A DNA stretch of 64,000 nucleotides from assembly GCA_963805085.1 (NCBI GenBank), contig CAWDTA010000002.1:2048001-2112000 (forward strand), given 5' to 3'. Below the pieces are notes generated by a model that saw only the letters and a list, made by a program, of their open reading frames with translations, was not told where the DNA came from and searched no databases. The DNA is from an uncultured Veillonellaceae bacterium. Its GTDB lineage: Bacteria; Bacillota; Negativicutes; JARBTT01. Of the stretch, positions 1-64,000 are shown piece by piece (within the stretch, counting starts at the first letter, position 1; every line of letters starts with the position of its first letter). Made by a program: the position numbers and the translations under genes.

Positions 1-1159
1 CACGTTTATTTTTTGTACACTCATCTTTATGTGAGCAAGTCTTGCAGGCTTTACTTCGATAGAGTTTTTCTCTTGCATCATTTTTGCTTACATTGCATAG
101 AATTTGACCTTGAGGACAAACGTAATGATCATTCTCTGAATCGTACTTAAAGTTATCCAAAATATAATTTGAATTTCCTGTAGTCGAAGGTGGCTTTTGT
201 TTAGATACAATTGTAATTATGTTTTCTTTTTCACATTTTTCGAGGCATTGTCCGGTATAGTAACCTTTATCAGCTAATACAGTTATTTCTTCTACATTAA
301 GTATTTGCTTTGCTTGTGTTGCCATTGCATAAAGTTGCCCTTGATCAGCCGGATTATTGATAACATCTGCAGCAATGATTATGTGATTTTTCGCATCAAC
401 AGCAGTTTGCATATTATATGCCACATCAAATCCCATATTATTAGCACCCATAAGTCTAGCATCTTTATCTGTCAAAGACATTTCTCCGTTTTGCCTAACC
501 TGTTGTTTGATTTCGACCAAATCATGAATACGCTGTGTCGCATTAGCTAATTTTTCTCGTATTTCTTCCTTGTTATAAGTAATGGTACTACTGCTATCGT
601 TTTAATCGTTATTTTCTAATAGCTCCAAATAGCGTTGAGCAGCTTGTTCAAAATATGCTAACATTTTTTCAATTTTACCTTTGGTCAAATTTTTCTTACG
701 AGCGTTATTAGCTCGAAATTTACTGCCGTCTATAGCGACGATTTCTTTACCCAATAGACCAAGATCATTACATAAGAAAGAAAAATGCTTAAAGATATTT
801 TTTAGTAAAGATATATTATCCTTCCTAAAGTCAGCAATAGTACGATAATCCGGCTTTAGCTCTTGAATCAACCACATCAATTCTATATTTCTTTTACACT
901 CATTTTCTAGTTTACGCGAAGTTCTTATGCCATTGAAATATCCATAAAGATACAACTTAAGCATATCAGCAGGATTATATGGTTTACGTCCTGTAGCTTT
1001 TGTGATTGCATATTTAAATCCAAATTCGTTTAAATTCAAAGTGTCGACAAAGGCATCTAATACACGTACTGGATTGTCTTCGCTTATCATTTCATCAGAT
1101 GACATAGGTATAAGATTGATTTGATTTCTGTTAGTGTTATTAGAAATATACCGTCCCAT
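1..1159 (-). pseudogene. IS1182-family DDE transposase with one in-frame stop; runs off the window start
   Basis: N-terminal GRKPYNP..LKLYLYGY..SRKLE..PDYRTIADFRK and AIDGSKF motifs. After the TAA at 602-604 the same frame continues (TDKDARLM..YNMQTAVD..LADKGY..YVCPQG) to the window edge. Confidence 0.9.
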
Positions 1160-1242
1160 AATTCACCTCAAAGCATGAAATATTATAATCTTATTATAAC
1201 ATTTCAGCTATTAATATCGCTCTATCGTTTTCGCACAGTCTG
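1..1242 (-). mobile_element. IS1182-family element; left end near 1242
   Basis: Terminal GTTTTCGCACAGTCT at about 1227-1241, upstream of the transposase. Confidence 0.7.
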
Positions 1243-1295
1243 ACGTCCCTGACTGTCCACTGACTGTCCAAAAAGGAACGTCCCTTAGTGTCTTC
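1243..1295. repeat. Short REP-like repeats (ACGTCCCTGACTGTCCAC-TGACTGTCCA..GGAACGTCCCTTAGTGTCTTCC)
   Basis: ACGTCCCT and TGACTGTCCA are each duplicated between the IS end and a truncated GNAT gene. Confidence 0.55.
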
Positions 1296-1298
1296 CTA

Positions 1299-1536
1299 GT
1301 GGATGATAAACTTGAAATGCTGTTTATTAATCCTGTATCGCGTGGCAATGGTATAGGCAAAGAGTCGCTTATTTATGTGATAGAGCAGCAAAAAGTGAAA
1401 CGAGTAGATGTTAATGAGCAGAATGTTCAGGCGGCTGAATTTTATAAGAACATGGGGTTTGGTGTCCGTAAATCGTTCTGAATTTGATGGTGCCGGGAAG
1501 CATTATCCTATCTTGCACATGGAGTTGAAATGCTAA
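1299..1536 (+). pseudogene. YjaB-like GNAT acetyltransferase remnant (5'-truncated, frameshifted)
   Basis: LEMLF..RGNGIGK..VDVNEQN..FYKNMGF. The C-terminus RSEFDGAGKHYPILHMEL lies in another frame and ends at TAA 1536. Confidence 0.8.
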
Positions 1537-1559
1537 CGAGCTAAATTTTAAATGGTAAA

Positions 1560-1587
1560 TAGACAGAGAGAACCGTCAATTTGTATA
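1560..1587 (-). repeat. Border palindrome R, copy 1 (inverted)
   Basis: Reverse complement is TATACAAATTGACGGTTCTCTCTGTCTA. Confidence 0.75.
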
Positions 1588-2202
1588 TTTGGTTAAAGTC
1601 ACAAAAACCACTAGTTACCTGAGTTTGAAGGGGAGTTGGTGGTTTTTTTTGTGCTCTTGAGAAGGAAATTTTCACCTCTACCATGTAAAACACGGCTTAT
1701 GAAGGAGGTAAATAAAAACTCTTGATTATTCTTTAACGCTTCCTTTTAAAGCGTTAAAGAAAGTGGATTTTGTATGATTAATAATATATTTACAAAATAA
1801 AAAGTGAGAGTTGAGGTCTTTATTGACTTAGGTTCTTACTTTTTTATGTGACTATTTGATGAATACTCTAGGGCAAACTGAGCCAGCGTGGCTCAGTTCA
1901 AAAACGGAATAGTGGATCCGCCACACCGAGATATGCATTTGATGAAAAATCTAGAAATTGAGTGAAAGTCACGTAGACCTGGTCGTTATTTTAAGATTAG
2001 AATTATTGTCTCATAATTTTCTAATGAGTTGTGGTCTAATTGCTATTGGGATTATATAGGAATAATATTACAAAGTTACAAGTAGAGATTATAATTAAAA
2101 TATGAACTTAGATAATATATTGAATGAATTTTACATATAAAGTAAATATTGTACAATACTTACAATGCAAATAAACTGAAAAATATATAAAGAGGTGTTT
2201 AA

Positions 2203-3066
2203 ATGAGTAGTAAGTACAAAGCAAGTATAATAATTCCAACATACAATCGAAGGCATTTGCTGACCTTAACGTTAAAGTCACTCTGTCAACAAACCTTACC
2301 AAAAGAAGATTTCGAAGTAATCATAGTAGATGATGGTTCTACCGATGATACTAAAGAAGTAGTTGCTGATTTCTCAAATTCGTTAAATACAAAGTATATT
2401 TATCAAGAGAAAGATGGATTTAGAGTTGCTGCTGCGAGAAATAAAGGTATATTAAGTTCCGAGGGTAATATATGTATTTTTATAGATTGTGGAATTTTAT
2501 TAGGAACTACTGGTGTGGAAAAAAACGTTATATGTCACAGGTCAGACAATGAGAAAGCAGTTTTAGGATATATTTACGGTTTTGATGAATATAATGAAAA
2601 CGAAAAATATTTGTTAGATTTGAATATTGATCCCTTTAATGTTGATCAATATTTTGAAAGACTTCAAAACGATCGAATACTTGATTACAGAGACGACGTA
2701 TACCAAGAAATTGGAGATGATTTAACAACTTGGTCTGCCCCATGGTCTATATTTTTTACGGGATATGTTTCTGTCAAAAGAGATACTCTTATAAGGGTTG
2801 GTATGTTTGATGAGAGTTATACAACTTGGGGATGTGAAGACACTGATTTGGGTCTTTCCTTATATACAAATGGCGTTCAAATAGTTCTAGAACGTGATCT
2901 AAAATGTATTCATTATCCTCATGAAAAATCGAGATTCTCGGTTGGCGAAGATGCTATAAAAAAGAAAAAAGAATACTTGCATAAAAAATATAATTTAAAA
3001 TCTACCGAATTAGCTTTAACAACCCCAAGTCGTCAATTAAACCAGTTAATGTTTAAAAGTGTGTAG
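2203..3066 (+). CDS. GT2 glycosyltransferase
   Basis: SIIIPTYNR, IVDDGSTD, AAARNKG and GMFDESYTTWGCEDTDLG motifs; RBS GAGGTG. Confidence 0.9.
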   Translation: MSSKYKASIIIPTYNRRHLLTLTLKSLCQQTLPKEDFEVIIVDDGSTDDTKEVVADFSNSLNTKYIYQEKDGFRVAAARNKGILSSEGNICIFIDCGILLGTTGVEKNVICHRSDNEKAVLGYIYGFDEYNENEKYLLDLNIDPFNVDQYFERLQNDRILDYRDDVYQEIGDDLTTWSAPWSIFFTGYVSVKRDTLIRVGMFDESYTTWGCEDTDLGLSLYTNGVQIVLERDLKCIHYPHEKSRFSVGEDAIKKKKEYLHKKYNLKSTELALTTPSRQLNQLMFKSV

Positions 3067-3296
3067 ACTTATAGGATATATTAAGTTCTTAGGGGCTTCT
3101 AAAGCTTTCGAATCTAATGATACTTATGCTAGTAAATTATAATATATTTAGAGAAAAAAATTTAATGGAAACTACTAAGTAGAGTCTATGAATTTAAATG
3201 TCAAAAAAATTATAGCATTCTCAATTTACTGCGAATGCTTATAAGATTAAAAAATATGAGCTATATTTTTTTATTAGCTCTCTCTGGAGGATAAAA

Positions 3297-4154
3297 ATGT
3301 CGTTATTTACTATGAAACAACTCTTAGACGATGCGTATCAAAATCATTATGCTATTCCAGCATTCAATTTTGATAACTTTGAATTATTAGTGGGGGTTTT
3401 TCGCGGGGCGGAGGAAGCGCAGACACCTGTGATCATTCAAATTACGGAACCTGCAATAGAATGGTTAACTTTGAAAAATGTAGTATCTGTTGTAAAAAAT
3501 GAGGTAGAACGGTGCGGTTTACCTGTTGCGCTACATCTTGACCATGCAAGTAATTTCGATTTAATAAAATCATGTGTAAAAGCTGGATTTACCTCAGTAA
3601 TGATTGACTATTCTGATAAGGATATAAAGCAAAATATGGAGATGACTCGACAAGTAGTTGATTTTGCTAAGAAATTTAATGTATCAGTTGAGTCTGAGGT
3701 CGGTGTAGTATCAAATATTAATGAAACTAAAGAACTAAGTAATGACTTTACTAGTTTTGATCAAGCAATTGATTTTTGCCAATATACTCAAATTGACGTA
3801 TTAGGTATTTCAATAGGTAATACACACGGGATGAAAAATAGAACAGCTAGTCTAGATATAGAAAGACTAATACGTATAAATGATAAACTTCAAAAGCCTC
3901 TAGCACTTCATGGAAGTTCAGGTGTAAAGGAAGACGACCTTGTTAAGGCTACTAAATTTGGTGTTACAAAAGTAAATATAGAGACTGAATTAAGGGTAGC
4001 ATTTAAAAAAGCAATTGAAGAAATATTTAGAGATAAACCTAATGAAATAAAACCCAGAAATATTATGGCACAAGTACGCCAACGTATCAGTGAACACGTT
4101 ATCGAACATTATAAGCTGTTAAATTCATATGGCAAATGTGCAAATTTTAAGTAA
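3297..4154 (+). CDS. Class II fructose/tagatose-bisphosphate aldolase family protein
   Basis: YAIPAFN, ALHLDH, GFTSVMID, IGNTHG, LALHGSSG and KVNI motifs. Confidence 0.92.
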   Translation: MSLFTMKQLLDDAYQNHYAIPAFNFDNFELLVGVFRGAEEAQTPVIIQITEPAIEWLTLKNVVSVVKNEVERCGLPVALHLDHASNFDLIKSCVKAGFTSVMIDYSDKDIKQNMEMTRQVVDFAKKFNVSVESEVGVVSNINETKELSNDFTSFDQAIDFCQYTQIDVLGISIGNTHGMKNRTASLDIERLIRINDKLQKPLALHGSSGVKEDDLVKATKFGVTKVNIETELRVAFKKAIEEIFRDKPNEIKPRNIMAQVRQRISEHVIEHYKLLNSYGKCANFK

Positions 4155-4233
4155 TATGTTTTTGAAAGCAAGTAGTGAAAAGTACCATGGAGTTTTTCCA
4201 ACAACATAAAATTTGATTTTTATAATTTAAGGA

Positions 4234-4602
4234 GTGGATGAGATGGAAGCGATAACTAATGAAATCAATAATATTCAAGATTTATGCTTGGATATATATG
4301 GGCGATATGATATAGATAAATCTATGTTATGGATGGCGGAAGAATTTGGAGAGGTGATAGCTGCAATACGAAAGGGAAAAAGTAAAGATGATATATGCGG
4401 TGAAATAGGTGATCTAACGGCATGGATAATTTCAATATGTAATATTTTAGATATTAGCTTATCTACTGCTTTAAAAGGGACTTTTAAAAAAGAGGTAAAT
4501 AGGCAGTTGCGGACTTATGGAAAACTTAAATATGCACAAAATGAAGCAGCTAAAATTCTTCTGTTAGATATGTTTAATAATTATAAAGAAAAGAGTGTAT
4601 AA
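4234..4602 (+). CDS. MazG-like all-alpha NTP pyrophosphohydrolase
   Basis: WMAEEFGEV..AIRK..EIGDL (EExxE...ExxD) motif. Confidence 0.85.
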   Translation: MDEMEAITNEINNIQDLCLDIYGRYDIDKSMLWMAEEFGEVIAAIRKGKSKDDICGEIGDLTAWIISICNILDISLSTALKGTFKKEVNRQLRTYGKLKYAQNEAAKILLLDMFNNYKEKSV

Positions 4603-4605
4603 GCA

Positions 4606-5199
4606 TTGATTAATATAGGACTAGCTAAGGGTGTTGTTAAAAGCAAATCGCTTAAACTAATAGAAGAATTGGTAGGTGAAAAAACAGATAAAAATAAACT
4701 CAGCTTTTGTAATGAAGATTTTAGCACTTTTTTACTCAAGCACAGGGATATTCCCCAATTAATTGAAAAGGGGATCATTGATATAGGTATTACCTCAGAA
4801 GAGTGGATTGAGGAAAATGGAAGCTGCGTAGATATAATTGAAAAATTAGACTGGTGTGATACAAGAGTAAGTTTAATAAGTCCAGTGGAAAGTTCAGTTT
4901 TGGCAGGTGATCATCCTATTCATTGTGTTACCGAGTTTCCCAAAATTGCCGAGAAGTTCTTTAAAACGATAAATAGGAGTGATGTAAAAATTGAATTTAT
5001 ATCGGGCTCTTCGGAAGCGCTCGTCCCACGATTGTATGATTGTTGTATAGATTGTGTTGAAACAGGGAGTACACTAAAACTTCATAATCTTTATGAAGAG
5101 TACGTAATATTTAAATCCAAAATTGTATTAGTAACTAACATTAAAATTAAAAACAAAAATCAAGATATGATAGAAAGAATTAAGGATATAATCAAATAA
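4606..5199 (+). CDS. hisG: Short-form ATP phosphoribosyltransferase (HisG-like), outside a his operon
   Basis: LAKG, HRDIP, DIGIT, TEFP, GSSEA and IDCVETGSTL motifs; no C-terminal ACT domain. Confidence 0.8.
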   Translation: MINIGLAKGVVKSKSLKLIEELVGEKTDKNKLSFCNEDFSTFLLKHRDIPQLIEKGIIDIGITSEEWIEENGSCVDIIEKLDWCDTRVSLISPVESSVLAGDHPIHCVTEFPKIAEKFFKTINRSDVKIEFISGSSEALVPRLYDCCIDCVETGSTLKLHNLYEEYVIFKSKIVLVTNIKIKNKNQDMIERIKDIIK

Positions 5200-5208
5200 A
5201 GGATAAAG

Positions 5209-6543
5209 GTGTATGATGTGCAGTCATTAAGAGAGGTTGCTGCTGATGTAATAGAAAAGATTGTAATTAAAAGTTACCCCTTTTTATCTCTTGGTAAACC
5301 TATATCGTTAATAATGGATCAATTCGCTACCAAAGAATATGATCGTTTATTACAAGCAGCATTAAATATTGGTTATAGTATACAGGTTCTTTCGGTAGAA
5401 GGAGAAAGAGATGGAGTATTCTGTTCGGAAATGCAAACGTTTGAGGAAAGTTCAAAAAAACCAAACTTAATTATAGTTGTTGACCCCATAGATGGGACCC
5501 TTACCGGCTCTCGAGGTGGGGCTAGATGTTTATCTGTTATAGGTATATCTGAAAATAAAAAGGGAAAGTCGTTTAAAAAATTACCTGATTGTCTATCGTG
5601 TTTCTCTGTGGGAAGTCAAGAAAATAACAAATTTCTAGAACATCTCTGTGTGAATGGAAATAAGATAGGCTTGAATAATTTTGAAAAGGACTTTATGACA
5701 CTTAATATTTCTACGTTACATAGGGCGGAGACGAAAGAACTTTTTTCTAACTTATTAGGTTTAAGCGTAGAAGAATTCGAAAAGAAGTATAGATTTTCAA
5801 TTGGTGAAAGAACATTATATAGGCCTAATCTGGCATATAAAATGATTATCTTTGTGGGGGATACTTCTGTTTCTTTACCTTTAGAAACTAAAAATTTTAT
5901 AGGAAGAACAGGTATTGCAGAAGCAAGATTAGAGTCTAGTATGTGGAAATATTGGAGAGGTTTAATAGTATCGGGAAGTAAAATGAAACGGTATGAAGGC
6001 GGGCCAATTAAATATCTTATTGATAGAATGAATTGCGCCAACAATCAAAAAGATATAGATATAACGAGTTTGTTTGAAGAAAGTGAAATGAAAGCGATGC
6101 TGAACTATGGATGGAAATTAGGTGAGATTGCTTCCTTTTTAGAAAAGGATGAATTTACACCAGAATTTAAGTTGATATGCATTGCTTCCATTTCAGGAAC
6201 ACGTGATAGATATTTGAAATCAATGCAACTCGGGAATCTTAAGCCTTGCATGTTTATTCCGGAGAAAAACTCTATACTTTATGAGACTTGGATTGTCGAA
6301 GATGGTCTTCTGAAAAAGGAAAAAAAGGAATGCATAATTAATACCATCAATGATGATAAATGGTCAAAGTATATATTAGATTGGTATAAAAAGGGAAGTT
6401 GGTCAGAAGTGTTTGCTAGGGCTAGCAAACACATTGAAAATAGTTCTGATCAATATCAGGTATTAAATTTTTTGGCTAGGTTAGAAAGAGGAGAAAGCTT
6501 GACGAAAAAGGATGTTAAATATGCTTACAATGAGTTGCAGTGA
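5209..6543 (+). CDS. Divergent GlpX-like (FIG superfamily) sugar-bisphosphate phosphatase
   Basis: VEGERDG and VVDPIDGT resemble GlpX GEGERDE / AVDPxEGT; the rest is divergent. Confidence 0.6.
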   Translation: MYDVQSLREVAADVIEKIVIKSYPFLSLGKPISLIMDQFATKEYDRLLQAALNIGYSIQVLSVEGERDGVFCSEMQTFEESSKKPNLIIVVDPIDGTLTGSRGGARCLSVIGISENKKGKSFKKLPDCLSCFSVGSQENNKFLEHLCVNGNKIGLNNFEKDFMTLNISTLHRAETKELFSNLLGLSVEEFEKKYRFSIGERTLYRPNLAYKMIIFVGDTSVSLPLETKNFIGRTGIAEARLESSMWKYWRGLIVSGSKMKRYEGGPIKYLIDRMNCANNQKDIDITSLFEESEMKAMLNYGWKLGEIASFLEKDEFTPEFKLICIASISGTRDRYLKSMQLGNLKPCMFIPEKNSILYETWIVEDGLLKKEKKECIINTINDDKWSKYILDWYKKGSWSEVFARASKHIENSSDQYQVLNFLARLERGESLTKKDVKYAYNELQ

Positions 6544-7363
6544 ATTAAATGAACTGGAAAAGCTGGCTGTAGAACTACGTATTTTAATACTTAAAATGAT
6601 AGAAAAAAGTGGATCTGGTCATATAGGGGGTTCTTATTCCTGTCTTGAAATTTTAATAGCGCTATATAAAAAAATTATGAAACAGGATAGTAAAAATGCT
6701 AATTGGCAGAAGAGAGATCGATTTATTTTGAGTAAAGGCCACGCGGAAAGCGCTTTATATGCAGTCTTATACTCGGAAGGATACTTTCCGGCTAAATACA
6801 CTGAGACAATGAGAAAAATCGGATTTCCACTACAGGGTCATCCAAGTGCAAAATGGCTTAATGGCGTTGACTATTCAACGGGCTCACTTGGTCAGGGGTT
6901 GTCTTTTGGTGTAGGACAGGCTATTTGTGGAAAGAAACAAGGATTCAATGTATTTGTGATAGTTGGAGATGGTGAATTGCAAGAAGGTCAGATATGGGAA
7001 GCAGCTTTAACTGCGCCTAAATTCGAATTGAACAACTTGACTGTTTTTGTTGATTGTAATAAATTTCAACTAGAAAGTCCAACGCAAGTTACGGGTAATA
7101 TCGAAACGCTAGATCGAATGTGGAGTAGTCTGGGATGGGATGTTGTTCGAGTAAATGGTCATGATTTTATGGATATTGTTAACACATGCAGTAAATACCA
7201 GGATAGGCCAAGGATAATTTTAGCTGCGACGATAAAAGGTAAGGGTGTTTCATTTATGGAGAACAACAATGAGTATCATGGTAAAGGCTTAAGTAATAAG
7301 GAAATACAATTAGCTTTTATCGAATTATCGAAACATTATAATGAATTGTTGCGGAAGGATTAG
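6512..7363 (+). CDS. Transketolase N-terminal subunit
   Basis: SGHIGGS, RDRFILSKGH, STGSLGQG, GDGELQEG and TIKGKGVSFME motifs. Confidence 0.93.
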   Translation: MLNMLTMSCSELNELEKLAVELRILILKMIEKSGSGHIGGSYSCLEILIALYKKIMKQDSKNANWQKRDRFILSKGHAESALYAVLYSEGYFPAKYTETMRKIGFPLQGHPSAKWLNGVDYSTGSLGQGLSFGVGQAICGKKQGFNVFVIVGDGELQEGQIWEAALTAPKFELNNLTVFVDCNKFQLESPTQVTGNIETLDRMWSSLGWDVVRVNGHDFMDIVNTCSKYQDRPRIILAATIKGKGVSFMENNNEYHGKGLSNKEIQLAFIELSKHYNELLRKD

Positions 7364-7364
7364 G

Positions 7365-8297
7365 GTGAAAAAATTGGAGGCACTTAGAGATGCAATAGGT
7401 ACACAATTGGTTAATCTGGGGAAAAAAATTAACAAATTAGTAGTTATTGATTGTGATATGGCTAAACATACAAGACTAAGTAATTTCTTTACAAATTTCC
7501 CTGAGCGAGGTTATCAGGTAGGGATTTGTGAACAAAATGCTATAAGCGTTGCAGCTGGAATCGCTAGTTGTGGTGATATACCGCTAGTTTCATCCTTTAG
7601 TGCTTTTATTGCAACACGATGTTGGGAGCAAATAAGACATAGTATAGCGTATAACAATACTAATGTAAAAATATTGGCAACTCATGGGGGATTATCCGCT
7701 GCAGAAGATGGAGGATCTCATCAATGCTTGGAAGACTTTGCTTTAATGAATGTATTACCTAACATGGTAGTGTTAGTTCCAGCAGATCCAGAAGAAGCAA
7801 GACAAGCAATAACTTTTGCGTTAGAGTATACTGGTCCTGTTTATATAAGAATAGGAAGAGATGCTGTAGATACTATTATGCCTAATCATTACAAATTTGA
7901 ACTGGGCAAGGCAATATGTTTAAGTGATGGGGAAGAAGTTGCAATCATTTCGACAGGAGAAATTACTCAAGAAGTTATAAAAGCAAAAGAATTATTAAAA
8001 GAACATAACTTAAATATAAAGGTAATACACGTTCCGTGTTTAAAACCAATCGATTTTTCAACCCTCACATCGTTGGTTGGAGATAGTAAATATATAGTTA
8101 CAGTAGAAGAACACTCTATATATGGTGGGCTAGGAGCCATTATTGCTACTAACTTTTTAGGGGAAATAACCCCTCTAAAGTTTAAAAGCATTGGCATGGA
8201 AACATTCGGAGAAAGCGGGAAAAGTGGAGAGTTAAAGGGAAAATATGGTTTAGATTGTATCGGAATTGCAAAAACTATATTGGAGTTATTGGTTTAA
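7365..8297 (+). CDS. Transketolase C-terminal subunit
   Basis: GICEQN, DGGSHQ, GPVYIR and VEEHSIYGGLG motifs; GTG start right after the N-subunit stop. Confidence 0.92.
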   Translation: MKKLEALRDAIGTQLVNLGKKINKLVVIDCDMAKHTRLSNFFTNFPERGYQVGICEQNAISVAAGIASCGDIPLVSSFSAFIATRCWEQIRHSIAYNNTNVKILATHGGLSAAEDGGSHQCLEDFALMNVLPNMVVLVPADPEEARQAITFALEYTGPVYIRIGRDAVDTIMPNHYKFELGKAICLSDGEEVAIISTGEITQEVIKAKELLKEHNLNIKVIHVPCLKPIDFSTLTSLVGDSKYIVTVEEHSIYGGLGAIIATNFLGEITPLKFKSIGMETFGESGKSGELKGKYGLDCIGIAKTILELLV

Positions 8298-8375
8298 CTT
8301 GTGGAAAAGCCTCTAACAGTATACTTGCGTTATCTTAGTCAGGGGTATGTTCATAAAAAAGACGGAGGAAATATA

Positions 8376-8978
8376 ATGTTTAACATTAGTAATATCGTAA
8401 CATACGATAATCTTAATCCTATTGAAAAAATTGAAGCGATTTACGAAGATAATACGTTTAAATATACATATAAATTGGAATTTAACAATCAACAGGAAGA
8501 ATTAGATTTAAGAGAAGTAATTCTTCTTAGTTTATATTCAATAGATACAATGCTAAAAAATGAAGGAGGAGCCCAATATAATTATTATATTAAAGATGAC
8601 AACTCTATAAAATACTTAATTGAGAATGCTTTTAATATAGTTATTGATAAAACTTTATTTTTACAAAGCCTTTTTGTATTAGACGAAGCAAAGTTAATAT
8701 ACAGATTTACTTGTGCAAAAAAATTCCAAGAGAACAATCTTACCTTAAAGCAATTAAGAATTAATAGTTGGGGAAACGAATATATTAAAGTTCATGACTT
8801 GATAGGAAAAAGAAGAAGTATAATTGCAAATTTATGCTTAACAGCTAAAAGACATTATAATGAAAAGGAAATGTTATATGACAGACTTATGCAATTGTTA
8901 CTTTCAGATATTAACGAACATGTCAGTAAAGAAATTAGAAATATAAATGAAAATTTAAATATAAAGCTATTATCTTAA
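8376..8978 (+). CDS. Hypothetical protein within the cluster
   Basis: About 200-aa ORF with RBS GGAGG before ATG 8376; no motif recognised. Confidence 0.7.
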   Translation: MFNISNIVTYDNLNPIEKIEAIYEDNTFKYTYKLEFNNQQEELDLREVILLSLYSIDTMLKNEGGAQYNYYIKDDNSIKYLIENAFNIVIDKTLFLQSLFVLDEAKLIYRFTCAKKFQENNLTLKQLRINSWGNEYIKVHDLIGKRRSIIANLCLTAKRHYNEKEMLYDRLMQLLLSDINEHVSKEIRNINENLNIKLLS

Positions 8979-9141
8979 AGTATTTGTTCTACTGAAGGGA
9001 TTGCTTCTTCAAAAAAATAACATTTATGACAAAAATAAATAGGATTTTTAATAAAGATGTAGAAATGTAATAAAATCATACTAAATACTGTTGGTATAAT
9101 AACTGGAACTAAAAAGTTAAATGATAAAAGGAGTTTTAAAC

Positions 9142-10173
9142 ATGAGTGAAAATTTGAAATATGACGTAAACATTGACTTAGCAAATAAAACGAAACAAGA
9201 GTTAGCAGAACATCTAGAAACTGCTGATAGAAGAGTGCTTAATAAAATTGGCGCATTTTCAGCTTTATATGAAATTAACTTTCCCGAATATAATGAACCC
9301 GTTCTTGTAATGAAGACAGAGGAACCTGGTTCTAAACAATTGATAGCTATGCAATATGATAGGATCGAAAGCGTATGTTATGACATGATAAATCATCTTA
9401 TTAATGATTGCATTGTAATGGGTGCAAAGCCGTTAACTGTTCAAGATGCTATTATTTGTGGGAAGATGGATAGTGATATTATAAAAAGATGTGTAAAAGC
9501 TATGGCAGAAGCTTGTAAACAACAAGATTGCGTTTTAACAGGCGGAGAAACCTCAGAGCAACCGAGAGTAATTGAAAATGGAACTTATATTTTAACCTCG
9601 AGCATAGTTGGTATTGTTGAAAAAAGTAAAATAATTGATGGTTCTAAGATAAAAGAAGGGGATGTTGTATTAGGGTTAGAGTCCAGTGGAATTCATACAA
9701 ATGGATACACGTTAGTTAGAGCAATAATTGATAACCATCCGAGTATAAAAGAGAAGCGCATAGGTGGAAGGAATCTTATAGATGCTATATTAGAGCCCCA
9801 TAGGTGTTACTATAAAACCATTAAAGATCTCTTTAAGGGAGATAGTATAACAGGACTTGCACATATAACTGGTGGTGGTATTAAAGAGAATCTCAATCGA
9901 ATATTGCCCGAAGGTTTAGATGCGGAAGTTGATCTTTTAAAGTATATTATTAGTGATTTATTTAAGGTTTTGAAAACTGTTGGAAATATAGAAGATGACG
10001 AAATGCTAAGAACATTCAATATGGGAATAGGGCTGGTTATTGTTACAGGTGAAAGAGATAGAGACGCGATTATTAAACATTGTACTGAGCAAGGAGTTCC
10101 TTGTTTTGAAATCGGAAAGATAATTAAGGGAAATAAAAAAGTTATCACTACAGGTCAGTTTAGTTGGGATTAA
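9142..10173 (+). CDS. purM: AIR synthetase (PurM)-like protein, divergent
   Basis: GAFSAL, GAKPL, GGETSEQP, SSGIHTNGY, AHITGGG and RTFNMGIG motifs. Confidence 0.88.
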   Translation: MSENLKYDVNIDLANKTKQELAEHLETADRRVLNKIGAFSALYEINFPEYNEPVLVMKTEEPGSKQLIAMQYDRIESVCYDMINHLINDCIVMGAKPLTVQDAIICGKMDSDIIKRCVKAMAEACKQQDCVLTGGETSEQPRVIENGTYILTSSIVGIVEKSKIIDGSKIKEGDVVLGLESSGIHTNGYTLVRAIIDNHPSIKEKRIGGRNLIDAILEPHRCYYKTIKDLFKGDSITGLAHITGGGIKENLNRILPEGLDAEVDLLKYIISDLFKVLKTVGNIEDDEMLRTFNMGIGLVIVTGERDRDAIIKHCTEQGVPCFEIGKIIKGNKKVITTGQFSWD

Positions 10174-10227
10174 AATTAAGTTTGCACATAAAAATATCTG
10201 ACTAAATATTTTTCAGGAGGTTTTTTT

Positions 10228-10935
10228 TTGAGATTATATATCATACGACATGCAGATCCTGATTATCCCAATAAAACGCTTACCCCTGATGGGCATCTAG
10301 AAGCGCAGGCATTAGCTAAACGTATGGCTAATCTGGGCTTAGACCGTATTTACTGTTCTCCGAAAGGTCGAGCGCTCCATACAATGCAATATATCGCTGA
10401 TGCCATAAATATGGAAGCTAACATTTTGAATTGGACAGCAGAATTAGATAGTCTTTGTTTTGAAGCTACTCCACCTTGGCATGTTGATACTGCTTGGGAT
10501 TTTCCTGGTGAAGTGTTTTTAAATCATAAAACGCTTCCTACCCATTCGGATTGGGATAAGCAAGCTGAATTAAAAGCTTTAAATACGAAAGAAGTATTTG
10601 AAGACCTAATAAAAAATTCTGATGAATTCTTAGAGACATTAGGGTTTGAAAGACAAGGAACAAGATATAGAGTGGTTCGCCCTAATTCTGAAAAAGTTGC
10701 TGTATTTACTCATGGAGGATTTATCCTCACTTGGTTGGCGCATCTTTTACAAATACCATTGACTATCACTTGGGCAGGTTTTTGGTTAGCACCATCATCG
10801 GTAACTACTATCCTATTTGATCAACGTTCTCCCGAATGGGCTACACCTCGTTGCATCGGTCTGGGTGATACATCACACCTTTATGAGGCGAAACTGGATA
10901 TTAAGCCGAGAGGAATCAAAGCAAATTTTGATTAA
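10228..10935 (+). CDS. Histidine phosphatase family protein
   Basis: IIRHA, SPKGRA and FTHGG motifs. Confidence 0.88.
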   Translation: MRLYIIRHADPDYPNKTLTPDGHLEAQALAKRMANLGLDRIYCSPKGRALHTMQYIADAINMEANILNWTAELDSLCFEATPPWHVDTAWDFPGEVFLNHKTLPTHSDWDKQAELKALNTKEVFEDLIKNSDEFLETLGFERQGTRYRVVRPNSEKVAVFTHGGFILTWLAHLLQIPLTITWAGFWLAPSSVTTILFDQRSPEWATPRCIGLGDTSHLYEAKLDIKPRGIKANFD

Positions 10936-11028
10936 TGTGAAGCGAATACTAGATTCTTTATTCGTAAGCGTCAGACAAGGCAGTGGATAAAAAAAGAGCA
11001 AAACCTGATGTATGCCAAAAGACTGCGA

Positions 11029-11154
11029 AAGACTGAGTGACGGTTCTTGTGTCTACATGGTCACCAATAAAGTGGTATTTAGCTAGAGATTGGGAAGAAT
11101 ACTCATAATAAAATTCTAGACTGAGGACGGTCTGCAGTGCAGTCTCTTTGCCTA
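11029..11154 (+). repeat. Border palindrome R, copy 2 (11029-11055), plus an interrupted variant (11117-11154)
   Basis: AAGACTGAGTGACGGTTCTTGTGTCTA and TAGACTGAGGACGG..TCTCTTTGCCTA. Confidence 0.75.
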
Positions 11155-11181
11155 GAATGGGCATTGAAAAGATGAATTATT

Positions 11182-11242
11182 AAACAAATAGAGCATGTAC
11201 AAAATTCAAGAATATCTTGAAATGTACATGCTCTATTTGTTT
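11182..11242. terminator. 60-bp hairpin A, copy 1 (probable bidirectional terminator overlapping the xre stop)
   Basis: AAACAAATAGAGCATGTACA..TTCAAG..CTTGAA..TGTACATGCTCTATTTGTTT. Further copies at 13438, 24351, 28478, 32973, 36679 and 40579. Confidence 0.85.
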
Positions 11243-11454
11243 ATTTCTGGTTTGTCCGTTCTACCGACGAGGTAATCAAGCGAAACATCAAAATGATTTG
11301 CTAAAGCAAGGAGAACCTCAAAACTTGGTTTAGATTCATTTTTTTCATACAAAAATATAATTCTACGTTTTACACCTATTATCTCAGCTAAATCTTCAGC
11401 TTTTAAGCTATATTCTTTTCTTAGGTAGTTTAATCTTTCACCGAAAGAAGACAT
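11233..11454 (-). CDS. Xre-family HTH repressor
   Basis: FGERL..LAEIIGV..YEKNESKPSFEVL..FDVSLDYLVGRTD. Confidence 0.9.
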   Translation of the reverse strand: MSSFGERLNYLRKEYSLKAEDLAEIIGVKRRIIFLYEKNESKPSFEVLLALANHFDVSLDYLVGRTDKPEINK

Positions 11455-11481
11455 AAAATCACATCATTTCAAATAAATATA

Positions 11482-11531
11482 TTGACAGTGCAATTTAAAT
11501 GCACTAAAATAAAAGTGTATTTAAATTGCAC
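11482..11531 (+). promoter_or_regulatory. SigA promoter with two palindromic operators, divergent from xre
   Basis: TTGACA-17-TAAAAT; operators GTGCAATTTAAATGCAC and GTGTATTTAAATTGCAC. Confidence 0.75.
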
Positions 11532-11615
11532 ATTTTAAACCGTGCGGAAAATTTCAGATAAGACAATGTAAGTATATCATTTTTAGTAAACCATTACATT
11601 TGTGATGGAATAAGA

Positions 11616-11846
11616 TTATTTTCTATTTGGATTATCTGATCTGCCCACAAGATAATCAAGCGAAACATCAAAGTAGTCTGCAAGAGCAATAAGAGTGCTA
11701 AAGGATGGCAAATTCATACCCTTTTCAAATTGTGTGATACTACCTTTGCTTTTTAGCCCTAGAGCATCGGCTAGTTTCTGAGTTGAAATTTCTTTTGTTT
11801 CACGAAGCAATTTTAATCTAGTAGAAAAAATATTTTTATCATCCAT
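11616..11846 (-). CDS. Xre-family HTH repressor
   Basis: FSTRLKLLR..QKLADALG..PSFSTLIALADYFDVSLDYLVGRSD. Confidence 0.9.
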   Translation of the reverse strand: MDDKNIFSTRLKLLRETKEISTQKLADALGLKSKGSITQFEKGMNLPSFSTLIALADYFDVSLDYLVGRSDNPNRK

Positions 11847-11857
11847 AACAAAACCTC

Positions 11858-11913
11858 TTGACGGTTAGTGTAACTAACCATTATAATATAAATATAGGTT
11901 AGTAATACTAACC
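11858..11913 (+). promoter_or_regulatory. SigA promoter with two palindromic operators, divergent from xre
   Basis: TTGACG..TATAAT; operators GGTTAGTGTAACTAACC and GGTTAGTAATACTAACC. Confidence 0.75.
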
Positions 11914-12149
11914 GAAAGATGAGCGAATTAGTTATTCTTAAAATAGTTAAAACAAAAAAATAAAACGGAACTGACCAATCTATTATTAGTCAGCAATGTA
12001 GTAGTCTATTAAACTTAATTATACCCGATATTGGATATAGTTCCTAGTAAAATCAAGAAAATGACAGAAATTAAGCTTGTATTATCTGCATCTGTACATA
12101 AAGAACTCTAGTGATTGATAACAAAATAACAATTGGAGGGGGATTTACT

Positions 12150-12443
12150 ATGGTAAAGAGTGTGTTTGATTTGTTGGCTTCTACGATAAAGCATGAAAAA
12201 TTAATTGATTTACAGCTGGAGAAATATTCTAGTGAGTATTACTATGCGAATGAAAAAGTTCTTGCGTATCAGAAAAAAATCAAGAGTGCATTGCCAGTGG
12301 AGTTGCAGGACAATTTGATGGCGCTTGATGATGAATATATTGGTATGCTGAGTAGCGGGATGGACGTATATTATCGGCAAGGATTTTCCGATGCAGTTCA
12401 GCTGATTATGGAGTCTTTAACTTGGGCTCCAACGAGAAGTTGA
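12150..12443 (+). CDS. Conserved 97-aa module protein B, copy 1 (possibly DUF6809-like)
   Basis: RBS GGAGG; near-identical to 14436-14729 and 25000-25293; C-terminal YYRQGFSDAVQLIM. Confidence 0.85.
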   Translation: MVKSVFDLLASTIKHEKLIDLQLEKYSSEYYYANEKVLAYQKKIKSALPVELQDNLMALDDEYIGMLSSGMDVYYRQGFSDAVQLIMESLTWAPTRS

Positions 12444-12753
12444 ATGCCAAAAATATAAATGGTAGAGCAAATTCGTTCATACATGAACTGTTACAGCTTT
12501 GGGGTATGATTAACGAAAACTTTATAATAAGCAAAAAGTCCAGCTAAACATAGAAGTTAGCTGGATTTTTATTATAATATTTACTTTTTTTTGACACAAA
12601 ATCATTGTTTTCTGACACCATCTTTACGGTAAATCATGTTAATATCAAGGTGAAAATAATGATGAAGGCGATGACGATGATGGATTTTAAAGGCTCTTTA
12701 CAGGTGAGTCATTCGATAGTCTTATTATCAATTTTAAAAAGAAGGTGAATGTT

Positions 12754-12840
12754 ATGACAGAGGCCTTACCTCTCTTTACATTTTGTTTAGGATTTTGCAT
12801 TGGCTTATTGTTATGGCCAAAACTTATAGGATTTAAATAA
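12754..12840 (+). CDS. 28-aa hydrophobic small protein (MTEALPLFTFCLGFCIGLLLWPKLIGFK)
   Basis: RBS GAAGGTG; the frame is conserved in the second copy at 28181. Confidence 0.55.
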   Translation: MTEALPLFTFCLGFCIGLLLWPKLIGFK

Positions 12841-13089
12841 ATGACTTTATTTTTACACCAGAACCAAGCTTTACATAAACTTAATAAATAGAAAGTGAAA
12901 TTGTTAAATTAATAAGAAATAGGGGAAGGGATATTGGTTCATAATGAAATGTGTACAGTCAATTATTTTGATTCATTCTCCAAGCTTTTTGACTTTTAAA
13001 AATGAGTATGATAGATTTATTAAAATATAATGATTGGAGTTGAAAAAATGATTAAATTTTCTTGCTAATTTTACAAAGCATAATAAGAT

Positions 13090-13260
13090 TGTGCGAGCAG
13101 AAAACGCTGCTTGTTTTGTTGTGCTTATGCAAGAAAGTTACTAATTTTTTCACTTAGACAATATAACCTCGCCATGCCTACTATGAGGCTGGCTTTGCTG
13201 TATTTATGAGCTGTAAGAATTAACTTTTCTTGCAGCTCATAATTTTTTTATGCAGGAGGA
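13090..13260 (+). promoter_or_regulatory. Probable attenuator leader of an Lsa-type ABC-F gene
   Basis: Long 5' UTR with terminator ATGAGCTGTAAGAA..TTCTTGCAGCTCAT followed by a U-run, directly before the RBS. Confidence 0.55.
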
Positions 13261-13266
13261 TAAATT

Positions 13267-13353
13267 ATGTCTTTAATAAACATTTCAAATCTGACCTTTG
13301 GTTATGACGGCAGTTACGATAACATATTCGAAAAGGTAAGTTTTCAAATAGAT
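13267..13353 (+). pseudogene. First 29 codons of an Lsa/CplR-family ABC-F ribosomal protection gene
   Basis: MSLINISNLTFGYDGSYDNIFEKVSFQID, cut exactly at palindrome R3. Confidence 0.8.
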
Positions 13354-13380
13354 AGACTAAGTGACGGTTCTCTTTGTCTA
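13353..13380 (+). repeat. Border palindrome R, copy 3 (best consensus match)
   Basis: TAGACTAAGTGACGGTTCTCTTTGTCTA. Confidence 0.85.
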
Positions 13381-13437
13381 AAATAGTCATAAAAATAAGT
13401 GTATTTTTTAAGAAAAGTTGTTAGATTATTTCACATT

Positions 13438-13540
13438 AAACAAATAGAGCATGTACAAAATTCAAGAATAACTTGAATTGTACATGCTCTATTTGTTTAT
13501 TTCTGGTTTGTCTGTTCTACCAACGAGGTAATCAAGTGAA
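13438..13540. repeat. Hairpin A copy 2, plus a 3' remnant of the 11233 xre gene
   Basis: Matches 11182-11285. Confidence 0.85.
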
Positions 13541-13576
13541 GAATGACAGTTCTCGCGGTTGTAAAGGATTGAAGTA

Positions 13577-13975
13577 TTAATTCTTTTTGTTTTTTTCTTT
13601 CACATGCCAAAAACTAAATTCTAATGCCGTCCGTAGTTTAGCCTTGTCCTCAGCATCAAGGTGATAAATCTCACCATCGAACATAATTTCTGCTTGTTCG
13701 AGGAACATTGCCAAGTCTGTGAGAGCTTTTTTATTTTCAGATGATTCAGAGGGGGTAGGCTGGTTATCTAATATTTCATCAGCAGTAACATTGAAAATTT
13801 TTGTAAGTTGGTTTATGTGATCAATATTTAATTTTCTGCCACCGCGACCAGTTTCTAAATCATAATAATATTGCGGAGATATATTCATTAATTTTGCAAT
13901 TATATTGCCTGAACGTAATGCTTTATCAGGGTGTGTTTGGCGAATTTTCCTCAAGTTATTAGGTGATTCACTCAT
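13577..13975 (-). CDS. Xre/ImmR-like repressor with C-terminal domain
   Basis: LRKIR..ISPQYYYDLETG..IFNVTADEIL; C-terminal IMFDGE..LDAEDK. Confidence 0.8.
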   Translation of the reverse strand: MSESPNNLRKIRQTHPDKALRSGNIIAKLMNISPQYYYDLETGRGGRKLNIDHINQLTKIFNVTADEILDNQPTPSESSENKKALTDLAMFLEQAEIMFDGEIYHLDAEDKAKLRTALEFSFWHVKEKNKKN

Positions 13976-14435
13976 AAGTTATAACCTCGCCTTTTCGTCT
14001 ATTTGTTGAATCGAGATAATAGTATTATCAAATATAATTTAAATCATCGAATTGATGATAATAAGAGTAAATGAAAGTAAATTGACAAAAAACAGAGGAT
14101 TAGTTATAAAATAGACATCAATTGATTAGTATGACATTTGAAAAGTATCGTCAATTTGTTTATAATAATAAGTAATTAATCAGCAATATGTTGACTGATT
14201 GATTTTTAAATAATAGGTGGGAGCTCATTTTCATCTACATTTTCTAAAATAAATACATAAATATTCTAAGATATCTCAAAAAGTAAAAATCTATATAAAC
14301 TTAATTATACCCGATATTGAATATAGTTCCTAGTAAAATCAAGAAAATGACAAAAATTAAGCTTGTGTTGGATGTATCTGTACATAGAAAACTCTAGTGA
14401 CTGATAACGAAATAACAATTGGAGGGGGATTTACT

Positions 14436-14729
14436 ATGGTAAAGAGTGTGTTTGACTTGTTGGCTTCTACGATAAAGCATGAGAAATTGATTGATTTACA
14501 ATTGGAGAAATATTCTAGTGAGTATTATTATGCGAATGAAAAAGTTCTTGCGTATCAGAAACAAATCAAGAGTGCATTGCCATTAGAGTTGCAGGAAACT
14601 TTGATAGAGCTTGATGATGAATATAGTAGTATGCTGAGCAGCGGAATGGACATATATTATCGGCAAGGATTTTCCGATGCAGTTCAGTTGATTATGGAGT
14701 CTTTAACTTGGGCTCCAACGAGAAGTTGA
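14436..14729 (+). CDS. Module protein B, copy 2
   Basis: Near-identical to 12150-12443, including about 140 bp of upstream DNA. Confidence 0.85.
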   Translation: MVKSVFDLLASTIKHEKLIDLQLEKYSSEYYYANEKVLAYQKQIKSALPLELQETLIELDDEYSSMLSSGMDIYYRQGFSDAVQLIMESLTWAPTRS

Positions 14730-14883
14730 ATCGAATTTATAAATCACAACAATAAGAAAACCGTAACATATACATTTCGCTATATGTTACGGTTTTCTTA
14801 TTGTTTACCTATTGTTCCGATGATATAATGCTGTTAGGCGTACGAAACGGAAGCGGTTGTTAATCTGCCCTCACGGGGGTGAT

Positions 14884-14949
14884 ATGTTGGAGCAGGAAAT
14901 ACTTGTATTATTCTTGATTCTGCTTATCTTAAAAGAGACAAAAAAATAA
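14884..14949 (+). CDS. Putative type I toxin, 21 aa (MLEQEILVLFLILLILKETKK), copy 1
   Basis: RBS GGGGGTGA; hydrophobic core with basic tail; TGaTATAAT upstream; 5' and 3' UTRs are complementary. Confidence 0.7.
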   Translation: MLEQEILVLFLILLILKETKK

Positions 14950-15076
14950 CCGCTATCCTCGTCGAAAAGCGCTAGCGGTTATTTTGATATAAAATTAGCC
15001 TAAGCCTTTGTCAGACGACCGTTTCCAGTACGTCTTTTTATATTCTTATCTTATAACAGGCAAAGTATACTGTCAA
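14940..15076 (-). ncRNA. Putative antisense antitoxin RNA with its promoter, copy 1
   Basis: Minus-strand TTGACA(15076-15071)-17-TAAGAT; AAAATAACCGCTA..TAGCGGTTATTTT terminator overlaps the toxin 3' end. Confidence 0.6.
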
Positions 15077-15363
15077 GAAGATTTAGTCTTTAAAAAACAT
15101 TCTAGTAAGTAATATCATGCTAGTGGAAAGGTACTATTATTGGCAAGGATTTTCCGATGCAGTTCAGCTGATTATGGAGTCTTTAACATGGGCTCCAACG
15201 AGAAGTTGAATCGAATTTATAAATCACAATAATAAGAACTCCGTAACATATACATTTGGCTGTATGTTACGGAGTTCTTATTGTTCACCTATTGTTTCGA
15301 TGATATAATGCTGTTAGACGTACGAAACGGAAGCGGTTGTTAATCTGCCCCTAAGGGGGTGAT

Positions 15364-15429
15364 ATGTTGGAGCAGGAAATACTTGTATTATTCTTGATTC
15401 TGCTTATCTTAAAAGAGACAAAAAAATAA
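15364..15429 (+). CDS. Putative type I toxin, copy 2
   Basis: Identical ORF to 14884-14949. Confidence 0.7.
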   Translation: MLEQEILVLFLILLILKETKK

Positions 15430-15702
15430 CCGCTACTCTCGCCTAAAAGTGCTAGCGGTTATTTTCATATAAATTTAGCCTAAAGCCTTTGTCAGACGAC
15501 CGTTTCCAGTACGTCTTTCTATATTCTTATCTTATAACAGGCAAAGTATACTGTCAAGAAGATTTAGTCTTTAAAAAGCATTTTAGTAAGTAATATCATG
15601 CTAATGGAAAGGTACTATTATTGGCAAGGATTTTCCGATGTAGTTCAGCTGCTTATGGAGATTTTGACTTGGGCTTCAACGCGGAGCTAAAGTAAAAATA
15701 GA

Positions 15703-15727
15703 AGACTAAGTGATGTTTTCTTGTATA
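15703..15727 (+). repeat. Border palindrome R, copy 4 (degenerate)
   Basis: AGACTAAGTGATGTTTTCTTGTATA. Confidence 0.55.
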
Positions 15728-15941
15728 ATAACAGAGGAAGCATTAAATTAGAAGGCGTGAGAAGATGCATTATGGTCTGAATCGCTTAAACGATTATTTG
15801 TTTAAAGAGATTTTGGCAGGAATTCTGCTTTTTTTAGGGAACTTTCTAATGAAATATAGTACATTGGAATGAATTGATAATGTGTCGTAGCATACGGTTG
15901 ATACTATAAACCATCTAAACAGAAATAAGGAGTTTTGTCTG

Positions 15942-16634
15942 ATGTTTAGTCCAATAAAGAATACAAAAGTCTATGAATTGGTATTTGAACAAATGAAACA
16001 TATGATTGTAAATGGAACCTTAAAACGGGGAGACAAGCTGCCTTCAGAAAGAGAACTGGTGGAGCAGCTTCAGGTCAGCAGAACATCTATACGCGAAGCA
16101 CTACGAGCGCTGCAAATCATTGGCTTAGTAGAGTGTAGACATGGGGAAGGAAATTATATTAGAGAGAAATTTGAAAATAGTTTGTTTGAGCCGCTATCCA
16201 TTATGTTTATGTTGCATGAGAGCACTCCGAAAGACATTATTGAAGTTAGAATGATTATGGAGTTAGAAGCAGTGGCCACGGCGGCAAATAAAATTACGGA
16301 TGAAGAGCTTGTAAATTTGGCGATATTAGTAAAGAACTTTAAGGATTCGCAAAGCGAAGACGAGAATGTCAAGATTGATAAGAAGTTTCACTACGAAATC
16401 GCGCGAGCTTCTGGAAATTTTCTTCTGTTTAATATATTAAATGTGATATCTGAATTAATAGATTCGTTTATTGATGATGCTAGAAGAAAAATCATCATCA
16501 ATGAAAAAAATATAGAGCTGTTGGCGAAACAGCATGAAGATATATATGAGGCATTGCAAAGGCGCAATCCTCAAGAGGCTATTGCGGCCATGAAAAGACA
16601 TTTGGATATTGCTAATGAATATATGCTTAAATAA
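15942..16634 (+). CDS. FadR/GntR-family regulator (LctA/LldR-like)
   Basis: GDKLPSERELVEQLQVSRTSIREAL plus an FCD domain. Confidence 0.92.
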   Translation: MFSPIKNTKVYELVFEQMKHMIVNGTLKRGDKLPSERELVEQLQVSRTSIREALRALQIIGLVECRHGEGNYIREKFENSLFEPLSIMFMLHESTPKDIIEVRMIMELEAVATAANKITDEELVNLAILVKNFKDSQSEDENVKIDKKFHYEIARASGNFLLFNILNVISELIDSFIDDARRKIIINEKNIELLAKQHEDIYEALQRRNPQEAIAAMKRHLDIANEYMLK

Positions 16635-16730
16635 AAAATTGGAAAATCAACTGCGTAATGGTAACGCAGTTGATTTTTTTTACTAGTAATAGTGGAAAAT
16701 TTTACAATAACATGGTAATATATGAATAAC

Positions 16731-16741
16731 TGGTCATACCA
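16731..16741. promoter_or_regulatory. FadR-type operator TGGTCATACCA
   Basis: TGGT-N3-ACCA palindrome upstream of etfB; a related site TGGTCTGACGTATGACCA lies at about 17694. Confidence 0.65.
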
Positions 16742-16784
16742 TAATACCAATATGGTTCCTGAAAAACAAATAGGGGGTAAACGT

Positions 16785-17573
16785 ATGGACATTTTAGTAT
16801 GTGTAAAGCAAGTACCAGAAACTTCAAAAGTTGAAGTCGATCCAGTAACAGGAGTATTAAAACGCGATGGTGTAGATTCCAAAATGAACCCGTACGATTT
16901 ATATGCGTTAGAAACAGCCTTGCGGATAAAGGAAGAGGTCGGCGGAACGGTAAAAGTGATAAGTATGGGGCCGCCGCAGGCCGCAGAAGTAATTAAAGAG
17001 GCGTATATGATGGGCGCAGATGCAGGTGTTCTACTGTCAGATCGCAAATTTGCCGGAGCGGATGTCTTAGCAACCGCGTATACCATATCACAAGGTGTTA
17101 GAAAAATGGGTAATGTAGATCTAATATTGTGCGGTAAGCAAACAACTGACGGCGATACTGCGCAAGTTGGACCAGAAATGGCGGAATATTTAGCAATGCC
17201 GCATATCGCAAATGTCATAAAAATTGAGAAGATAAAGGATGCTTCGCTGATAGTAGAAATGGATATGCCGCATACGGTTGAAGTAGCAGAAATACAATGT
17301 CCATGTTTATTAACGGTGGAAAAAGATATTTATCAGCCACGGCTGCCTTCTTATAAGAAAAAACTATCTACGAAAGATTGGGACGTCAGCATATTTAGTT
17401 TACATGATTTTGCCGATCAAAACGAAAAAAACTATGGATTAAATGGGTCGCCTACGCAGGTTGAAAGAATATTTCCGCCTGCCGTAAATACCGACAAAGA
17501 AATTTGGAGAGGAGCAGGCGTGGAATTAGCTGATAAGTTGACGAGTAAACTGAAAGAATTAAGATTTGTGTAA
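16785..17573 (+). CDS. etfB: Electron transfer flavoprotein beta subunit (LctB-like)
   Basis: ILVCVKQVP, FAGADVLAT, CGKQTTDGDTAQVGP and GLNGSPTQV motifs; RBS GGGGGT. Confidence 0.95.
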   Translation: MDILVCVKQVPETSKVEVDPVTGVLKRDGVDSKMNPYDLYALETALRIKEEVGGTVKVISMGPPQAAEVIKEAYMMGADAGVLLSDRKFAGADVLATAYTISQGVRKMGNVDLILCGKQTTDGDTAQVGPEMAEYLAMPHIANVIKIEKIKDASLIVEMDMPHTVEVAEIQCPCLLTVEKDIYQPRLPSYKKKLSTKDWDVSIFSLHDFADQNEKNYGLNGSPTQVERIFPPAVNTDKEIWRGAGVELADKLTSKLKELRFV

Positions 17574-17585
17574 TAGCAGCGTACT

Positions 17586-17664
17586 TGATTATATAGTGAT
17601 TATATAGTGATTATATAGTGATTATATAGTGATTATATAGTGATTATATAGTGATTATATAGTG
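17586..17664. repeat. Perfect tandem repeat (TGATTATATAG) x7
   Basis: Read directly in the etfB-etfA intergenic region. Confidence 0.95.
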
Positions 17665-17725
17665 CACATGTACTGGTCTGACGTATGACCACTGCTGATA
17701 AAATCGTTGCAAGGAGGAGAATACT

Positions 17726-18916
17726 GTGAGCAGATTAATTGTAAATCAGGAAACAGTAAATGCATTACAGATAAATGAGTTAGTTAAACTATGTCCTTTT
17801 GGCGCAATTGAAGAAAAGGGTGGCAAGATAGAAGTAAACGCCGCTTGCAAAATGTGCAAGCTTTGCGTTAAAAATGGACCGGCTGGGGTAATGAAATTTG
17901 TGGAAGACGAAGTGCCAACAATCGATAAAAGCTTATGGAAGGGTGTCGCTGTTTATGTAGATCACGTGGATGGCGACATACATCCTGTAACTTTTGAGCT
18001 TATCGGTAAAGCCAAAGAGCTGGCGGCAAAGGTAAATTATCCTGTTTACGCGGTCTTCATCGGGCATAGCATTGCGGATAAAGCTGAAGAACTCTTGCAT
18101 TATGGAGTAGATGAGATTTTCATATATGATTTTGCCGAATTAAAAGATTTTAGAATTGAGCCATATACAGCAGCCATGGAAGAGTTTATAAAAAAAGTAA
18201 AGCCTTCTACCTTATTGGTTGGTGCTACAACAATCGGAAGATCGCTCGCGCCTAGAGTTGCGGCACGATTTAAGACAGGTCTGACGGCTGATTGCACTAT
18301 TCTTGATATGAAGGATAATACAGACCTTGTGCAAATAAGACCGGCGTTTGGCGGTAATATCATGGCGCAGATTATAAACCCCAATCATAGGCCGCAGCTG
18401 GCGACAGTACGATATAAGATAATGAACGCCCCAGAAAGATTGCCTGAGAGAAAAGGCAAGATAACGCCTTGTTCTATGAATACAGACACGTTACACTCCG
18501 CGATTACCGTATTACAGGTAACACAAAAAGAAGTGGAAGCAAGTATTTCCGACGCGGAAGTAATTGTCGCAGTCGGCAGAGGTATAAAATCGGAAAAAGA
18601 TGTAGCGATGATTAAAGAATTAGCTGAATTGCTTGGCGCACAGGTAGCGGCAACACGCCCGCTTATTGAAGCAGGTTGGGCGGAGACCAAGCGTCAAATT
18701 GGCTTAAGTGGCAGAACCGTAAAACCAAAACTAATTATTACCTGCGGCATATCCGGAGCGGTACAATTTACGGCAGCCATGAATCAGGCGGATTGCATAG
18801 TCGCGATTAATCAAGATCCCAGGGCTGCGATATTCAATGTGGCGCATTATGGTATAGTCGGCGATATATATGAAGTAATTCCTCACTTAATCAATAATTT
18901 AAAAGAAAAACATTAA
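17726..18916 (+). CDS. etfA: ETF alpha subunit with N-terminal ferredoxin-like domain (LctC-like)
   Basis: CPFGAI..CKMCKLC, GLTADCT, RPAFGGN, QIGLSGRTVKP and GISGAVQF motifs. Confidence 0.95.
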   Translation: MSRLIVNQETVNALQINELVKLCPFGAIEEKGGKIEVNAACKMCKLCVKNGPAGVMKFVEDEVPTIDKSLWKGVAVYVDHVDGDIHPVTFELIGKAKELAAKVNYPVYAVFIGHSIADKAEELLHYGVDEIFIYDFAELKDFRIEPYTAAMEEFIKKVKPSTLLVGATTIGRSLAPRVAARFKTGLTADCTILDMKDNTDLVQIRPAFGGNIMAQIINPNHRPQLATVRYKIMNAPERLPERKGKITPCSMNTDTLHSAITVLQVTQKEVEASISDAEVIVAVGRGIKSEKDVAMIKELAELLGAQVAATRPLIEAGWAETKRQIGLSGRTVKPKLIITCGISGAVQFTAAMNQADCIVAINQDPRAAIFNVAHYGIVGDIYEVIPHLINNLKEKH

Positions 18917-18954
18917 CTTGTATTTCTTAGAAATAGATGGCTGGAGGTAATAAA

Positions 18955-20367
18955 ATGGGAGACATTTGTAAGCAGGAATATAATAAATTAGATCAGAAAG
19001 ATATTGCTTTTCTACTCGATCTGCTTGGTAAAGACAGAGTATATACAGGTACGGAGATTAATGAAGACTACAGCCATGATGAACTTGGCGGAATAAGCAA
19101 AATGCCGGAAGCTGTTGTTGAAGTGTCAAGTACAAAAGAAGTAGCAAAGATTATGGAATATGCTTATGAGCATAGCATTCCTGTCGTGCCCAGAGGGTCT
19201 GGTACAGGGCTTGTTGGAGCATCTGTCGCTATTTATGGTGGGATTATGATCGATTTAACGAAAATGAATAAAATACTCGAAGTCGATGAAGAAAACTTAA
19301 CGCTAACCGTGGAGCCAGGCGTTTTGCTCATGGAGATTGGCAAGTTTGTCGAGCAGTACGATCTCTTTTATCCCCCTGACCCTGGTGAAAAGTCAGCTAC
19401 GATCGGCGGAAATATTAATACAAATGCCGGCGGCATGAGAGCAGTTAAATATGGTGTAACAAGGGATTATGTAAGAGGTCTTACGGTAGTGCTGCCAACA
19501 GGAAAAATTTTAGAAGTTGGTGGCAAGGTTGTTAAAAATAGCTCAGGATATAGTATAAAAGATCTTATTTGTGGTTCAGAAGGGACGTTGGGTATTGTAA
19601 CCCAAGCCGTGTTAAAGTTGCTGCCGTTGCCGAAAAAAGCCATAAGTTTGTTGGTTCCATTTTCCACCCTTGAAAGAGCCATCAATACAGTCCCTAAGAT
19701 CATAAAATCAAAGTCGATACCAACAGCTATTGAGTTTATGCAAAGAGAAGTTATTATTGCGGCAGAGGAGTATTTAGGCAAGAAATTCCCCGATAACTCA
19801 GCAGATGCCTATTTGCTGTTAACTTTTGACGGAAACAGCAAACAAGACGTTGAAAAAGAATATGACAGAGTGGCTAGCATCTGCTTAGCTGAAGGAGCCT
19901 TGGATGTCTATATTTCTGATACGGATGAAAGAAAAGAAGCGGTGTGGTCGGCGCGGGGAGCCTTTCTCGAAGCGTTGAAAGCCACTACCGAAATGGATGA
20001 ATGTGACGTTGTAGTGCCCAGAAATAAAGTTGCAGAATTTGTTAAATATACGACTGAACTACAGCAACAGTTTGGGATGAGAGTAAGAAGTTTTGGGCAT
20101 GCAGGCGATGGAAATTTGCACGTATATGTATTGAGAGATGATTTGCCACAGGAAGAGTGGCAAAAGAAATTGAAAGCGGTTTTCGCTTGTATGTATAAAA
20201 AATCTGTGGAGTTAGATGGATTAGTATCCGGGGAGCATGGCATAGGTTATGCGAAAAAAACGTATTTGTTTGAGCAATATGGCAATGATTACATGGGTCT
20301 CATGCTGAATATTAAGCTGGCCTTTGACCCTAAAAATATTTTAAATCCGGGCAAAGTTTGTCAGTAG
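18955..20367 (+). CDS. FAD-linked lactate dehydrogenase (LctD/GlcD-like)
   Basis: [34 protein letters not shown] and SGEHGIG motifs. Confidence 0.92.
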
Positions 20368-20494
20368 GCTGCCAAGTATCTGGTTAGAAAGCCCTTTAGA
20401 GTGGCGCGCTGCGTTCTTCTTGCTTTAAACTATTCCGGACGCACCGTTTTCTATAGTATTTCAAACTATCTATGAATACGGGAGGAAGAATACC

Positions 20495-22018
20495 ATGAAT
20501 ATGTATTTGCTTTTTATGATTGCATTGATACCAATCGTTTGGCTAATGGTTTCATTGGTAGGGTTAAAGATAGCAGGGCATAAAACAACCCCGCTTAGCC
20601 TTGGTATAACGCTTATGCTAGCAATAACTGTATGGGGAATGCCAGCAATCGATGCGGTGAGCGCAGGACTAGAGGGAGCGGCTATGGCCATATGGCCGAT
20701 TATGATTGTTATTATTGCCGCTGTATTTATTTATAATCTGTCGCTGTACACAAAGGGGATGGATGTTATTACGAGTATGATGACAGGTATAACAACAGAT
20801 CAAAGAATATTAGTGCTTATCCTAGCATGGGGGTTTGGCGGATTTCTTGAGGCTATTGCCGGTTTTGGGACGGCTGTTGCTATTCCGGCCAGCATTATGG
20901 CGGCACTTGGCTTTGAACCTGTTTTCGCGGCAATTATCTGTCTAATTGCCAATACTACGCCAACCGCCTTTGGCGCTATAGGGCTTCCGGTATCAACACT
21001 TGCCCAAGTTGCCGGTCTTGAGGTAAACGAATTAAGTTATGCGATAGCACTTCAGCTTGTACTCTTAATTGTTATTGTTCCCATGGTATTAGTTATGATT
21101 ACGGGAAAAAGTGTCAAGGCCATTAAGGGGGTTTTTGGCATCTCGCTGGTATCAGGGTTAGCGTTTGCTGTTCCGCAACTGCTAGCAAGTAAGTATATGG
21201 GCGCGGAACTTCCAGCCATTCTCGGTTCTGTAGTGTGTTTAGTCACAACAATTGCTTGGGCTAAACTATATCATAAAGATAAAGCACAAAAAAATGCAAA
21301 AAAGATATCCACGAGGCAAGCATGCATGGCTTGGCTGCCATTTGTCTTAGTATTCCTCATTATAATTGCCACAAGCTCGTTATTTCCCAGTATCAATAAA
21401 ATGTTAGCGGCAGTGCAAACTGCAGTAAACATTTACAGCGGTCCTGGCGGTCATCCCTATTCCTTTGTCTGGCTCGCTAATCCAGGTACGCTTATTATCT
21501 TTGCAGGGATTATCGGAGGCTTGCTGCAAGGAATAAAGCTTACTGAAGTAGTTGGTGTCTTAGGGAAGACGGTTAGGCAAATGACCAATTCCGCCATTAC
21601 TATAGTTTCTATTGTAGCACTGGCAAAAGTTATGAGTTATAGTGGCATGATCAAGTCAATAGCCGTAGTTTTAGTTTCGGTAACAGGCTCAGCCTATCCC
21701 CTCATAGCGCCTGTTATCGGAGCACTTGGCACTTTTGTAACAGGCAGTGATACATCGGCAAACGTATTGTTCGGCGGGCTGCAAGTCGAAGCGGCTAGAT
21801 CACTCTCGTTGAATCCCTATTGGTTAGCTGCAGCTAATGCGGCAGGCGCAACTGCAGGCAAGATGATATCACCACAAAGCATTGCTGTTGCCACTGCTGC
21901 TACAGGACTTGCGGGTGCAGAGGGCAAAATATTATCAGCTACTTTACGCTTTTGTATGGTTTATGTAATTATATTAGGCATCGTGACATTCCTAATGGAA
22001 CCGATTTTTGTAGACTGA
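20495..22018 (+). CDS. lctP: L-lactate permease (LctP family)
   Basis: FGGFLEAIAGFG, ANTTPTAFGAIG, GSDTSANVLFG and GKMISPQSIA motifs. Confidence 0.93.
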   Translation: MNMYLLFMIALIPIVWLMVSLVGLKIAGHKTTPLSLGITLMLAITVWGMPAIDAVSAGLEGAAMAIWPIMIVIIAAVFIYNLSLYTKGMDVITSMMTGITTDQRILVLILAWGFGGFLEAIAGFGTAVAIPASIMAALGFEPVFAAIICLIANTTPTAFGAIGLPVSTLAQVAGLEVNELSYAIALQLVLLIVIVPMVLVMITGKSVKAIKGVFGISLVSGLAFAVPQLLASKYMGAELPAILGSVVCLVTTIAWAKLYHKDKAQKNAKKISTRQACMAWLPFVLVFLIIIATSSLFPSINKMLAAVQTAVNIYSGPGGHPYSFVWLANPGTLIIFAGIIGGLLQGIKLTEVVGVLGKTVRQMTNSAITIVSIVALAKVMSYSGMIKSIAVVLVSVTGSAYPLIAPVIGALGTFVTGSDTSANVLFGGLQVEAARSLSLNPYWLAAANAAGATAGKMISPQSIAVATAATGLAGAEGKILSATLRFCMVYVIILGIVTFLMEPIFVD

Positions 22019-22040
22019 GTGACGGTTCTCTTTAGTACTA
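22011..22040 (+). repeat. Border palindrome R, copy 5 (supplies the lctP stop codon)
   Basis: TAGACTGAGTGACGGTTCTCTTTAGTACTA. Confidence 0.8.
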
Positions 22041-22249
22041 TAAAAGTGTGAACACTAAATGAAAGAATTTAGTCGTTCACACTTATTTTTATTATAATAA
22101 GTGGAGTATATGGTCAGACGTCCGGTTCTGTGGATTTCGCATCCGTGAGACAAACAGTCTGCCATCCACTAGTTATAAATCTTTGATTAAGCAGGTTGGA
22201 ACCACTTATTGGCTTTCGTGTAACGGACTAAAATGAAGAGTAATAAGGG

Positions 22250-22699
22250 AAACATGGGGACAGGGATTATGTTTTCTATGATACATCAGATCATTCAAGA
22301 CAGCTGGCTCTATAGGGAAGGTAAGGAGATCATTGATCTCCTTTAATTTTTACCAGACTTCTTATAATAGATCCTAGGGTGATTGTCAGCGCTGCAACCA
22401 CAATAATCAGTGTAAACTCATTCGTATATTGTATATGTAATTCTACAGCTGCCAATGTTATCAAAATTAAAGTATATATTCCCATAATGTTATTGGGCCA
22501 TGGGGATAGAATATATTCTTCCGAACCCAATAAAATTCACCTACCTTTCTTTTATGTATATCCTACGCAGCTTCATTGCTTTCTGCGCTTATCCGACTGC
22601 ATTTTGGGGGTGCCTATGAAACATGGGGACAGGGATTATGTTTACTAGAAAAGAAGTAAAACAAGCCCCCTGTCCCCATGTTTTCTGTCCCCATGTTTT
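22250..22699. repeat. Second REP-like family AAACATGGGGACAGGGATTATGTTT (22250, 22619; inverted at 22658-22699)
   Basis: Direct and inverted copies read directly from the sequence. Confidence 0.85.
22330..22530 (-). CDS. Small membrane protein or fragment between REP-like direct repeats
   Basis: 66 aa with two hydrophobic segments; RBS AGGTAGGTGA. Confidence 0.5.
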   Translation of the reverse strand: MGSEEYILSPWPNNIMGIYTLILITLAAVELHIQYTNEFTLIIVVAALTITLGSIIRSLVKIKGDQ

Positions 22700-22900
22700 T
22701 GTGGAAATGAAAAAGAGATTTCTACAAAGTTAGAAGGATGGAATTATGTTGAATCTGAGGAAGATATGCTTACTTTTATGGAAACATTTAACGTATTTCA
22801 TGATTCTTTATTAAGAAATTTAAATTACATAATTAAATTACATAAGTGGTTCTGGAAAAGGTGAAAAAGGAATTAATGTCACATCCACATCGCTGCCCAC

Positions 22901-23224
22901 TTATACCATATGTTGCTCTCCCCATCGAAACATGAGTTCCAATATTGGGATTAGCGTTTTTCCTTCTTCAGTCAGCCAATATTCAACTTTGGGCGGAACT
23001 TGGTTGTATTGTTCTCTATGAATTAGTTGGCTTTTCTCCAATTCTTTTAGTTGATGACTTAATGTCTTATGTGCTATCGGTTGTAATGTATCTTTTAATT
23101 TATTATATCTTATTATCTTGGCCTTATGTATTTCCCATAATATAATCCATTTCCATTTTCCTTCAAGAATAGATATTGTATAATACATTGGACATTTTTT
23201 GTATTTCTCATCAAAATTCTCCAT
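22901..23224 (-). CDS. HxlR-family winged-helix regulator
   Basis: CP..ILEGKWK..LSHQLKELE..QVPPKVEYWLT. Confidence 0.92.
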   Translation of the reverse strand: MENFDEKYKKCPMYYTISILEGKWKWIILWEIHKAKIIRYNKLKDTLQPIAHKTLSHQLKELEKSQLIHREQYNQVPPKVEYWLTEEGKTLIPILELMFRWGEQHMV

Positions 23225-23346
23225 GATAGACTCCTTTACTCACCTTTGGGTTAGTATCTAACAAACTTGTGCATACTATACTCATTGCCCATAATGATAT
23301 ACAATGCAGTACATAAAGTCAAAATAAATGAGAGGTGTGATACAAA

Positions 23347-24144
23347 ATGAATTTAATTACCGTTGATCAGGAAAAGTGCATACAATGCGGGATTTGCGCG
23401 GCAGAATGCCCGACTGTAGTCTTACATATGGGAGAAAAGGGACCGGAGGCGGTTAACCCAGATTACTGCATGGCCTGTGGGCATTGTGTAGCTGTGTGTC
23501 CTCATGCCGCTATTAACAATACACTGACACCGCTGGACCATCAGCTTGCTATAACAGAATTTCCTGTGTTGAACAAGGAATCCGCCGGGCGTTTTCTTCG
23601 GTCGCGCCGCTCCATTCGTTCCTATAAGAAAACGCCTGCGTCCCGGGAACAGCTGCGAGAGCTTGTCGAAATGGCCCGGATGGCTCCCACAGGAAGCAAT
23701 CGGCAGGGTGTATCCTATATTATTGTTGAAGACGGAGAAATTGTTGAGAAGGCCGCTGTGGTGATAATCGAATGGTTGGAAAAAAATCTAACACACCCGT
23801 ATTTTAGCGTTTTTATCCAGGAATTCCGGGAAAAGGGTATTGACACCATTCTACGCGGCGCGCCGCATCTTATTTTGGCAATTTCCGCCTTGGATTTTAA
23901 GCAAGGTCGTGAAAATTCCATCTTTTCGCTGGCATACCTAGAGCTATATGCACCTGCTCTTGGATTAGGTTCTTGCTGGGCAGGAATTTTTGAGATGTGT
24001 GCTTTTAGCGGTCATGAGCCGTTACTGAAGTTATTCAACATTCCCGAAGGTAAAAAGATAACTGGAGCCGTTATGGTTGGCTATCCCAAATACCGTTATC
24101 AGAGACTGACAGACCGCAATCCATTGGAAGTTGCCTTTTTGTAA
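23347..24144 (+). CDS. Nitroreductase with N-terminal 2x[4Fe-4S] ferredoxin domain
   Basis: CxxCxxCxxxCP twice; RRSIRSY, APTGSN and GLGSCWAG motifs. Confidence 0.92.
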   Translation: MNLITVDQEKCIQCGICAAECPTVVLHMGEKGPEAVNPDYCMACGHCVAVCPHAAINNTLTPLDHQLAITEFPVLNKESAGRFLRSRRSIRSYKKTPASREQLRELVEMARMAPTGSNRQGVSYIIVEDGEIVEKAAVVIIEWLEKNLTHPYFSVFIQEFREKGIDTILRGAPHLILAISALDFKQGRENSIFSLAYLELYAPALGLGSCWAGIFEMCAFSGHEPLLKLFNIPEGKKITGAVMVGYPKYRYQRLTDRNPLEVAFL

Positions 24145-24295
24145 ACGAGAGGCGAAAGGTAGTCTAAATTCCTTACTAATTTCAAACAGACGTTTTTTAA
24201 CGTTACAGATCGTAGACCAAAGGTACTTTACGTAAAGAGTAAAGTACCTTTGGAATTGCAAAATTCAAATTTTTTAAAGAAACTGATGTGTATTT

Positions 24296-24485
24296 AAGAC
24301 ATAGTGACGGTTCTTGTGTCTAAAAGAAGGATACAAAAGAATGAATTATTAAACAAATGGAGCATGTACAAATTCAAAAAAAACCTGAATTGTACATGCT
24401 CTATTTGTTTATTTCTGATTTGTCCGTTCTACCAACGAGGTAATCAAGCGAAACATCAAAGTGATTAGCTAAAGCAAGAAGAACC
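24296..24485. repeat. Palindrome R copy 6 (24296-24322) plus hairpin A copy 3 with xre 3' remnant
   Basis: AAGACATAGTGACGGTTCTTGTGTCTA; 24351-24485 matches 11182-11317. Confidence 0.85.
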
Positions 24486-24498
24486 TGTCCTTGTTATT

Positions 24499-24675
24499 TT
24501 ATAATTTATCTACATTAATGTTATTGAGCTGTTCTTTTGATTCTTGGTCTTTCAAATAAAAAGCAATTGCGCATTCTATTTCTTTGGCTGTTGATCTTCT
24601 GTTCTTTTTAGCTGATTCTGCAAGTTCGTTAAATAAATCGCCATTCATTCGTAATGTAAAACGTTTTTCTTCCAT
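24499..24675 (-). CDS. Arc-like ribbon-helix-helix DNA-binding protein
   Basis: KRFTLRM..LAESAKKNRRSTAKEIE; repeated TGACATCA boxes upstream (24705, 24749, 24776). Confidence 0.85.
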   Translation of the reverse strand: MEEKRFTLRMNGDLFNELAESAKKNRRSTAKEIECAIAFYLKDQESKEQLNNINVDKL

Positions 24676-24999
24676 TTTTAGCAAGCGTCCTTTCGACATT
24701 GATTTGACATCATTATAAAGTAAAAGCGTACATTTCTATTATGACTATTGATGTCATAATGACAATGTGGTAGTATGACATCAATAATATGTGACGTCGA
24801 AATTAAGACAAATAATAAAGCAAACTTACTTCTTAGTATATCTTAAAATAAAAATCTATATAAACTTAATTATACCCGAAATTGGATATAGTTCCTAGAA
24901 AGATTAAAAAAATGATAAAATTTAAGCTTGTATTATCTGTACCTGTACATAAAAACTCTAGTAATTAATAACCAAATAATAATTGGAGGGATATTTACT

Positions 25000-25293
25000 A
25001 TGGTAAAGAGTGTGTTTGATTTGTTGGCTTCTACGATAAAGCATGAAAAATTGGTTGATTTACAATTGGAGAAATATTCTAGTGAGTATTATTATGCGAA
25101 TAAAAAAGTTCTTGCATATCAGAAAAAAATCAAGAGTGCATTGCCATTGGAGTTGCAGGAAACTTTGATAGGGCTTGATGATGAATATAGTAGTATGCTG
25201 AGCAGCGGAATGGACATATATTATCGGCAAGGATTTTCCGATGCAGTCCGGCTGATAATGGAGACGTTAACTTGGGGGCCGACGCGGAGTTGA
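25000..25293 (+). CDS. Module protein B, copy 3
   Basis: Near-identical to copies 1 and 2, with conserved upstream DNA from about 24850. Confidence 0.85.
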   Translation: MVKSVFDLLASTIKHEKLVDLQLEKYSSEYYYANKKVLAYQKKIKSALPLELQETLIGLDDEYSSMLSSGMDIYYRQGFSDAVRLIMETLTWGPTRS

Positions 25294-25594
25294 AAGTGAT
25301 ACATATTTAGTAATTAAAATAGAAAAAATAAAGAAAAGAGCACTAATATTGCATAGCACTTTTTGCTTTAAGTATGTTGGAAATGAGTCGGAGAATTGGA
25401 ATTGCCTGCAAACCGTCTTTGCGATTTCTCCTAGGCAGCTTTGAAATCCCCTTTCCTAGAATTATAGGTATATAACGCAGGGGAAAATGACAAAACTATG
25501 AGAATGATAAATGAACAGCAATGCAAAAAAGGATGCATACTGATTCTATTAGTATATTGAGTCGAATCTTATTCCTAATCTAGGAGGATCGTTT

Positions 25595-26563
25595 ATGCCA
25601 AAAGAGATAACGCACTGGGCGATTGCAACGACAGCAAGAAAAAACGTACATTATAAACGTATCAAATGCGTAATTGATGAGAACTATGCCTCGTTTTTAG
25701 CCGGAGCAGTTGCCTATGATATTCCGTACTATTCTAGAGGCAAATCTTCTCGCATTTTGGCGAAAAAGGCTGCTGAACTCCACGGGGTAGAAACATGCAA
25801 AGTATGGAAACCTATAATAAATTTACTCCAGAACTATTCGATAGACGAAGATGGTGGCATTCCTGATGTTATGCTTTCCTTTATACTAGGTTGTATTAGC
25901 CATGTTATTATTGATAGCTGCTATCATCCTTTTATTTATTACTTTACAGGAAATAATTATGACGAAGATATCCATAAAAGAAACAAAGCGGTATTTAAAC
26001 ATCGGCAATTTGAGTCTCACTTAGACTTGTATTATCTACGAAAGCTTAACTACACTGGACCCACCAGCGCAAAATATATATTCAGTCAATTACGAGGTTC
26101 GATAATGACTGATTTTTTATCGTTATTGTATTTCAGTAATGATGTTAATAAGAGAATCGAAATGACGCAGGAATGCTTAAATGACTATATAAAGACCCAG
26201 GGGTTATTCAATAATAAGATTTTGAAGTATGCGCTGAAACTTTTAGGTATCGTAAATGTGGAAATGAGGAAACGTAGTGCATTATTTTATCCTAAGACCA
26301 TTGATACCGCATACTATCGACTGTTTGAGAATAACAGTCAATACAGACATCCTGCTTCTGGGGAATTAATCGAAGCCTCTCTTGATACGATTTACAACAA
26401 GTGTATTACTGATATAGTATCAAGTTTTTCCAAACTCGACTGTTGCAGGACTCGAAATGAATATATTGAAACCATCCGTAGGTTTTCTGAGGTATCGTTA
26501 GAGAGTGGAAAGGAATGTACAAGTCCTTCATTAATGAAATACTTTTCGGATAATTCTAGATAA
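25595..26563 (+). CDS. Zinc-dependent phospholipase C family protein
   Basis: N-terminal TH, GAVAYDIPYY, H..GCISHVIIDSCYHP and HRQFESHLD motifs. Confidence 0.8.
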   Translation: MPKEITHWAIATTARKNVHYKRIKCVIDENYASFLAGAVAYDIPYYSRGKSSRILAKKAAELHGVETCKVWKPIINLLQNYSIDEDGGIPDVMLSFILGCISHVIIDSCYHPFIYYFTGNNYDEDIHKRNKAVFKHRQFESHLDLYYLRKLNYTGPTSAKYIFSQLRGSIMTDFLSLLYFSNDVNKRIEMTQECLNDYIKTQGLFNNKILKYALKLLGIVNVEMRKRSALFYPKTIDTAYYRLFENNSQYRHPASGELIEASLDTIYNKCITDIVSSFSKLDCCRTRNEYIETIRRFSEVSLESGKECTSPSLMKYFSDNSR

Positions 26564-26832
26564 AATCGGCAAAGTAGGTTTTTAGTTGCTGCCGAAACTT
26601 CACTTTCTGGCAATATTCATGGAATGTCGGTAGCGGTGAGCTTAGGCAGTGGTCATGAACGATTGACGGTAATTGGAGGTACCGAAGCCAAGCTAGATCT
26701 AGGGGTGTCAAGATTGAAATTCGGGATTTGGCCCCTGGGAGAAGAGTCTACTTTCCGCGATATAAATACTGCTTAAGCTAGCCTATAATATGTAATTTAA
26801 TGCTATTTTGTTATTCAGAAAGGAGTAGCATC

Positions 26833-27513
26833 TTGAAAAAACTATTTATTGCGAGCCTCATTTTAAACTTGCTTATAATACCAACGTGTATAGTAATTTT
26901 AGTGAGAAATCATTACCCAAAACAAACTACAACAACGATAATGGAATCAGACAATTATAAATACAGACTTGATATGTTTAACACTTTGCCAATGGAAAAG
27001 CAAAGTATTGTATTTTTAGGTGATAGTCATACAGAGCGTTGCGAGTGGGCAGAACTTTTTCAGAATTCAGATATAATTAACAGAGGAATTGATGGTGACA
27101 CTACCGAAGGTTTATTCAGTAGAGTCCATAATATAACAATATTAAAGCCTAATAAGATTTTTATTATGATTGGCGTTAATGATATTTTAGCTCATACCCC
27201 TTCAGTAACAACAATAGAAAATTACAGACAAGTGATAGAAGCGATTAGCTGGGAATCGCCTAATACTAAAATATACCTACAAAGCGTACTACCAATATCC
27301 GAATCTATAAATAAAGAAGCAAACGCTGATATCGTAGCTTTCAATAACGAAATACAAAAATTGGCACAAACTTATAATGTCACATACATTAATCTGTATG
27401 ATAAATTTTATACACGAGACGGACTAAACGAAGCATTAAATTATGATGGACTACACCTAAATGGAAAAGGATATTTATTGTGGCGTGAACTTATAACAAA
27501 TTATATAGAATAA
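26833..27513 (+). CDS. SGNH/GDSL hydrolase with N-terminal anchor
   Basis: FLGDSHTE, NRGIDGDTT, IGVND and DGLHLN motifs; TTG start after AGGAG. Confidence 0.9.
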   Translation: MKKLFIASLILNLLIIPTCIVILVRNHYPKQTTTTIMESDNYKYRLDMFNTLPMEKQSIVFLGDSHTERCEWAELFQNSDIINRGIDGDTTEGLFSRVHNITILKPNKIFIMIGVNDILAHTPSVTTIENYRQVIEAISWESPNTKIYLQSVLPISESINKEANADIVAFNNEIQKLAQTYNVTYINLYDKFYTRDGLNEALNYDGLHLNGKGYLLWRELITNYIE

Positions 27514-27829
27514 AAAACGGTTTTTTTTATACTTTATAAACACTCGTAGATGTAATTCCTTCGACACGTTATAGATTCTTCTAACAAGTCATTAAACTCG
27601 ATTGTTATATAAGAAAGTTCGATGATAAACACTAATAGGATGGAGCTCTAACTAAATGTTTCTTTTATAATCGATACGGAGAATCGTATATTGAAAAGGG
27701 GGGATTTTCAAGGTCGCGGATCGCCTCCACCAAGTGAATATGAAATATGGAATATTGCTGGAATATATAAAGTGAGCCGTTAAGACTGATAAGGTCTTAA
27801 CGGATTTTGACGTTTATAGTACGCTTACA

Positions 27830-28411
27830 TTGGAGGGGTATTTATTATGGTAAAGAGTGTGTTTGATTTGTTGGCTTCTACGATGGAACATGAAAATTCG
27901 TTCATACATGAACTGTTACAGTTTTTGTATGACCAAATGACGAAAATTTTATAATAAGCAAAAAATCCAGCTGAACATAGAAGTTAGCTGGATTTTTATT
28001 ATAATACTTACTTTTTTTTGACACAAAATCATCGTTTTCTGACACCATCTTTACGGTAAATCATGTTAATATCAAGGTGAAAATAATTATGAAGGCGATG
28101 ACGATGATGGATTTTAAAAGCTCTTCACAGGCGAGTCATTCGATAGTCTTATTATCAATTTTAAAAGGAAGATGAATGTTGTGACAGAGGCCTTACCTCT
28201 CTTTACATTTTGTTTAGGATTTTGCATTGGCTTATTGTTGTGGCCAAAACTTATAGGATTTAAAAAAATAACCGCTACTCTCGTCGAAATAAAGTGTTAG
28301 CGGTTATTTTGATATAAATTTAGCCTAAGCCTTTGTCAGACGACCGTTTCCAGTACGTCTTTTTATATTTTTATCTTATAACAGGCAAAGTATACTGTCA
28401 AGAGGATTTAG
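27830..28411 (+). repeat. Collapsed module copy: 5' end of B, joined to a copy of 12469-12836, joined to the antitoxin region (14941-15086)
   Basis: MVKSVFDLLASTMEHE at 27847, followed by the two recognisable segments. Confidence 0.85.
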
Positions 28412-28422
28412 GATTTAGGCTT

Positions 28423-28757
28423 TAGACAGAGTGACGGTTCTTGTGTCTAAAATAAGGATACAAAAAAATGAATTATTAAACAAATGGAGCATGTAAAATT
28501 CAAGAATAACCTGAATTTCACATGCTCTATTTGTTTATTTCTGATTTGTCCGTTCTACCAACGAGGTAATCAAGTGAAGAATGACATTTTTCGCGAATGA
28601 AAAGGCTTGAAGTATTAATTATTTTTATGTTTGTTTTTTTTATATGCTAAAAACTAAATTCTAATGCCGTTTGTAGCTTAATCTTGTCCTCGGTATCAAG
28701 GTGATAAATCTCATCATCGAATATAATTTCTGCTTGATCAAGGAACATTGCCAAGTC
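28423..28757. repeat. Palindrome R copy 7, hairpin A copy 4 and a 3' remnant of the 13577 repressor
   Basis: TAGACAGAGTGACGGTTCTTGTGTCTA; 28478-28757 aligns with 13438-13717. Confidence 0.85.
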
Positions 28758-28801
28758 CGATTCTGAAGATATAAACAGCTAGCTACCTGAAACGATTCAA
28801 G

Positions 28802-30844
28802 TTACTTGGACGGCGCGCAATCAAATAATTGTCGTGAGCGTAAGGCAAACATTGCAGTAGCAGGCTGCTGAACATCTGTATCTGTCGATGCATCAGTGGG
28901 CTGGGGCTCTTGCCAAAGTTCAGAAGGCACTTCTTTGCCATGAGAAGTAATCCAAGTATTTAATTCTGGCTGTGATTTAGTGAACATGGAAGAAATCAGA
29001 ACGTAACGTACTTTACCCTCGTTTACCATCTGCTCGAAATCCGCAGCAGAAAGAATATGTTCCATGCCCACAAATCCACCGATAGCCATAACAGCTTGGC
29101 CCGTATCTAGGATAAATTGGGAAGCTTCGTTAGCATTGCTTACTGCTAAAAAAAACTTTTCCCCGTTCTTATTATCCATTAAGAACTTTTCAAGTTTAAC
29201 TGTATCGGAATCCCTATTACTACTACTTGACAGCTTAGGCATAGCCATACCCCGGACGTTTTGTTGTACTACTTTGGGATCAAGGTCTGGGCCAGCGTAG
29301 GGAAGAACCGAACTACCGCCGTAAATGATTGGGGTCAATGCCCAGACTACCTGAGGAATAAAGACTGTAATGACTGCAATCGCCATCGATGTACGCAGCA
29401 AAGTAGGTCGGCGCAGCGCGTATAGCAGCAAACTCAGAGCAATTATACTAGCGAATCCGAGCACTGGAAGTAGCCAGTATCGCCATTCATCAAACTGCCA
29501 GACCATCGCTGCCTCAACCGCCAGATTTAACGTTAATGCTAACGGTATGAACCAGCGATTACGGCTACTTGGCTGAAATATGTCAAAGAGTTCTTTTAGC
29601 CCAATACCAACTAAGGCTGCTAACGCTGGAGCCATCATTACAAGATAATATCGGTGATAATCCACTGCAATACTAAAGAAAATTAATTGTGGCAGCAACC
29701 ATCCCCCCCAGAGAAGCAGGGAAATCGTCTTAGCTCGCCCATTAGAGGAATAATCAGACCGCCTCTGCATCGCGCCCGTAAAGAAACCGATTAGGCCCAA
29801 AGGCAAAAGCCAGCTGATTTGTCCACCGATTTGACGTTGAAATAACCTTAAGATACCCGGATTTCCAGTCTCAAAAGAGAAAGAGGCCACTCCGTCTCCA
29901 ATTGAACTCGGTCCACCAAAACCGTCAGCTATTGGCATTGGACCTGGTGTCCCCGGACCGCCTGCAGGATTCGATACTGTTGGTCCAGATGCAGTCCCAC
30001 TTGTATTTCCAGATACTGGTGCACGACTTTGTGGTGTAACTCCCGGTATCTGTACACCTTTGCCAAGGAAATGCATAAGACCATTGTAACCGGTTGCCAA
30101 TTCCAATTCAGAATTAGTTTCACTGCTGCCGACATAGGGACGCTGGCTTTCCGGAGTCAGATCAACTAATAGTGACCACGATAAGGCCACCACCACCAGC
30201 AGCACCGTAGCTCCCCCCAGATTCAATAATCTGTATATTACACTGCGTCCTCCAGCTACAAGGTAAACTAGCCATAAGGCTGGCAAAACAAGAAAAGCTT
30301 CCAACGTCTTGATATTATAGGCTAGCCCCAAGATAAACATGGAAAGATAAAGCCATCTGATCTCATTCCGTTCGACCGCGATAATCATGGCCCAGGCAGC
30401 GAACAGTACCGTCATTGTCAGAAGACTATCAATCGTATTATTACGATTGGCCGCTACTGCTATTGGCATCACTGCTAGGGTAAATGCTGCCGACAACCCG
30501 GCTTTGTTTCCCCAATGACGTTTCACAAGATAGTAGATAATCGCCACTGATAGTATCCCGGCCAGACCTTGTGGAAAAATAATACTCCATCCGTAAAAAC
30601 CGAAAAAATAGGCGCTGAGGGTCTGTAGCCAAAAGCCCAATGGTGGTTTATCCACGGAAATGAAGCCCCCAGGATCAAAAGAGACAAAAAATAAATTGTG
30701 AGTATTCATCAGCATACTCTTAATACTTGCGGCGTAGTATAAATTGGCAAAGCCCTCTTGATTGATTCGCAAGAAATTCATTAATGCTGCTAATAACAGT
30801 ATCGAAATAAGCCATACTTTATCCTGAGATTCTCTTTTTATCAT
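28802..30844 (-). CDS. GT39/ArnT-like membrane glycosyltransferase (YkcB/YycA-like)
   Basis: YYAASIKSM..SFDPGGFISVDKPPLG, RNNTIDS, RPYVGSS and GYNG motifs; many TM segments. Confidence 0.9.
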   Translation of the reverse strand: MIKRESQDKVWLISILLLAALMNFLRINQEGFANLYYAASIKSMLMNTHNLFFVSFDPGGFISVDKPPLGFWLQTLSAYFFGFYGWSIIFPQGLAGILSVAIIYYLVKRHWGNKAGLSAAFTLAVMPIAVAANRNNTIDSLLTMTVLFAAWAMIIAVERNEIRWLYLSMFILGLAYNIKTLEAFLVLPALWLVYLVAGGRSVIYRLLNLGGATVLLVVVALSWSLLVDLTPESQRPYVGSSETNSELELATGYNGLMHFLGKGVQIPGVTPQSRAPVSGNTSGTASGPTVSNPAGGPGTPGPMPIADGFGGPSSIGDGVASFSFETGNPGILRLFQRQIGGQISWLLPLGLIGFFTGAMQRRSDYSSNGRAKTISLLLWGGWLLPQLIFFSIAVDYHRYYLVMMAPALAALVGIGLKELFDIFQPSSRNRWFIPLALTLNLAVEAAMVWQFDEWRYWLLPVLGFASIIALSLLLYALRRPTLLRTSMAIAVITVFIPQVVWALTPIIYGGSSVLPYAGPDLDPKVVQQNVRGMAMPKLSSSSNRDSDTVKLEKFLMDNKNGEKFFLAVSNANEASQFILDTGQAVMAIGGFVGMEHILSAADFEQMVNEGKVRYVLISSMFTKSQPELNTWITSHGKEVPSELWQEPQPTDASTDTDVQQPATAMFALRSRQLFDCAPSK

Positions 30845-30963
30845 ATTATTTGCCTCCTTTGTACATATATAGTGTTAGCAAAACCATTTATTTTACCCTA
30901 GTGATTTACAAAAACTTTAGATTAAAAACAAAAAATGTGCATACTAAATGCGTCAATATAAAT

Positions 30964-31005
30964 TAATCTGACCCCAAAAAGTTAGACAAAAATTTATTAA
31001 GCAAC
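30964..31005. mobile_element. Isolated IS3/IS150-group terminal inverted repeat remnant
   Basis: TAATCTGACCCCAAAAAGTTAGACAAAAATTTATTAAGCAAC resembles IS150-group ends. Confidence 0.55.
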
Positions 31006-31338
31006 TACTCTTCGGGAGATTCTAACTCTGAAGGTTGCCACTGTGAAGTATGGATTCTTGTCATTGAGAAAGAGTAGATGTAAAGGCTGATTTTTTGATT
31101 TGATTAGTACACATTAGATAAAGTATATTTCTATATTGACTTATTGTTGACAATCCATATGGTCTTTTAATGTATGATTGGTTCCTCGTGGCATTTGCCT
31201 ATTTCTTAATGATTTAACAGTTATCCCTTTAACGTTTATGATGGTCTATCAATTCTCTGCATTATGAAAAATTTTTCCTGGAGCGTATAAGCACACCCGA
31301 ACATATAATACATGACTTGAGAGGGGGGATATTGTCAA

Positions 31339-32856
31339 ATGGAAAGATGGATGGAAGAATACCACAATAAGCCACCTGAATGCTATAAGAGATGCATTGA
31401 CTCTTTTAATGTTGAACACCGTATATATGAAGAAGTATGTTGCTACCATATGGTTCGCGTCTGTCCTCGCTGCGGCTCCGAACATGAGTATTATCATCGC
31501 CGTTGTCCGCACTGCGGTTTGGAAATATTTGAGTTGATGAAGATGGAACATCATGAAGGATTCATGCCTGGGTGCAAGCATGAGATGATGGAATATAAAA
31601 ATGAAATTGATACACAACTGCTTCCTTCAACAACAAGCCAAAAGGGGGCTTCTGTCAGGGACTTCTTTTTCAAAGATACATCATTTAATTTCGAAACGTT
31701 GCGTGCAGCTGGATTCGCGGTTGACAACGGCGCCGATATCAACGAAGTGTTCTTGACCGTTGCTGCAATCACGGAGGGCGATGAAGAAGCATGGATGCGG
31801 GAGTGGAAAGCCACCGCAGACCGTATGTATGAACGGGGTAAATATTCCTTCGTACATGGAGACAAGATTAGCGCACGGGAGGCACTCTTGCGTGCTTCGG
31901 CCTACTATCGCAGCGCTGAATTTTACCGTCGCAAGGATCCCCTAAACGATCCGTACGTTCCTGAGCTGTTCGGTCTTTCTCGCGAGGCTTTTGTGAAGGC
32001 GGGCAAACTGCTGGATGGCCCCTTCGAGGAAATCTCCATACCTTACGGCAAAGGCAAGCTTCCCGGATACCTGCTCCTCGTGGACGACAGCGGCAAGCCC
32101 CGGCCGACCCTTATCTATACCAATGGATTCGACTCGACGACTGAGGAAGGCTACTACGTTATTGGCGCAGCCGCGTTACGGCGCGGTTTCAACGTGATCA
32201 TGTATGACGGCCCCGGTACGGGTCGCATGATTCGCGAGAGGAATGTGCCCTACCGTCCGGACTGGGAAGCAGTGCTCGGTCCTGTCATGGATTTCGCTGA
32301 GACACGTCCTGAGGTCGATAAGTCCCAAATTGTGCTATTTGGGTATAGTTTGGGCGGATATCTTTGCGCTCGGACAGCGGCCTTTGATCATCGTCCGGCA
32401 GCCATCGTACTTGACGACGGTATGACGAGCTTTTTCGCGACGTATCCTCCGCTTCCGGAATTCCTCGTCGAGTGGATTAAAGCTGGACACGATGAGCAGG
32501 CGATACCCGTACTTGAATGGATCAAGAAGCACGACACCTACGCCCGCTGGGCGCTGCAGAATGGTGTGTGGGTGTTTGGCACTTCGAACGAACCGGAATA
32601 TATCCGTAAGAGCGAGCAGTTTACCCTCACAACTGAAGACATGCACAAGATCAAGTCCCCCGCTTTAATTCTTCAGGGAGAGAACGACCTTGTGTTCAAG
32701 GGGCAGGCAAGCAAGCTTGCGTCCGAACTAAAAGCTCCGCACAAGCATGTCGTGATGTGGAACGCTGATGGTGCAGGCGAGCACTGTCATATGGGCGCAA
32801 TGCGTCTGCTTCATCAGACCATCTTCGACTGGCTCCACACGACACTGGGCGCATAG
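31339..32856 (+). CDS. FrsA-like alpha/beta hydrolase with a Cys/His-rich N-terminal extension
   Basis: LRASAYYRSAEF, GFDST, DGPGTG, GYSLGG and GAGEHCHMG motifs; N-terminal CPRC..CPHC. Confidence 0.85.
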   Translation: MERWMEEYHNKPPECYKRCIDSFNVEHRIYEEVCCYHMVRVCPRCGSEHEYYHRRCPHCGLEIFELMKMEHHEGFMPGCKHEMMEYKNEIDTQLLPSTTSQKGASVRDFFFKDTSFNFETLRAAGFAVDNGADINEVFLTVAAITEGDEEAWMREWKATADRMYERGKYSFVHGDKISAREALLRASAYYRSAEFYRRKDPLNDPYVPELFGLSREAFVKAGKLLDGPFEEISIPYGKGKLPGYLLLVDDSGKPRPTLIYTNGFDSTTEEGYYVIGAAALRRGFNVIMYDGPGTGRMIRERNVPYRPDWEAVLGPVMDFAETRPEVDKSQIVLFGYSLGGYLCARTAAFDHRPAAIVLDDGMTSFFATYPPLPEFLVEWIKAGHDEQAIPVLEWIKKHDTYARWALQNGVWVFGTSNEPEYIRKSEQFTLTTEDMHKIKSPALILQGENDLVFKGQASKLASELKAPHKHVVMWNADGAGEHCHMGAMRLLHQTIFDWLHTTLGA

Positions 32857-32884
32857 CACAAGAAATAGATGAAGCTGCATAGAA

Positions 32885-33083
32885 AAGACAATTTGACGAT
32901 TCTATTTGCCTAAAATTACCATAGGTGAATATCTTATAAAAAGGCAACTCATTTAATCTACTTAATTGAGTTAAGCAAATAGGGCATGTACAAAATTCAA
33001 GAATAACTTGAATAGTACATCCTCTATTTGTTTATTTCTGGTTTGTCCGATCGCCCTACAAAATAATCAAGTGAAACATAAAA
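32885..33083. repeat. Degenerate palindrome R copy 8 plus hairpin A copy 5
   Basis: AAGACAATTTGACGATTCTATTTGCCTA; hairpin at 32973-33033. Confidence 0.7.
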
Positions 33084-33312
33084 CAAGGGGAAGATCAAAA
33101 CTTTAATTGGATAAGAGGTCAATTAGCGAGATATCTGATAGCTGATTTTCGGGGATCAGGCTGGGAAATATATCGAGATAGTATCCGCGAAGCCTGTTTG
33201 TAGGGTATTGATGCTTGTAAAAAAAAGATTTGAAAGTGAAAGCAGACAAGTTCACATATCACATTGGGGATCATAAAATAGATACTGAGTAAAAAATATA
33301 TTAAATGAAGGA

Positions 33313-33930
33313 ATGATATACATGCCTGAAGTTAATTATGTTCAGAACATATTTTCCAAAATATATGAAAAAAATCTGTGGGGTAATGGCTCAGGATGGG
33401 GTTCGCTAGAGATTAACACAAGAAGCTATCGGGAGTTTTTGCAAAAATTCTTTGCTGAAAACTCCATAAAATCTGTTGTGGATATAGGTTGTGGCGACTG
33501 GCAAATTGCAAAACTTATGAATTGGGACGGAATTAGTTATTTAGGTATTGATATAGTGGAATCAGTTATTAACGAAAATAAAAAGAGCTTTTCTAACACC
33601 AACATTGAATTTCGATGCTTAGATGTAGTACACGAAGAACAGCTACCGAAGGCAGATTTGATTATCGTAAAAGATGTCATACAGCATTGGCCTAATAAAG
33701 AAATTTTGGAATTTTTACCTAAACTATCTTCTTATAAATACGCATTAATTACAAATTGCGCATTAGGAAATTACATAAATTATGACATAAATTTTGGGTA
33801 TTTCCGCCCTCTTGATTTATGTGCACCGCCTTTTAATTGTAATTGTAAGAGAGTATTCTCATTTCCAGACAAGGCTGAGCAAAGTAATTGGCAAAAGGTT
33901 GTCTATTTGTTTCAATCAGCTAGAAAATAA
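33313..33930 (+). CDS. Class I SAM-dependent methyltransferase
   Basis: WGNGSGWGS, VVDIGCGDW and KDVIQHW motifs. Confidence 0.88.
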   Translation: MIYMPEVNYVQNIFSKIYEKNLWGNGSGWGSLEINTRSYREFLQKFFAENSIKSVVDIGCGDWQIAKLMNWDGISYLGIDIVESVINENKKSFSNTNIEFRCLDVVHEEQLPKADLIIVKDVIQHWPNKEILEFLPKLSSYKYALITNCALGNYINYDINFGYFRPLDLCAPPFNCNCKRVFSFPDKAEQSNWQKVVYLFQSARK

Positions 33931-34111
33931 AAAAGTCCTTGCGTGTGAGAGTAAACTCAAGAGTGCATTACCATTGGAGTTGTAGGATCCCTTGGTAATG
34001 CACGCTTGATGATGAATATAACTGTATGATGCTGATCTATTATCGGCAAGGCTTTTCCGTGAAGTTCGGCTGATTATGGAGACTTTGACTTGGGCACCGA
34101 CGAGGTGGTGA
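33928..34111 (+). pseudogene. Degenerate 3' half of module protein B
   Basis: KVLACESKLKSALPLEL*..TATTATCGGCAAGG..ACTTGGGCACCGACG. Confidence 0.8.
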
Positions 34112-34197
34112 ATTTTAGATAGTAAAGTATTATAACTTGCATAATGTATATACGAAGTATATACTATGGTTATAAAATAATTAGGCAGGTGTTTTCT

Positions 34198-34443
34198 ATG
34201 ATTATTAGTCTTTCGAAATGGGGCAACAGTCATGCAATTCGTTTACCGAAAGAACTTATGGAAAAAGCGGAGCTTAGTGCAAATGATAAAATTGTAGTAT
34301 CTGTTAATGGCAAGGAAATTGTGTTAAAGAAATTAGAAGAAAGTCATAGTGCAAAGCTGGTTCAAAGATTTCAAAACTATGATGGTGATTATACGTGTCA
34401 AGAGCTAGAGTCTGGGAGCGACATTGGTAAAGAGGTGTTCTAA
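34198..34443 (+). CDS. mazE: AbrB/MazE-family antitoxin
   Basis: KWGNSHAIRLPK..GKEVF. Confidence 0.92.
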   Translation: MIISLSKWGNSHAIRLPKELMEKAELSANDKIVVSVNGKEIVLKKLEESHSAKLVQRFQNYDGDYTCQELESGSDIGKEVF

Positions 34444-34778
34444 TGAAGCAGTATCCGCAAACGGGGGATATTATTTGGCTTGATTTTGATCCGCAGAGTG
34501 GTGTTGAGATTAAAAAGATGCGTCCTGCATTGGTTGTATCATGTAATTTCTTTAATGAAAAAATCGGCCTTACTATGGTTTGTCCGATTACTTCTACACA
34601 AAAGGTTTTTCCTTTACATGTAGCATTAGATTCTCGAACAGAGACACATGGCGATATTTTATGTGAACAGTTAAAATCCTTGGATTATCATGCACGTTCA
34701 TGGGATTTTATTGAGCGAGCACCAGATGATATCGTGGACTGTGTGCTTGAAATTATTGGTGACATTATCGGCAGATAA
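34443..34778 (+). CDS. mazF: MazF/PemK endoribonuclease toxin
   Basis: GDIIWLDFDPQSGVEIKKMRPALVVS, CPITS and CEQLKSLD motifs; translationally coupled to mazE. Confidence 0.93.
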   Translation: MKQYPQTGDIIWLDFDPQSGVEIKKMRPALVVSCNFFNEKIGLTMVCPITSTQKVFPLHVALDSRTETHGDILCEQLKSLDYHARSWDFIERAPDDIVDCVLEIIGDIIGR

Positions 34779-34789
34779 ATAGTGATAAA

Positions 34790-34825
34790 TAGACTAAGTG
34801 GCGCTTCTCTTTGTCTCAATTTACC
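34790..34825 (+). repeat. Palindrome R copy 9 (variant)
   Basis: TAGACTAAGTGGCGCTTCTCTTTGTCTCAATTTACC. Confidence 0.75.
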
Positions 34826-34879
34826 TCCACCATCTAAAATTGGATTTTTTACAATAATAAGATTAGTCAGGGAGAACCT

Positions 34880-36481
34880 TTACCTGAATGAAGTTATAAA
34901 AGAGTTAAATAATACTCTGGTATCATATTGGTATTGATTCATAGGAACGACTTCTTTGCTTAATTTGAGGAGAGAATAAACAGCCATTTGGGCTGATCGC
35001 ACCGAATATTCTACTGTAAAAACAACATCGTCAGGTATTTCAGCGAACTGCCCAAGGAATGCGAGATTTGTTGACCCTTTTGGTACGACATCAGGTCTAT
35101 CACCTTTTGCTCTTGGCATAAACTGACTTGTTATGAATGGCATCATGCACGGAATACAGTTAGATGTCTTGAGGATTAACGGTAAGTCTTCATTGAATCT
35201 GAGATGAGAGCACAGCTCAGTAAGTATTTCTTCACCGGTGCATTCCGACATTTTTTTTGGTATATAGTTACCTATTTTATTAGGGAATAAGCTATATCCC
35301 CAAAAGACTTTGATGTTTTCAGGCTGATTCATAAAATGCGGTTGATATGCCAAAACAATCGACATAAACCAATTTGAGTCTTTAAAAGTAACCAAAGCTC
35401 CTGTTCCAGGTGTATTACCAGAGAATTTTTCCATTAAATCAAAGAATATTGGATCTTTACAAGTAACCGTAAACGATTCCCATAGTGATTCAGCAATATG
35501 ATCTGCGAAAGCAGAAGGATTGCCCAAATCAGGCTGTTTCTTTACGATATTCTCCCATAGCTTGAATGAAGCTCCCTTAGATCCAAGACTAGGAGCAGAG
35601 GTCATAGATCCGAGGCTGTAACCTTCTGTCATAGAACCATTGGTGACAAAAACCATGTCGGTATTTTTAATCTCAATGTCCTTTTGTTTTCCATCATTAA
35701 TATAATGAATACGTTCGACGGTCTTTTCATTTTGAGATGCTTTAAAATCTAGGTCAGTTACTCGACAATTCATTTCAAAGTTGACGCCTTGTGCTCCTAG
35801 CCATTTTATAAGAGGTAATATTATAGAATCATATTGGTTGTATGGCGTGCGGGTTACGCCTTCTAAAGTTTGAATACGAGGAAATTCATGTATAAATCTA
35901 AGCAGATATCGTTTAAATTCTACTGCGCTATGCCAAGGTTGAAATGCAAAAGTGGTAGCCCACATATACCAAAAGGGTGTTTGGAAGAATGAGGGTGAAA
36001 AGCATTTGTCAATTGTTAATGTTCCTAGGACATCTTCAGGCGTTATTGTGAGTTTCATTAAATCGATCCGGTCTTTGTTGCTAAAACCCATAGAGGATAC
36101 ATTAACTATTTTCCCATTTTCATCTACTAGCCTAGCTTTAGCTTGAGTTCTAACTTTTGTATCAAATTCAACGATTTCGTCTCTCACTGATTTTTGGGGA
36201 TCGCTAATGGAAGGAATGAATTTTAGCAGTTCCCAAGTACATTCATAAGCTTCGTCATTCAACATTCTGCCGCCACGAACGACATAACCCTTTTCAGGTG
36301 AGCCTATACCATCACAACTTCCACCAGTTATTTTCATTTCTTCAAAAATGGTTATATTCTTTCCTGGAATATGACCATCTCTAATCAAATAGACAGCAGC
36401 AGCGAGTGAGCCAACGCCAGCTCCAACGAAATACGCGTTTATTTCATTCCTTACACCAGTTGTTTGGTAAGCATTTGTCAT
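34880..36481 (-). CDS. ohyA: Oleate hydratase (MCRA family)
   Basis: GAGVGSLAAAVYLIRD, GGSCDG, RGGRM, YNQYDS and VFTVEYSVR motifs. Confidence 0.93.
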   Translation of the reverse strand: MTNAYQTTGVRNEINAYFVGAGVGSLAAAVYLIRDGHIPGKNITIFEEMKITGGSCDGIGSPEKGYVVRGGRMLNDEAYECTWELLKFIPSISDPQKSVRDEIVEFDTKVRTQAKARLVDENGKIVNVSSMGFSNKDRIDLMKLTITPEDVLGTLTIDKCFSPSFFQTPFWYMWATTFAFQPWHSAVEFKRYLLRFIHEFPRIQTLEGVTRTPYNQYDSIILPLIKWLGAQGVNFEMNCRVTDLDFKASQNEKTVERIHYINDGKQKDIEIKNTDMVFVTNGSMTEGYSLGSMTSAPSLGSKGASFKLWENIVKKQPDLGNPSAFADHIAESLWESFTVTCKDPIFFDLMEKFSGNTPGTGALVTFKDSNWFMSIVLAYQPHFMNQPENIKVFWGYSLFPNKIGNYIPKKMSECTGEEILTELCSHLRFNEDLPLILKTSNCIPCMMPFITSQFMPRAKGDRPDVVPKGSTNLAFLGQFAEIPDDVVFTVEYSVRSAQMAVYSLLKLSKEVVPMNQYQYDTRVLFNSFITSFR

Positions 36482-36606
36482 TTTCGTGCCTCCTGTTTGT
36501 TTAACATATAACTATTATGTGTACACGCCGATAATCCTATGCGCCATACATGCTCATAGACTGGTAGTACCTGAGGTAAGGAGGCTATTCAAATAATAAT
36601 GGATAA

Positions 36607-36750
36607 TAGACTAAGTGGCGCGCTTTTCCTTGTCTCAATTTACCATAAGCAAGCGCATTGTTTAGGAGGGAATTTGTTAAATAAATAGAGCATGTACAAA
36701 GCTCAAGAATAACTTGAATTGTACATGCTCTATTTGTTTATTTCTGGTTT
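36607..36750. repeat. Palindrome R copy 10 plus hairpin A copy 6
   Basis: TAGACTAAGTGGCGCGCTTTTCCTTGTCTCAATTTACC; hairpin at 36679-36739. Confidence 0.8.
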
Positions 36751-36906
36751 CCCTTATTATTCAGAAAATGATAAATGAAAAGTAAAATTAGTCTGCTGCT
36801 TTTTAGGTCAACAATTTGAATTGATGCAGTCCGGATAATAAAGAATAGACTAGTGGTATAGCAAGTGAAAAAATAACCATAATAAAAAGTAAGTATATAG
36901 TGAAAG

Positions 36907-38139
36907 ATGATGATAAAAATAGCTAAAAAAATAGTCGTTATAGGTAGTGGGATTGCAGCAGTGACAGCAATCAAAGCAATTATAGAAATAGATTCAGATT
37001 CAGAGATATGTTTAATTGGAGAAGAAAAATTCTATCCTTATAATCGAATAAGGTTGTCAAAAGGGATATTTGATGAGCTCAATGAAAATAATATCTTGCT
37101 TCAAAAGAAAGAATGGTATGAAGATAACAACGTCAAGGTATATCTTGATACCAGAGCAACAAGTGTTAGTGCAGATTGTCAGGAAGTAGTATTATCTAAT
37201 GGCAGTAAGGTTACGTACGATAAATTGCTTTTGGCAAATGGGTCTGCGAATACTATACCGCCAATTGATGGTATAGGTAAGGATGGTATTTATACTTTAA
37301 GAGGGCTTAAGGATGCTTTAAATATAAAAAAAAGACTTGAGAAAAGTGAAAAGGTAGTGATTATTGGTGGTGGTATACAGGGATTAGAAATAGCCTGGAT
37401 ATTACATCAACATGGTAAAAAAGTTATCATCGTTGAATTACTATCCAGAGTTATGTACAACCAAATAGATGATGAAGCATCAAAAATATTAAGAAATACA
37501 ATAGAAAGTTACGGAATCAAAGTACTTACTGATAAAGCGGTAAAAAAAATCGTAGGTGGCGAAAGCGTTGAAAAAATTGTTATAGATGAAAATACAGAAT
37601 TAAACTGTGATATTGCAATTTATTCAACGGGAATTAAGCCTAATATAGATTTAGTTGCAAATACTAGAATAGAAACAGCAAGAGGTATATTAGTAAATAA
37701 TAAGATGGAAACCAATATAAAAAACATTTATGCAGCAGGTGATATTGCCGAATTTAATCATAGAGTCCCAGGTCTATGGAATATAGCAATAGCACAAGGA
37801 AAAGTTGCTGGATACAATATTTGTGGTAAAGAAACACTATATGAAAATATTACTCCAGTGACTACATTAAATGCCTTTGGAATTTCTTTATTTTCGATGG
37901 GGCGCATAGAGCAAACGCAGTTTACAAAAATGCTAATTAACCAAGGTTCTGGTACAGGTGATTATAAGAAAATATTTGTAAGTGATAATAAAATAGTAGG
38001 GGCAATCGTAATAGGTGATACAAAAAAATCACCATTACTCAAATCAGCCATAGAACAAGAGGTAACATTTTCTGACGCAGAACTATCTGAACGATCTGCT
38101 GATGAATTGTTAGAGCAGTTAAAAAATAGTTATAAATAA
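36907..38139 (+). CDS. NAD(P)H/FAD-dependent oxidoreductase (rubredoxin-reductase/NirB N-terminal type)
   Basis: GSGIAA, YNRIRL, GGGIQGLE and YAAGDIAE motifs. Confidence 0.9.
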   Translation: MMIKIAKKIVVIGSGIAAVTAIKAIIEIDSDSEICLIGEEKFYPYNRIRLSKGIFDELNENNILLQKKEWYEDNNVKVYLDTRATSVSADCQEVVLSNGSKVTYDKLLLANGSANTIPPIDGIGKDGIYTLRGLKDALNIKKRLEKSEKVVIIGGGIQGLEIAWILHQHGKKVIIVELLSRVMYNQIDDEASKILRNTIESYGIKVLTDKAVKKIVGGESVEKIVIDENTELNCDIAIYSTGIKPNIDLVANTRIETARGILVNNKMETNIKNIYAAGDIAEFNHRVPGLWNIAIAQGKVAGYNICGKETLYENITPVTTLNAFGISLFSMGRIEQTQFTKMLINQGSGTGDYKKIFVSDNKIVGAIVIGDTKKSPLLKSAIEQEVTFSDAELSERSADELLEQLKNSYK

Positions 38140-38152
38140 TGGAGGGTAAGTA

Positions 38153-38377
38153 ATGACAGAAATAAAATTTTGCGAGAACAACTTTAGCTTTAAAACAGAA
38201 GAAACAATGAAAAAACTAAAGGAAAACTTTAGTGATGCCTCTATATCAGTCGAATCGTGTTTAGGGTATTGTGGAGATTGTGCAGTTGCCCCATATGCTT
38301 TAGTAAATGATGAATTGGTACAGGCTGATACAGCTGATGAATTATTTGAAAAAATAAAAAAAGATATAAATAAGTAA
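38153..38377 (+). CDS. DUF1450/YuzB-like small Cys protein
   Basis: FCENN..CLGYCGDC..PYALVN. Confidence 0.8.
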   Translation: MTEIKFCENNFSFKTEETMKKLKENFSDASISVESCLGYCGDCAVAPYALVNDELVQADTADELFEKIKKDINK

Positions 38378-38443
38378 ATCTGATTAAGTTTAGTTGAATT
38401 TCAGAGTTATCATTTTTAAATAAACAAAAATGGAGGAGATAGT

Positions 38444-38650
38444 ATGATAAGAGTTTGCCCAACTTGTTCAAATGTGGATGTTGATAAATTAGAGGAATTG
38501 GTGCCAGACAATGTAGAGGTGGAATGTATTGGTGAGTGCGGCCAGCATGAAGGTAAAAGTTTTGGCTATATAAATGATGAATTGGTGATAAAAGATAGCG
38601 AGCAAGAAATTTTCGAAGCGGTGAAATCGATGCAGGAGTTTTCAAAATAA
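38444..38650 (+). CDS. DUF1450-like small Cys protein
   Basis: RVCPTC..CIGEC..GYINDELV. Confidence 0.7.
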   Translation: MIRVCPTCSNVDVDKLEELVPDNVEVECIGECGQHEGKSFGYINDELVIKDSEQEIFEAVKSMQEFSK

Positions 38651-38688
38651 CGAAGGAGCAGTATACGTGATGCAGGGGGAATGATAAA

Positions 38689-39186
38689 GTGGATTGTAAA
38701 AAAATTCAAGATTCTGCAGTAATTATGTCGATTGTTATGCTTCCTCATCAAGCAAATGTGGCGGGTAATGTCCATGGCGGTGAAATTATGAAGCTTATGG
38801 ATAATGCAGCTTATGTGGTTGCTCATAGACATGCTCGTGCTAACGTTGTAACAGCAAGGGTCGACGAATTAACCTTCCACCATCCTATACTTGTGGGAAA
38901 TTTAGTGATTTGCCATGCCAATCTCACCTTTGCCGGAACATCTTCTATGGAAGTGTCTGTCGTAGTTGAGGTTGAAGATTTGTATAAAGATTCTTCACGC
39001 AAATGTGCCTTATCGGCATACTTTACGATGGTTGCGTTGAATGCAGGTGGACACTCAATGAAAGTTCCTTCTTTAGAATTGATCACAGAAGAAGAAAAAA
39101 TCCATTTTGCTGAAGGTAAAAAAAGATACGAGGAACACAAAGGTAAAGTAAAAGACTGTCATGTGCCACAATACTATCAGCCTTAG
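38689..39186 (+). CDS. HotDog acyl-CoA thioesterase
   Basis: PHQANVAGNVHGGEIMKLMD and VVTARVD motifs. Confidence 0.9.
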   Translation: MDCKKIQDSAVIMSIVMLPHQANVAGNVHGGEIMKLMDNAAYVVAHRHARANVVTARVDELTFHHPILVGNLVICHANLTFAGTSSMEVSVVVEVEDLYKDSSRKCALSAYFTMVALNAGGHSMKVPSLELITEEEKIHFAEGKKRYEEHKGKVKDCHVPQYYQP

Positions 39187-39316
39187 GATTGGTTGTTTTA
39201 CTTTGAAAAGTACATGGATATATAATTTCTATTTGTAATAGCTGAAATAAATTCATTTAAGTATGCTCAAAATAATGCAGATAACTCTGGTATATATATA
39301 TAATTTGGAGGTACGT

Positions 39317-40543
39317 ATGAGTGAACTAATTAAGAATCGGGAATATAGACACAAAGTTTTGAAAGAAATTATTTTGGAACTTCACCAGGGAAAGTCAGTA
39401 CAGGAAGTTAAGAGTAAATTTAATGAGATCGCTAAAGGCCTGGATCCAGCTGAACTTTCACTAGTTGAACAGGGGTTAATCAATGAGGGGCTGCCGGTGG
39501 AAGAAGTTCAGCGATTATGCGATGTTCATGCTGAAGTATTCCGGGATGCATTAGAAAAAAATCCCGAAATATCTGCAGAGCCCGGACATCCAGTAGAAAT
39601 TTTCATATCAGAGAATCAGGCGTTAATGACACTAATGGATAAAGAAATTAAACCGATATTGGACAAGTTGAAACAAGCAATTGAAGCTGTAGAAAAATCA
39701 GTTGTTTTACAGTTGACTGAAAAATTGAATTTGCTGTGGGATATTGACAAACATTACCAGCGAAAGGAGAATTTGATATTTCCGTTTTTGGAAAAATACG
39801 AGATTACTGGTCCACCCAAGGTGATGTGGGGCGTTGATGATAAAATTAGGAGTTTGTTGAAAGTGACAAAAGAAATGGCTGCTAACTATCAGTCATCTCA
39901 AAAGCAGCCATTAATTAGCAAGATGGAAGAAACATTGGCGCAAATCGAAGAAATGATCTTTAAAGAAGAAAAAATATTTCTGCCGATGGCGATGGAGACA
40001 CTTTCTGAGGATGAATGGGGCCAAGTTTTAATGGATAGTGATGAAATTGGTTATTGCTTGATTGAACCAAAACAAAGTTGGAAACCATATCGAGAAAATA
40101 TAAACAAAGAGGTCATAAACGGTGCCGATGGGCATTCGGGAGGAAATGTTAAATTTGATACTGGGGTTCTATCATCTGAGGAAATAGATTTGATTTTTAG
40201 ACATTTACCTGTTGATATAACTTTTGTTGATAGAAACGGCATCGTGAAATTTTTTTCTGCTGCTAAGGATCGAATTTTTCCACGCACCAGGACTGTTATA
40301 GGTCGTAAAGTTGAGAACTGTCATCCGCCAGCTAGTGCCCATGTGGTAGAAAAAATAGTGGAAGATTTTAAAAGTGGAAAGAAAGATCATGAAGACTTCT
40401 GGATTAAAATGGGGGAAAAATATGTGTATATTCGTTATCATGCGGTAAGGGACAAAGTGGGAAATTTCGCTGGGGTATTGGAGGTTACTCAGGATATTAA
40501 GCCTATCCAGGCTATTTCCGGAGAAAAGCGAATTATGGATTAG
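39317..40543 (+). CDS. DUF438-hemerythrin-PAS domain protein
   Basis: LCDVHA, GHPV, HYQRKENLIFP, VMWGVDD, LPVDITFVD and NCHPPAS motifs. Confidence 0.88.
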   Translation: MSELIKNREYRHKVLKEIILELHQGKSVQEVKSKFNEIAKGLDPAELSLVEQGLINEGLPVEEVQRLCDVHAEVFRDALEKNPEISAEPGHPVEIFISENQALMTLMDKEIKPILDKLKQAIEAVEKSVVLQLTEKLNLLWDIDKHYQRKENLIFPFLEKYEITGPPKVMWGVDDKIRSLLKVTKEMAANYQSSQKQPLISKMEETLAQIEEMIFKEEKIFLPMAMETLSEDEWGQVLMDSDEIGYCLIEPKQSWKPYRENINKEVINGADGHSGGNVKFDTGVLSSEEIDLIFRHLPVDITFVDRNGIVKFFSAAKDRIFPRTRTVIGRKVENCHPPASAHVVEKIVEDFKSGKKDHEDFWIKMGEKYVYIRYHAVRDKVGNFAGVLEVTQDIKPIQAISGEKRIMD

Positions 40544-40578
40544 AAAGAGTAGGGGGCTCTTTTATTAATATTAATGAT

Positions 40579-40665
40579 AAACAAATAGAGCATGCAGAAA
40601 ACTCAAGAATAGCTTGAATTTTACATGCTCTATTTATTTCTGCTTATCTTAAAAGAGACAAAAAA
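40579..40665. repeat. Hairpin A copy 7 fused to a 3' fragment of the type I toxin ORF
   Basis: Hairpin followed by TTCTGCTTATCTTAAAAGAGACAAAAAA, the same as 14918-14945. Confidence 0.8.
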
Positions 40666-40668
40666 TTC

Positions 40669-42066
40669 TTATCTTATCTTAGTTGCTCCTAGCTTAAGTT
40701 CGGATAATATCTTGTCTAAAAGATCTATTCGTAATATGTAATGACGACTAACAAGTGCACTTAAAAAGTAAGCAATAGCCGGGACGATGGTGAAAAGCAT
40801 AACAATTCCTTGTAATGCTGTCGCATCTTGTGTCGTAGCTCCTGCCTGATAATTTACGCTGGCCAATACCCAGCCAATTAAAGCTCCGCCAAATGCTAAA
40901 CCAAGTTTAAGCACAAATAGCATACCAGCAAAGCTAATACCTGTTAAACGTTTGTTATATTTCCATTCACCATATTCAACAGTATCAGACATCATAACCC
41001 ATTGAATTGGTGTAATCATTTGATGAAGTATCCCAATGACAAAAACAAAAACAAACATTGTAACTATGGAATTCAGAGGAACCCAGAACATTCCTAAACT
41101 AATGGCGGCAAGAATTAAATTTGTCCAATAAAATACAGTAACTTTGCAAATATGGTCGGTAACTGGCTTAGCCAATGCGCTGCCTAAAAGATTACCTACT
41201 GAATAAGTACCTAAGAAGATGGCAAAGTATCCAAAATTACCTAAAATATAAGTAACATAATACATCATAGCACCACCACGAACGGATACAGCTAAAATAT
41301 TTAAAATGGTAAATCCAGCAACAAGCCGCCATTGGTCATTATGAAAAAGGTCCTTGAAGTCATCCCACATATTAGATTGGTAACTTGTAGGTACGGTCAA
41401 TCGTTCTCTTGTGAAAACAAAACAAGCAATAAGCATGACGCAAGCAAGAATGGCTAAGATAGTGATACCGCCTTGATAACCTAAAGCACGGTTACTTCCA
41501 CCAATAAATTCTGCCAGTGGGGTCATTAAAACGGTACTGAGCATTCCACCGGCTGTTGCTAATACAAAACGATAAGATTGCAGAGACATACGTTGTTTTG
41601 GATCTGCAGTGATTACACCACCTAAAGCGCAATAAGGTATATTTACTATAGTATACAGTAGCATAAGTAATACATAGGTAATCGTAGCAAAAATCATCTT
41701 ACCTTCTGTGCCAAAGTTTGGTGTGCTATAAACCAAGATGCAAGATAGAGCAAAAGGAACCGCACCGAATAATAAATAAGGTCTAAATTGTCCCCAACGA
41801 GTGCGAGTTCGGTCTGCAATATGCCCCATGATGGGATCTACAACAGCGTCCAAAGTACGTGTTAATAGAAACATCGTTCCAACAAAGCCTGCAGAAATAC
41901 CAAAAATATCGGTGTAAAAAAACATCATATATAGCATTACATTATCAAACACAATATGACTGGCTGCATCTCCCAAGCCATAGCCGATTTTTTCGGTTCG
42001 TGATAATAGATTGCCCGTATTATTCAATCTACAAGTTATTCCTTCAGTTCGCGATAGTACACTCAT
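40669..42066 (-). CDS. yicJ: GPH-family sugar:cation symporter (YicJ-like)
   Basis: EKIGYGLGDAASHIVFDNVMLYMMFFYTDIFG; adjacent to yicI. Confidence 0.88.
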   Translation of the reverse strand: MSVLSRTEGITCRLNNTGNLLSRTEKIGYGLGDAASHIVFDNVMLYMMFFYTDIFGISAGFVGTMFLLTRTLDAVVDPIMGHIADRTRTRWGQFRPYLLFGAVPFALSCILVYSTPNFGTEGKMIFATITYVLLMLLYTIVNIPYCALGGVITADPKQRMSLQSYRFVLATAGGMLSTVLMTPLAEFIGGSNRALGYQGGITILAILACVMLIACFVFTRERLTVPTSYQSNMWDDFKDLFHNDQWRLVAGFTILNILAVSVRGGAMMYYVTYILGNFGYFAIFLGTYSVGNLLGSALAKPVTDHICKVTVFYWTNLILAAISLGMFWVPLNSIVTMFVFVFVIGILHQMITPIQWVMMSDTVEYGEWKYNKRLTGISFAGMLFVLKLGLAFGGALIGWVLASVNYQAGATTQDATALQGIVMLFTIVPAIAYFLSALVSRHYILRIDLLDKILSELKLGATKIR

Positions 42067-42176
42067 TTTATATCCTCCCTTATAAATCAGGCATTTTTAA
42101 AAAATAGTATTTCTAGCGTTTTAGATAAAAACTAAATCCAATTTAATTTTCTGCTAGTAGTCATTATAAATATCAT

Positions 42177-44519
42177 TTATTTAAATCGAAACGATATTTG
42201 TTCCGAACCAGGTTGAATGGTAATTCGTGTTCCCAAAGTTTCCTGAACGCCAATCATTTCATCAGTGGAAGTGATGATTGACCTTTTGTTGCCACGTAGC
42301 ACTAATGAACAGGGTTTTGTTAGTTTGGATAGAAGTATATGTAGCTGATTGCCCTGTCTAGTAATACGAGCAGTCAAAACAATCTTACCCTGCAAGTCGC
42401 GAATCATTGTCGAAGCACTATGTCCATCCTGCAAGGCAAATAAATGGAATTCAAGTCCATCGATATAATTATAGTCTGGACGCTGATCATTGCTTCCAAT
42501 CGCCAGCAGTGTATTTTGGCGAACGTAAATTGGTAGACTCATAAAGTTGTGATGCTCTTTACGCCAGCCTTCACCACAGACTTCTGTATTGGTAAATAAA
42601 TGTGTCCACTGTCCGCGTGGTAAATAAACAGAAACCGTTCCATCTTCACTGAATACAGGAGCGACTAAAATCGAATCACCTAACATATATTGCCTGTCTA
42701 AACATTCACTACCAAGGTCATCAGGAAATTCAATCAGCATTGCTCTCATCATAGGGAGTCCTTGTTCGGCAGATAACGTAGCCATATGATAAAGATAAGG
42801 CATTAAACGGCATTTCCAGTTTGTGAAAAATCGTAAAACATTAACAGCTTCCTCATCATACAGCCAAGGAACACGATAAGATTTACTGCCATGCAATCGA
42901 CTGTGACTAGATAATAGACCAAAAGCGCACCAACGTTTATAAATATGGGCAGGGGCTGTATTTTCAAAACCTCCAATATCATGACTCCAAAAACCAAATC
43001 CTGATAATCCAAGAGAAAGTCCTCCACGCAAACTTTCTGCCATAGATTCGTAAGTTGCAGAACAATCGCCACCCCAATGTACAGGAAAAGCTTGACCACC
43101 CACCGTGGCAGAACGAGCGAATACGATTGCATTTTGATTTCCTTTTTTTTCTTTTAGCACTTGGAATACTGTTTGGTTATATAAATAAGTATAATAATTA
43201 TGCATTTTTTGTGGATCTGAGCCGTCATAATAAGCAACATCTGTAGGAATTCGCTCACCGAAGTCTGTTTTGAAACAGTCTACTCCCATATCCACGAGTC
43301 GCCGTAAATGATTGGCGTACCATTGGCAGGCTGATGGATTGGTGAAATCAACAATTGCTTGCCCAGGCTGCCATCTATCCCATTGCCAGACATTTCCTTG
43401 CAAATTTTTGATAAAATAGCCATTCTCCATTCCTTCTTTAAACAAAGCAGATTGTTGGCTGATATAAGGATTAATCCATACACATATTTTCAAATTTTTA
43501 TTTTTTAACCGCTCAAGCATTCCTTGGGGATCGGGAAAAGTAGAAGCATCCCACTCAAAATCGCACCAATGAAACGCTTTCATCCAAAAGCAATCAAAAT
43601 GAAATACACTGAGAGGAAGGGAACGCTCGTGCATACCGGCAATGAAACTGTTTACTGTTTCCTCATCGTAATTGGTAGTAAAAGAAGTTGATAACCATAG
43701 TCCAAAGGACCATGCAGGTGGTAAAGGTGGTCGTCCAGTTAACAAGGTGTAACGTTGCAGTACCTGTTTTATCGTAGGACCATCAACAATATAATATTCT
43801 AATGCTTCACCAGATACGCTAAATTGTACCTTTGAGACCTTTTCTGAAGCCACCTCAAAAGAAACCATTTCTGGATGATTAACCAAGACACCATATCCAT
43901 GATTTGTTAGATAAAATGGAATGTTTTTGTAGGCTTGTTCTGTATTTGTTCCACCATCGCAATTCCAAGTATTGATCGTTTGACCATTTTTTATAAATGA
44001 TGTAAAACGTTCGCCTAATCCGTAGACATTTTCCCCTATCCCCAGATCTAGCCGCTCAAACATATACGTTTTATTATCGGTCGTATTTTTTACGTATCCT
44101 GCTGACTTATAATTGCTGCCAGTAATGCGCTTTTCGTCATGCAGAAAGTCAATTTTCCATAGATCAGACTTGCTGATACATACAGATAATTGGCCACTTT
44201 GTAAAATTGCTTTATCGGTTTCACTGATACATTTAATATCTTGTCGATGATCATAGTTTAATGCAAACTCAGGTGTTACCGGATACATTCCTTTAAAATG
44301 TTCCATACGAACACCAATGATGCCTGATTGTGGTGAAAAAAAACGTATGGTAAACAATGGAGTATCTAATTGATTTTCTCTATCAGACACATTACATGGT
44401 GCCACATAAACAAGTAATTCTTCCTCCGTTACTTGTATGTCGTGTACATAATATGGGGATATAACATTTAAATTTTCTTGAATTAGCCAATTTCCATCAC
44501 TAATTTTCATTTTGCTCAA
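42177..44519 (-). CDS. yicI: GH31 alpha-xylosidase
   Basis: [35 protein letters not shown] and WSHDIGGFE motifs. Confidence 0.95.
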
Positions 44520-44796
44520 TGTCCCTCCTCATTTTACTTATTACAAATTTTATAATATTGTAAATTTTCTTAAAATAATATTATCACTCATTATTATAGG
44601 TATATTTGCACTTGTGGTCTTGCACTATATTGACTACTATTAACAAGATTTTGATATTCAAAGAAATATTTAACAGGCTTTCATTTGGATAATAATTGAA
44701 TTATAATTAGGAATAGAAATGGTCTATAGCCTACTTCGACTAAAGCTAAGTTATGATGGCTTCCTGATATTATTTTATAAGTAAGGGGAAATCAAT

Positions 44797-45684
44797 TTGA
44801 ATAGACTAACATTAAAAGAAAATCGAATTCATGGAACTGGTATGTTTCCGCTGGCAACTTATACAATCAATCGTAATAGTGGTGAAAAAATTCTTGATTG
44901 TCACTGGCATGATGAATGGGAGTTTTTATTGGTTACAGCAGGAAAAGCAATTTTTCAGATTGAAGCATCTTACTATGAAGTACATTCAGGACAGGCCGTT
45001 TTTATAAATGGAGGGAACATTCACGCTGGTTATCCTCAACAAAATTCTTCTTGTACATATTGTGCCATTGTTTTTGATCCGATTCTTTTTTGCAGCAGTT
45101 CTTTTGATGTCCTACAAACTAAATTCATTGATCCCTTAATTAAAGGACAATATGTGTTACCTGAATTTATTTCAGGTAATTGCGAATGGGAAAAAACAGT
45201 AATTCAGTACTTTTTAAAAATTTTAAATACCTGCATGGATGGTCAACAAGCATTTGAGTTAGTGGTAAAAGCAGAACTGTTGCTAACATTATCCGAATTT
45301 GTAAAAAACAACACATTTCCCATAGACAGTAAATCCTACTTAACAAGCTATAAATCAAATCAGATGAAAAAGATACTCAGTTATATTCATTCAAATTACA
45401 ATAAAAAAATAAAAACAAAAAATCTCTGCGAGCAAATAAGTATGAGTGAAGGTTACTTCTGTCGTTTTTTCAAACAAATGATGCGGCAGACTACCGTTGA
45501 ATATATCAATAGATATCGAATCAATATTGCAACGAACCTTCTTCATGAAACGGATCAAAAAATATTGGAGGTTGCATTAGGGGTTGGTTTTGATAATCTC
45601 AGTTACTTTCACAGTATTTTCAAAAAATACATGAATTGTACTCCTTTAGAGTATCGTAACAAGAAAAAAGTATTTTTGAATTGA
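44797..45684 (+). CDS. AraC-family regulator
   Basis: HWHDEWE cupin domain plus YFCRFFK..GFDNLSYF. Confidence 0.92.
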   Translation: MNRLTLKENRIHGTGMFPLATYTINRNSGEKILDCHWHDEWEFLLVTAGKAIFQIEASYYEVHSGQAVFINGGNIHAGYPQQNSSCTYCAIVFDPILFCSSSFDVLQTKFIDPLIKGQYVLPEFISGNCEWEKTVIQYFLKILNTCMDGQQAFELVVKAELLLTLSEFVKNNTFPIDSKSYLTSYKSNQMKKILSYIHSNYNKKIKTKNLCEQISMSEGYFCRFFKQMMRQTTVEYINRYRINIATNLLHETDQKILEVALGVGFDNLSYFHSIFKKYMNCTPLEYRNKKKVFLN

Positions 45685-45765
45685 TGAATATAACTGTATG
45701 CTGCTGAGCGGGATGGACGTATAGTATCGACAAAGATTTTCCGATGCAGTCCAACGCAGAGCTGA
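45681..45765 (+). pseudogene. Short degenerate remnant of the module protein B 3' end
   Basis: GATGAATAT..GCGGGATGGACGTATAGTATCGACAAAGATTTTCCGATGCAGTCCAACG..GAGCTGA. Confidence 0.7.
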
Positions 45766-45833
45766 GAGACCACATATATGCAATCTGTTTGGTAATACTA
45801 TAGCATTATCTAACAGATAGGAGGGGCTTAAGA

Positions 45834-46061
45834 ATGACTGAAAATTATTATTCCGGAGATGATTTAGATGCATCGATTCCAGATAAACATGAGGTTGCTA
45901 AAGATCTCGGAATACCACTAGTCAATGGCTATAACGGAAACCTGACAACTAAGGATGTGGGACGGATTGGTGGTAGAATGGGCGGTAAAATCGGTGGAGA
46001 AAAAGTGAGGAAAATGATCCAAGCAGCTGAAGACCAAATGGCAAGAGAGGATACTCATTGA
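45834..46061 (+). CDS. Alpha/beta-type small acid-soluble spore protein-like
   Basis: KHEVAKDLG..GNLTTKDVGRIGG..VRKMIQAAE; forespore-type GGTAATACTA -10 upstream. Confidence 0.85.
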   Translation: MTENYYSGDDLDASIPDKHEVAKDLGIPLVNGYNGNLTTKDVGRIGGRMGGKIGGEKVRKMIQAAEDQMAREDTH

Positions 46062-46077
46062 ATTTTGCGAGAAAAAT

Positions 46078-46181
46078 TCAATGTAATGTTTCTCTTTGTC
46101 TTAACTTTGATATAAGCAAATGATAAAGAATATAAGAAAGTAAAAACTCCAACTGATTTTGGTGTCAGTTGGAGTTTTTAT
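46078..46181 (+). repeat. Degenerate palindrome R copy 11 plus terminator block, repeated at 50466-50573 (copy 12)
   Basis: Both share ..GTTTCTCyTTGT..GATAAAGAATATAAGAAAGyAAAAACTCCAACTGATTTT..CAGTTGGAGTTTTTAT. Confidence 0.75.
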
Positions 46182-46250
46182 GTAGAAGCATATAATGCTA
46201 TAATTATCTTGTATATTTTTAGAATATGAGACAGAAAGAGGGGCTTTATC

Positions 46251-46868
46251 ATTCGAAATATAATATTTGACGTTGACGGGACATTATGGGATACGACGGA
46301 AGTGGTAGCAAAGGCCTGGAATAAGGCAATTTCTGAAGTCGGAGGAACTGCGGCAGTGGTAAGCGCCACTGTGTTAAAGAAAGAATTTGGTAAGACGATG
46401 AAGGTCATCGCCGATGATTTGTTTTATGATGCCGATGAGAGAACGAAAGAATTACTAATGAAAAAGTGCTGTATATGTGAGCATGAGGCATTGGAAGAAA
46501 ATGAGGATAACCTGTTGTTTCCCGATGTAGTAGAAACCATAAAAAAACTTGCAGGGAAATATCGTTTATTTATTGTTAGTAATTGTCAAGCGGGCTATAT
46601 TGAATTGTTCATGAAAAAGGCAGGGCTTGAGCCGTATATTGAGGACTGGGAATGCTTTGGTAATACTGACAAAGGAAAAGGCGAAAACATCATGCTGCTC
46701 ACGAAAAGAAACCAATTAACTGATGCTGTATATGTTGGCGATACACAGGGAGATTATGAGGCAACACAAATGGCTCAGATTCCTTTTATCTTTGCAAAGT
46801 ATGGTTTTGGTCATGTGGAAAACTGTGAAAGCGCAATCAGCGGAATAACAGAGCTACTAAATTTGTAG
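46251..46868 (+). CDS. HAD-family phosphatase, probable ATT start
   Basis: The catalytic IIFDVDGTLWD lies in frame upstream of the GTG at 46302; RBS GAGGGG is 7 nt before ATT 46251; YVGDT motif. Confidence 0.85.
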   Translation: MRNIIFDVDGTLWDTTEVVAKAWNKAISEVGGTAAVVSATVLKKEFGKTMKVIADDLFYDADERTKELLMKKCCICEHEALEENEDNLLFPDVVETIKKLAGKYRLFIVSNCQAGYIELFMKKAGLEPYIEDWECFGNTDKGKGENIMLLTKRNQLTDAVYVGDTQGDYEATQMAQIPFIFAKYGFGHVENCESAISGITELLNL

Positions 46869-47215
46869 GAGATACTCGACTCCACCATTCAACCGTTCAA
46901 ATCTAGAATGCTTATGAAGCCACAAATTTCGTGGCTTTTTTGCTATATGTGTTTTTAAAAGATCATGGGTCATTGAGCGAGAAGTGTCATAGTGATAAAT
47001 TAGTAAAAAAATGCAGGAAATATGACTTAATATGTTGAAATATGACACAATATATTGAAACATCCATAAATTACTTTGAAAGTAGATTATGAATATTTTT
47101 AGTAAGATCACCTTAATGTACAAGTTATGGTTTATTTATTAGTAGGCGCTTTAGTGGTTGCTTATTAGCGAAAAATAACAGTTGAAACTCGGAGTGGCAA
47201 TTTTAAGGCAGAGAA

Positions 47216-48307
47216 ATGGATAGGTGGTGTAAAATGATTAATATTAAATCACAAGCAGTGAAGAAAATAATCGAACAAAAAGTAGAATATTTAGTACCTG
47301 GGATGGAGGTAGCCCGTGAGATCTATACAGATGATGGTTCAGTATTGGCAATTGAGAGTACCATTATTAATAAGTCTCTTATAGAAAAACTGAAAAATTG
47401 GAAGATTGAGAAAGTAGACATTATTGCTGAAATAACAGATAATCCGATTACTGATCCTAAAATCCAACAGTTCCTGAATAGTTATAATCAATCAGTGACA
47501 GTTGTGCAACAAGCTTTTGATAATATCCGCCAAAGCCAAGAAGTCCCTATTGAAACTTTTACACAAACTGCTGATGAGATCGTAGATAATGTATCTGATA
47601 GTAGTGATTTGATTGATCAAATGTATAACTTACCTAACTGTGATGATTATACTTTTCGCCATAGTGTTAATGTAAGTGCCATTGCGGCCCTTATTGCTAC
47701 ATGGCTCAAGTTTCCTCAGGAGAGTATCAGTGCCATTGCTCTAGCAGGGCTTTTACATGATGTAGGTAAATCGCAATTGCCGCCAGAGATATTAAATAAA
47801 CCGTATAGGCTTGCCCCTAAGGACTATGAACTATACCAAACACATACTGCAATTGGTTATGACTTAGTTAATAAAATACCCAACATAGCACAAAGTATAT
47901 TGTCAGGGATCATGGACCATCATGAACGCGAAGATGGATCTGGTTATCCTAAACAATTACGATCAGACGACATTCATCCTTATGCTAAAATTATCGCTGT
48001 GGCTGATATGTTTGATGAATCTTTGACGATTAATTGTGATACTCCAGGTGCGATAAGCCCTTATTTAAGTTTAGGAAAACTGCGCAAGGAAATATACCTC
48101 GTTGATGCTAAAGCTTGCATTACTTTTACGGAAAATATGATGAATTTTCTCTCTGGTAATCGAGTAATGCTCACGAATAATCAACAAGGGAGAGTCGTTT
48201 TTGTAAATAAAGATAAACCATCTCATTCTATTGTGCAGCAAGATGATGGTACTGTTATTGATTTATCGGCAACCAAGGATATCTCTATTCACTATGTTGT
48301 TAAGTAA
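47216..48307 (+). CDS. HD-GYP domain phosphodiesterase
   Basis: HSVNV, LLHDVGK, HHEREDGSGYP and IAVAD motifs. Confidence 0.92.
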   Translation: MDRWCKMINIKSQAVKKIIEQKVEYLVPGMEVAREIYTDDGSVLAIESTIINKSLIEKLKNWKIEKVDIIAEITDNPITDPKIQQFLNSYNQSVTVVQQAFDNIRQSQEVPIETFTQTADEIVDNVSDSSDLIDQMYNLPNCDDYTFRHSVNVSAIAALIATWLKFPQESISAIALAGLLHDVGKSQLPPEILNKPYRLAPKDYELYQTHTAIGYDLVNKIPNIAQSILSGIMDHHEREDGSGYPKQLRSDDIHPYAKIIAVADMFDESLTINCDTPGAISPYLSLGKLRKEIYLVDAKACITFTENMMNFLSGNRVMLTNNQQGRVVFVNKDKPSHSIVQQDDGTVIDLSATKDISIHYVVK

Positions 48308-48619
48308 TATAAGACAACCATACAAGGTGGCGGTTTGCAGTGATTTAAATTGTCATGAGCGGGAATATGCCATAGTATAATAGTAAAATTTTTCTGCTTT
48401 TTAGTTATTTGTTAATCGTGCTCGGGGATAGCAAGCCCATAATAATTAAGAGTAATTTCAACTAATTGGGCGATAGCTTTGTTTTTTAGTGAAAAACATA
48501 GTGGAAAATAAAGGGAAATTGGTATTGGGGGCGAAATAATTATCTTGGATAAGCATTAGCAGTCATATAACGATATTTATTGCTTATTGAAACTTTAATT
48601 TAGTGTAGGAGGGGCTTGT

Positions 48620-49420
48620 GTGGAAAAACTTTTGTCAAAGGTATCATTAGGTATAATAATAGCGGCTTTTTTTATTTTATGTCGTACTGGAAGCGCTGAT
48701 GCAGCTAATGTCACCAAAACCTTGGATGAGAATACTAAAATAACGCCACCTGGGGTTATAGTGACAACATGGGATGAAATACCGAGGTTTAAGAAAGGAA
48801 CCGTTGTTACACTTAACGAGTATGGTGAGGTTCTTGAAGGGACATTAGATGAAAATATAAGCTTGCCATATGAAAGTGGCAAAGCTCAGGATTCTAATAA
48901 CACATCAGCAATGGCGTTCACGCCTCCACCGTTTTATATGTGCACTTACAATACAGAGACTGTGTTAAAATATAGAGTTCTTTCGTTTAAGGGTGGCACA
49001 AAAGTTGTGTTCAATAATAGAGGTGAAGTGATCAAAGGTACAATAAATACTTCTAGTGAATGTATTAATTTAAATCAAACAAATCATATTTTTGTAACTA
49101 AAGAGATAAGCTTTAATAAAAATGGGATGCCAGTAACTTGTACCTTAGCCGCTGCTTCTTTTCTCCGCCCAGTCGGTTGGTCAGAAATTTTAACTGCAAA
49201 TTATACAAATAATTCGATATGTTCAGGTCTTGTTGAATTTAAGTCTGGAAGTTCAATTGTGTTAAATGATAAAGGGGAAGTAGTCAAAGGGACACTAAAC
49301 AAAGATACCCAGCTGCTTTCTGTGGGCACATTTAACATTACTGCGCCAAAGCTTTTTGAAGCTAATACCACGGTAGAATTTGATGACAAGGGTATTGTAA
49401 TAAAGGCTTCGAAAGAATAA
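48620..49420 (+). CDS. Secreted hypothetical protein with internal beta repeats
   Basis: Signal peptide ending ADA; four FKxGxxVxxNxxGEVxxGT-like repeats. Confidence 0.75.
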   Translation: MEKLLSKVSLGIIIAAFFILCRTGSADAANVTKTLDENTKITPPGVIVTTWDEIPRFKKGTVVTLNEYGEVLEGTLDENISLPYESGKAQDSNNTSAMAFTPPPFYMCTYNTETVLKYRVLSFKGGTKVVFNNRGEVIKGTINTSSECINLNQTNHIFVTKEISFNKNGMPVTCTLAAASFLRPVGWSEILTANYTNNSICSGLVEFKSGSSIVLNDKGEVVKGTLNKDTQLLSVGTFNITAPKLFEANTTVEFDDKGIVIKASKE

Positions 49421-49766
49421 AATCTAATTTAATATGCTGCTTATCCTTCGGGATGAGCGGCTTTTTTATCTTAAATGACTGTCAAGAAAGATTTATAAAT
49501 AAATTATTTTTTGTTGATATTGATTATTTATTAAGAGGGATTTTATGATGACTGGCGAATAAGTAAAATTAGTAAAAGTTGTCAGTCAAAGAAAAATAAA
49601 AAGAGAGTGTGAAATCGAAAAAACGGAAATTAATTAATATTATAATATAGACTCTATACTAGGATAAACATTTGATTATACGAATGATTTCAATAACCGA
49701 TATTTATTATCAATTATTTAAGTATTATAATAAAGCTGAATTTGAAAGTAGAAAGAAGATGGAAAG

Positions 49767-50465
49767 GTGAAAAAAATAGTTTTTATCAGACACGGTGAAA
49801 GTGTTTGGAATAAGAAAAATTTATTTACTGGATGGACTGATGTTGATCTAACAGAAAAAGGAATTGCTGATGCCAGATATGCTGGTAAAATTTTGCGGCA
49901 GGAAGGTTTTTCATTTGATATAGCATATACATCTTCGTTAAAGCGGGCTATTAAAACATTGCATAATGTTTTGGAGACGATGGATTTGTTATGGATTGCT
50001 GAGTGTAAAACGTGGGTACTCAATGAACGACATTATGGTGCTTTACAGGGATTGAATAAGGCGGAAACAGCTGAGAAATATGGTGCGGATCAGGTGGCAA
50101 TCTGGCGTAGAAGTTATGATGTGAAGCCACCGCAATTGGATGAAACAGAAGCAAAGAAACAGGCACAGGAAGAAAAATATAGAAGTGTTTCACCTGAATT
50201 ATTGCCACGCGGGGAAAATCTCAAGGAAACAGTGGCTCGTGTCGTTCCGTTTTGGCAGGATACGATTGTACCGTTACTGGAGAAGGAAAAAAGAATCATT
50301 ATTGCTGCTCATGGCAATAGTCTGCGGGCTTTAGTGAAATACATTGATAAGGTATCGGATGACGAGATTGTCAACTTAGAGATACCTACAGGGGTTCCCT
50401 TAGTTTACGAATTTGATGATGAACTGCGGCCTTTGAAGCATTATTATCTGCAGAGAAATGTCTAA
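49767..50465 (+). CDS. gpmA: 2,3-bisphosphoglycerate-dependent phosphoglycerate mutase
   Basis: RHGESVWN..FTGWTDV, LNERHYGALQG and AHGNSLR motifs. Confidence 0.96.
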   Translation: MKKIVFIRHGESVWNKKNLFTGWTDVDLTEKGIADARYAGKILRQEGFSFDIAYTSSLKRAIKTLHNVLETMDLLWIAECKTWVLNERHYGALQGLNKAETAEKYGADQVAIWRRSYDVKPPQLDETEAKKQAQEEKYRSVSPELLPRGENLKETVARVVPFWQDTIVPLLEKEKRIIIAAHGNSLRALVKYIDKVSDDEIVNLEIPTGVPLVYEFDDELRPLKHYYLQRNV

Positions 50466-50718
50466 TATACAAAGTGATGTTTCTCCTTGTATAAACTTTC
50501 ATCTAAACAAACGATAAAGAATATAAGAAAGCAAAAACTCCAACTGATTTTGAGATGCAGTTGGAGTTTTTATTTAGACCAAGAGGCAATAGGATAGACT
50601 GTTTGCAAATTCATAGATTGCAATCTGCTTGGTAATACTAAGCCTAATCTACATAATAGAGGAAATCAAAAAATAGATTTTATTAAAACTTGACTACCTA
50701 TTCATAGAGGTGATAATA

Positions 50719-51642
50719 ATGGATGGACGAGGACCAACTGTAATTTCTCCAGAAGATCTATTGTTGCTCGTTGTGGCGATAATTATGGGAACTATGGCGC
50801 GGATTCTTGTTTTAAAGGTAGATTATAAGCAATATCCATCCTATCCCAACGGATATTTGATTCATATTGTTTTGGCCTTTATAGCAGCTTCGATAGGTGC
50901 TGCCGCAATTCCCGCAATTAAATCGAATAATTATACTGCGGTAACATTTCTTGCTTTAGCAGTACAACACTTTAGAGATGTAAGAAGAACTGAACGTGAA
51001 AGTCTTAAGGGATTAGAAGCGACGGAATATACGCCGAGAGGCGATGCCTATATAGATGGAATTGCTAAAACATTTGAGGCACGAAATTATTTTGCGCTAG
51101 TCGTTTCGTTTATTTCAGCAGCTTCTATGGAGATTGTAGTATTTTTACATTTAGGAATGATTGTACAGGCAGGTGCAGGTGTTCTCACAGGATTAATAAT
51201 GTATCGAATCATAAGTGATTTTTCAAAAGGAAAAACAGTTGGCGATGTTGCGACGGTACGACTTGGCGAAATAACAGTAGAAGGATCAGAGGTATCTGTT
51301 GAAGGTACTTTTGTTACAAATCTGGCAGGTACCAAAAATGCTCAAAAAATGATATTGGAAGAAGGAGTGGCTATTATTATAAAAGCAAATGAAGAGCATA
51401 CTGCAATAGCTCTTCATAATTTTGGTCAGCGGAAAGCGATCCTATTTGAAGCTACTCGTTCTTTAGGGGCAAAACGTTACAATTTTACACGGAAAGATTA
51501 TCAAACGGGGGAAATAATAATCCTTTTTGTACCAATCGTTAGAGATATCGAAAAAATAATTGATATTGTTAAAAATACCCCATTACTTGAATCTGTGAAA
51601 AAAAGTCATGTAGTACTGAAAGGCAAAGTCAAGGGAGGCTAA
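50719..51642 (+). CDS. YIEGIA-family membrane protein
   Basis: DYKQYPSYP and RGDAYIDGIAKTFEARNY motifs. Confidence 0.88.
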   Translation: MDGRGPTVISPEDLLLLVVAIIMGTMARILVLKVDYKQYPSYPNGYLIHIVLAFIAASIGAAAIPAIKSNNYTAVTFLALAVQHFRDVRRTERESLKGLEATEYTPRGDAYIDGIAKTFEARNYFALVVSFISAASMEIVVFLHLGMIVQAGAGVLTGLIMYRIISDFSKGKTVGDVATVRLGEITVEGSEVSVEGTFVTNLAGTKNAQKMILEEGVAIIIKANEEHTAIALHNFGQRKAILFEATRSLGAKRYNFTRKDYQTGEIIILFVPIVRDIEKIIDIVKNTPLLESVKKSHVVLKGKVKGG

Positions 51643-51646
51643 ATAA

Positions 51647-51853
51647 ATGGGAAATGAGTATGCACAGGTGCAAACGTCAGGAATCATAGCAGCTATAATT
51701 TTATCATGCCATAAGGTTGTGGGAAGTGCAGCATTAATAATTGAAGCTCAAGATGAAAAAGAACAAGAAAAATTGACTGTGGAAATTTCCAAGGCTGTTA
51801 AAGGAGATGTCATGCTACTAAGTAATGGAATCTATTTAGTTCTACGTGGTTAA
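51647..51853 (+). CDS. YIEGIA-associated small (capping) subunit
   Basis: IIAAII..KVVGS..LSNGIYLVL, directly downstream of the YIEGIA gene. Confidence 0.75.
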   Translation: MGNEYAQVQTSGIIAAIILSCHKVVGSAALIIEAQDEKEQEKLTVEISKAVKGDVMLLSNGIYLVLRG

Positions 51854-51936
51854 GGCATAAATTTAATTAGGTTTGTTTAAAACCTTTTCAAAAATATTCT
51901 CACTTTTAATCGTATTGTTTGTAATGAGATACTATT

Positions 51937-51960
51937 AAAAGTGAAGGTTTTCTTTGTCTA
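51937..51960 (+). repeat. Degenerate palindrome R copy 13
   Basis: AAAAGTGAAGGTTTTCTTTGTCTA. Confidence 0.55.
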
Positions 51961-51986
51961 CAACTCAATGATTTCAGCCCTTATAG

Positions 51987-52724
51987 TTAGTCTATATCAA
52001 AACCTTTACTCGCTAAAAATGTTTTCATATGTGGACGTAATTTTGTCTTCATCATACTGGTGACTCCTTGGGTCCAAGTATTGCTTCGTTTGCCAGCTGT
52101 TCTCTCTCTGTAATATTCTGAAATAATGCGATCGTATTCCAGCAAGGCTGCGTCATCACCTTCGGTGGTATAGAACTCTTCTTTGAGTACCAGAGATAGT
52201 GGTAAGCGTGGCTTAACTGCATTTCGTTTCTCAGGATACCCAAGGCACATTCCAAATACTGGATAGACATGTTGCGGAATTTTTAGAAGTTCACAGACTT
52301 GCTGTGGATTATTTCTAATCCCGCCAATGTAGACACCACCGAGACCTACCGCTTCTGCAGCTACCATGATATTTTGTGCCACCAAGGCGGTATCTACTGT
52401 GGACAATAAGAAGGCTTCACTTGATCCGGCATTCATACTTTCTTGATTCATACTGCAGGCTGTTTTGAGTCTAAGCAAATCAGCACAAAAAACCAGAAAC
52501 ACTGGACAATTTTTTACATATTCCTGGTCACCACACAGCTGGGCCAATACTTCCTTTTGCTTATGATTACGCACCCGGATAATAGTATATGCCTGAATAT
52601 GGTTGGAGGTAGAAGCGTGCTGTCCAGCCTGCACTAGCTCGGCAACAAGACTATCTTCAACCGGTTCCGCTATAAATTTTCGCACTGAACTATGACTTTT
52701 CATTAGTGTAATTACTTCATTCAT
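51987..52724 (-). CDS. nfsA: NfsA/NfrA-family NADPH nitroreductase
   Basis: HSSVRKF, ASTSNHIQAYTII, GGVYIGGIRN and KPRLP motifs. Confidence 0.9.
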   Translation of the reverse strand: MNEVITLMKSHSSVRKFIAEPVEDSLVAELVQAGQHASTSNHIQAYTIIRVRNHKQKEVLAQLCGDQEYVKNCPVFLVFCADLLRLKTACSMNQESMNAGSSEAFLLSTVDTALVAQNIMVAAEAVGLGGVYIGGIRNNPQQVCELLKIPQHVYPVFGMCLGYPEKRNAVKPRLPLSLVLKEEFYTTEGDDAALLEYDRIISEYYRERTAGKRSNTWTQGVTSMMKTKLRPHMKTFLASKGFDID

Positions 52725-52930
52725 TTTGAACCCTCCAGATTTAGCTAATTTATTTACCTTATTTAACGTTTCCAACAAAAAAATAAAACTCCTGCCGCCT
52801 TTTCATTGAAAATACAATGTGCTTGTTTTTTATGTCTTAAATTATAGCTATGGAATTATCCTGTCGAGCACGTTTTTTGTTGATAATTATATAAGTCTAA
52901 TTAAAGCGTTATCTAATGTAAGAATGTTTT

Positions 52931-53533
52931 TTATAGTCTATACACTGAAAAACTATTACGACGATCTTTGTCATATAAATAGGGTGATTTTATTTCATTC
53001 AAAAACATAAAGGGAGTACTGTTTTCTATAAAGTATATATAATCATATGTTGGATAATACAATATAATATCTACTGTTCTTTCATAGCCTTCTACAGAAA
53101 TCAAAATATTCCCGATAACCTTTGTAAATATTTGTATAGAAAAAGGGTTAAAGAAGTAGAATTTATTATCTGAGGGATTTATATTATATTCTTCTGCGAA
53201 GCAATTTAAAAAAATTATTTTATTTGATTTCTTTTTATGTTTCTTTAAATAATCTTTTTTATTATCAATAGCTTGTCTGTAGAAGAAGGTATTCATTTCT
53301 ATACCTGTAACAGTGGAATCAAAAAAATGATTTATGTAAAAATTAAGCCTTCCTTTGCCACATCCAAAGTCAACTATATTATCTTCTGCTGTGAAGTTAT
53401 ACTGTTTAGATAATATTTCTAATACGGAGTAGGAGGTTGGTTCATATCTGTTGTAATGAGGTGAATCATTACATATTTTTTGTTCTCCTGAGGTTTTTAT
53501 ATTTAATAGCTTTTCATAATCTTGTTCGTCCAT
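52931..53533 (-). CDS. SAM-dependent methyltransferase
   Basis: YEPTSY, VDFGCGKGR and FYFFNPFS motifs. Confidence 0.88.
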   Translation of the reverse strand: MDEQDYEKLLNIKTSGEQKICNDSPHYNRYEPTSYSVLEILSKQYNFTAEDNIVDFGCGKGRLNFYINHFFDSTVTGIEMNTFFYRQAIDNKKDYLKKHKKKSNKIIFLNCFAEEYNINPSDNKFYFFNPFSIQIFTKVIGNILISVEGYERTVDIILYYPTYDYIYFIENSTPFMFLNEIKSPYLYDKDRRNSFSVYRL

Positions 53534-53639
53534 TATAAATCCCTTCTGATTTTAAATTTTACGTAAGCTTGAATAACTACTTTAAAGTATATAATGATGA
53601 AATACATAGCGCAAATAAGACAACTATTGACTCAAACCA

Positions 53640-54003
53640 CAATTATCTGGTGGTTAAAAATATTTTAATCAAAATTTTACAGTAATAGCCCCTTGTAAGA
53701 CTTGTGTGTGTGATATAATATATGGAAAATGGCAAAGGTTGGTTGTATCTTGCGGATGTTATAGACTTGTATAGCGATAAATTTGTAGATAGCTCCATGT
53801 CTGCAAGCCTTTTTGGTACGTTCAAAACTGAGTTGATTTATCATGGAAAATATAGAACCAGGAATCAGGCAGGAGCTGCTATCTTAGATTATGCTGAATC
53901 ATTCTATAATAGAATCCAACATCAGGCAAGGCTTGGATACAATTTTCCAGAAAATTATGAAAAACTTAGAATTTCAGCGTATGGATGTATCTGGCTGAGC
54001 TGA
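53640..54003 (+). pseudogene. Degenerate IS3-family transposase (rve core) remnant
   Basis: GWLYLADVIDLYS..FGTFKTELI..FYNR..LGY, with an internal deletion. Confidence 0.85.
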
Positions 54004-54047
54004 TCTGGGACAAATAAAAGTATTGGATATGTCAGGGGGAAGGATTT

Positions 54048-55748
54048 TTGGCAATTAAAGCTACTCTGCAAAAATTAATAATACAACTATGGGCAGGATT
54101 TAGCTTACGCAAAAAGTTAAGCATTGCATTTGTAACTATGACCGTAATGCCGATTATCCTTATAACTGTAATAACATGGCAACCGCAAGAGCAAGTTATG
54201 AAGAATTCTATCAGTGAAAGAAATAGAATGTTAGCTGAGTACATTGCTAGCGACATTAATGATATGTTTACAGAAAGAATAAGGGTTTTGAACAATGCTA
54301 TTAATAATGAAAAGATTAAATCTATGGTTCCAGATCAGCAAATATCTATACTGAGTGACATTGTCACTCAGTACCCAGATATGCAACTCGCTGTTGTATC
54401 GGATCTTGCTGGCAGGCAGATTGCTCGCTGGGATGGAAAAGAGGCTGATCATGCTATTAGTTATACCGATCGTGAATATTTTAATACTGTACTAAAAACA
54501 GGTGAAATGGCCATTTCAGGTGTTATTGTGGCCAAAAGTACGCAGAAATTAGGAATTGTGATTGCTGAACCAATTAAGAAGGATGAAAGTTTGGTTGGTG
54601 TACTAATTATTAACATTGAATTAAGCAAGTTGATTCAACGTGTTGGTGACACAAAAGTTGGCAAAAGGGGATATGCTTATATTGTTAACAGGGAAGGTAA
54701 AGTTATTATCCATCCTGACCTGGGACTAATCGATAACGGTGCGGATCAATCTTCTTTGTTTTACATAAAGGCGGCTATTAGTGGGCAGACGGGCTGGATG
54801 GAATATGATTATAACAATGAGAAACGAATCGCTGCTTATAGCTATGTGCCAATCACTAAATGGGGAGTGATTGCTCAGCAACCATTGGATGAAGCTATGG
54901 GAAATGCAATGAATATAAAAATAAAAAGTATCTTAGTCATGGGCTGGACCGTTGCTATTGCTATACTAATGGCACTTGTTATAGCGGAAGCGTTGGCTAG
55001 GCCCATTGCAGATATATCTGAGGCGACCAACCGCCTGGCAGAAGGAGACCTAACTGTAAAGTTGGAGGTTAAGTCCTTGGATGAAATTGGACAGTTGGCA
55101 ACTAATTTTAATAATATGACAAATCAACTAGTGAAAAGAGATGAAGCGCTGCGTTTGGCTCAAGAAGAACTTGAGAACCAAGTGAAAAAAAGGACCGAGG
55201 AATTGATGACCGTAAATGAAGAGTTACGGCGTATTTCTTTTTTTGATGGCTTAACTGGCATTGCCAATCGACGCTATTTTGATGAGTTTTTAGAAAGAGA
55301 ATGGCAACGGGCAAAGCGAGAGAATACACCATTGGCATTGATTATGTTAGATGTGGATTTCTTTAAGAATTATAATGATACCTATGGTCACATCGCTGGT
55401 GACGAATGTTTGAAAAAGATTGCAGACATATTGAAAACTACAACGAAACGGTCTACGGATCTTGTTGCTCGTTATGGTGGTGAAGAGTTCGCTATTATTT
55501 TACCAGATACAAATGTACAAGGTGCTAGAACGGTGGGAGAAAGAGTACGAAGTGGTGTTGAAAAATTAGGAAGCAGACACAAAAAGCCGCCAATTTACGG
55601 GTTTGTTACTGTTAGTATAGGTATATCGGTTGCTATGTTAGCAAAGGAGACTCTGCCTATTACTATTATTGCTGATGCTGATGAAGCTCTTTACCAAGCA
55701 AAGCAGAGTGGACGTAACCAAATAAAAGTAGCTGAAAATAGTATGTAA
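54048..55748 (+). CDS. Membrane diguanylate cyclase (dCache-HAMP-GGEEF)
   Basis: Two TM segments; YAYIVN..IIHPD, DEIGQLATNFN, DGLTGIANRR and RSTD..ARYGGEEF motifs. Confidence 0.93.
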   Translation: MAIKATLQKLIIQLWAGFSLRKKLSIAFVTMTVMPIILITVITWQPQEQVMKNSISERNRMLAEYIASDINDMFTERIRVLNNAINNEKIKSMVPDQQISILSDIVTQYPDMQLAVVSDLAGRQIARWDGKEADHAISYTDREYFNTVLKTGEMAISGVIVAKSTQKLGIVIAEPIKKDESLVGVLIINIELSKLIQRVGDTKVGKRGYAYIVNREGKVIIHPDLGLIDNGADQSSLFYIKAAISGQTGWMEYDYNNEKRIAAYSYVPITKWGVIAQQPLDEAMGNAMNIKIKSILVMGWTVAIAILMALVIAEALARPIADISEATNRLAEGDLTVKLEVKSLDEIGQLATNFNNMTNQLVKRDEALRLAQEELENQVKKRTEELMTVNEELRRISFFDGLTGIANRRYFDEFLEREWQRAKRENTPLALIMLDVDFFKNYNDTYGHIAGDECLKKIADILKTTTKRSTDLVARYGGEEFAIILPDTNVQGARTVGERVRSGVEKLGSRHKKPPIYGFVTVSIGISVAMLAKETLPITIIADADEALYQAKQSGRNQIKVAENSM

Positions 55749-55995
55749 CAAGCTAGCGGTGACAGTACATTTTGACGACTTAAATATTATTTCGAACAGG
55801 CCCGATGAAACAATTGGGTGATTCGCCTCCGTTGATTAAATACTGCAATTAATTGAATCCGCCAGTTTCGCGTTTTTTTGCTTTGATGATGAAAAATTTA
55901 AAGTTGAATTGGGAATTAGGCTTTAGTTACAACGAGTGTTTTGCATATTGAAGCAGGAGTACCTTGCTTATGATTAGCAAAGTACTCCTATTTTT

Positions 55996-56130
55996 TTAGG
56001 TGTTTGGATGATTTGGTCGGTCTACTCCAGCAATAAACTTAGCATTTTTTATATCTTGTTTTTTTTCTTCAGTACTTCTTCCTTTTTTGCTTTGCTGTTT
56101 TTCCAAGTCGCTGCTTTTTGTGTGAGTCAT
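55996..56130 (-). CDS. 44-aa small basic protein, probably spore-related
   Basis: MTHTKSSDLEKQQSKKGRSTEEKKQDIKNAKFIAGVDRPNHPNT; RBS GGAGGTGA; downstream terminator. Confidence 0.65.
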   Translation of the reverse strand: MTHTKSSDLEKQQSKKGRSTEEKKQDIKNAKFIAGVDRPNHPNT

Positions 56131-56266
56131 ACAATCACCTCCCGATTATAGTGTTTACGTTTAGCAATTGAGATATGTAATCGAAGGATATTGTTAAGTA
56201 TTGTTAATATCGCGACTTAGATTTGTTTTTTATATAGCAAATTGAAAGAAATTTAATGAAAAAATA

Positions 56267-56419
56267 TTATTCAAAAAAGTCTGCACGCATTGGTATAAAT
56301 GCATCGAAGATGATAGAATCATCTTCAAGTGCTACAACTCCATGAATTACATTTTTGGCTGCGTGATAGGAGTCGCCCTTTTTAACAATTTTTTTCTCGT
56401 CTCCAAAGATAAGCTCGAA
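56267..56419 (-). pseudogene. 3' fragment of a KdgF-like cupin gene
   Basis: FELIFGDEKKIVKKGDSY..NVIHGVVALE..FDAFIPMRADFFE*. Confidence 0.7.
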
Positions 56420-56583
56420 GATCGATTCCATCATGAAAATATTGCTGGAATATAAAGTGAGCCATTAAAACTGAAAAGGTCTTAATGGCTTTTTGCGTTT
56501 GTAGACTGTCGATGATTGTAAAAAAGAAAATAATTTTAGAAATTAACAAATAAAAAAGATTTATTTGTTAATTAGTCTATACC

Positions 56584-56610
56584 TAGACCAAAATAACCGT
56601 CACTTTGTCG
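56584..56610 (-). repeat. Palindrome R copy 14 (inverted)
   Basis: Reverse complement is CGACAAAGTGACGGTTATTTTGGTCTA. Confidence 0.7.
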
Positions 56611-56625
56611 CACTTTTAGTCACTT

Positions 56626-57474
56626 CTATGCAATTTGCATGATAACAAGATGTGCTGAGACAGGTCTTGTTCCTCCAGCGAGAGGAGTGATGGTTAATGC
56701 CGTTGAATTGCCAGCAGGATTCCGAACAGTCAGTATTGAATTGACTACGGTTGTCGTCACAAGAGCCATTTCTACTATCTGAGAAGTACCTGTTGCTCGC
56801 CCTACTACCGTATAGGCTAGGTCAGCCCCATTGAGTGTTAAAATCAGTTGACCAGCTTCGGTCACACTTACCTGAAATAAGATCTGATAAGTGCCAATTG
56901 CAGACAAATTAAATGTGCTAGGCCCAGTACGGGCAATTGCAGTCCCACTAGTAGGTCCATCTTGTGGAAAACTTACGTCGGTACCAGGTGCAACTGTCGC
57001 TGCATTATCAGGAGGCATCAAGGCAAAAAAGTCTGCAAAACTTAATATTCCTCCGGTAGCACCAGTAAGACCAGTGGCACCAGTGAGACCAGTAGCACCA
57101 GTTAATCCAGTAGCACCAGTAAGACCAGTGGCGCCAGTCAATCCAGTAGCTCCAGAAGCACCAGTTAATCCGGTAGCACCAGTAAGACCAGTGGCGCCAG
57201 TCAATCCAGTAGCTCCAGTTAATCCAGTAGGACCAGTAGATCCAGTAGGACTACCTGCAGGTCCAGTTGCACCAGTGGCTCCTTGGGCACCTGGTTCCGG
57301 GATCATAAAACATGTTGTCGGGAATTTATGGCACTTATGGCATTCATCATAATCTTTACATTTTTTACAATAGCGTTTTCTGTTTTTTTTATCATTATTT
57401 TGCAATATATCATTTGGTTTTGGGCTATTTATTGTACTTGTATCATTAGTGTCTGATGACTTATCTCTAGACAT
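56626..57474 (-). CDS. Collagen-like exosporium/spore surface protein (BclA/BclB-like)
   Basis: GATGLT triplet repeats, a Cys/His-rich N-terminus and a C-terminal beta domain. Confidence 0.88.
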
Positions 57475-57777
57475 GCTATCAATAGCCTCCTTTAAAAATA
57501 TTAGTGTTACATAAATATAGTATGTATAATTCGTATTTAATGTGTTTGCAAATGGATTATATTAAATAACAGCGATTAGAGTTTTTATCAAATAGATTTT
57601 GAACGTAGGTGAGATTGTATAGAATGCGTGGTTCGTCTGGTAGGAAGAAAAGACACTATTTTGCTATGCTTGAAGTTCGTGTCTACTTTGCGACCAACGA
57701 GAAGTTGATACACTACATAGATGACAATCTGGTTGGTAATACTATAGCATTATCTTGCATATTGAAGGAGATTAAAA

Positions 57778-57993
57778 ATGACTGAAAATTATGATTCAAT
57801 GGATGAATTGGATGCATCACTTCCTGATAAACATGAGATTGCTAAAGATCTTGGAATACCACTAGACAAGGGGGATAACGGAGACTTGACGACCGAGGAA
57901 GTAGGGAAGATTGGTGGCAGAATCGGTGGAGAAAAAGTAAAAAAAATGATCCAGGCAGCTGAAGACCAGATGGCACAAAGAGATAGTCATTAA
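57778..57993 (+). CDS. Alpha/beta-type SASP-like paralog of 45834
   Basis: KHEIAKDLG..GDLTTEEVGKIGG; same upstream promoter block as 45834. Confidence 0.85.
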   Translation: MTENYDSMDELDASLPDKHEIAKDLGIPLDKGDNGDLTTEEVGKIGGRIGGEKVKKMIQAAEDQMAQRDSH

Positions 57994-58030
57994 ATCTTTG
58001 ACAAATAAGAAATATCCTTTTTAGCAGTAA

Positions 58031-58141
58031 TCATCGCTCTTGCATCGTTTCCACAAGCATTCGATAATTGAGTGGACATTTTTTAGATACCAGCGAATGC
58101 GTAGTAGTATAATCTCAGATTCGAAATGCTTCTATTTAAAT
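58031..58141 (-). pseudogene. IS6-family transposase N-terminal remnant
   Basis: FK*KHFESEIILLRIRWYLK / LNYRMLVETMQER resembles an IS240-type N-terminus. Confidence 0.7.
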
Positions 58142-58280
58142 AAATTCTATGACATTTTTTACACCATAAACTGATCAATAATATGAAAATCCACATGACT
58201 AAAGTGTCATGTGGATTTTCAATTTAATTTCATCTATATATTTTTGAGGCTAAATAATAAATAGATATAATGTCAATAAG

Positions 58281-59522
58281 TTATATCCAATTTCGGAGCA
58301 ATCGCCAGAGAAAGCTTGGAGGATTGATTTGCTCTGAATTTTGAAGAGGAATTTGCTGAATAGATTGACCATGCTCAACTTTTAAAGTTGCTATATTAGA
58401 GCCACTCGGAATCGGTAATTGAGTATCCTGAACGTCAACCAGAAGAGAAGCAGTCATACCAGGATATCCCCAAATTTGTACCGGTTTATCAGAAATCAAA
58501 TCACTGTTGCTATTCCACGGATCTATTATCTGTCCATAACCATTTGCCGAAGGAGGTAGTGGATATAATTTTATCTGTGAACGAACCTGATCCAAAATTT
58601 GTGCATTTGCGTCTAATGCGTCTTGCAAGGATTGGGCAGTCTTTTGACCAAGAACAGCTCCAATAATATAATGCTTATCCGCTCCAACACCTATAGGTGT
58701 TGCCGATACAAAGCAACCGCCAGCGGCTAAAGTAGACCCTGTCTTAATTCCCACAATTCCATGCTGTCCAAGCATATTATCCACATTATAAATAATACCA
58801 GCGGTCTGAAAGGTAGCTTGCGGCATGGAAACGATTTCACGGAAAGTCGGATCTTGCATGGCAGCCTGCGCAATTTTAATTTGATCGACTGCGCTACTAA
58901 CTGTCGCTTCGCTTACACCACTAACGTCCGCATAGTGAGTCGAAGTCATTCCAAGGGATTGAGCAGTTTCATTCATTTTTGCAATAAACGCATCATCAGA
59001 TCCAGCGACCCATCGTGCTAAATTAGTTGCGATGTTGTCTGCTGAAGGAAGTAAGAGAGCTTCCAAGAGCTGCTTCTCGGTTAATTGTTCGCCCTCTTTA
59101 ATCTCCATTACAGAGTAATCCAGCGCTAAGTCATTTTTGTAATTTGTAACATCTTCTGCTGTCATGGTTAAAGTGGGTCCAACTTCTCCAGGCTTTAAAG
59201 GATGAGCCTGTAATACTAAATAAGCCGTCATGATTTTCGTTACGCTAGCAATGGGAACGGGAGCTTGATCGGGTGAAGAAGCAATTACACTCAAGTTGTC
59301 AGTACCAACAGCCGACTCCCCTTGTTGTGGAAATGTAACGGCGAATTGACCGGGTAAGGTAATAGTAGTGGTCGTCGGTTTTCCCTCGATTTTTGAGTAA
59401 TTTCTAACAAAATGGAAAATACCTATAGTGCAAATTAAGACAATAAGTAATATTAAAATTCTGCTTGAGGAGAAAAAGGAATTAGCAGAACTAGATGAGG
59501 ATTGTTGCGATTTGAAAGCCAT
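58281..59522 (-). CDS. D-alanyl-D-alanine carboxypeptidase (peptidase S11)
   Basis: IASVTKIMT, PSADN and GIKTG motifs. Confidence 0.92.
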   Translation of the reverse strand: MAFKSQQSSSSSANSFFSSSRILILLIVLICTIGIFHFVRNYSKIEGKPTTTTITLPGQFAVTFPQQGESAVGTDNLSVIASSPDQAPVPIASVTKIMTAYLVLQAHPLKPGEVGPTLTMTAEDVTNYKNDLALDYSVMEIKEGEQLTEKQLLEALLLPSADNIATNLARWVAGSDDAFIAKMNETAQSLGMTSTHYADVSGVSEATVSSAVDQIKIAQAAMQDPTFREIVSMPQATFQTAGIIYNVDNMLGQHGIVGIKTGSTLAAGGCFVSATPIGVGADKHYIIGAVLGQKTAQSLQDALDANAQILDQVRSQIKLYPLPPSANGYGQIIDPWNSNSDLISDKPVQIWGYPGMTASLLVDVQDTQLPIPSGSNIATLKVEHGQSIQQIPLQNSEQINPPSFLWRLLRNWI

Positions 59523-59959
59523 AATTTAACCTCCTTAAAAGAAATAGAAATACTTATTTACTGCAATTTATTATACAGGAGTGCTAAAAATTCTACAATG
59601 GGCATCATTTGGCATATATGGTGACCTAAACCAACGTAATCTATACTTAAAATTGTACACGTTGCTCACTACCACTGGACTATAGTGAGTTAAATCGGGC
59701 ATTATTTCATTTGAAAAATATGATTACTAGTGCTATTTGATGCAATGGACACTCGTTACATAATTATGCCATATAATGAACTGTAATAATTTATTATGCT
59801 GGATGGTGATTATTATTCTTAAGAGACGTCATTTTATAAGGCCAATGAATGCATTCTCCTTAGGTAATTTGTGCGTGGCGCTGAAAAAAGCAATCAAAGT
59901 ATGGGCAGAGCGGCCATTGTTATTCTTTTTTGTTACATATATAATAACACTATAATAAT

Positions 59960-60039
59960 TTAGCGATAAAACTGTATGGCAATGACGCCTGAGCTTGCGG
60001 AGAATTCCGGCAAGGAGGCGCAGGCTATGCAGTTTTTTG
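59960..60039 (+). promoter_or_regulatory. Putative ANTAR-binding antiterminator leader
   Basis: GGC-AATGAC-GCC hexaloop (A1/G4) overlapping a long terminator that ends CAGTTTTTTG; TATAAT at 59951. Confidence 0.6.
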
Positions 60040-60061
60040 TATTTAATTGAGGGGGATTACT

Positions 60062-60910
60062 ATGACTTATGTAAAAAATGCAACCAATACATTAAAAAAA
60101 GTTTTGTTATGTCCACCCACGTATTTTGAATTTGAACCCATCAATGTGATTACTGAGGATTGGCTAAAGAAGGGTGAAATGGTCAATAAGGTGGAATGCC
60201 TGCGTGAGCATGCAGATTTTGTACAGGCGTATCAAGAAAACGGCGTAGAAGTCGTTCTGATGGATCCGACACCGGGACTTACCTACGAAGTTTTTGCCAG
60301 GGATTTTGGTGGATGTGTTGACGAAGGGTATATTATGGGGAAATTTAGAGAGCCTTGCCGCGATGGAGAAACAGCAAAATATGAAGCGAAGATGAAAGAA
60401 TTGGGAATACCGGTCATTGCACGTTGTACAGCAGGTGCCTTTGAAGGTGGAGATTTCTGGATGCTAGATGAATATACAATTGCGCATGGTATTATTGCCA
60501 GAACCGACCAAGATGGTTATGATAATGTGGCTCGTCAAATGCAGGAATTGGGCTATAACATGGTGGGAATTCCGTGTCATCGGGAAAATTTGCATTTAGA
60601 TATGTGCTTTAATATTGTCGCAGATAAAGTGGCGGTAGTGTGTAAAGCGGCTTTACCGGACTTTTTCTTAAAAATGTTAGAAAAACGAAAGTTTACTCTA
60701 ATTGATGTACCGCAGGAAGGGGTTTTTCGTCATTACTGTAATTTGCAGTCATTAGGTGACGATAGGGTAATTTCTTTTACCAATAATAAGCTTGTCAATG
60801 AAAAGATGCATTCGCTTGGGTTAACAGTCATTGCCATTGAACTTGTGGAAATTCTCAAAGGCGGAGGCGGACCGCATTGTATGACCTTCCCGTTGCAAAG
60901 AGCAGAATAA
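60062..60910 (+). CDS. Pentein (DDAH/amidinotransferase/deiminase) family enzyme
   Basis: VFARD, FEGGD, LHLDMCF and GGGGPHCMT catalytic motifs. Confidence 0.9.
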   Translation: MTYVKNATNTLKKVLLCPPTYFEFEPINVITEDWLKKGEMVNKVECLREHADFVQAYQENGVEVVLMDPTPGLTYEVFARDFGGCVDEGYIMGKFREPCRDGETAKYEAKMKELGIPVIARCTAGAFEGGDFWMLDEYTIAHGIIARTDQDGYDNVARQMQELGYNMVGIPCHRENLHLDMCFNIVADKVAVVCKAALPDFFLKMLEKRKFTLIDVPQEGVFRHYCNLQSLGDDRVISFTNNKLVNEKMHSLGLTVIAIELVEILKGGGGPHCMTFPLQRAE

Positions 60911-60932
60911 TATAGTTTCGTATCGAATGATT

Positions 60933-60978
60933 AGGCAAAGGCGCTTAAAAAAATTTAAGCTGCTTTTTGCCTTTTTTT
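60933..60978 (+). terminator. Intra-operon terminator overlapping a second ANTAR-like hairpin
   Basis: GGC-AAAGGC-GCT within AGGCAAAGGCGCTTAAA..TTTAAGCTGCTTTTTGCCTTTTTTT. Confidence 0.55.
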
Positions 60979-61055
60979 AATAAATATGTGGCTCTACCAG
61001 GAGAAGTAAAGCGGTTATCCGCAGCGTCATGAAATGCCATGCAGGGGGAGAAAGA

Positions 61056-61850
61056 ATGAAAAATGATTTTAGATTGCGTCAAGATATCTGCAAGCAGACA
61101 TATTTTCTAATTACGGTTGCCACCTTTGCCTTTATCATTGGCTGTTGGACACTGGCTACGGTCAGTGGAATGGTAAAACCCATGTTTTTGCCGCAACTTT
61201 CTAGTGTCTTTATTAATATTATTGAAGGAATTAAGGACAACAGTCTATGTGAGAATGCAGCGGTCAGTATTTATCGTGTTACGATGGGATTTTTGGCAGC
61301 GGCAGCTTTAGGTATACCGCTAGGCATTTTATGTGGTTCATTTAAAAAAGTCGAAGCGGTAATCGGACCATTGTGTGAATTTATCCGTTACATGCCAGTA
61401 CCAGCATTCGTTCCTTTAGTCATGGTTTGGGCGGGGATTGATGAAGTGGCTAAGATTGTCGTGGTGTTTATTGGAACATTTTTTCAAATGGCTTTAATGA
61501 TTGCCGATGATGCTAGGTCGGTGCCAGAAGATTTGCTATCAGCGAGTTATACACTGGGGACAAAACGCTGGAGTACTATTTTTAAAGTTTTGATTCCGGC
61601 GATGGGACCTAGAATTATGCTTACATTACGGATTACGATTGGCTGGGCATGGACATATTTGGTTGTTGCCGAACTGGTGGCTTCAAATTCTGGTCTTGGT
61701 TATACGATTTTGAGGGCGCAACGCTTTTTCAATACAGATGCTATTTTTGCCGGTATTTTGATTATTGGGATATTGGGATTGATTACTGATAGGCTGTTTG
61801 CAATAACCATCAAAAAAATGTTTCCATGGGATGAAAGGAGCAGTTCATGA
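61056..61850 (+). CDS. ABC transporter permease (TauC/SsuC type)
   Basis: EFIRYMPVPAFVPL and WTYLVVAELV..GLGY motifs. Confidence 0.92.
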   Translation: MKNDFRLRQDICKQTYFLITVATFAFIIGCWTLATVSGMVKPMFLPQLSSVFINIIEGIKDNSLCENAAVSIYRVTMGFLAAAALGIPLGILCGSFKKVEAVIGPLCEFIRYMPVPAFVPLVMVWAGIDEVAKIVVVFIGTFFQMALMIADDARSVPEDLLSASYTLGTKRWSTIFKVLIPAMGPRIMLTLRITIGWAWTYLVVAELVASNSGLGYTILRAQRFFNTDAIFAGILIIGILGLITDRLFAITIKKMFPWDERSSS

Positions 61851-62677
61851 TGGAGATACAACCAGAGTGTGCTGTTCAACAGACTACTGCATTAGAAGAA
61901 AGTGCGGCAAAAAGTAAGATTAGGCTTTGCAATATTGACAAGGTATATAAAACGAAAAAAACAACGTTTACGGCGATCAAGGATGTAACTATAAATATTG
62001 AGGATAATGATTTTGTCTGCATTATTGGTCCATCTGGCTGCGGAAAGTCTACTTTACTGCACATGCTTGCCGGGCTTGATTTTCCAACTCAAGGCGAGAT
62101 TCTGATTAATAATCAGCGGGTAACCTGCCCAGGGGCTGATCGTGGTATGGTTTTTCAAACATACACGCTTTTTCCGTGGATGACTGTCGAAGAAAATATA
62201 AAATTTGGCTTAAAGCTAAAGAAAATGCCAGTTGATCAGATGAATGAAATCGTGGATAAATATCTGCAAAGTATTCAACTAACTAAATTTCGTCATAGTT
62301 ATCCACGAGAGCTATCGGGTGGGATGAAGCAACGCGTAGCCATAGCCCGGGCGCTGGCCAATCAGCCAGAAGTGCTCTTGATGGACGAACCCTTCGGGGC
62401 GCTAGATCAGCATACGAAAAGCAATATGCAATTATTGCTGCGTGAAATTTGGCAGAAAGAACGACCAACCATTATATTTGTAACGCATGATATCGATGAA
62501 GCTGTGTTTCTAGCGAATAAAATTTTTGTAATGGTAACGCACCCTGGCACGCTTAAACAAGTTGTCAATGTTGAGATGGGGCAAAACCGTAGTTTGGACA
62601 TAAAAGATACCATGGAATTTATTAATTTCCGTAAATATATTAATCAATTGTTATATGCTGAGAGTGCAGGAGAATAA
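61847..62677 (+). CDS. ABC transporter ATP-binding protein (TauB/SsuB type)
   Basis: GPSGCGKST, LSGGMKQR and MDEPFGALD motifs. Confidence 0.95.
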   Translation: MMEIQPECAVQQTTALEESAAKSKIRLCNIDKVYKTKKTTFTAIKDVTINIEDNDFVCIIGPSGCGKSTLLHMLAGLDFPTQGEILINNQRVTCPGADRGMVFQTYTLFPWMTVEENIKFGLKLKKMPVDQMNEIVDKYLQSIQLTKFRHSYPRELSGGMKQRVAIARALANQPEVLLMDEPFGALDQHTKSNMQLLLREIWQKERPTIIFVTHDIDEAVFLANKIFVMVTHPGTLKQVVNVEMGQNRSLDIKDTMEFINFRKYINQLLYAESAGE

Positions 62678-62707
62678 AACAATTAAAAAAATGAGGGGGA
62701 AATAGTT

Positions 62708-63724
62708 ATGAGTAAGAAAAATATAATGAGTTTCTTGTTAGCTGGGTTACTTCTGACATTTTTAGTTTCAGGTTGTGGTGGAGCAAAATCTGCGGAAAAA
62801 GCTGAAAACTCGAAAGAACCTATGAAAGTAAGGATTGGTTTTACATCCTGGCCGACGAATATGCTCGCTTATGTTGCACAAGAAAAGGGGATATTTCAGA
62901 AAAATGGCTTGGAGGTCTCTCTGAAAGAATTTCCTTCTACTACGGAAAGCAGTAACGCATTTTTATCGGGAAATTTGGATATGTGTACGTATCCAGCTCC
63001 AGATACCATTCCACCAGTAAGTGAAGGAGCTAAATTCAAAGTCATTATGATGACAGATAAATCTCTAGGATCAGATGGTCTAGTGTCTAAACCAGAAATC
63101 CAAAGTATTAAGGATCTAAAAGGCAAGACAATAGCGACTCAGCTTTACAGCGTAGATCATATGTATTTACTGACTTTGCTTGATAATGCCGGAATGTCGG
63201 CAGATGATGTAAAAATTGTGGATATGAGTATGGCGGATGCTGGCAATGCTTTTTTGGCAGGTAAAGTGGATGCTGCTTCTATTTGGGAACCTTATTTAGG
63301 TAAAGCTGTAAATGGTGGTGGAAAACTATTATATTCCACTAAGGATAATCCAGATTTGATTACCGATTGTATTGCTGCTTCAGCAGATATGATCAAAGAG
63401 CATCCAGAGACTGTTACAGCTTTTGTGAAAAGTTGGAATGAAACCGTATTATATTGGCAAAGCAATCGTGATGAAGTAGAAGCTATTATGGCCAAAAAGA
63501 TGAATGTTTCACCCAAAGAATGTCATGAGATGATGGATACATTGGTTATTACAACGGCTAAAGATAGCATTGCAGGTTTTACTAAGGCAGACAAGGCTAC
63601 GTATTGGGGATATACACAACAGAAAATTGCTTCCTTCCTAAAGGATTTGAAAGTAATCAAAAAAGATGTTGATGCTGCTACAATTATTGATGATACTTTT
63701 GTAAAAAAAGTGGCTAATGAATAA
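62708..63724 (+). CDS. ABC substrate-binding lipoprotein (SsuA/NMT1 type)
   Basis: Lipobox VSGC; DKSLGSDG and WEPYL motifs. Confidence 0.9.
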   Translation: MSKKNIMSFLLAGLLLTFLVSGCGGAKSAEKAENSKEPMKVRIGFTSWPTNMLAYVAQEKGIFQKNGLEVSLKEFPSTTESSNAFLSGNLDMCTYPAPDTIPPVSEGAKFKVIMMTDKSLGSDGLVSKPEIQSIKDLKGKTIATQLYSVDHMYLLTLLDNAGMSADDVKIVDMSMADAGNAFLAGKVDAASIWEPYLGKAVNGGGKLLYSTKDNPDLITDCIAASADMIKEHPETVTAFVKSWNETVLYWQSNRDEVEAIMAKKMNVSPKECHEMMDTLVITTAKDSIAGFTKADKATYWGYTQQKIASFLKDLKVIKKDVDAATIIDDTFVKKVANE

Positions 63725-63820
63725 TAAAAATAGCTCTGGCTGTTGGCAAGAAAATTTATAGACAAGCTGTCAGAGCACCTATATTCATCGTTGTGGAGTT
63801 TCAAGAAAAGAGGTTTTCTT

Positions 63821-64000
63821 ATGGAGTTTGATTTGCAGCAGGCGGCAAGAACAGTGATCAGTGAGTTAAGAGAATTAGCTCAGCTTACCTCGAATGAAGA
63901 TGGGGCGCAACGGGTAGCCTGGACGCCTATATGGGATCGGTCTGTAGAATGGTTTAAAGGAAAAATGAAGGCAGAAGGTGCAGAAATATTTATTGATGCG
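63821..64000 (+). CDS. M20 Zn hydrolase (N-carbamoyl-amino acid/allantoate amidohydrolase type), truncated by the window end
   Basis: MEFDLQQAARTVISELRELAQLTSNEDGAQRVAWTP..DA; RBS GAGG. Confidence 0.7.
   Translation, partial: MEFDLQQAARTVISELRELAQLTSNEDGAQRVAWTPIWDRSVEWFKGKMKAEGAEIFIDA

Follow-up and report, generated by a model that had tools for sequence, protein, structure and literature searches.

The Y1/HUH transposons of the IS200/IS605 family (IS200, IS608 and ISDra2) end in subterminal hairpins of the same orientation, lack inverted repeats and insert 3′ of a fixed 4- to 5-nt target, and in IS200 the left-end hairpin precedes another one in which the start codon is sequestered. REP/RAYT systems were reportedly described by Nunvar in 2010. 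A classical RAYT gene is present once per genome, is passed on vertically and is accompanied by tens to hundreds of REPs across core intergenic regions. REP/RAYT and REPIN systems are also treated in Bertels and Rainey (2011) and Bertels et al. (2017, PMC5581495), and the latter describes Group 1 RAYTs as the most IS-like and as occurring in Clostridia. TIRtrons and their TIR-associated tyrosine transposases (TIRYT) were the subject of Di Nocera, De Gregorio and Rocco (2013, PMC3733652). Quentin et al. (2018, PMC6006769) placed TnpA-REP proteins with a C-terminal helix-turn-helix (HTH) in subclass 2.1 and found no REP-like sequences beside subclass 2.1 genes. According to the last two papers, self-complementary TIRs exist and make up moderately abundant families arranged as dimers or clusters.

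The element analyzed here, termed P, is a repeated 28-base palindrome in a 64-kb stretch of DNA (the window) from a genome of 4.21 Mb (G000). The original prediction had listed 15 copies in the window, and a profile built from 14 window copies and then run on the whole genome bore out that the repeat is real; it recovered 14 of the 15 positions, a result that is partly circular for the window copies since the profile was made from them. A consensus scan allowing up to 3 mismatches found 3 sites (0.00 expected from 100 shuffles), and most copies are separated from the consensus by more than 3 mismatches or by indels. At E ≤ 0.3, the profile identified 42 copies genome-wide, and the 28 matches outside the window are independent of the copies used for training. 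As anticipated, the copies cluster in a few islands: the window of 64 kb holds 14 of the 42 and C1:313-348 kb another 11, so that two islands account for 25, and most copies are solo rather than arranged in inverted doublets. Such clustering goes far beyond that of usual REP-like repeats, which speaks against the explanation that we favor below. The predicted orientation was also correct, with 13 window copies on the plus strand and 2, at 1560 and 56584, on the minus strand; neither the clustering nor the shared orientation of 13 of 15 copies is expected from plain random insertion, and both would follow from duplication of module borders.

All window copies are intergenic, as judged by Pfam analysis of 49 window ORFs, in line with the claim that every copy lies between unrelated gene blocks; genome-wide, 0 of the 42 copies fall in an ORF of ≥150 aa (stop to stop), and such ORFs make up 81% of the sequence. 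The inverted pair at 1560..1587 (−; profile 1559-1590(−), E 2.6e-4) and 11029..11055 (+; profile 11027, E 9.8e-4) brackets, as had been noted, the glycosyltransferase-to-His_Phos block at 2203-10935. It is followed by a disrupted copy at 11117..11154 (+), which the genome-wide profile missed and which carries, by eye, approximately 11 extra loop bases (CTGCAGTGCAG). The best copy, an exact consensus match, lies at 13353..13380 (+; profile 13350, E 4e-7), and its 5′ edge truncates an ABC-F (Lsa-like) gene, whose remnant of 29 codons (13267..13353, +) runs into P; the ORF goes on in the same-genus genome G001, and that continuation is absent from G000. The proposed cut at codon 29 of lsa and the proposed supply of the lctP stop codon were thus both confirmed, the latter by a TGA at 22016-22018 within the copy at 22011..22038 (+; profile 22010, E 5.2e-4). 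The lctP gene itself is essentially full length (profile positions 3-521 of 522, Pfam), and the 3′ arm of this copy is replaced in G000 and intact in G001. The two copies said to flank ohyA as direct repeats, at 34790..34817 (+; profile 34786, E 5.3e-6) and 36607..36636 (+; profile 36603, E 2.4e-3; 2-base loop insertion), do enclose this MCRA family oleate hydratase gene (34880..36481, −) as cargo, share private variants (GTGGCGC; GTCTCAATTTACC) and are mutually the closest of all P copies.

Further plus-strand copies lie at 24296..24322 (profile 24293, E 7.1e-4), 28423..28449 (profile 28421, E 1.9e-4), 32885..32912 (profile 32882, E 2.1e-3) and 50466..50493 (profile 50462, E 1.8e-4), the last directly past a His_Phos_1 stop codon, and a minus-strand copy lies at 56584..56611 (profile 56582-56611(−), E 9.4e-4). 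Decayed plus-strand copies are found at 15703..15730 (profile 15699, E 0.21), where G000 and G001 diverge inside the loop, at 46078..46105 (profile 46070, E 0.065), after a small acid-soluble spore protein gene, and at 51933..51960 (profile 51930, E 9.6e-3), the latter two having lost the 5′ arm. A P-related half-copy of a second hairpin family, in which the left half of P is joined to TGCAGTGA (48319..48350, +), was absent from the original list. Most window copies are decayed: DNA folds of the window hairpins range from −0.3 to −4.9 kcal/mol, the best copies attain −4.9 to −5.0, and those at 22011 (−0.3) and 36607 (−1.3) fold no better than shuffles. The copies in the window belong to another subtype (TAGACTRAG...CTCTTTGTCTA) than those beside the intact transposase genes described below (AAGACAAGG...TTTTTGTCTT), a difference that counts against our favored explanation, and no transposase gene linked to the window subtype was found.

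A second repeat, comprising a 65-nt hairpin (T), an Xre gene and a DUF6809 gene, marks the modules equally well as P. The T hairpin, a near-perfect palindrome (−26.6 kcal/mol; 13433..13509, unstranded), is the terminator of the minus-strand Xre gene; 7 of its 9 genome copies fall within the window (starting at 11177, 13433, 24345, 28471, 32968, 36674 and 40574), and it comes next after the P copies at 11117, 24296, 28423 and 36607. The Xre-type HTH gene at 13577..13975 (−) is the only intact one among the repeated module heads. The DUF6809 gene at 14397..14729 (+) has paralogues at 12111-12443 and 24928-25293 and remnants near 15135, 15616, 27829, 33926 and 45682. The array also contains a MazEF toxin-antitoxin pair.

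Pairwise comparison of the flanks of the 42 copies (861 pairs) revealed similarity for 30 pairs on the 3′ side, for 1 on the 5′ side and for 0 with shuffled flanks. Because similarity is nearly restricted to the 3′ side, we take the 5′ edge of P to be its outer end. The asymmetry agrees with an attC-like site no better than with P as the outer end of a transposable or linker unit.

The enzyme behind P had been guessed to be an HUH Y1 transposase encoded elsewhere, and this was right in kind. Two intact transposase genes, each encoding 250 aa, are bracketed by inverted copies of P, one at C4:178279-179028 (P at 179107(−) and 178247(+)) and one at C2:537731-538480 (P on both sides); the genes are 90% identical, and the two loci are similar only between the outer edges of P. 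The protein matches PF01797 (Y1_Tnp; E 6.7e-15), DNHAHLL and YIHKNP motifs are seen in its translation, and it scores 75.6 bits against NF047646 (REP-associated tyrosine transposase; cut-off 80), with 81.3 for an orthologue in G019, a genome of another bacterial family. At E ≤ 0.001, Pfam gave Y1_Tnp as the sole match in the 250-aa protein and no hit to a C-terminal HTH or Bac_DnaA_C-like domain such as that of subclass 2.1, and residues 166-243 of the G019 orthologue weakly match a PHROG transcriptional regulator (E 0.0046). After the left P, a second hairpin sequesters the transposase start codon (RNA fold, −33.7 kcal/mol; z, −6.5), and in G000 the gene also occurs as at least 7 fragments. 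Of 41 genomes, only G000 and G019 have the gene at ≥75% identity, the orthologue in the latter being 75% identical, whereas the best match in a same-genus genome is 36% identical; P matches number 20 in G000, 6 in G019 and at most 2 in any other. Since the P count tracks the presence of the gene, this supports the link between P and the transposase. Of 50 homologous loci, 12 near-full-length homologues were examined. Homologues from other phyla, at 31-42% identity, have hairpins in inverted orientation on either side; the loop (GGGACGGTTC) is that of P, and the stems differ from those of P but stay complementary. Flanking hairpins with the core GGGACGGT[TC]C occur in 8 of the 12, one-base variants in 2 and other inverted repeats in 2, and the 31 hairpins display 27 distinct stems around the common core, demonstrating a hairpin with a conserved loop. 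Collectively, these sequence comparisons support P as the putative terminal hairpin of a RAYT/TIRYT-type Y1/HUH transposase unit.

Like TIRtrons, this unit has a RAYT-like Y1/HUH gene between inverted repeats, and the longer protein (250 aa) with its C-terminal extension is reminiscent of subclass 2.1 and TIRYT. The TIR motif GGGGWSAS given in the available text of PMC3733652 and PMC6006769 is close to GGGGACGG, found in 8 of the 12 relatives, and to GGTGACGG in G000, where a second family has GGGGACAG, an exact fit. In contrast to TIRYT, P is a genuine hairpin whose loop of 10-11 nt is conserved and whose stems, though always complementary, vary among taxa, the transposase is multicopy with many fragments, and P is concentrated at the borders of cassette-like arrays, an arrangement that the available portions of the same two papers do not describe. 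As in REP/RAYT systems, a Y1 transposase is bracketed by inverted copies of a short palindrome, further copies of which occur elsewhere without autonomy; all copies are extragenic, and inverted doublets as in REPINs exist in the form of 470-bp linkers. However, unlike the single-copy RAYTs, the transposase gene in G000 is represented by 2 intact and at least 7 broken copies and has a 75% orthologue in another family, and there are only approximately 42 copies of P, mostly solo and in islands. With IS200/IS605, the unit shares the Y1/HUH fold family, the start-codon hairpin of IS200 and a strand bias relative to replication, 29 of the 42 copies lying on the positive-GC-skew strand, although these copies are not independent. 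Membership in IS200/IS605 is ruled against by the inverted P ends and by the 5′ flanks, of which a single pair is similar, and inspection by eye of the sequence 5′ of the listed copies showed no common motif.

Comparison with relatives demonstrated that P edges coincide with strain differences, as had been predicted, both in G001 and in metagenome contigs that lack the P-ohyA-P segment. Six breakpoints (13354, 15711, 22033, 32878, 34781 and 36608) lie at P or ≤9 nt from it, but at varying sites: at the 5′ edge or 7-9 nt outside it, within the loop or in the 3′ arm. At 32878, 7 nt before the copy at 32885, G001 and the metagenome contigs diverge from G000, and their ORF continues there. About half of the breakpoints (at least 6, e.g., 31165, 33107, 34059, 36756 and 38369/39307) are without P, and several joints fall at T or in DUF6809 remnants (34059 to 36756 in 4 runs, 34113 to 40638, and 36676). 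The contigs of relatives without P-ohyA-P come from 3 runs in 3 studies and leave a loose end at 36608; a sister P pair flanking a segment that is missing in relatives is what site-specific integration would give and runs counter to our favored explanation. The empty allele at ohyA consists of 32 unrelated bases and has no P, and in the close relative L069 the ohyA block occurs without flanking P. G004, from another family, has a homologous island with the same cargo genes and few copies of P.

P also recurs at the borders of two further cassette-like arrays, making three arrays in two bacterial families, which hints at more than a passive presence. On contig C1, the first gene of an array is rumA-like and intact, and its tail recurs four times downstream in the same orientation; its 4-5 linkers of approximately 470 bp each consist of P(+), the last 75 rumA-like codons, a terminator and P(−), and their flanks are unrelated to each other. 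In G019, P separates orphan toxin-tip/immunity modules downstream of a 2027-aa haemagglutinin-repeat protein, like those of the orphan toxin/immunity arrays in polymorphic toxin loci (CDI, Rhs). The growth of the latter is ascribed to homologous recombination, a picture to which the Y1 transposase gene and hairpin inside the G019 array are foreign.

On balance, we consider it probable that P is a REP- or TIR-like terminal hairpin repeat of a Y1/HUH transposable unit, and that the window copies are solo non-autonomous ends. The autonomous unit would be approximately 860 bp long and would run from P through the hairpin hiding the start codon and the gene for the 250-aa transposase to an inverted P, both P copies having their 5′ edge on the outside; the window copies would be solo, mostly decayed ends without autonomy. 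P would lie at the seams of gene blocks because its copies are the ends of inserted or linker units, because P persists only between genes and because the array is a highly plastic accessory one of repeated heads (P, the 65-nt T hairpin, Xre and DUF6809). Duplication, deletion and replacement in the array would break repeatedly at or beside the repeats. We infer that P is where the transposase nicks and joins DNA, and some junctions, such as the ABC-F truncation and the lost P arms, may be by-products of its activity. For none of the solo copies was a clean insertion with a corresponding empty site found, so that their mobility, too, is putative, a point against this explanation. The data can be accounted for without a dedicated capture function.

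Such a function was the core of the original prediction. In a refined form of it, a Y1/HUH enzyme would nick P in single-stranded DNA and link the end to foreign DNA or to a second P, so that inter-P segments are excised, integrated or captured from one end and integron-like arrays arise without IntI or attC. The HUH enzyme, the islands and the breakpoints of this proposal stood, and it draws further on the three P-bordered arrays, one with the Y1 gene inside, on the sister P flanks of the missing ohyA segment, on the 470-bp linkers as multiplied non-transposase DNA between P ends and on a strand bias like that of the IS200/IS605 single-stranded DNA transposons. However, searches for an excised form or circle junction with a P-P joint, a one-P empty site and a cassette with P at both ends in two places found none of these, and the varied junction positions, the breakpoints without P, the P-less ohyA alleles, the few copies beside the same cargo in G004 and the decayed hairpins do not bear out integron-like capture at P; we regard this reading as unlikely. 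The array does resemble integrons in that unrelated genes, MazEF among them, are separated by imperfect palindromes foldable in single-stranded DNA. However, attC cassettes are promoterless with the site at the 3′ end, whereas the modules here have their own Xre/DUF6809 regulators and promoters and genes on both strands, without a common promoter. Neither IntI nor another tyrosine recombinase (PF00589) lies near the array (49 window and 10 flank ORFs), and P, with 28 bp and a 10-nt conserved loop, is not an attC site (57-141 bp, R''-L''/L'-R' boxes and extrahelical bases). Somewhat less likely still is that homologous recombination between long linkers (the ~1-kb T-Xre-DUF6809 heads and the 415-bp rumA tail on C1) does the shuffling, with P as a passenger. 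The heads recur at 74-99% identity in the window and at ~80-87% in G001, G004 and L069, T is concentrated in the window, several joints fall at T or DUF6809 remnants, and Campbell-type integration into a rumA-like tail would yield the layout of the C1 array, but this leaves unexplained the exact termination of the linkers at the outer edge of P, the tie between P and a transposase, and the disruption by P of genes such as the ABC-F gene at codon 29.

REP elements can act as terminators, mRNA-stabilizing hairpins or protein-binding sites, and a purely regulatory or structural P without a role in rearrangement would accord with the many copies 0-30 nt past stop codons and with the T run after three copies outside the window. 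This is nevertheless very improbable: the window hairpins are weak and are followed by A-rich rather than T-rich sequence, P has no Rfam match, structure beside P shows no excess genome-wide (15/42 versus a 26% background, p 0.60), and P truncates ORFs, sits at strain breakpoints and brackets a transposase gene. The least probable reading of all is a dif- or pdif-like system in which a tyrosine or serine recombinase would act on P as its core site, the arms being 9 bp and the spacer 10 bp long. With inverted arms around an asymmetric spacer and a total of 28 bp, P has something of a dif site, and its modules resemble pdif modules, which are flanked by such sites. However, Xer/dif sites have an 11-6-11 layout bound by XerC/D, whereas P is laid out 9-10-9, and it is the loop of P that is conserved while the arms vary across taxa, the reverse of sites whose arms are bound. 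No recombinase domain was detected in the 49 window ORFs, except for two IS fragments, or in the 10 flank ORFs scanned (9 upstream, 1 downstream), and the genome-wide search, which covered the tyrosine recombinase family PF00589, gave three matches (C5:313 kb, C2:942 kb and C4:2.6 kb), of which only the last, a 44-residue fragment, is near a P island.

With P as the terminal hairpin of a Y1/HUH unit, its position at the seams of a fast-changing accessory block makes it a candidate driver of gene shuffling, a role that is plausible but unproven.

The palindrome of about 28 bp that recurs in the window, here called P, has the consensus TAGACwAAG-TGACGGTTCT-CTTTGTCTA. Its existence as a repeat was borne out: the strict consensus matched three sites at up to three mismatches against 0.00 expected. 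A profile, for which 14 of the window copies were used, was run on all 4.21 Mb in five contigs (C1 to C5) and recovered 14 of the 15 positions of the original prediction; the copy at 11117 has about 11 additional loop bases and is recognised by eye only. Folded as single-stranded DNA, the best copies reach −4.9 to −5.0 kcal/mol, the folds of those at 22011 and 36607 do not surpass those of shuffled sequences, and several window copies are worn out. The predicted surroundings of P also held: an ABC-F (Lsa-like) ORF is interrupted after codon 29, the stop of lctP falls within P although lctP is nonetheless full length, ohyA lies between two sister copies in direct orientation, an inverted pair brackets 2203-10935, and the gene blocks between copies differ in function (Pfam, 49 window ORFs). 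Rfam gave no matches in the window at gathering thresholds and, at E ≤ 1 across 32800-36800, none on P; there, a long hairpin called T (described below) matched microRNA and sRNA models below threshold.

At E ≤ 0.3 the profile found 42 copies in the genome, 14 of them in the window, which makes up 1.5% of it, and 11 at C1:313-348 kb; smaller groups lie near C5:16-37 kb, C2:538-546 kb and C2:1.44-1.45 Mb and on C4. None of the 42 is located inside a stop-to-stop ORF of at least 150 aa, although 81% of the genome falls within ORFs of that kind. In 29 of 42 copies the strand of P is that of positive GC skew, a bias that is only suggestive given that the copies are non-independent. When the flanks of all 42 were compared, the 68 nt past the 3′ edge were similar in 30 of 861 pairs, involving 21 copies, and those past the 5′ edge in one of 861; shuffled flanks gave none. 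The 5′ edge is thus the outer end of the unit to which P belongs, with variable partner DNA on the 5′ side. A preference of P for sites upstream of terminators was rejected: the succession of P and a hairpin is confined to the window array, and for the 100 nt next to the 3′ edge, folds of −20 kcal/mol or below were obtained in 15 of 42 copies versus 26% of 600 intergenic background windows (Mann-Whitney p 0.60). Likewise, a fixed loop break after GACGGTT was discarded as evidence of a nick site, since the left half mostly occurs as part of another family of hairpins (GACGGTTTGCAGTGCTTCAAAAATTCGGAC), which has this half in common with P and then continues as TGCAGTGCTTCAAAAATTCGGACACTGTCCC. This family has five clear copies plus degenerate ones, those listed lying at window 48319, C5:19305, C3:8985, C3:12013, C2:1952113 and C4:185867. 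Viral contigs contained no exact match to RGTGACGGTTCTYTTTGTCT.

The genome carries two copies of a gene for a 250-aa protein, at C4:178279-179028 and C2:537731-538480, each with P before it and an inverted P after it. The two genes are 90% identical, and when the loci are aligned, similarity starts and stops at the outer P edges. A PF01797 match (E 6.7e-15) identifies the protein as a Y1/HUH transposase. On the model for REP-associated tyrosine transposases, NF047646 (cut-off 80 bits), it scores 75.6 bits, and an orthologue with 75% identity from G019, a complete genome belonging to a different family, scores 81.3. A further hairpin lies between P and the transposase start codon, with the start codon paired within it, and as RNA the leader from G019 folds at −33.7 kcal/mol (z −6.5). 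At least seven fragments of the transposase gene are dispersed among the P islands. Two further Y1 gene families, which share about 40% and 34% identity with the P-linked gene, occur at C2:249008, 549008, 554226 and 802138 and C3:14513, and at C2:1948648, 1951296 and 2044273; they have inverted ends of their own, GGGACAAGGGGACAGGTTTGCTGTCCC in one and GGGGACGTTCCTTTTT in the other, and the end of one family, GGGGACAG, matches the published TIRYT motif. Altogether, Y1 matches number 25 in this genome versus at most six in 40 related genomes. The P-linked gene at 75% identity or more was present in this genome and G019 only, among 41 related genomes, and P matches were also highest in these two (20 and 6), the others having at most two and control counts being 0-2. 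The linkage of P to an HUH transposase is firm. No tyrosine recombinase (PF00589, whole genome) lies near any P island, apart from a 44-residue fragment at C4:2.6 kb.

A scan of species genomes yielded 50 loci with transposase homologues, and flanking hairpins were inspected at 12 near-full-length matches. Eight of the 12 (Atribacterota, Sporomusa, a Bacillota MAG, Syntrophomonadaceae, Soehngenia and three from Gudongella) are flanked by inverted hairpins whose core is GGGACGGT[TC]C, two have one-base variants of the core, and two have other inverted repeats. Across 31 hairpins, the columns of the loop (GGGACGGTTC) show no or almost no variation, whereas 27 versions of the stem occur with complementarity kept, for example, GTCAA/TTGAC, GGGAC/GTCCC, AGAC/GTCT and GATAAAAGG/CCTTTTATC; the stems were listed sequence by sequence, as the MAFFT alignment is gapless and holds them in two registers. 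Since hairpins with the same loop flank the homologues and the number of P copies follows the gene, P is the end-hairpin that belongs to this family of transposases.

Within the window, boundaries are marked by a second element besides P. T, a near-perfect 65-nt hairpin (−26.6 kcal/mol), has nine copies in the genome, seven of them in the window, and P precedes six of these seven within about 60 nt. A minus-strand Xre-type HTH gene, which faces a plus-strand DUF6809 gene, has T as its terminator. The resulting head of P, T, Xre and DUF6809 is intact once, at 13353-14729, and the others are decayed; heads or remnants lie at 11177-15700, 24345-25293, 28471-28760, 32968-34113, 36674-36800 and 40574-40650. 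Most heads are decayed, whereas the cargo genes are intact. The head also occurs with differing cargo in G001 (a genome of the same genus), in G004 (a genome of another family) and in a metagenome contig. A genome-wide tie between P and DUF6809 was ruled out by the C1 island, which has no DUF6809; the paralogues found in the genome are those of the window and three distant ones. DUF6809 was not mentioned in the literature searched, and a Protein Atlas query returned unnamed or DUF6809 clusters only (0.87-0.88).

Other features of the window were recorded alongside. All four metagenome runs contain a presence/absence variant that includes a MazE/MazF toxin-antitoxin pair of the array (34144-34778). 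In the lactate-utilisation cluster, the two electron-transfer flavoprotein genes are separated by about eight units of an 11-nt tandem repeat, TGATTATATAG (17575-17684), and a collagen-triple-helix repeat protein is encoded at 56626-57474 (−) with a DNA period of 9 nt. Two paralogous small genes, at 45805-46052 and 57725-57998, are about 81% identical in DNA and appear to resemble small acid-soluble spore proteins, a name taken from reading the translation; a decayed P follows the former, in G004 too. Other mobile elements are represented by fragments of an IS5-like transposase (DUF772) and of an integrase core (rve_2), at 2-1159 and 53722-54003.

Arrays with P exist elsewhere as well. On C1, an array headed by an intact rumA-like methyltransferase gene (C1:310549-311916) consists of unrelated genes parted by a linker of about 470 bp, composed in order of P(+), the last 75 rumA-like codons, their terminator, about 100 nt and P(−). 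Four further occurrences of this linker, about 85-96% identical, share the constant junction GTCTA|CAGATGTT, and their flanks are unrelated; its topology is that of the transposase unit, with the tail of the rumA-like gene replacing the transposase. The same island contains a giant ORF (about 5,800 aa; L059:7514-L060:4985, two pieces of C1; C1:315514-332985) that is preceded by a P(−) copy and is considered repetitive because it is open on both strands. In G019, orphan toxin-tip and immunity modules (YezG-like) downstream of a 2027-aa haemagglutinin-repeat protein are interspersed with five P(+) copies and the transposase gene.

We compared the window with G001, which is about 96% identical. 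Similarity ends at P at 13354 (its edge), 15711 (inside), 22033 (inside, the 3′ arm being kept in G001) and 32878 (7 nt before), and also at two P-free sites, 31165 and 33107. Simple insertion at 13353 was excluded, and the junction is instead ascribed to deletion or replacement, because the ABC-F continuation present in G001 is found nowhere in the window's genome. The alpha/beta-hydrolase gene of G001 that corresponds to 31165-32878 (L006:1-2020, a piece of G001:C225) has direct repeats of about 60 nt on both sides, and its ORF extends into more coding sequence; upstream of it lies DNA that is 37 kb distant in the window's genome (C2:2041588-2042187).

The metagenome comparison used contigs only, from four runs of four studies and mostly 90-99% identical, and uncovered parts (ohyA in most runs, for instance) count as absent only where a contig bridges them. 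In three runs a joint connects 34781 to 36676, with P-ohyA-P gone and 32 unrelated bases in its place; in all four, another connects 34059 to 36756, with MazEF and T removed as well. In one contig, similarity to the window stops at the 5′ edge of P (36608), and further joints are without P. On L069, a 112-kb metagenome contig, the ohyA block (34845-36570) is 95% identical, has no flanking P, and sits inside an intact P-T-Xre-DUF6809 module, adjoining a mannosyltransferase gene. The homologous island of G004 is poor in P; its cargo genes are the same, with 76-87% identity, and are arranged in a different order.

The seams of three arrays carry P with its outer edge facing the variable DNA, and several strain breakpoints coincide with P, so P ends have been sites of DNA joining. 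Such joining might reflect a single-strand-DNA cassette system of Firmicutes, an integron analogue made up of a TIRYT-kind Y1/HUH transposase and the P hairpin, although we consider this improbable. The enzyme would nick P at its foot or loop, the outer edge would be joined to other DNA, and P-ended linkers would gather unrelated genes into arrays, of accessory metabolism in the window, of orphan toxin/immunity modules in G019 and anchored by rumA on C1; a transposase fold would thus do an integrase's job. A dedicated capture system is similarly doubtful, as neither an excised form nor an empty site keeping a single P was found, junction positions vary, many breakpoints lack P, P copies are decayed and cargo also exists without P. 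A purely passive P, on the other hand, accords poorly with its extreme clustering, its uniform orientation and the recurrence of the same pattern in G019. The pattern is best read as the ends of transposable or linker units, for which a capture function would be unnecessary.

Among the nearest described kinds, as far as the accessible text of these sources goes, are the TIRtrons/TIRYT (PMC3733652) and the subclass 2.1 TnpA-REP with a C-terminal HTH (PMC6006769); for the HTH-bearing subclass 2.1, that text reports no REP-like sequence or associated hairpin (Quentin et al. 2018, PMC6006769), and Group 1 RAYTs are described as IS-like and present in Clostridia (Bertels et al., PMC5581495). A conserved-loop hairpin and its position at array borders are not described in the accessible portions of PMC3733652, PMC6006769 and PMC5581495, and relatives of the transposase might be listed in the supplements of Bertels 2017 (RAYT group lists) and Di Nocera 2013 (TIR figures). 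Literature searches with P motif strings gave primer-like chance matches only, and those on REP-associated tyrosine transposases in Firmicutes returned nothing relevant.

RAYT/TIRYT transposases are widespread, and their genomic effect is still debated. Our comparisons would give the HTH-bearing subclass a defined hairpin, the loop of which is unchanged from genomes of the class Clostridia to one of Atribacterota, and they show this hairpin where gene blocks meet in three rapidly changing arrays, adjoining presence/absence variants in the population. If the enzyme does not join DNA at P, an odd repeat is still explained, and palindrome-marked block boundaries can be mere transposon ends. If it does, Gram-positive anaerobes would have a new way of accreting genes, and P with its transposase would offer a simple system for in vitro testing.

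What the first reader, a model, noticed from the sequence alone, without database searches (positions are those of the whole stretch)
2203..10935. Uncharacterised cluster combining HisG, MazG, PurM, GlpX, aldolase, transketolase and a glycosyltransferase: candidate novel nucleoside-analogue pathway
Seen: ten co-oriented genes, several overlapping or coupled, visibly AT-rich and bracketed by inverted R palindromes. The primary-metabolism paralogues are stripped of their usual operons (no hisZ/hisD, no purF/purN/purL). Known: aldolase, GlpX-type bisphosphatase and transketolase interconvert C5-C7 sugar phosphates. HisG makes N1-phosphoribosyl-ATP, and HisE (the same all-alpha fold as MazG) removes PPi. 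The pentostatin cluster recruits a HisG homologue plus a purine-pathway ligase homologue. Inference: the cluster builds an unusual sugar phosphate, attaches or cyclises a base, then dephosphorylates and glycosylates it, giving a modified nucleoside or imidazole product. I do not recognise this gene combination.
Basis: partly seen in the sequence, partly recalled or inferred. Interest (0 to 1): 0.85.

Follow-up and report, generated by a model that had tools for sequence, protein, structure and literature searches.

The report
Rare conserved HisG–MazG–PurM nucleoside-type gene cluster
A rare, probably horizontally acquired operon joins extra, divergent copies of histidine, purine and sugar-phosphate enzymes to two protein families with no assigned function, and most likely makes an unidentified exported nucleoside-like compound.

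Summary
The ten co-oriented genes are real. They are a GT2 glycosyltransferase, a class II aldolase, MazG, a short HisG, a 444-aa protein without a Pfam match, a split transketolase, a ~200-aa unknown ("U225"), a PurM paralogue and a histidine-phosphatase-family protein.

- **The 444-aa protein** has a GlpX (class II FBPase/SBPase) fold and belongs to a new, rare family.
- **Housekeeping genes exist elsewhere.** The his and pur operons lie on another contig.
- **The cluster is atypical and sporadic.** It has 32.9% GC against 37.4% for the genome. It was not found in a same-genus genome, in 60 relatives, or in 400 genomes sampled from the phylum.
- **The set is conserved with shuffled order.** Three other Bacillota loci carry it.
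- **A kernel spans phyla.** HisG-like, MazG-like, U225-like and usually PurM-like genes recur on Leptospira, Nocardia and Streptomyces plasmids. There they sit with different tailoring genes, glycosyltransferases and MATE or ABC exporters.

My best reading (0.55) is a new type of purine-nucleotide-derived specialised-metabolite cluster. It starts from HisG/HisE-like chemistry, and the sugar-phosphate enzymes supply or rework the ribosyl unit. The product and most steps are inferred. The "inverted palindromes" are terminator-like hairpins. The phosphatase is probably not part of the conserved set.

The parts
2203..3066 (+). GT2-family glycosyltransferase (287 aa), probably soluble. Accessory member of the cluster.
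   Evidence: Pfam Glycos_transf_2, 84.9 bits. A 76% identical copy lies inside the L006 cluster. It is absent from the other 5 loci, which carry GT8 or GT4 genes or no glycosyltransferase.
3297..4154 (+). Class II ketose-bisphosphate aldolase (285 aa).
   Evidence: Pfam F_bP_aldolase, 279 bits. NCBIfam TIGR00167 subfamily, 251 bits (cut-off 215.6), but below every FBA or TBA equivalog cut-off. Present in 5 of 7 loci. It is 31-35% identical to the 10 other class II aldolase matches in the own genome.
4234..4602 (+). MazG-family all-alpha NTP pyrophosphohydrolase (122 aa). Its stop lies 3 nt before the HisG-like start.
   Evidence: Pfam MazG, 37.6 bits. The nearest solved structure is SSO3215, E 3e-06, and the aligned region includes EEFGE and GEIGD. 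It does not match the HisE model PF01503 at E<=0.01. Present in 6 of 7 loci, and 52% identical to the Leptospira plasmid copy.
4606..5199 (+). Short-form HisG-like phosphoribosyltransferase (197 aa), a divergent paralogue.
   Evidence: TIGR00070, 94 bits, against 215 bits for the housekeeping copy on C1. It is 30% identical to the own housekeeping HisG. The stretch DCVETGSTL aligns with the corresponding loop of solved HisG structures. Present in 7 of 7 loci. It sits on the cluster side of a 100/99 branch in the tree.
5209..6543 (+). GlpX-fold (class II FBPase/SBPase-like) phosphatase of a new, rare family (444 aa), with a C-terminal extension shared only with L006.
   Evidence: No Pfam or NCBIfam match. 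AF2 model pLDDT 92.8. Foldseek top hits 7txg, 3rpl and 3d1r, E 5e-12 to 1e-9, TM (target) 0.61-0.68, 12-14% identity. hhalign against canonical GlpX: probability 97.9%, E 3.5e-13, with the EGE and DPxDGT motifs aligned. 42 representatives among 1.84 billion proteins. Present in 5 of 7 loci.
6512..7363 (+). Transketolase, N-terminal (ThDP-binding) subunit (283 aa).
   Evidence: Pfam Transketolase_N, 156 bits. Present in 4 of 7 loci, all Bacillota. It is 38-45% identical to five other split-transketolase N halves in the own genome, and 29% identical to two weaker matches.
7341..8297 (+). Transketolase, C-terminal (pyrimidine-binding plus C domain) subunit (318 aa).
   Evidence: Pfam Transket_pyr, 115 bits, and Transketolase_C, 77 bits. 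Present in 4 of 7 loci.
8376..8978 (+). 'U225': a conserved protein of unknown function, about 200 aa. The ORF opens at GTG 8301, but the likely start is ATG 8376, which follows a GGAGG.
   Evidence: No Pfam or PDB match, even with a 33-sequence profile. 47 homologues. Conserved motif LIYRFTCAKKF...KQLRINSWG. Recognisable in the Leptospira, Nocardia and Streptomyces plasmid loci. Present in 6 of 7 loci. RBS and start seen.
9121..10173 (+). PurM (AIR synthetase) paralogue (350 aa).
   Evidence: TIGR00878, 295 bits (cut-off 236), against 458 bits for the housekeeping purM on C1. It is 38% identical to the housekeeping copy and 49-82% identical to the copies in L006, L007 and L008. A PurM-family gene is present in 6 of 7 loci. 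The Leptospira and Streptomyces copies are below the cut-off, at 94 and 158 bits.
10228..10935 (+). Histidine-phosphatase-family protein (235 aa). Membership in the cluster is doubtful.
   Evidence: Pfam His_Phos_1, 69 bits. The best NCBIfam match is alpha-ribazole phosphatase, 43 bits (cut-off 163). GC is 39.4% against 32.4% for the other nine genes. No counterpart in the 6 other loci.
11181..11243 (.). Perfect hairpin (21-nt arms, 21-nt loop) downstream of the operon. Probably a bidirectional terminator shared with the convergent XRE gene.
Evidence: Inverted repeat I4, 100% complementary.
1729..1761 (+). Terminator-like hairpin upstream of the AT-rich leader of the operon.
Evidence: Terminator-like site with 13 pairs. 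It is not paired with the right flank.

Best explanation
This is a horizontally acquired operon for a specialised, purine-nucleotide-derived (nucleoside-type) small molecule. It belongs to a cluster family that I could not find described.

**The kernel.** A dedicated short HisG-like phosphoribosyltransferase and a translationally coupled MazG-like pyrophosphatase are always accompanied by the unknown protein U225, and nearly always by a PurM-family enzyme.

**Proposed course (all inferred).**
1. HisG-like couples PRPP to N1 of ATP or a related purine nucleotide.
2. MazG-like plays the HisE part. It removes pyrophosphate, pulls the reaction forward and gives an N1-phosphoribosyl-AMP-type intermediate.
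3. U225 and the PurM-family enzyme, possibly with the host's HisI/HisA, convert this into the committed scaffold. In the Bacillota version, PurM may instead just replenish purine consumed as substrate.
4. The aldolase, GlpX-fold phosphatase and split transketolase form a Calvin/RuMP-like sugar-phosphate rearrangement unit. It either feeds ribose-5-P/PRPP or reworks the second ribosyl chain.
5. A glycosyltransferase decorates the product, a phosphatase may release the nucleoside, and in sister loci a MATE or ABC pump exports it.

**Shown:** gene identities, the GlpX fold, the paralogy, and the conservation and rarity of the set.
**Inferred:** every chemical step and the nature of the product.
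For: 1. **The genes are extra copies.** The housekeeping hisG (215 bits) and hisE lie at C1:241-248 kb. purF, purM, purN and purD lie at C1:225-231 kb. In 25 relatives, 0 have a second hisG and 21 have exactly one.
2. **The set is conserved with shuffled order in 3 other Bacillota loci**:
   - L006: PurM-GT2-MazG-HisG-GlpXlike-TktN-TktC-Ald-U225
   - L007: HisG-GlpXlike-TktN-TktC-Ald-PurM
   - L008: PurM-U225-MazG-HisG-GlpXlike-TktN-TktC-Ald-MATE-GT8
3. **The kernel recurs in two other phyla on plasmids, with different tailoring genes:**
   - Leptospira p3: MATE-MazG-FomB-like kinase-GT4-PurM-like-HisG-SDR-GT8-U225-oxidoreductases-aminotransferase.
   - Nocardia: U225-MazG-HisG-GlpXlike-hypothetical-aldolase, with purN, purD and a nucleoside hydrolase nearby.
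   - Streptomyces anulatus: PurM-like-MazG-HisG-like-U225-like-AKR-kinase-HAD-NPP.
4. **Tally over 7 loci**: HisG 7, MazG 6, U225 6, PurM-family 6, aldolase 5, GlpX-like 5, split Tkt 4.
5. **Cluster-type HisGs separate from Clostridia housekeeping HisGs.** 20 rows against 22 rows, split by a 100/99 branch.
6. **Catalytic motifs are kept** in HisG-like, MazG-like and the GlpX-fold protein.
7. **Efflux pumps and glycosyltransferases are embedded in sister loci**.
8. **The cluster is rare and sporadic.** The GlpX-like marker is in 0 of 60 relatives and U225 in 0 of 400 phylum genomes. GC is low, an IS remnant lies next to it, and there is no match for window 1160-11165 in the same-genus genome.
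9. **Precedent.** hisG homologues are recruited into the pentostatin, adechlorin and pyrazomycin clusters and no longer complement a hisG mutant (passages of PMC13055916; PMC12648386).
Against: - No product, transcript or enzyme activity is known. No sequencing run could be listed.
- The window's own locus has no exporter and no regulator inside the operon.
- The Bacillota PurM copy passes the PurM equivalog cut-off. It is closer to housekeeping PurM (38%) than to the PurM-like genes of the Leptospira and Streptomyces loci (26-28%). The 'PurM' of the kernel may therefore have been recruited more than once, and may do only ordinary AIR synthesis.
- The genome is full of class II aldolase and split transketolase paralogues, so these three genes could be plain sugar metabolism.
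- The HisG tree held no actinobacterial or spirochaete housekeeping HisG, several cluster rows sit on long branches, and the bootstrap had not settled. A single origin of the kernel HisG across phyla is therefore not shown.
- No reductase, SAICAR-synthetase homologue or other enzyme of known nucleoside-antibiotic pathways is present in the window.
- L007 is a 5.9-kb contig, so its missing genes say nothing.
Confidence: 0.55

Rival explanations
1. Surface-glycan or sugar-nucleotide pathway. The aldolase, GlpX-like phosphatase and transketolase make an unusual sugar phosphate, for example a heptose from sedoheptulose-7-P. The glycosyltransferases then put it on a cell-surface polymer, and the HisG, MazG and PurM genes serve nucleotide activation or modification.
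For: Glycosyltransferases sit in or next to 4 of 7 loci: GT2 in the window and L006, GT8 in L008, GT4 plus GT8 in Leptospira. The Leptospira locus also has an aminotransferase, SDRs and a GMC oxidoreductase, which are typical of sugar tailoring. The GT2's best NCBIfam similarity is to exopolysaccharide glycosyltransferases, far below cut-off.
Against: No priming phosphoglycosyltransferase, polymerase, chain-length regulator, nucleotidyltransferase or heptose-activation gene was recognised in the window cluster. The transporter in L008 is a true MatE-family protein (108 bits) and the one in L006 is an ABC-2 exporter. The two actinobacterial loci have no glycosyltransferase at all. Nothing explains why HisG, MazG and U225 would be the invariant part.
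Confidence: 0.15
2. Precursor-supply or metabolic-fitness island. The genes are ordinary isoenzymes that raise the flux from triose and hexose phosphates to ribose-5-P/PRPP and on to purines and histidine, much as the plasmid-borne fba, glpX and tkt of Bacillus methanolicus boost pentose-phosphate regeneration (recalled).
For: The PurM and HisG copies pass the NCBIfam equivalog cut-offs. Aldolase, bisphosphatase and transketolase are exactly the sugar-rearrangement enzymes of the Calvin and RuMP cycles (established knowledge). No canonical GlpX was found in the own genome, which is 83% complete. Extra purine genes lie near sister loci: purF in L008, purN and purD in Nocardia.
Against: The combination always includes a protein of unknown function, and a MazG that does not match the HisE model. 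The copies are very divergent from the housekeeping genes, at 30% and 38% identity. Sister loci carry efflux pumps, glycosyltransferases, reductases and kinases. The set is extremely rare, which is odd for a general fitness function. There is no prs, rpi or rpe, and no further his or pur genes, in the operon.
Confidence: 0.12
3. Conflict system. The kernel makes or destroys a nucleotide to interfere with phages or competitors inside the cell, either by nucleotide depletion (HisG plus MazG consuming ATP and PRPP) or by a modified-nucleotide antiviral, rather than making an exported natural product.
For: MazG-family enzymes paired with purine-pathway paralogues are used in phage-host nucleotide conflicts, for example PurZ/MazZ (search listing and abstract of PMC8342488 only). 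The loci lie on plasmids and next to IS and XRE genes. The distribution is sporadic.
Against: 0 of 10 proteins match a PADLOC defence model convincingly; the only hit is U225 against PtuB at E 0.006. No relative of the GlpX-like marker was found in viral contigs. No sensor, nuclease or effector domain is present. The eight to ten biosynthetic-type enzymes plus exporters in sister loci fit production of a compound better.
Confidence: 0.08
4. Catabolic operon for a rare sugar or nucleoside. The split transketolase, aldolase and phosphatase would degrade it, as in the many sugar-use loci of this genome.
For: The genome has 10 other class II aldolase matches and at least 5 other split transketolase pairs. 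These are typical of sugar-fermenting Clostridia.
Against: There is no transporter, kinase, isomerase or sugar-responsive regulator in the operon. HisG, MazG, PurM and a glycosyltransferase have no place in catabolism. The kernel also occurs without the sugar enzymes, in the Leptospira and Streptomyces loci.
Confidence: 0.05

Closest known systems
Pentostatin / coformycin / adechlorin-type purine N-nucleoside antibiotic clusters of Actinomycetota (PenA/AdeC = HisG homologue, PenB = SDR, PenC = SAICAR-synthetase homologue)
   Same: A dedicated, divergent HisG homologue is recruited next to a homologue of a purine-pathway ATP-using enzyme. The pathway branches from the first steps of histidine biosynthesis. 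These clusters are not detected by standard BGC rules (passages of PMC12648386; PMC13055916). The Leptospira and Nocardia sister loci also carry SDR-type reductases beside the kernel.
   Different: The window has no SAICAR-synthetase homologue and no reductase. The purine-pathway homologue is PurM, not PurC. A MazG, the unknown U225, a GlpX-fold phosphatase, an aldolase and a transketolase are present, none of which I saw mentioned for those clusters in the passages read. The hosts are anaerobic Bacillota, Paenibacillus and Leptospira as well as actinomycetes.
First two steps of histidine biosynthesis (HisG(+HisZ), HisE)
   Same: The HisG-like protein passes the hisG equivalog cut-off and keeps the loop that aligns with the PRPP-binding region of solved HisG. 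It is translationally coupled to an all-alpha NTP pyrophosphatase, the fold class of HisE.
   Different: It is 30% identical to the own housekeeping HisG. The pyrophosphatase belongs to Pfam MazG and does not match the HisE model. No hisZ, hisI, hisA or later genes are present. A complete his operon lies elsewhere.
Class II fructose-1,6-/sedoheptulose-1,7-bisphosphatase GlpX
   Same: Same fold, and homology detectable by profile comparison. The EGE and DPxDGT metal-site motifs are kept.
   Different: 12-14% identity and no match to the Pfam GlpX model. The protein has about 60-100 extra residues. It belongs to a separate family of only 42 representatives that is tied to HisG/MazG neighbourhoods. 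Its substrate is unknown.
Plasmid-borne fba-glpX-tkt sugar-phosphate module of methylotrophic Bacillus methanolicus (recalled; only a search listing of PMC4342826 was seen)
   Same: Aldolase, GlpX-type bisphosphatase and transketolase are carried together on acquired DNA as extra copies. Together they can convert triose and hexose phosphates to pentose phosphates.
   Different: No rpe, pfk or formaldehyde-fixing genes are present. Here the module is fused to a nucleotide-chemistry kernel and the transketolase is split.

Membership tests
Pentostatin/coformycin-type nucleoside BGC | Dedicated HisG homologue distinct from the housekeeping gene | tested here: met
   Second hisG-like gene scores 94 bits against 215 bits for the housekeeping copy. 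30% identity. Separate clade in the tree.
Pentostatin/coformycin-type nucleoside BGC | SAICAR-synthetase homologue (PenC/CofB/AdeA) | tested here: not met
   None of the 10 proteins matches a SAICAR synthetase family in Pfam or NCBIfam. A PurM paralogue is present instead.
Pentostatin/coformycin-type nucleoside BGC | Short-chain dehydrogenase for the final keto reduction (PenB/CofA) | tested here: not met
   No SDR or AKR in the window cluster. SDR or AKR genes are present in the Leptospira, Nocardia and Streptomyces sister loci.
Histidine biosynthesis operon | HisG equivalog score | tested here: met
   TIGR00070, 94.4 bits, cut-off 75.75.
Histidine biosynthesis operon | Neighbouring hisZ/hisD/hisB/hisI etc., and being the genome's working copy | tested here: not met
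   No his genes among the neighbours. The housekeeping hisG and hisE lie at C1:241-248 kb.
HisE (PRA-PH, PF01503) | Match to the HisE profile | tested here: not met
   A search of the own genome with PF01503 at E<=0.01 finds places on C1 and C5 only, not the cluster gene. Pfam assigns the gene to MazG PF03819.
GlpX class II FBPase (PF03320) | Match to the family profile | tested here: not met
   No Pfam or NCBIfam match. PF03320 finds nothing in the whole genome.
GlpX class II FBPase (PF03320) | GlpX fold and metal-binding motifs | tested here: met
   Foldseek E 5e-12, TM (target) up to 0.68. hhalign probability 97.9%. DPIDGT and EGE align with the GlpX motifs.
GlpX class II FBPase (PF03320) | FBP/SBP 1-phosphatase activity | not testable with these tools
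   Needs an enzyme assay.
PurM (AIR synthetase, TIGR00878) | Equivalog score | tested here: met
   294.7 bits, cut-off 236.35.
PurM (AIR synthetase, TIGR00878) | pur-operon context or being the sole copy | tested here: not met
   The housekeeping purM (458 bits) lies between purF and purN on C1.
Known anti-phage defence systems (PADLOC-DB 2.0) | Match of any component to a defence-system model | tested here: not met
   9 of 10 proteins have no match. U225 matches PtuB at E 0.006, with 0 stretches passing on their own.
Polysaccharide (Wzx/Wzy or ABC) biosynthesis locus | Priming transferase, polymerase or flippase, and sugar-nucleotide synthesis genes | tested here: not met
   Only one GT2 was recognised in the window cluster. 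The exporters in sister loci are MatE and ABC-2 types.

The most novel reading that the evidence does not exclude
The HisG-like/MazG-like/U225 kernel, with a PurM-family enzyme, defines an undescribed cross-phylum family of biosynthetic clusters. It occurs in gut and sediment Bacillota, Paenibacillus, Leptospira plasmids and actinomycete plasmids. These clusters would divert N1-phosphoribosyl-ATP chemistry into a new class of exported, often glycosylated nucleoside analogues.

In the Bacillota and Nocardia versions, the aldolase and the new GlpX-fold phosphatase would act on the pathway intermediate itself, joined in Bacillota by the split transketolase. That intermediate is a bis-phosphorylated, ribulosyl-bearing nucleotide. 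The enzymes would remodel or extend its second sugar chain rather than merely supply pentose phosphate. U225 would be a new enzyme of this chemistry.
Probability: 0.3. Interest if true: 0.85.

Novelty: new variant of a known kind. Interest (0 to 1): 0.68.

Why it matters
**Why the finding is useful.**
- Nucleoside analogues are a major source of antibiotics, antivirals and enzyme inhibitors. According to a passage of the review PMC12648386, their clusters are mostly invisible to standard genome-mining rules.
- This work yields a compact signature that can be searched: a cluster-type HisG, a coupled MazG and the U225 family. It marks about 46-47 sequence clusters.
- Carriers include cultured Paenibacillus species, human-gut and rabbit-associated Clostridia, and plasmids of Leptospira interrogans, Nocardia and Streptomyces.

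**If the product is a bioactive nucleoside,** it would be a rare case of such chemistry in strict anaerobes of the gut. It would also assign functions to two orphan protein families: U225 and a new GlpX-fold phosphatase family.

**If it is only a precursor-supply island,** it is still an unusual case of a portable purine, histidine and pentose module.

Tried and rejected
**Searches and tests that gave nothing usable**
- **Mobile-element ends.** No long inverted or direct repeat brackets the cluster. I rejected the 'palindrome bracket' as a feature. Counts of promoter-like sites equal the shuffles (53 against 51.5), so no promoter is claimed.
- **Riboswitch or leader RNA.** Rfam at E<=1 on window 1-13000 gave only chance miRNA-like hits on the hairpin. 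Gathering-level scans of L006, L007 and L008 gave only a Clostridiales-1 RNA outside the cluster.
- **Plasmid or phage origin of the DNA itself.** Megablast of the 8.7 kb against plasmids gave no match. A viral-contig scan for the GlpX-like protein found none.
- **Defence system.** PADLOC gave nothing convincing.
- **U225 function.**
  - Pfam on 33 members: only scattered chance hits.
  - PDB profile search: 0 hits at E<=10.
  - Protein Atlas: best score 0.86 to an unnamed viral cluster, below the 0.9 lead level.
  - Its conserved C-terminal ...IKLLS suggested a carrier-type terminus. The last residue is S, T, I or F across phyla, so I dropped that idea.
- **Complex prediction of HisG-like with U225.** The idea was that U225 could replace HisZ as partner of a short HisG. 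The verdict was 'no answer' with score 0.00. This is no evidence either way.
- **Expression.** No sequencing run was listed for the cluster and no RNA holder was listed.
- **First AF2 model.** Built with 5 sequences, it was poor (pLDDT 65.6) and was not used. The 33-sequence model was used instead.
- **Weak metagenome hits.** L009-L029 of the metagenome scan are weak matches. The one I scanned is an ordinary GlpX (L009; Pfam FBPase_glpX 295 bits). Seven of them were used only as a canonical GlpX profile. They are not cluster relatives.
- **Literature.** Five full-text searches found no paper describing this gene combination. That is the basis for 'not found in print'. Subscription papers and supplementary tables, for example Table S3 of PMC13055916, were not visible and might list related clusters.

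**Loci seen but not inspected**
- The second Leptospira plasmid (H3/H4).
- Three further S. anulatus plasmids (H8-H10). These were listed only.

Full report
**1. What is in the sequence**

Window 2203-10935 holds ten ORFs on the + strand.

| Coordinates | Size | Identity |
|---|---|---|
| 2203-3066 | 287 aa | GT2 glycosyltransferase |
| 3297-4154 | 285 aa | Class II ketose-bisphosphate aldolase; above the TIGR00167 subfamily cut-off, below all FBA/TBA equivalog cut-offs |
| 4234-4602 | 122 aa | MazG-family protein |
| 4606-5199 | 197 aa | Short HisG |
| 5209-6543 | 444 aa | No Pfam or NCBIfam match |
| 6512-7363 and 7341-8297 | 283 and 318 aa | The two halves of a split transketolase |
| 8301-8978 | 225 aa | No match ("U225") |
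| 9121-10173 | 350 aa | PurM, above the equivalog cut-off |
| 10228-10935 | 235 aa | His_Phos_1 family phosphatase |

- Several junctions are 3-9 nt gaps or overlaps.
- A GGAGG precedes the ATG at 8376, and the homologues start there. U225 therefore probably runs 8376-8978.
- The cluster has 32.9% GC. The genome mean is 37.4% (sd 2.4% for windows of this size), and only 2.5% of genome windows are as low.
- The phosphatase gene stands out at 39.4% GC.
- The 'inverted palindromes' are a terminator-like hairpin upstream (1729-1761) and a perfect 21-nt-arm hairpin downstream (11181-11243). Nothing pairs the two flanks beyond chance.
- Upstream lie two pieces of a DDE transposase (2-1159, minus strand). 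Downstream lie two small XRE-type regulators and then a lactate-utilisation operon.

**2. The 444-aa protein**

- Only 4 homologues appeared among 5.8 billion clustered proteins.
- There are 42 representatives at E<=0.001 among 1.84 billion when every protein is scored with a profile.
- A profile search of PDB sequences gave only marginal hits (E 0.3-0.4) to class II FBPases, over the EGE...DPxDGT region.
- An AlphaFold2 model built on 33 family members is confident: pLDDT 92.8, pTM 0.91.
- Foldseek places it with GlpX-type class II FBPase/SBPases:
  - The hits include 7txg, 3rpl, 3d1r and 5a5l.
  - E-values are 5e-12 to 1e-9 and TM normalised to the target is 0.61-0.68.
  - Identity is 12-14%.
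  - IMPase and HisN-type phosphatases score far lower.
- hhalign of the family against seven canonical GlpX sequences gives probability 97.9% and E 3.5e-13, with the metal-site motifs aligned.
The protein nevertheless belongs to a separate, rare family whose substrate is unknown.
- The own genome (83% complete) has no canonical GlpX.

**3. Are these the working copies?**

No.
- A hisG scoring 215 bits and a hisE lie at C1:241-248 kb.
- purF, purM (458 bits), purN and purD lie at C1:225-231 kb.
- The cluster copies are 30% (HisG) and 38% (PurM) identical to them.
- The genome also has 10 other class II aldolase matches and at least five other split transketolase pairs.
- Among 25 relatives, 21 have one hisG and none has two.

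**4. Is the set conserved?**

Yes. Three Bacillota loci were found through the GlpX-like marker.

| Locus | Source | Gene order |
|---|---|---|
| L006 | Bacillota MAG | PurM-GT2-MazG-HisG-GlpXlike-TktN-TktC-Ald-U225, then an unknown 483-aa protein and an ABC-2 exporter |
| L007 | Clostridia MAG, 5.9-kb contig | HisG-GlpXlike-TktN-TktC-Ald-PurM |
| L008 | Human-gut metagenome contig | PurM-U225-MazG-HisG-GlpXlike-TktN-TktC-Ald-MATE-GT8, set among nitrogen-metabolism genes with a purF 2 kb upstream |

Identities to the window proteins are 31-82%.

Translated searches of the plasmid collection then showed a wider family.

| Locus | Record | Gene order |
|---|---|---|
| L032 | Leptospira interrogans plasmid p3 | MATE-MazG-FomB-like kinase-GT4-PurM-like-HisG-SDR-GT8-U225-GMC oxidoreductase-acyl-CoA dehydrogenase-aminotransferase-... 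|
| L031 | Nocardia megaplasmid | folP-epimerase-U225like-MazG(fused)-HisG-GlpXlike-hypothetical-aldolase-peroxiredoxin-like-hypothetical, with purN, purD and a nucleoside hydrolase nearby |
| L033 | Streptomyces anulatus plasmid | PurM-like-MazG(fused)-HisG-like-U225-like-aldo/keto reductase-APH-family kinase-HAD phosphatase-nucleotide pyrophosphatase |

An all-against-all BLASTP of the seven loci gives this tally.

| Gene family | Loci with it (of 7) |
|---|---|
| HisG-like | 7 |
| MazG | 6 |
| U225 | 6 |
| PurM-family | 6 |
| Aldolase | 5 |
| GlpX-like | 5 |
| Split transketolase | 4 (Bacillota only) |
| GT2 | 2 |
| Histidine phosphatase | 1 (the window) |

L007 is cut at both ends, so its gaps are uninformative.

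- The invariant part is HisG-like plus MazG plus U225, nearly always with a PurM-family gene.
- The window MazG is 52% identical to the Leptospira one, which is remarkable across phyla.
- The cluster-type HisG clade has about 46 members at 39% identity or more. U225 has 47 homologues.
- Seven 'longest contig' lengths coincide between the HisG and U225 lists.
- In Paenibacillus antarcticus the two proteins have accession numbers four apart.
- Cultured carriers include P. antarcticus, P. durus and P. chitinolyticus.

**5. Distribution**

- The GlpX-like marker was found in 0 of 60 relatives' genomes.
- U225 was found in 0 of 400 genomes drawn across the phylum.
- The single same-genus genome (84% complete, 280 contigs) matches the window from 15711 onward at 96%. 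It also matches a short stretch at 11165-11312. It has nothing matching 1160-11165 apart from two short chance-level hits in a transketolase.
- Together with the low GC and the IS remnant, this points to horizontal acquisition. The fragmentary assembly of the relative prevents proof.

**6. HisG tree**

- The tree held 20 cluster-type rows: 7 loci plus 13 of the 42 rows of A5, taken at every third row. It also held 22 housekeeping HisGs from the own genome and 21 relatives.
- The two labels fall on either side of a 100/99 branch.
- Caveats:
  - No actinobacterial or spirochaete housekeeping HisG was included.
  - Several cluster rows have long branches.
  - The bootstrap had not fully settled.
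- The tree shows that the window's copy is not a recent duplicate of its housekeeping gene. It does not prove one origin across phyla.
- For PurM the evidence points the other way. The Bacillota cluster copy is nearer to housekeeping PurM (38%) than to the Leptospira or Streptomyces PurM-like genes (26-28%). PurM-family members may therefore have been recruited more than once.

**7. Mechanism**

*Shown*
- HisG-like keeps the loop DCVETGSTL, which aligns with the PRPP-binding loop region of solved HisGs, and the DIP...DIGIT region.
- MazG-like keeps the acidic EExGE/ExxD helices that align with a solved MazG-like protein.
- The GlpX-fold protein keeps its metal site.

*Established knowledge*
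- HisG makes N1-phosphoribosyl-ATP in an unfavourable, product-inhibited reaction.
- HisE, an all-alpha NTP pyrophosphatase, pulls that reaction by releasing pyrophosphate.
- Aldolase, a bisphosphatase and transketolase together interconvert C3-C7 sugar phosphates.

*Inferred*
- The coupled MazG/HisG pair makes an N1-phosphoribosyl-AMP-type nucleotide.
- U225 and the PurM-family enzyme, with or without host HisI/HisA, commit it to a new scaffold. This would be analogous to the SAICAR-synthetase homologue of the pentostatin and coformycin pathways.
- The sugar enzymes either supply ribose-5-P/PRPP or act on the ribosyl or ribulosyl chain of the intermediate. Extra pur genes in L008 and Nocardia fit a precursor-supply logic.
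- Glycosyltransferases, phosphatases or kinases, reductases and MATE/ABC pumps tailor and export the product.

I hold the general reading (a specialised purine-nucleotide-derived metabolite) at 0.55. The individual steps are much less certain.

**8. Rivals**

| Rival reading | Confidence |
|---|---|
| Surface-glycan pathway | 0.15 |
| Plain precursor-supply island | 0.12 |
| Intracellular conflict system | 0.08 |
| Catabolic operon | 0.05 |

The reasons are given under Rival explanations. PADLOC gave nothing, viral contigs gave nothing, and no riboswitch was found.

**9. Comparison with what is known**

- Recruited hisG homologues are documented in the pentostatin (penA), adechlorin (adeC, adeL) and pyrazomycin (pyrS) clusters. 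AdeC and AdeL do not complement an E. coli hisG mutant (passages of PMC13055916).
- PenA, PenB and PenC are described in passages of the review PMC12648386.
- The present cluster shares the principle but fails two of three defining features of that family: it has no SAICAR-synthetase homologue and no reductase in the window.
- It adds MazG, U225, PurM, a GlpX-fold phosphatase, an aldolase and a transketolase.
- Five full-text searches found no description of this combination. Supplementary tables were closed and could hold related clusters.
- I therefore file it as a new variant of a known kind: a nucleoside-type cluster that recruits primary-metabolism paralogues.

**10. Verdict**

- The main additions:
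  - The cross-phylum kernel.
  - Two orphan families: U225 and the new GlpX-fold family.
  - Cultured Paenibacillus carriers that make the hypothesis testable.
- Interest is 0.68.

Noticed in passing
window 2-1159 (- strand): Two adjacent ORFs carry the two halves of a transposase: DUF772 in the N-terminal part at 602-1159, and the DDE_Tnp_1 domain at 2-520, which runs off the window. The element is either split or frameshifted. A 91% identical piece sits at a contig end in the same-genus genome, so it is a multi-copy IS.
   Followed up: partly
window 1280-1480 (+ strand): A short stretch reads like the C-terminal end of a GNAT-type acetyltransferase with no full ORF around it. It is possibly a gene remnant truncated by the IS or by the island insertion. 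This was seen by eye. My one attempt to scan it was in the wrong frame.
   Followed up: no
window 11233-11454 and 11616-11846 (- strand): Two small paralogous XRE/HTH_3 regulators lie in tandem (73 and 76 aa), with an 80-nt direct repeat at 74% identity covering their 3' ends. An 18-nt-arm palindrome at 11488-11531 lies between them and looks like an operator.
   Followed up: partly
window 15942-22018 (+ strand): A GntR/FCD regulator, ETF beta and alpha subunits, an FAD-linked oxidase (lactate dehydrogenase type) and a lactate permease. This is a lactate-utilisation operon typical of anaerobic butyrate or acetate formers. It is 96% identical in the same-genus genome.
   Followed up: partly
whole genome G000: There are 10 further class II aldolase matches and at least 5 further split-transketolase pairs. 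This is an unusually large paralogue set, suggesting many ketose or polyol utilisation loci.
   Followed up: no
L008 4925-5092 (- strand): A Clostridiales-1 RNA (122.7 bits) lies between purF and an Amt-PII fusion gene, upstream of the cluster in the gut metagenome contig.
   Followed up: no
L031 10152-11291 and L033 13377-14297: In the two actinobacterial plasmid loci the MazG domain is the C-terminal part of a 306-379-aa protein. Its N-terminal 220-290 residues match no Pfam or NCBIfam family, so this is another orphan domain tied to the kernel.
   Followed up: partly
L032 6437-7360: In the Leptospira plasmid locus, the gene after MazG resembles FomB-family phosphonate monophosphate kinases (83 bits, far below cut-off). 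This kinase type makes a diphosphate from a monophosphate, so it could activate a sugar or nucleotide phosphate.
   Followed up: no
window 25595-26563 (+ strand): A 322-aa protein with a zinc-dependent phospholipase C domain (49.8 bits), followed by a GDSL lipase/acylhydrolase at 26800-27513.
   Followed up: no
alignment A5 (cluster-type HisG): The cluster-type HisG clade has conserved cysteines: invariant C107 and C150, and nearly invariant C84, within WCDTR, CVTEFP and YDCCIDCVETG. Of these positions, only C150 could be checked against the two solved HisGs aligned, where it is not cysteine; the own housekeeping HisG translation was not aligned to the clade. This may point to a metal or redox site, or to an altered acceptor pocket.
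   Followed up: no
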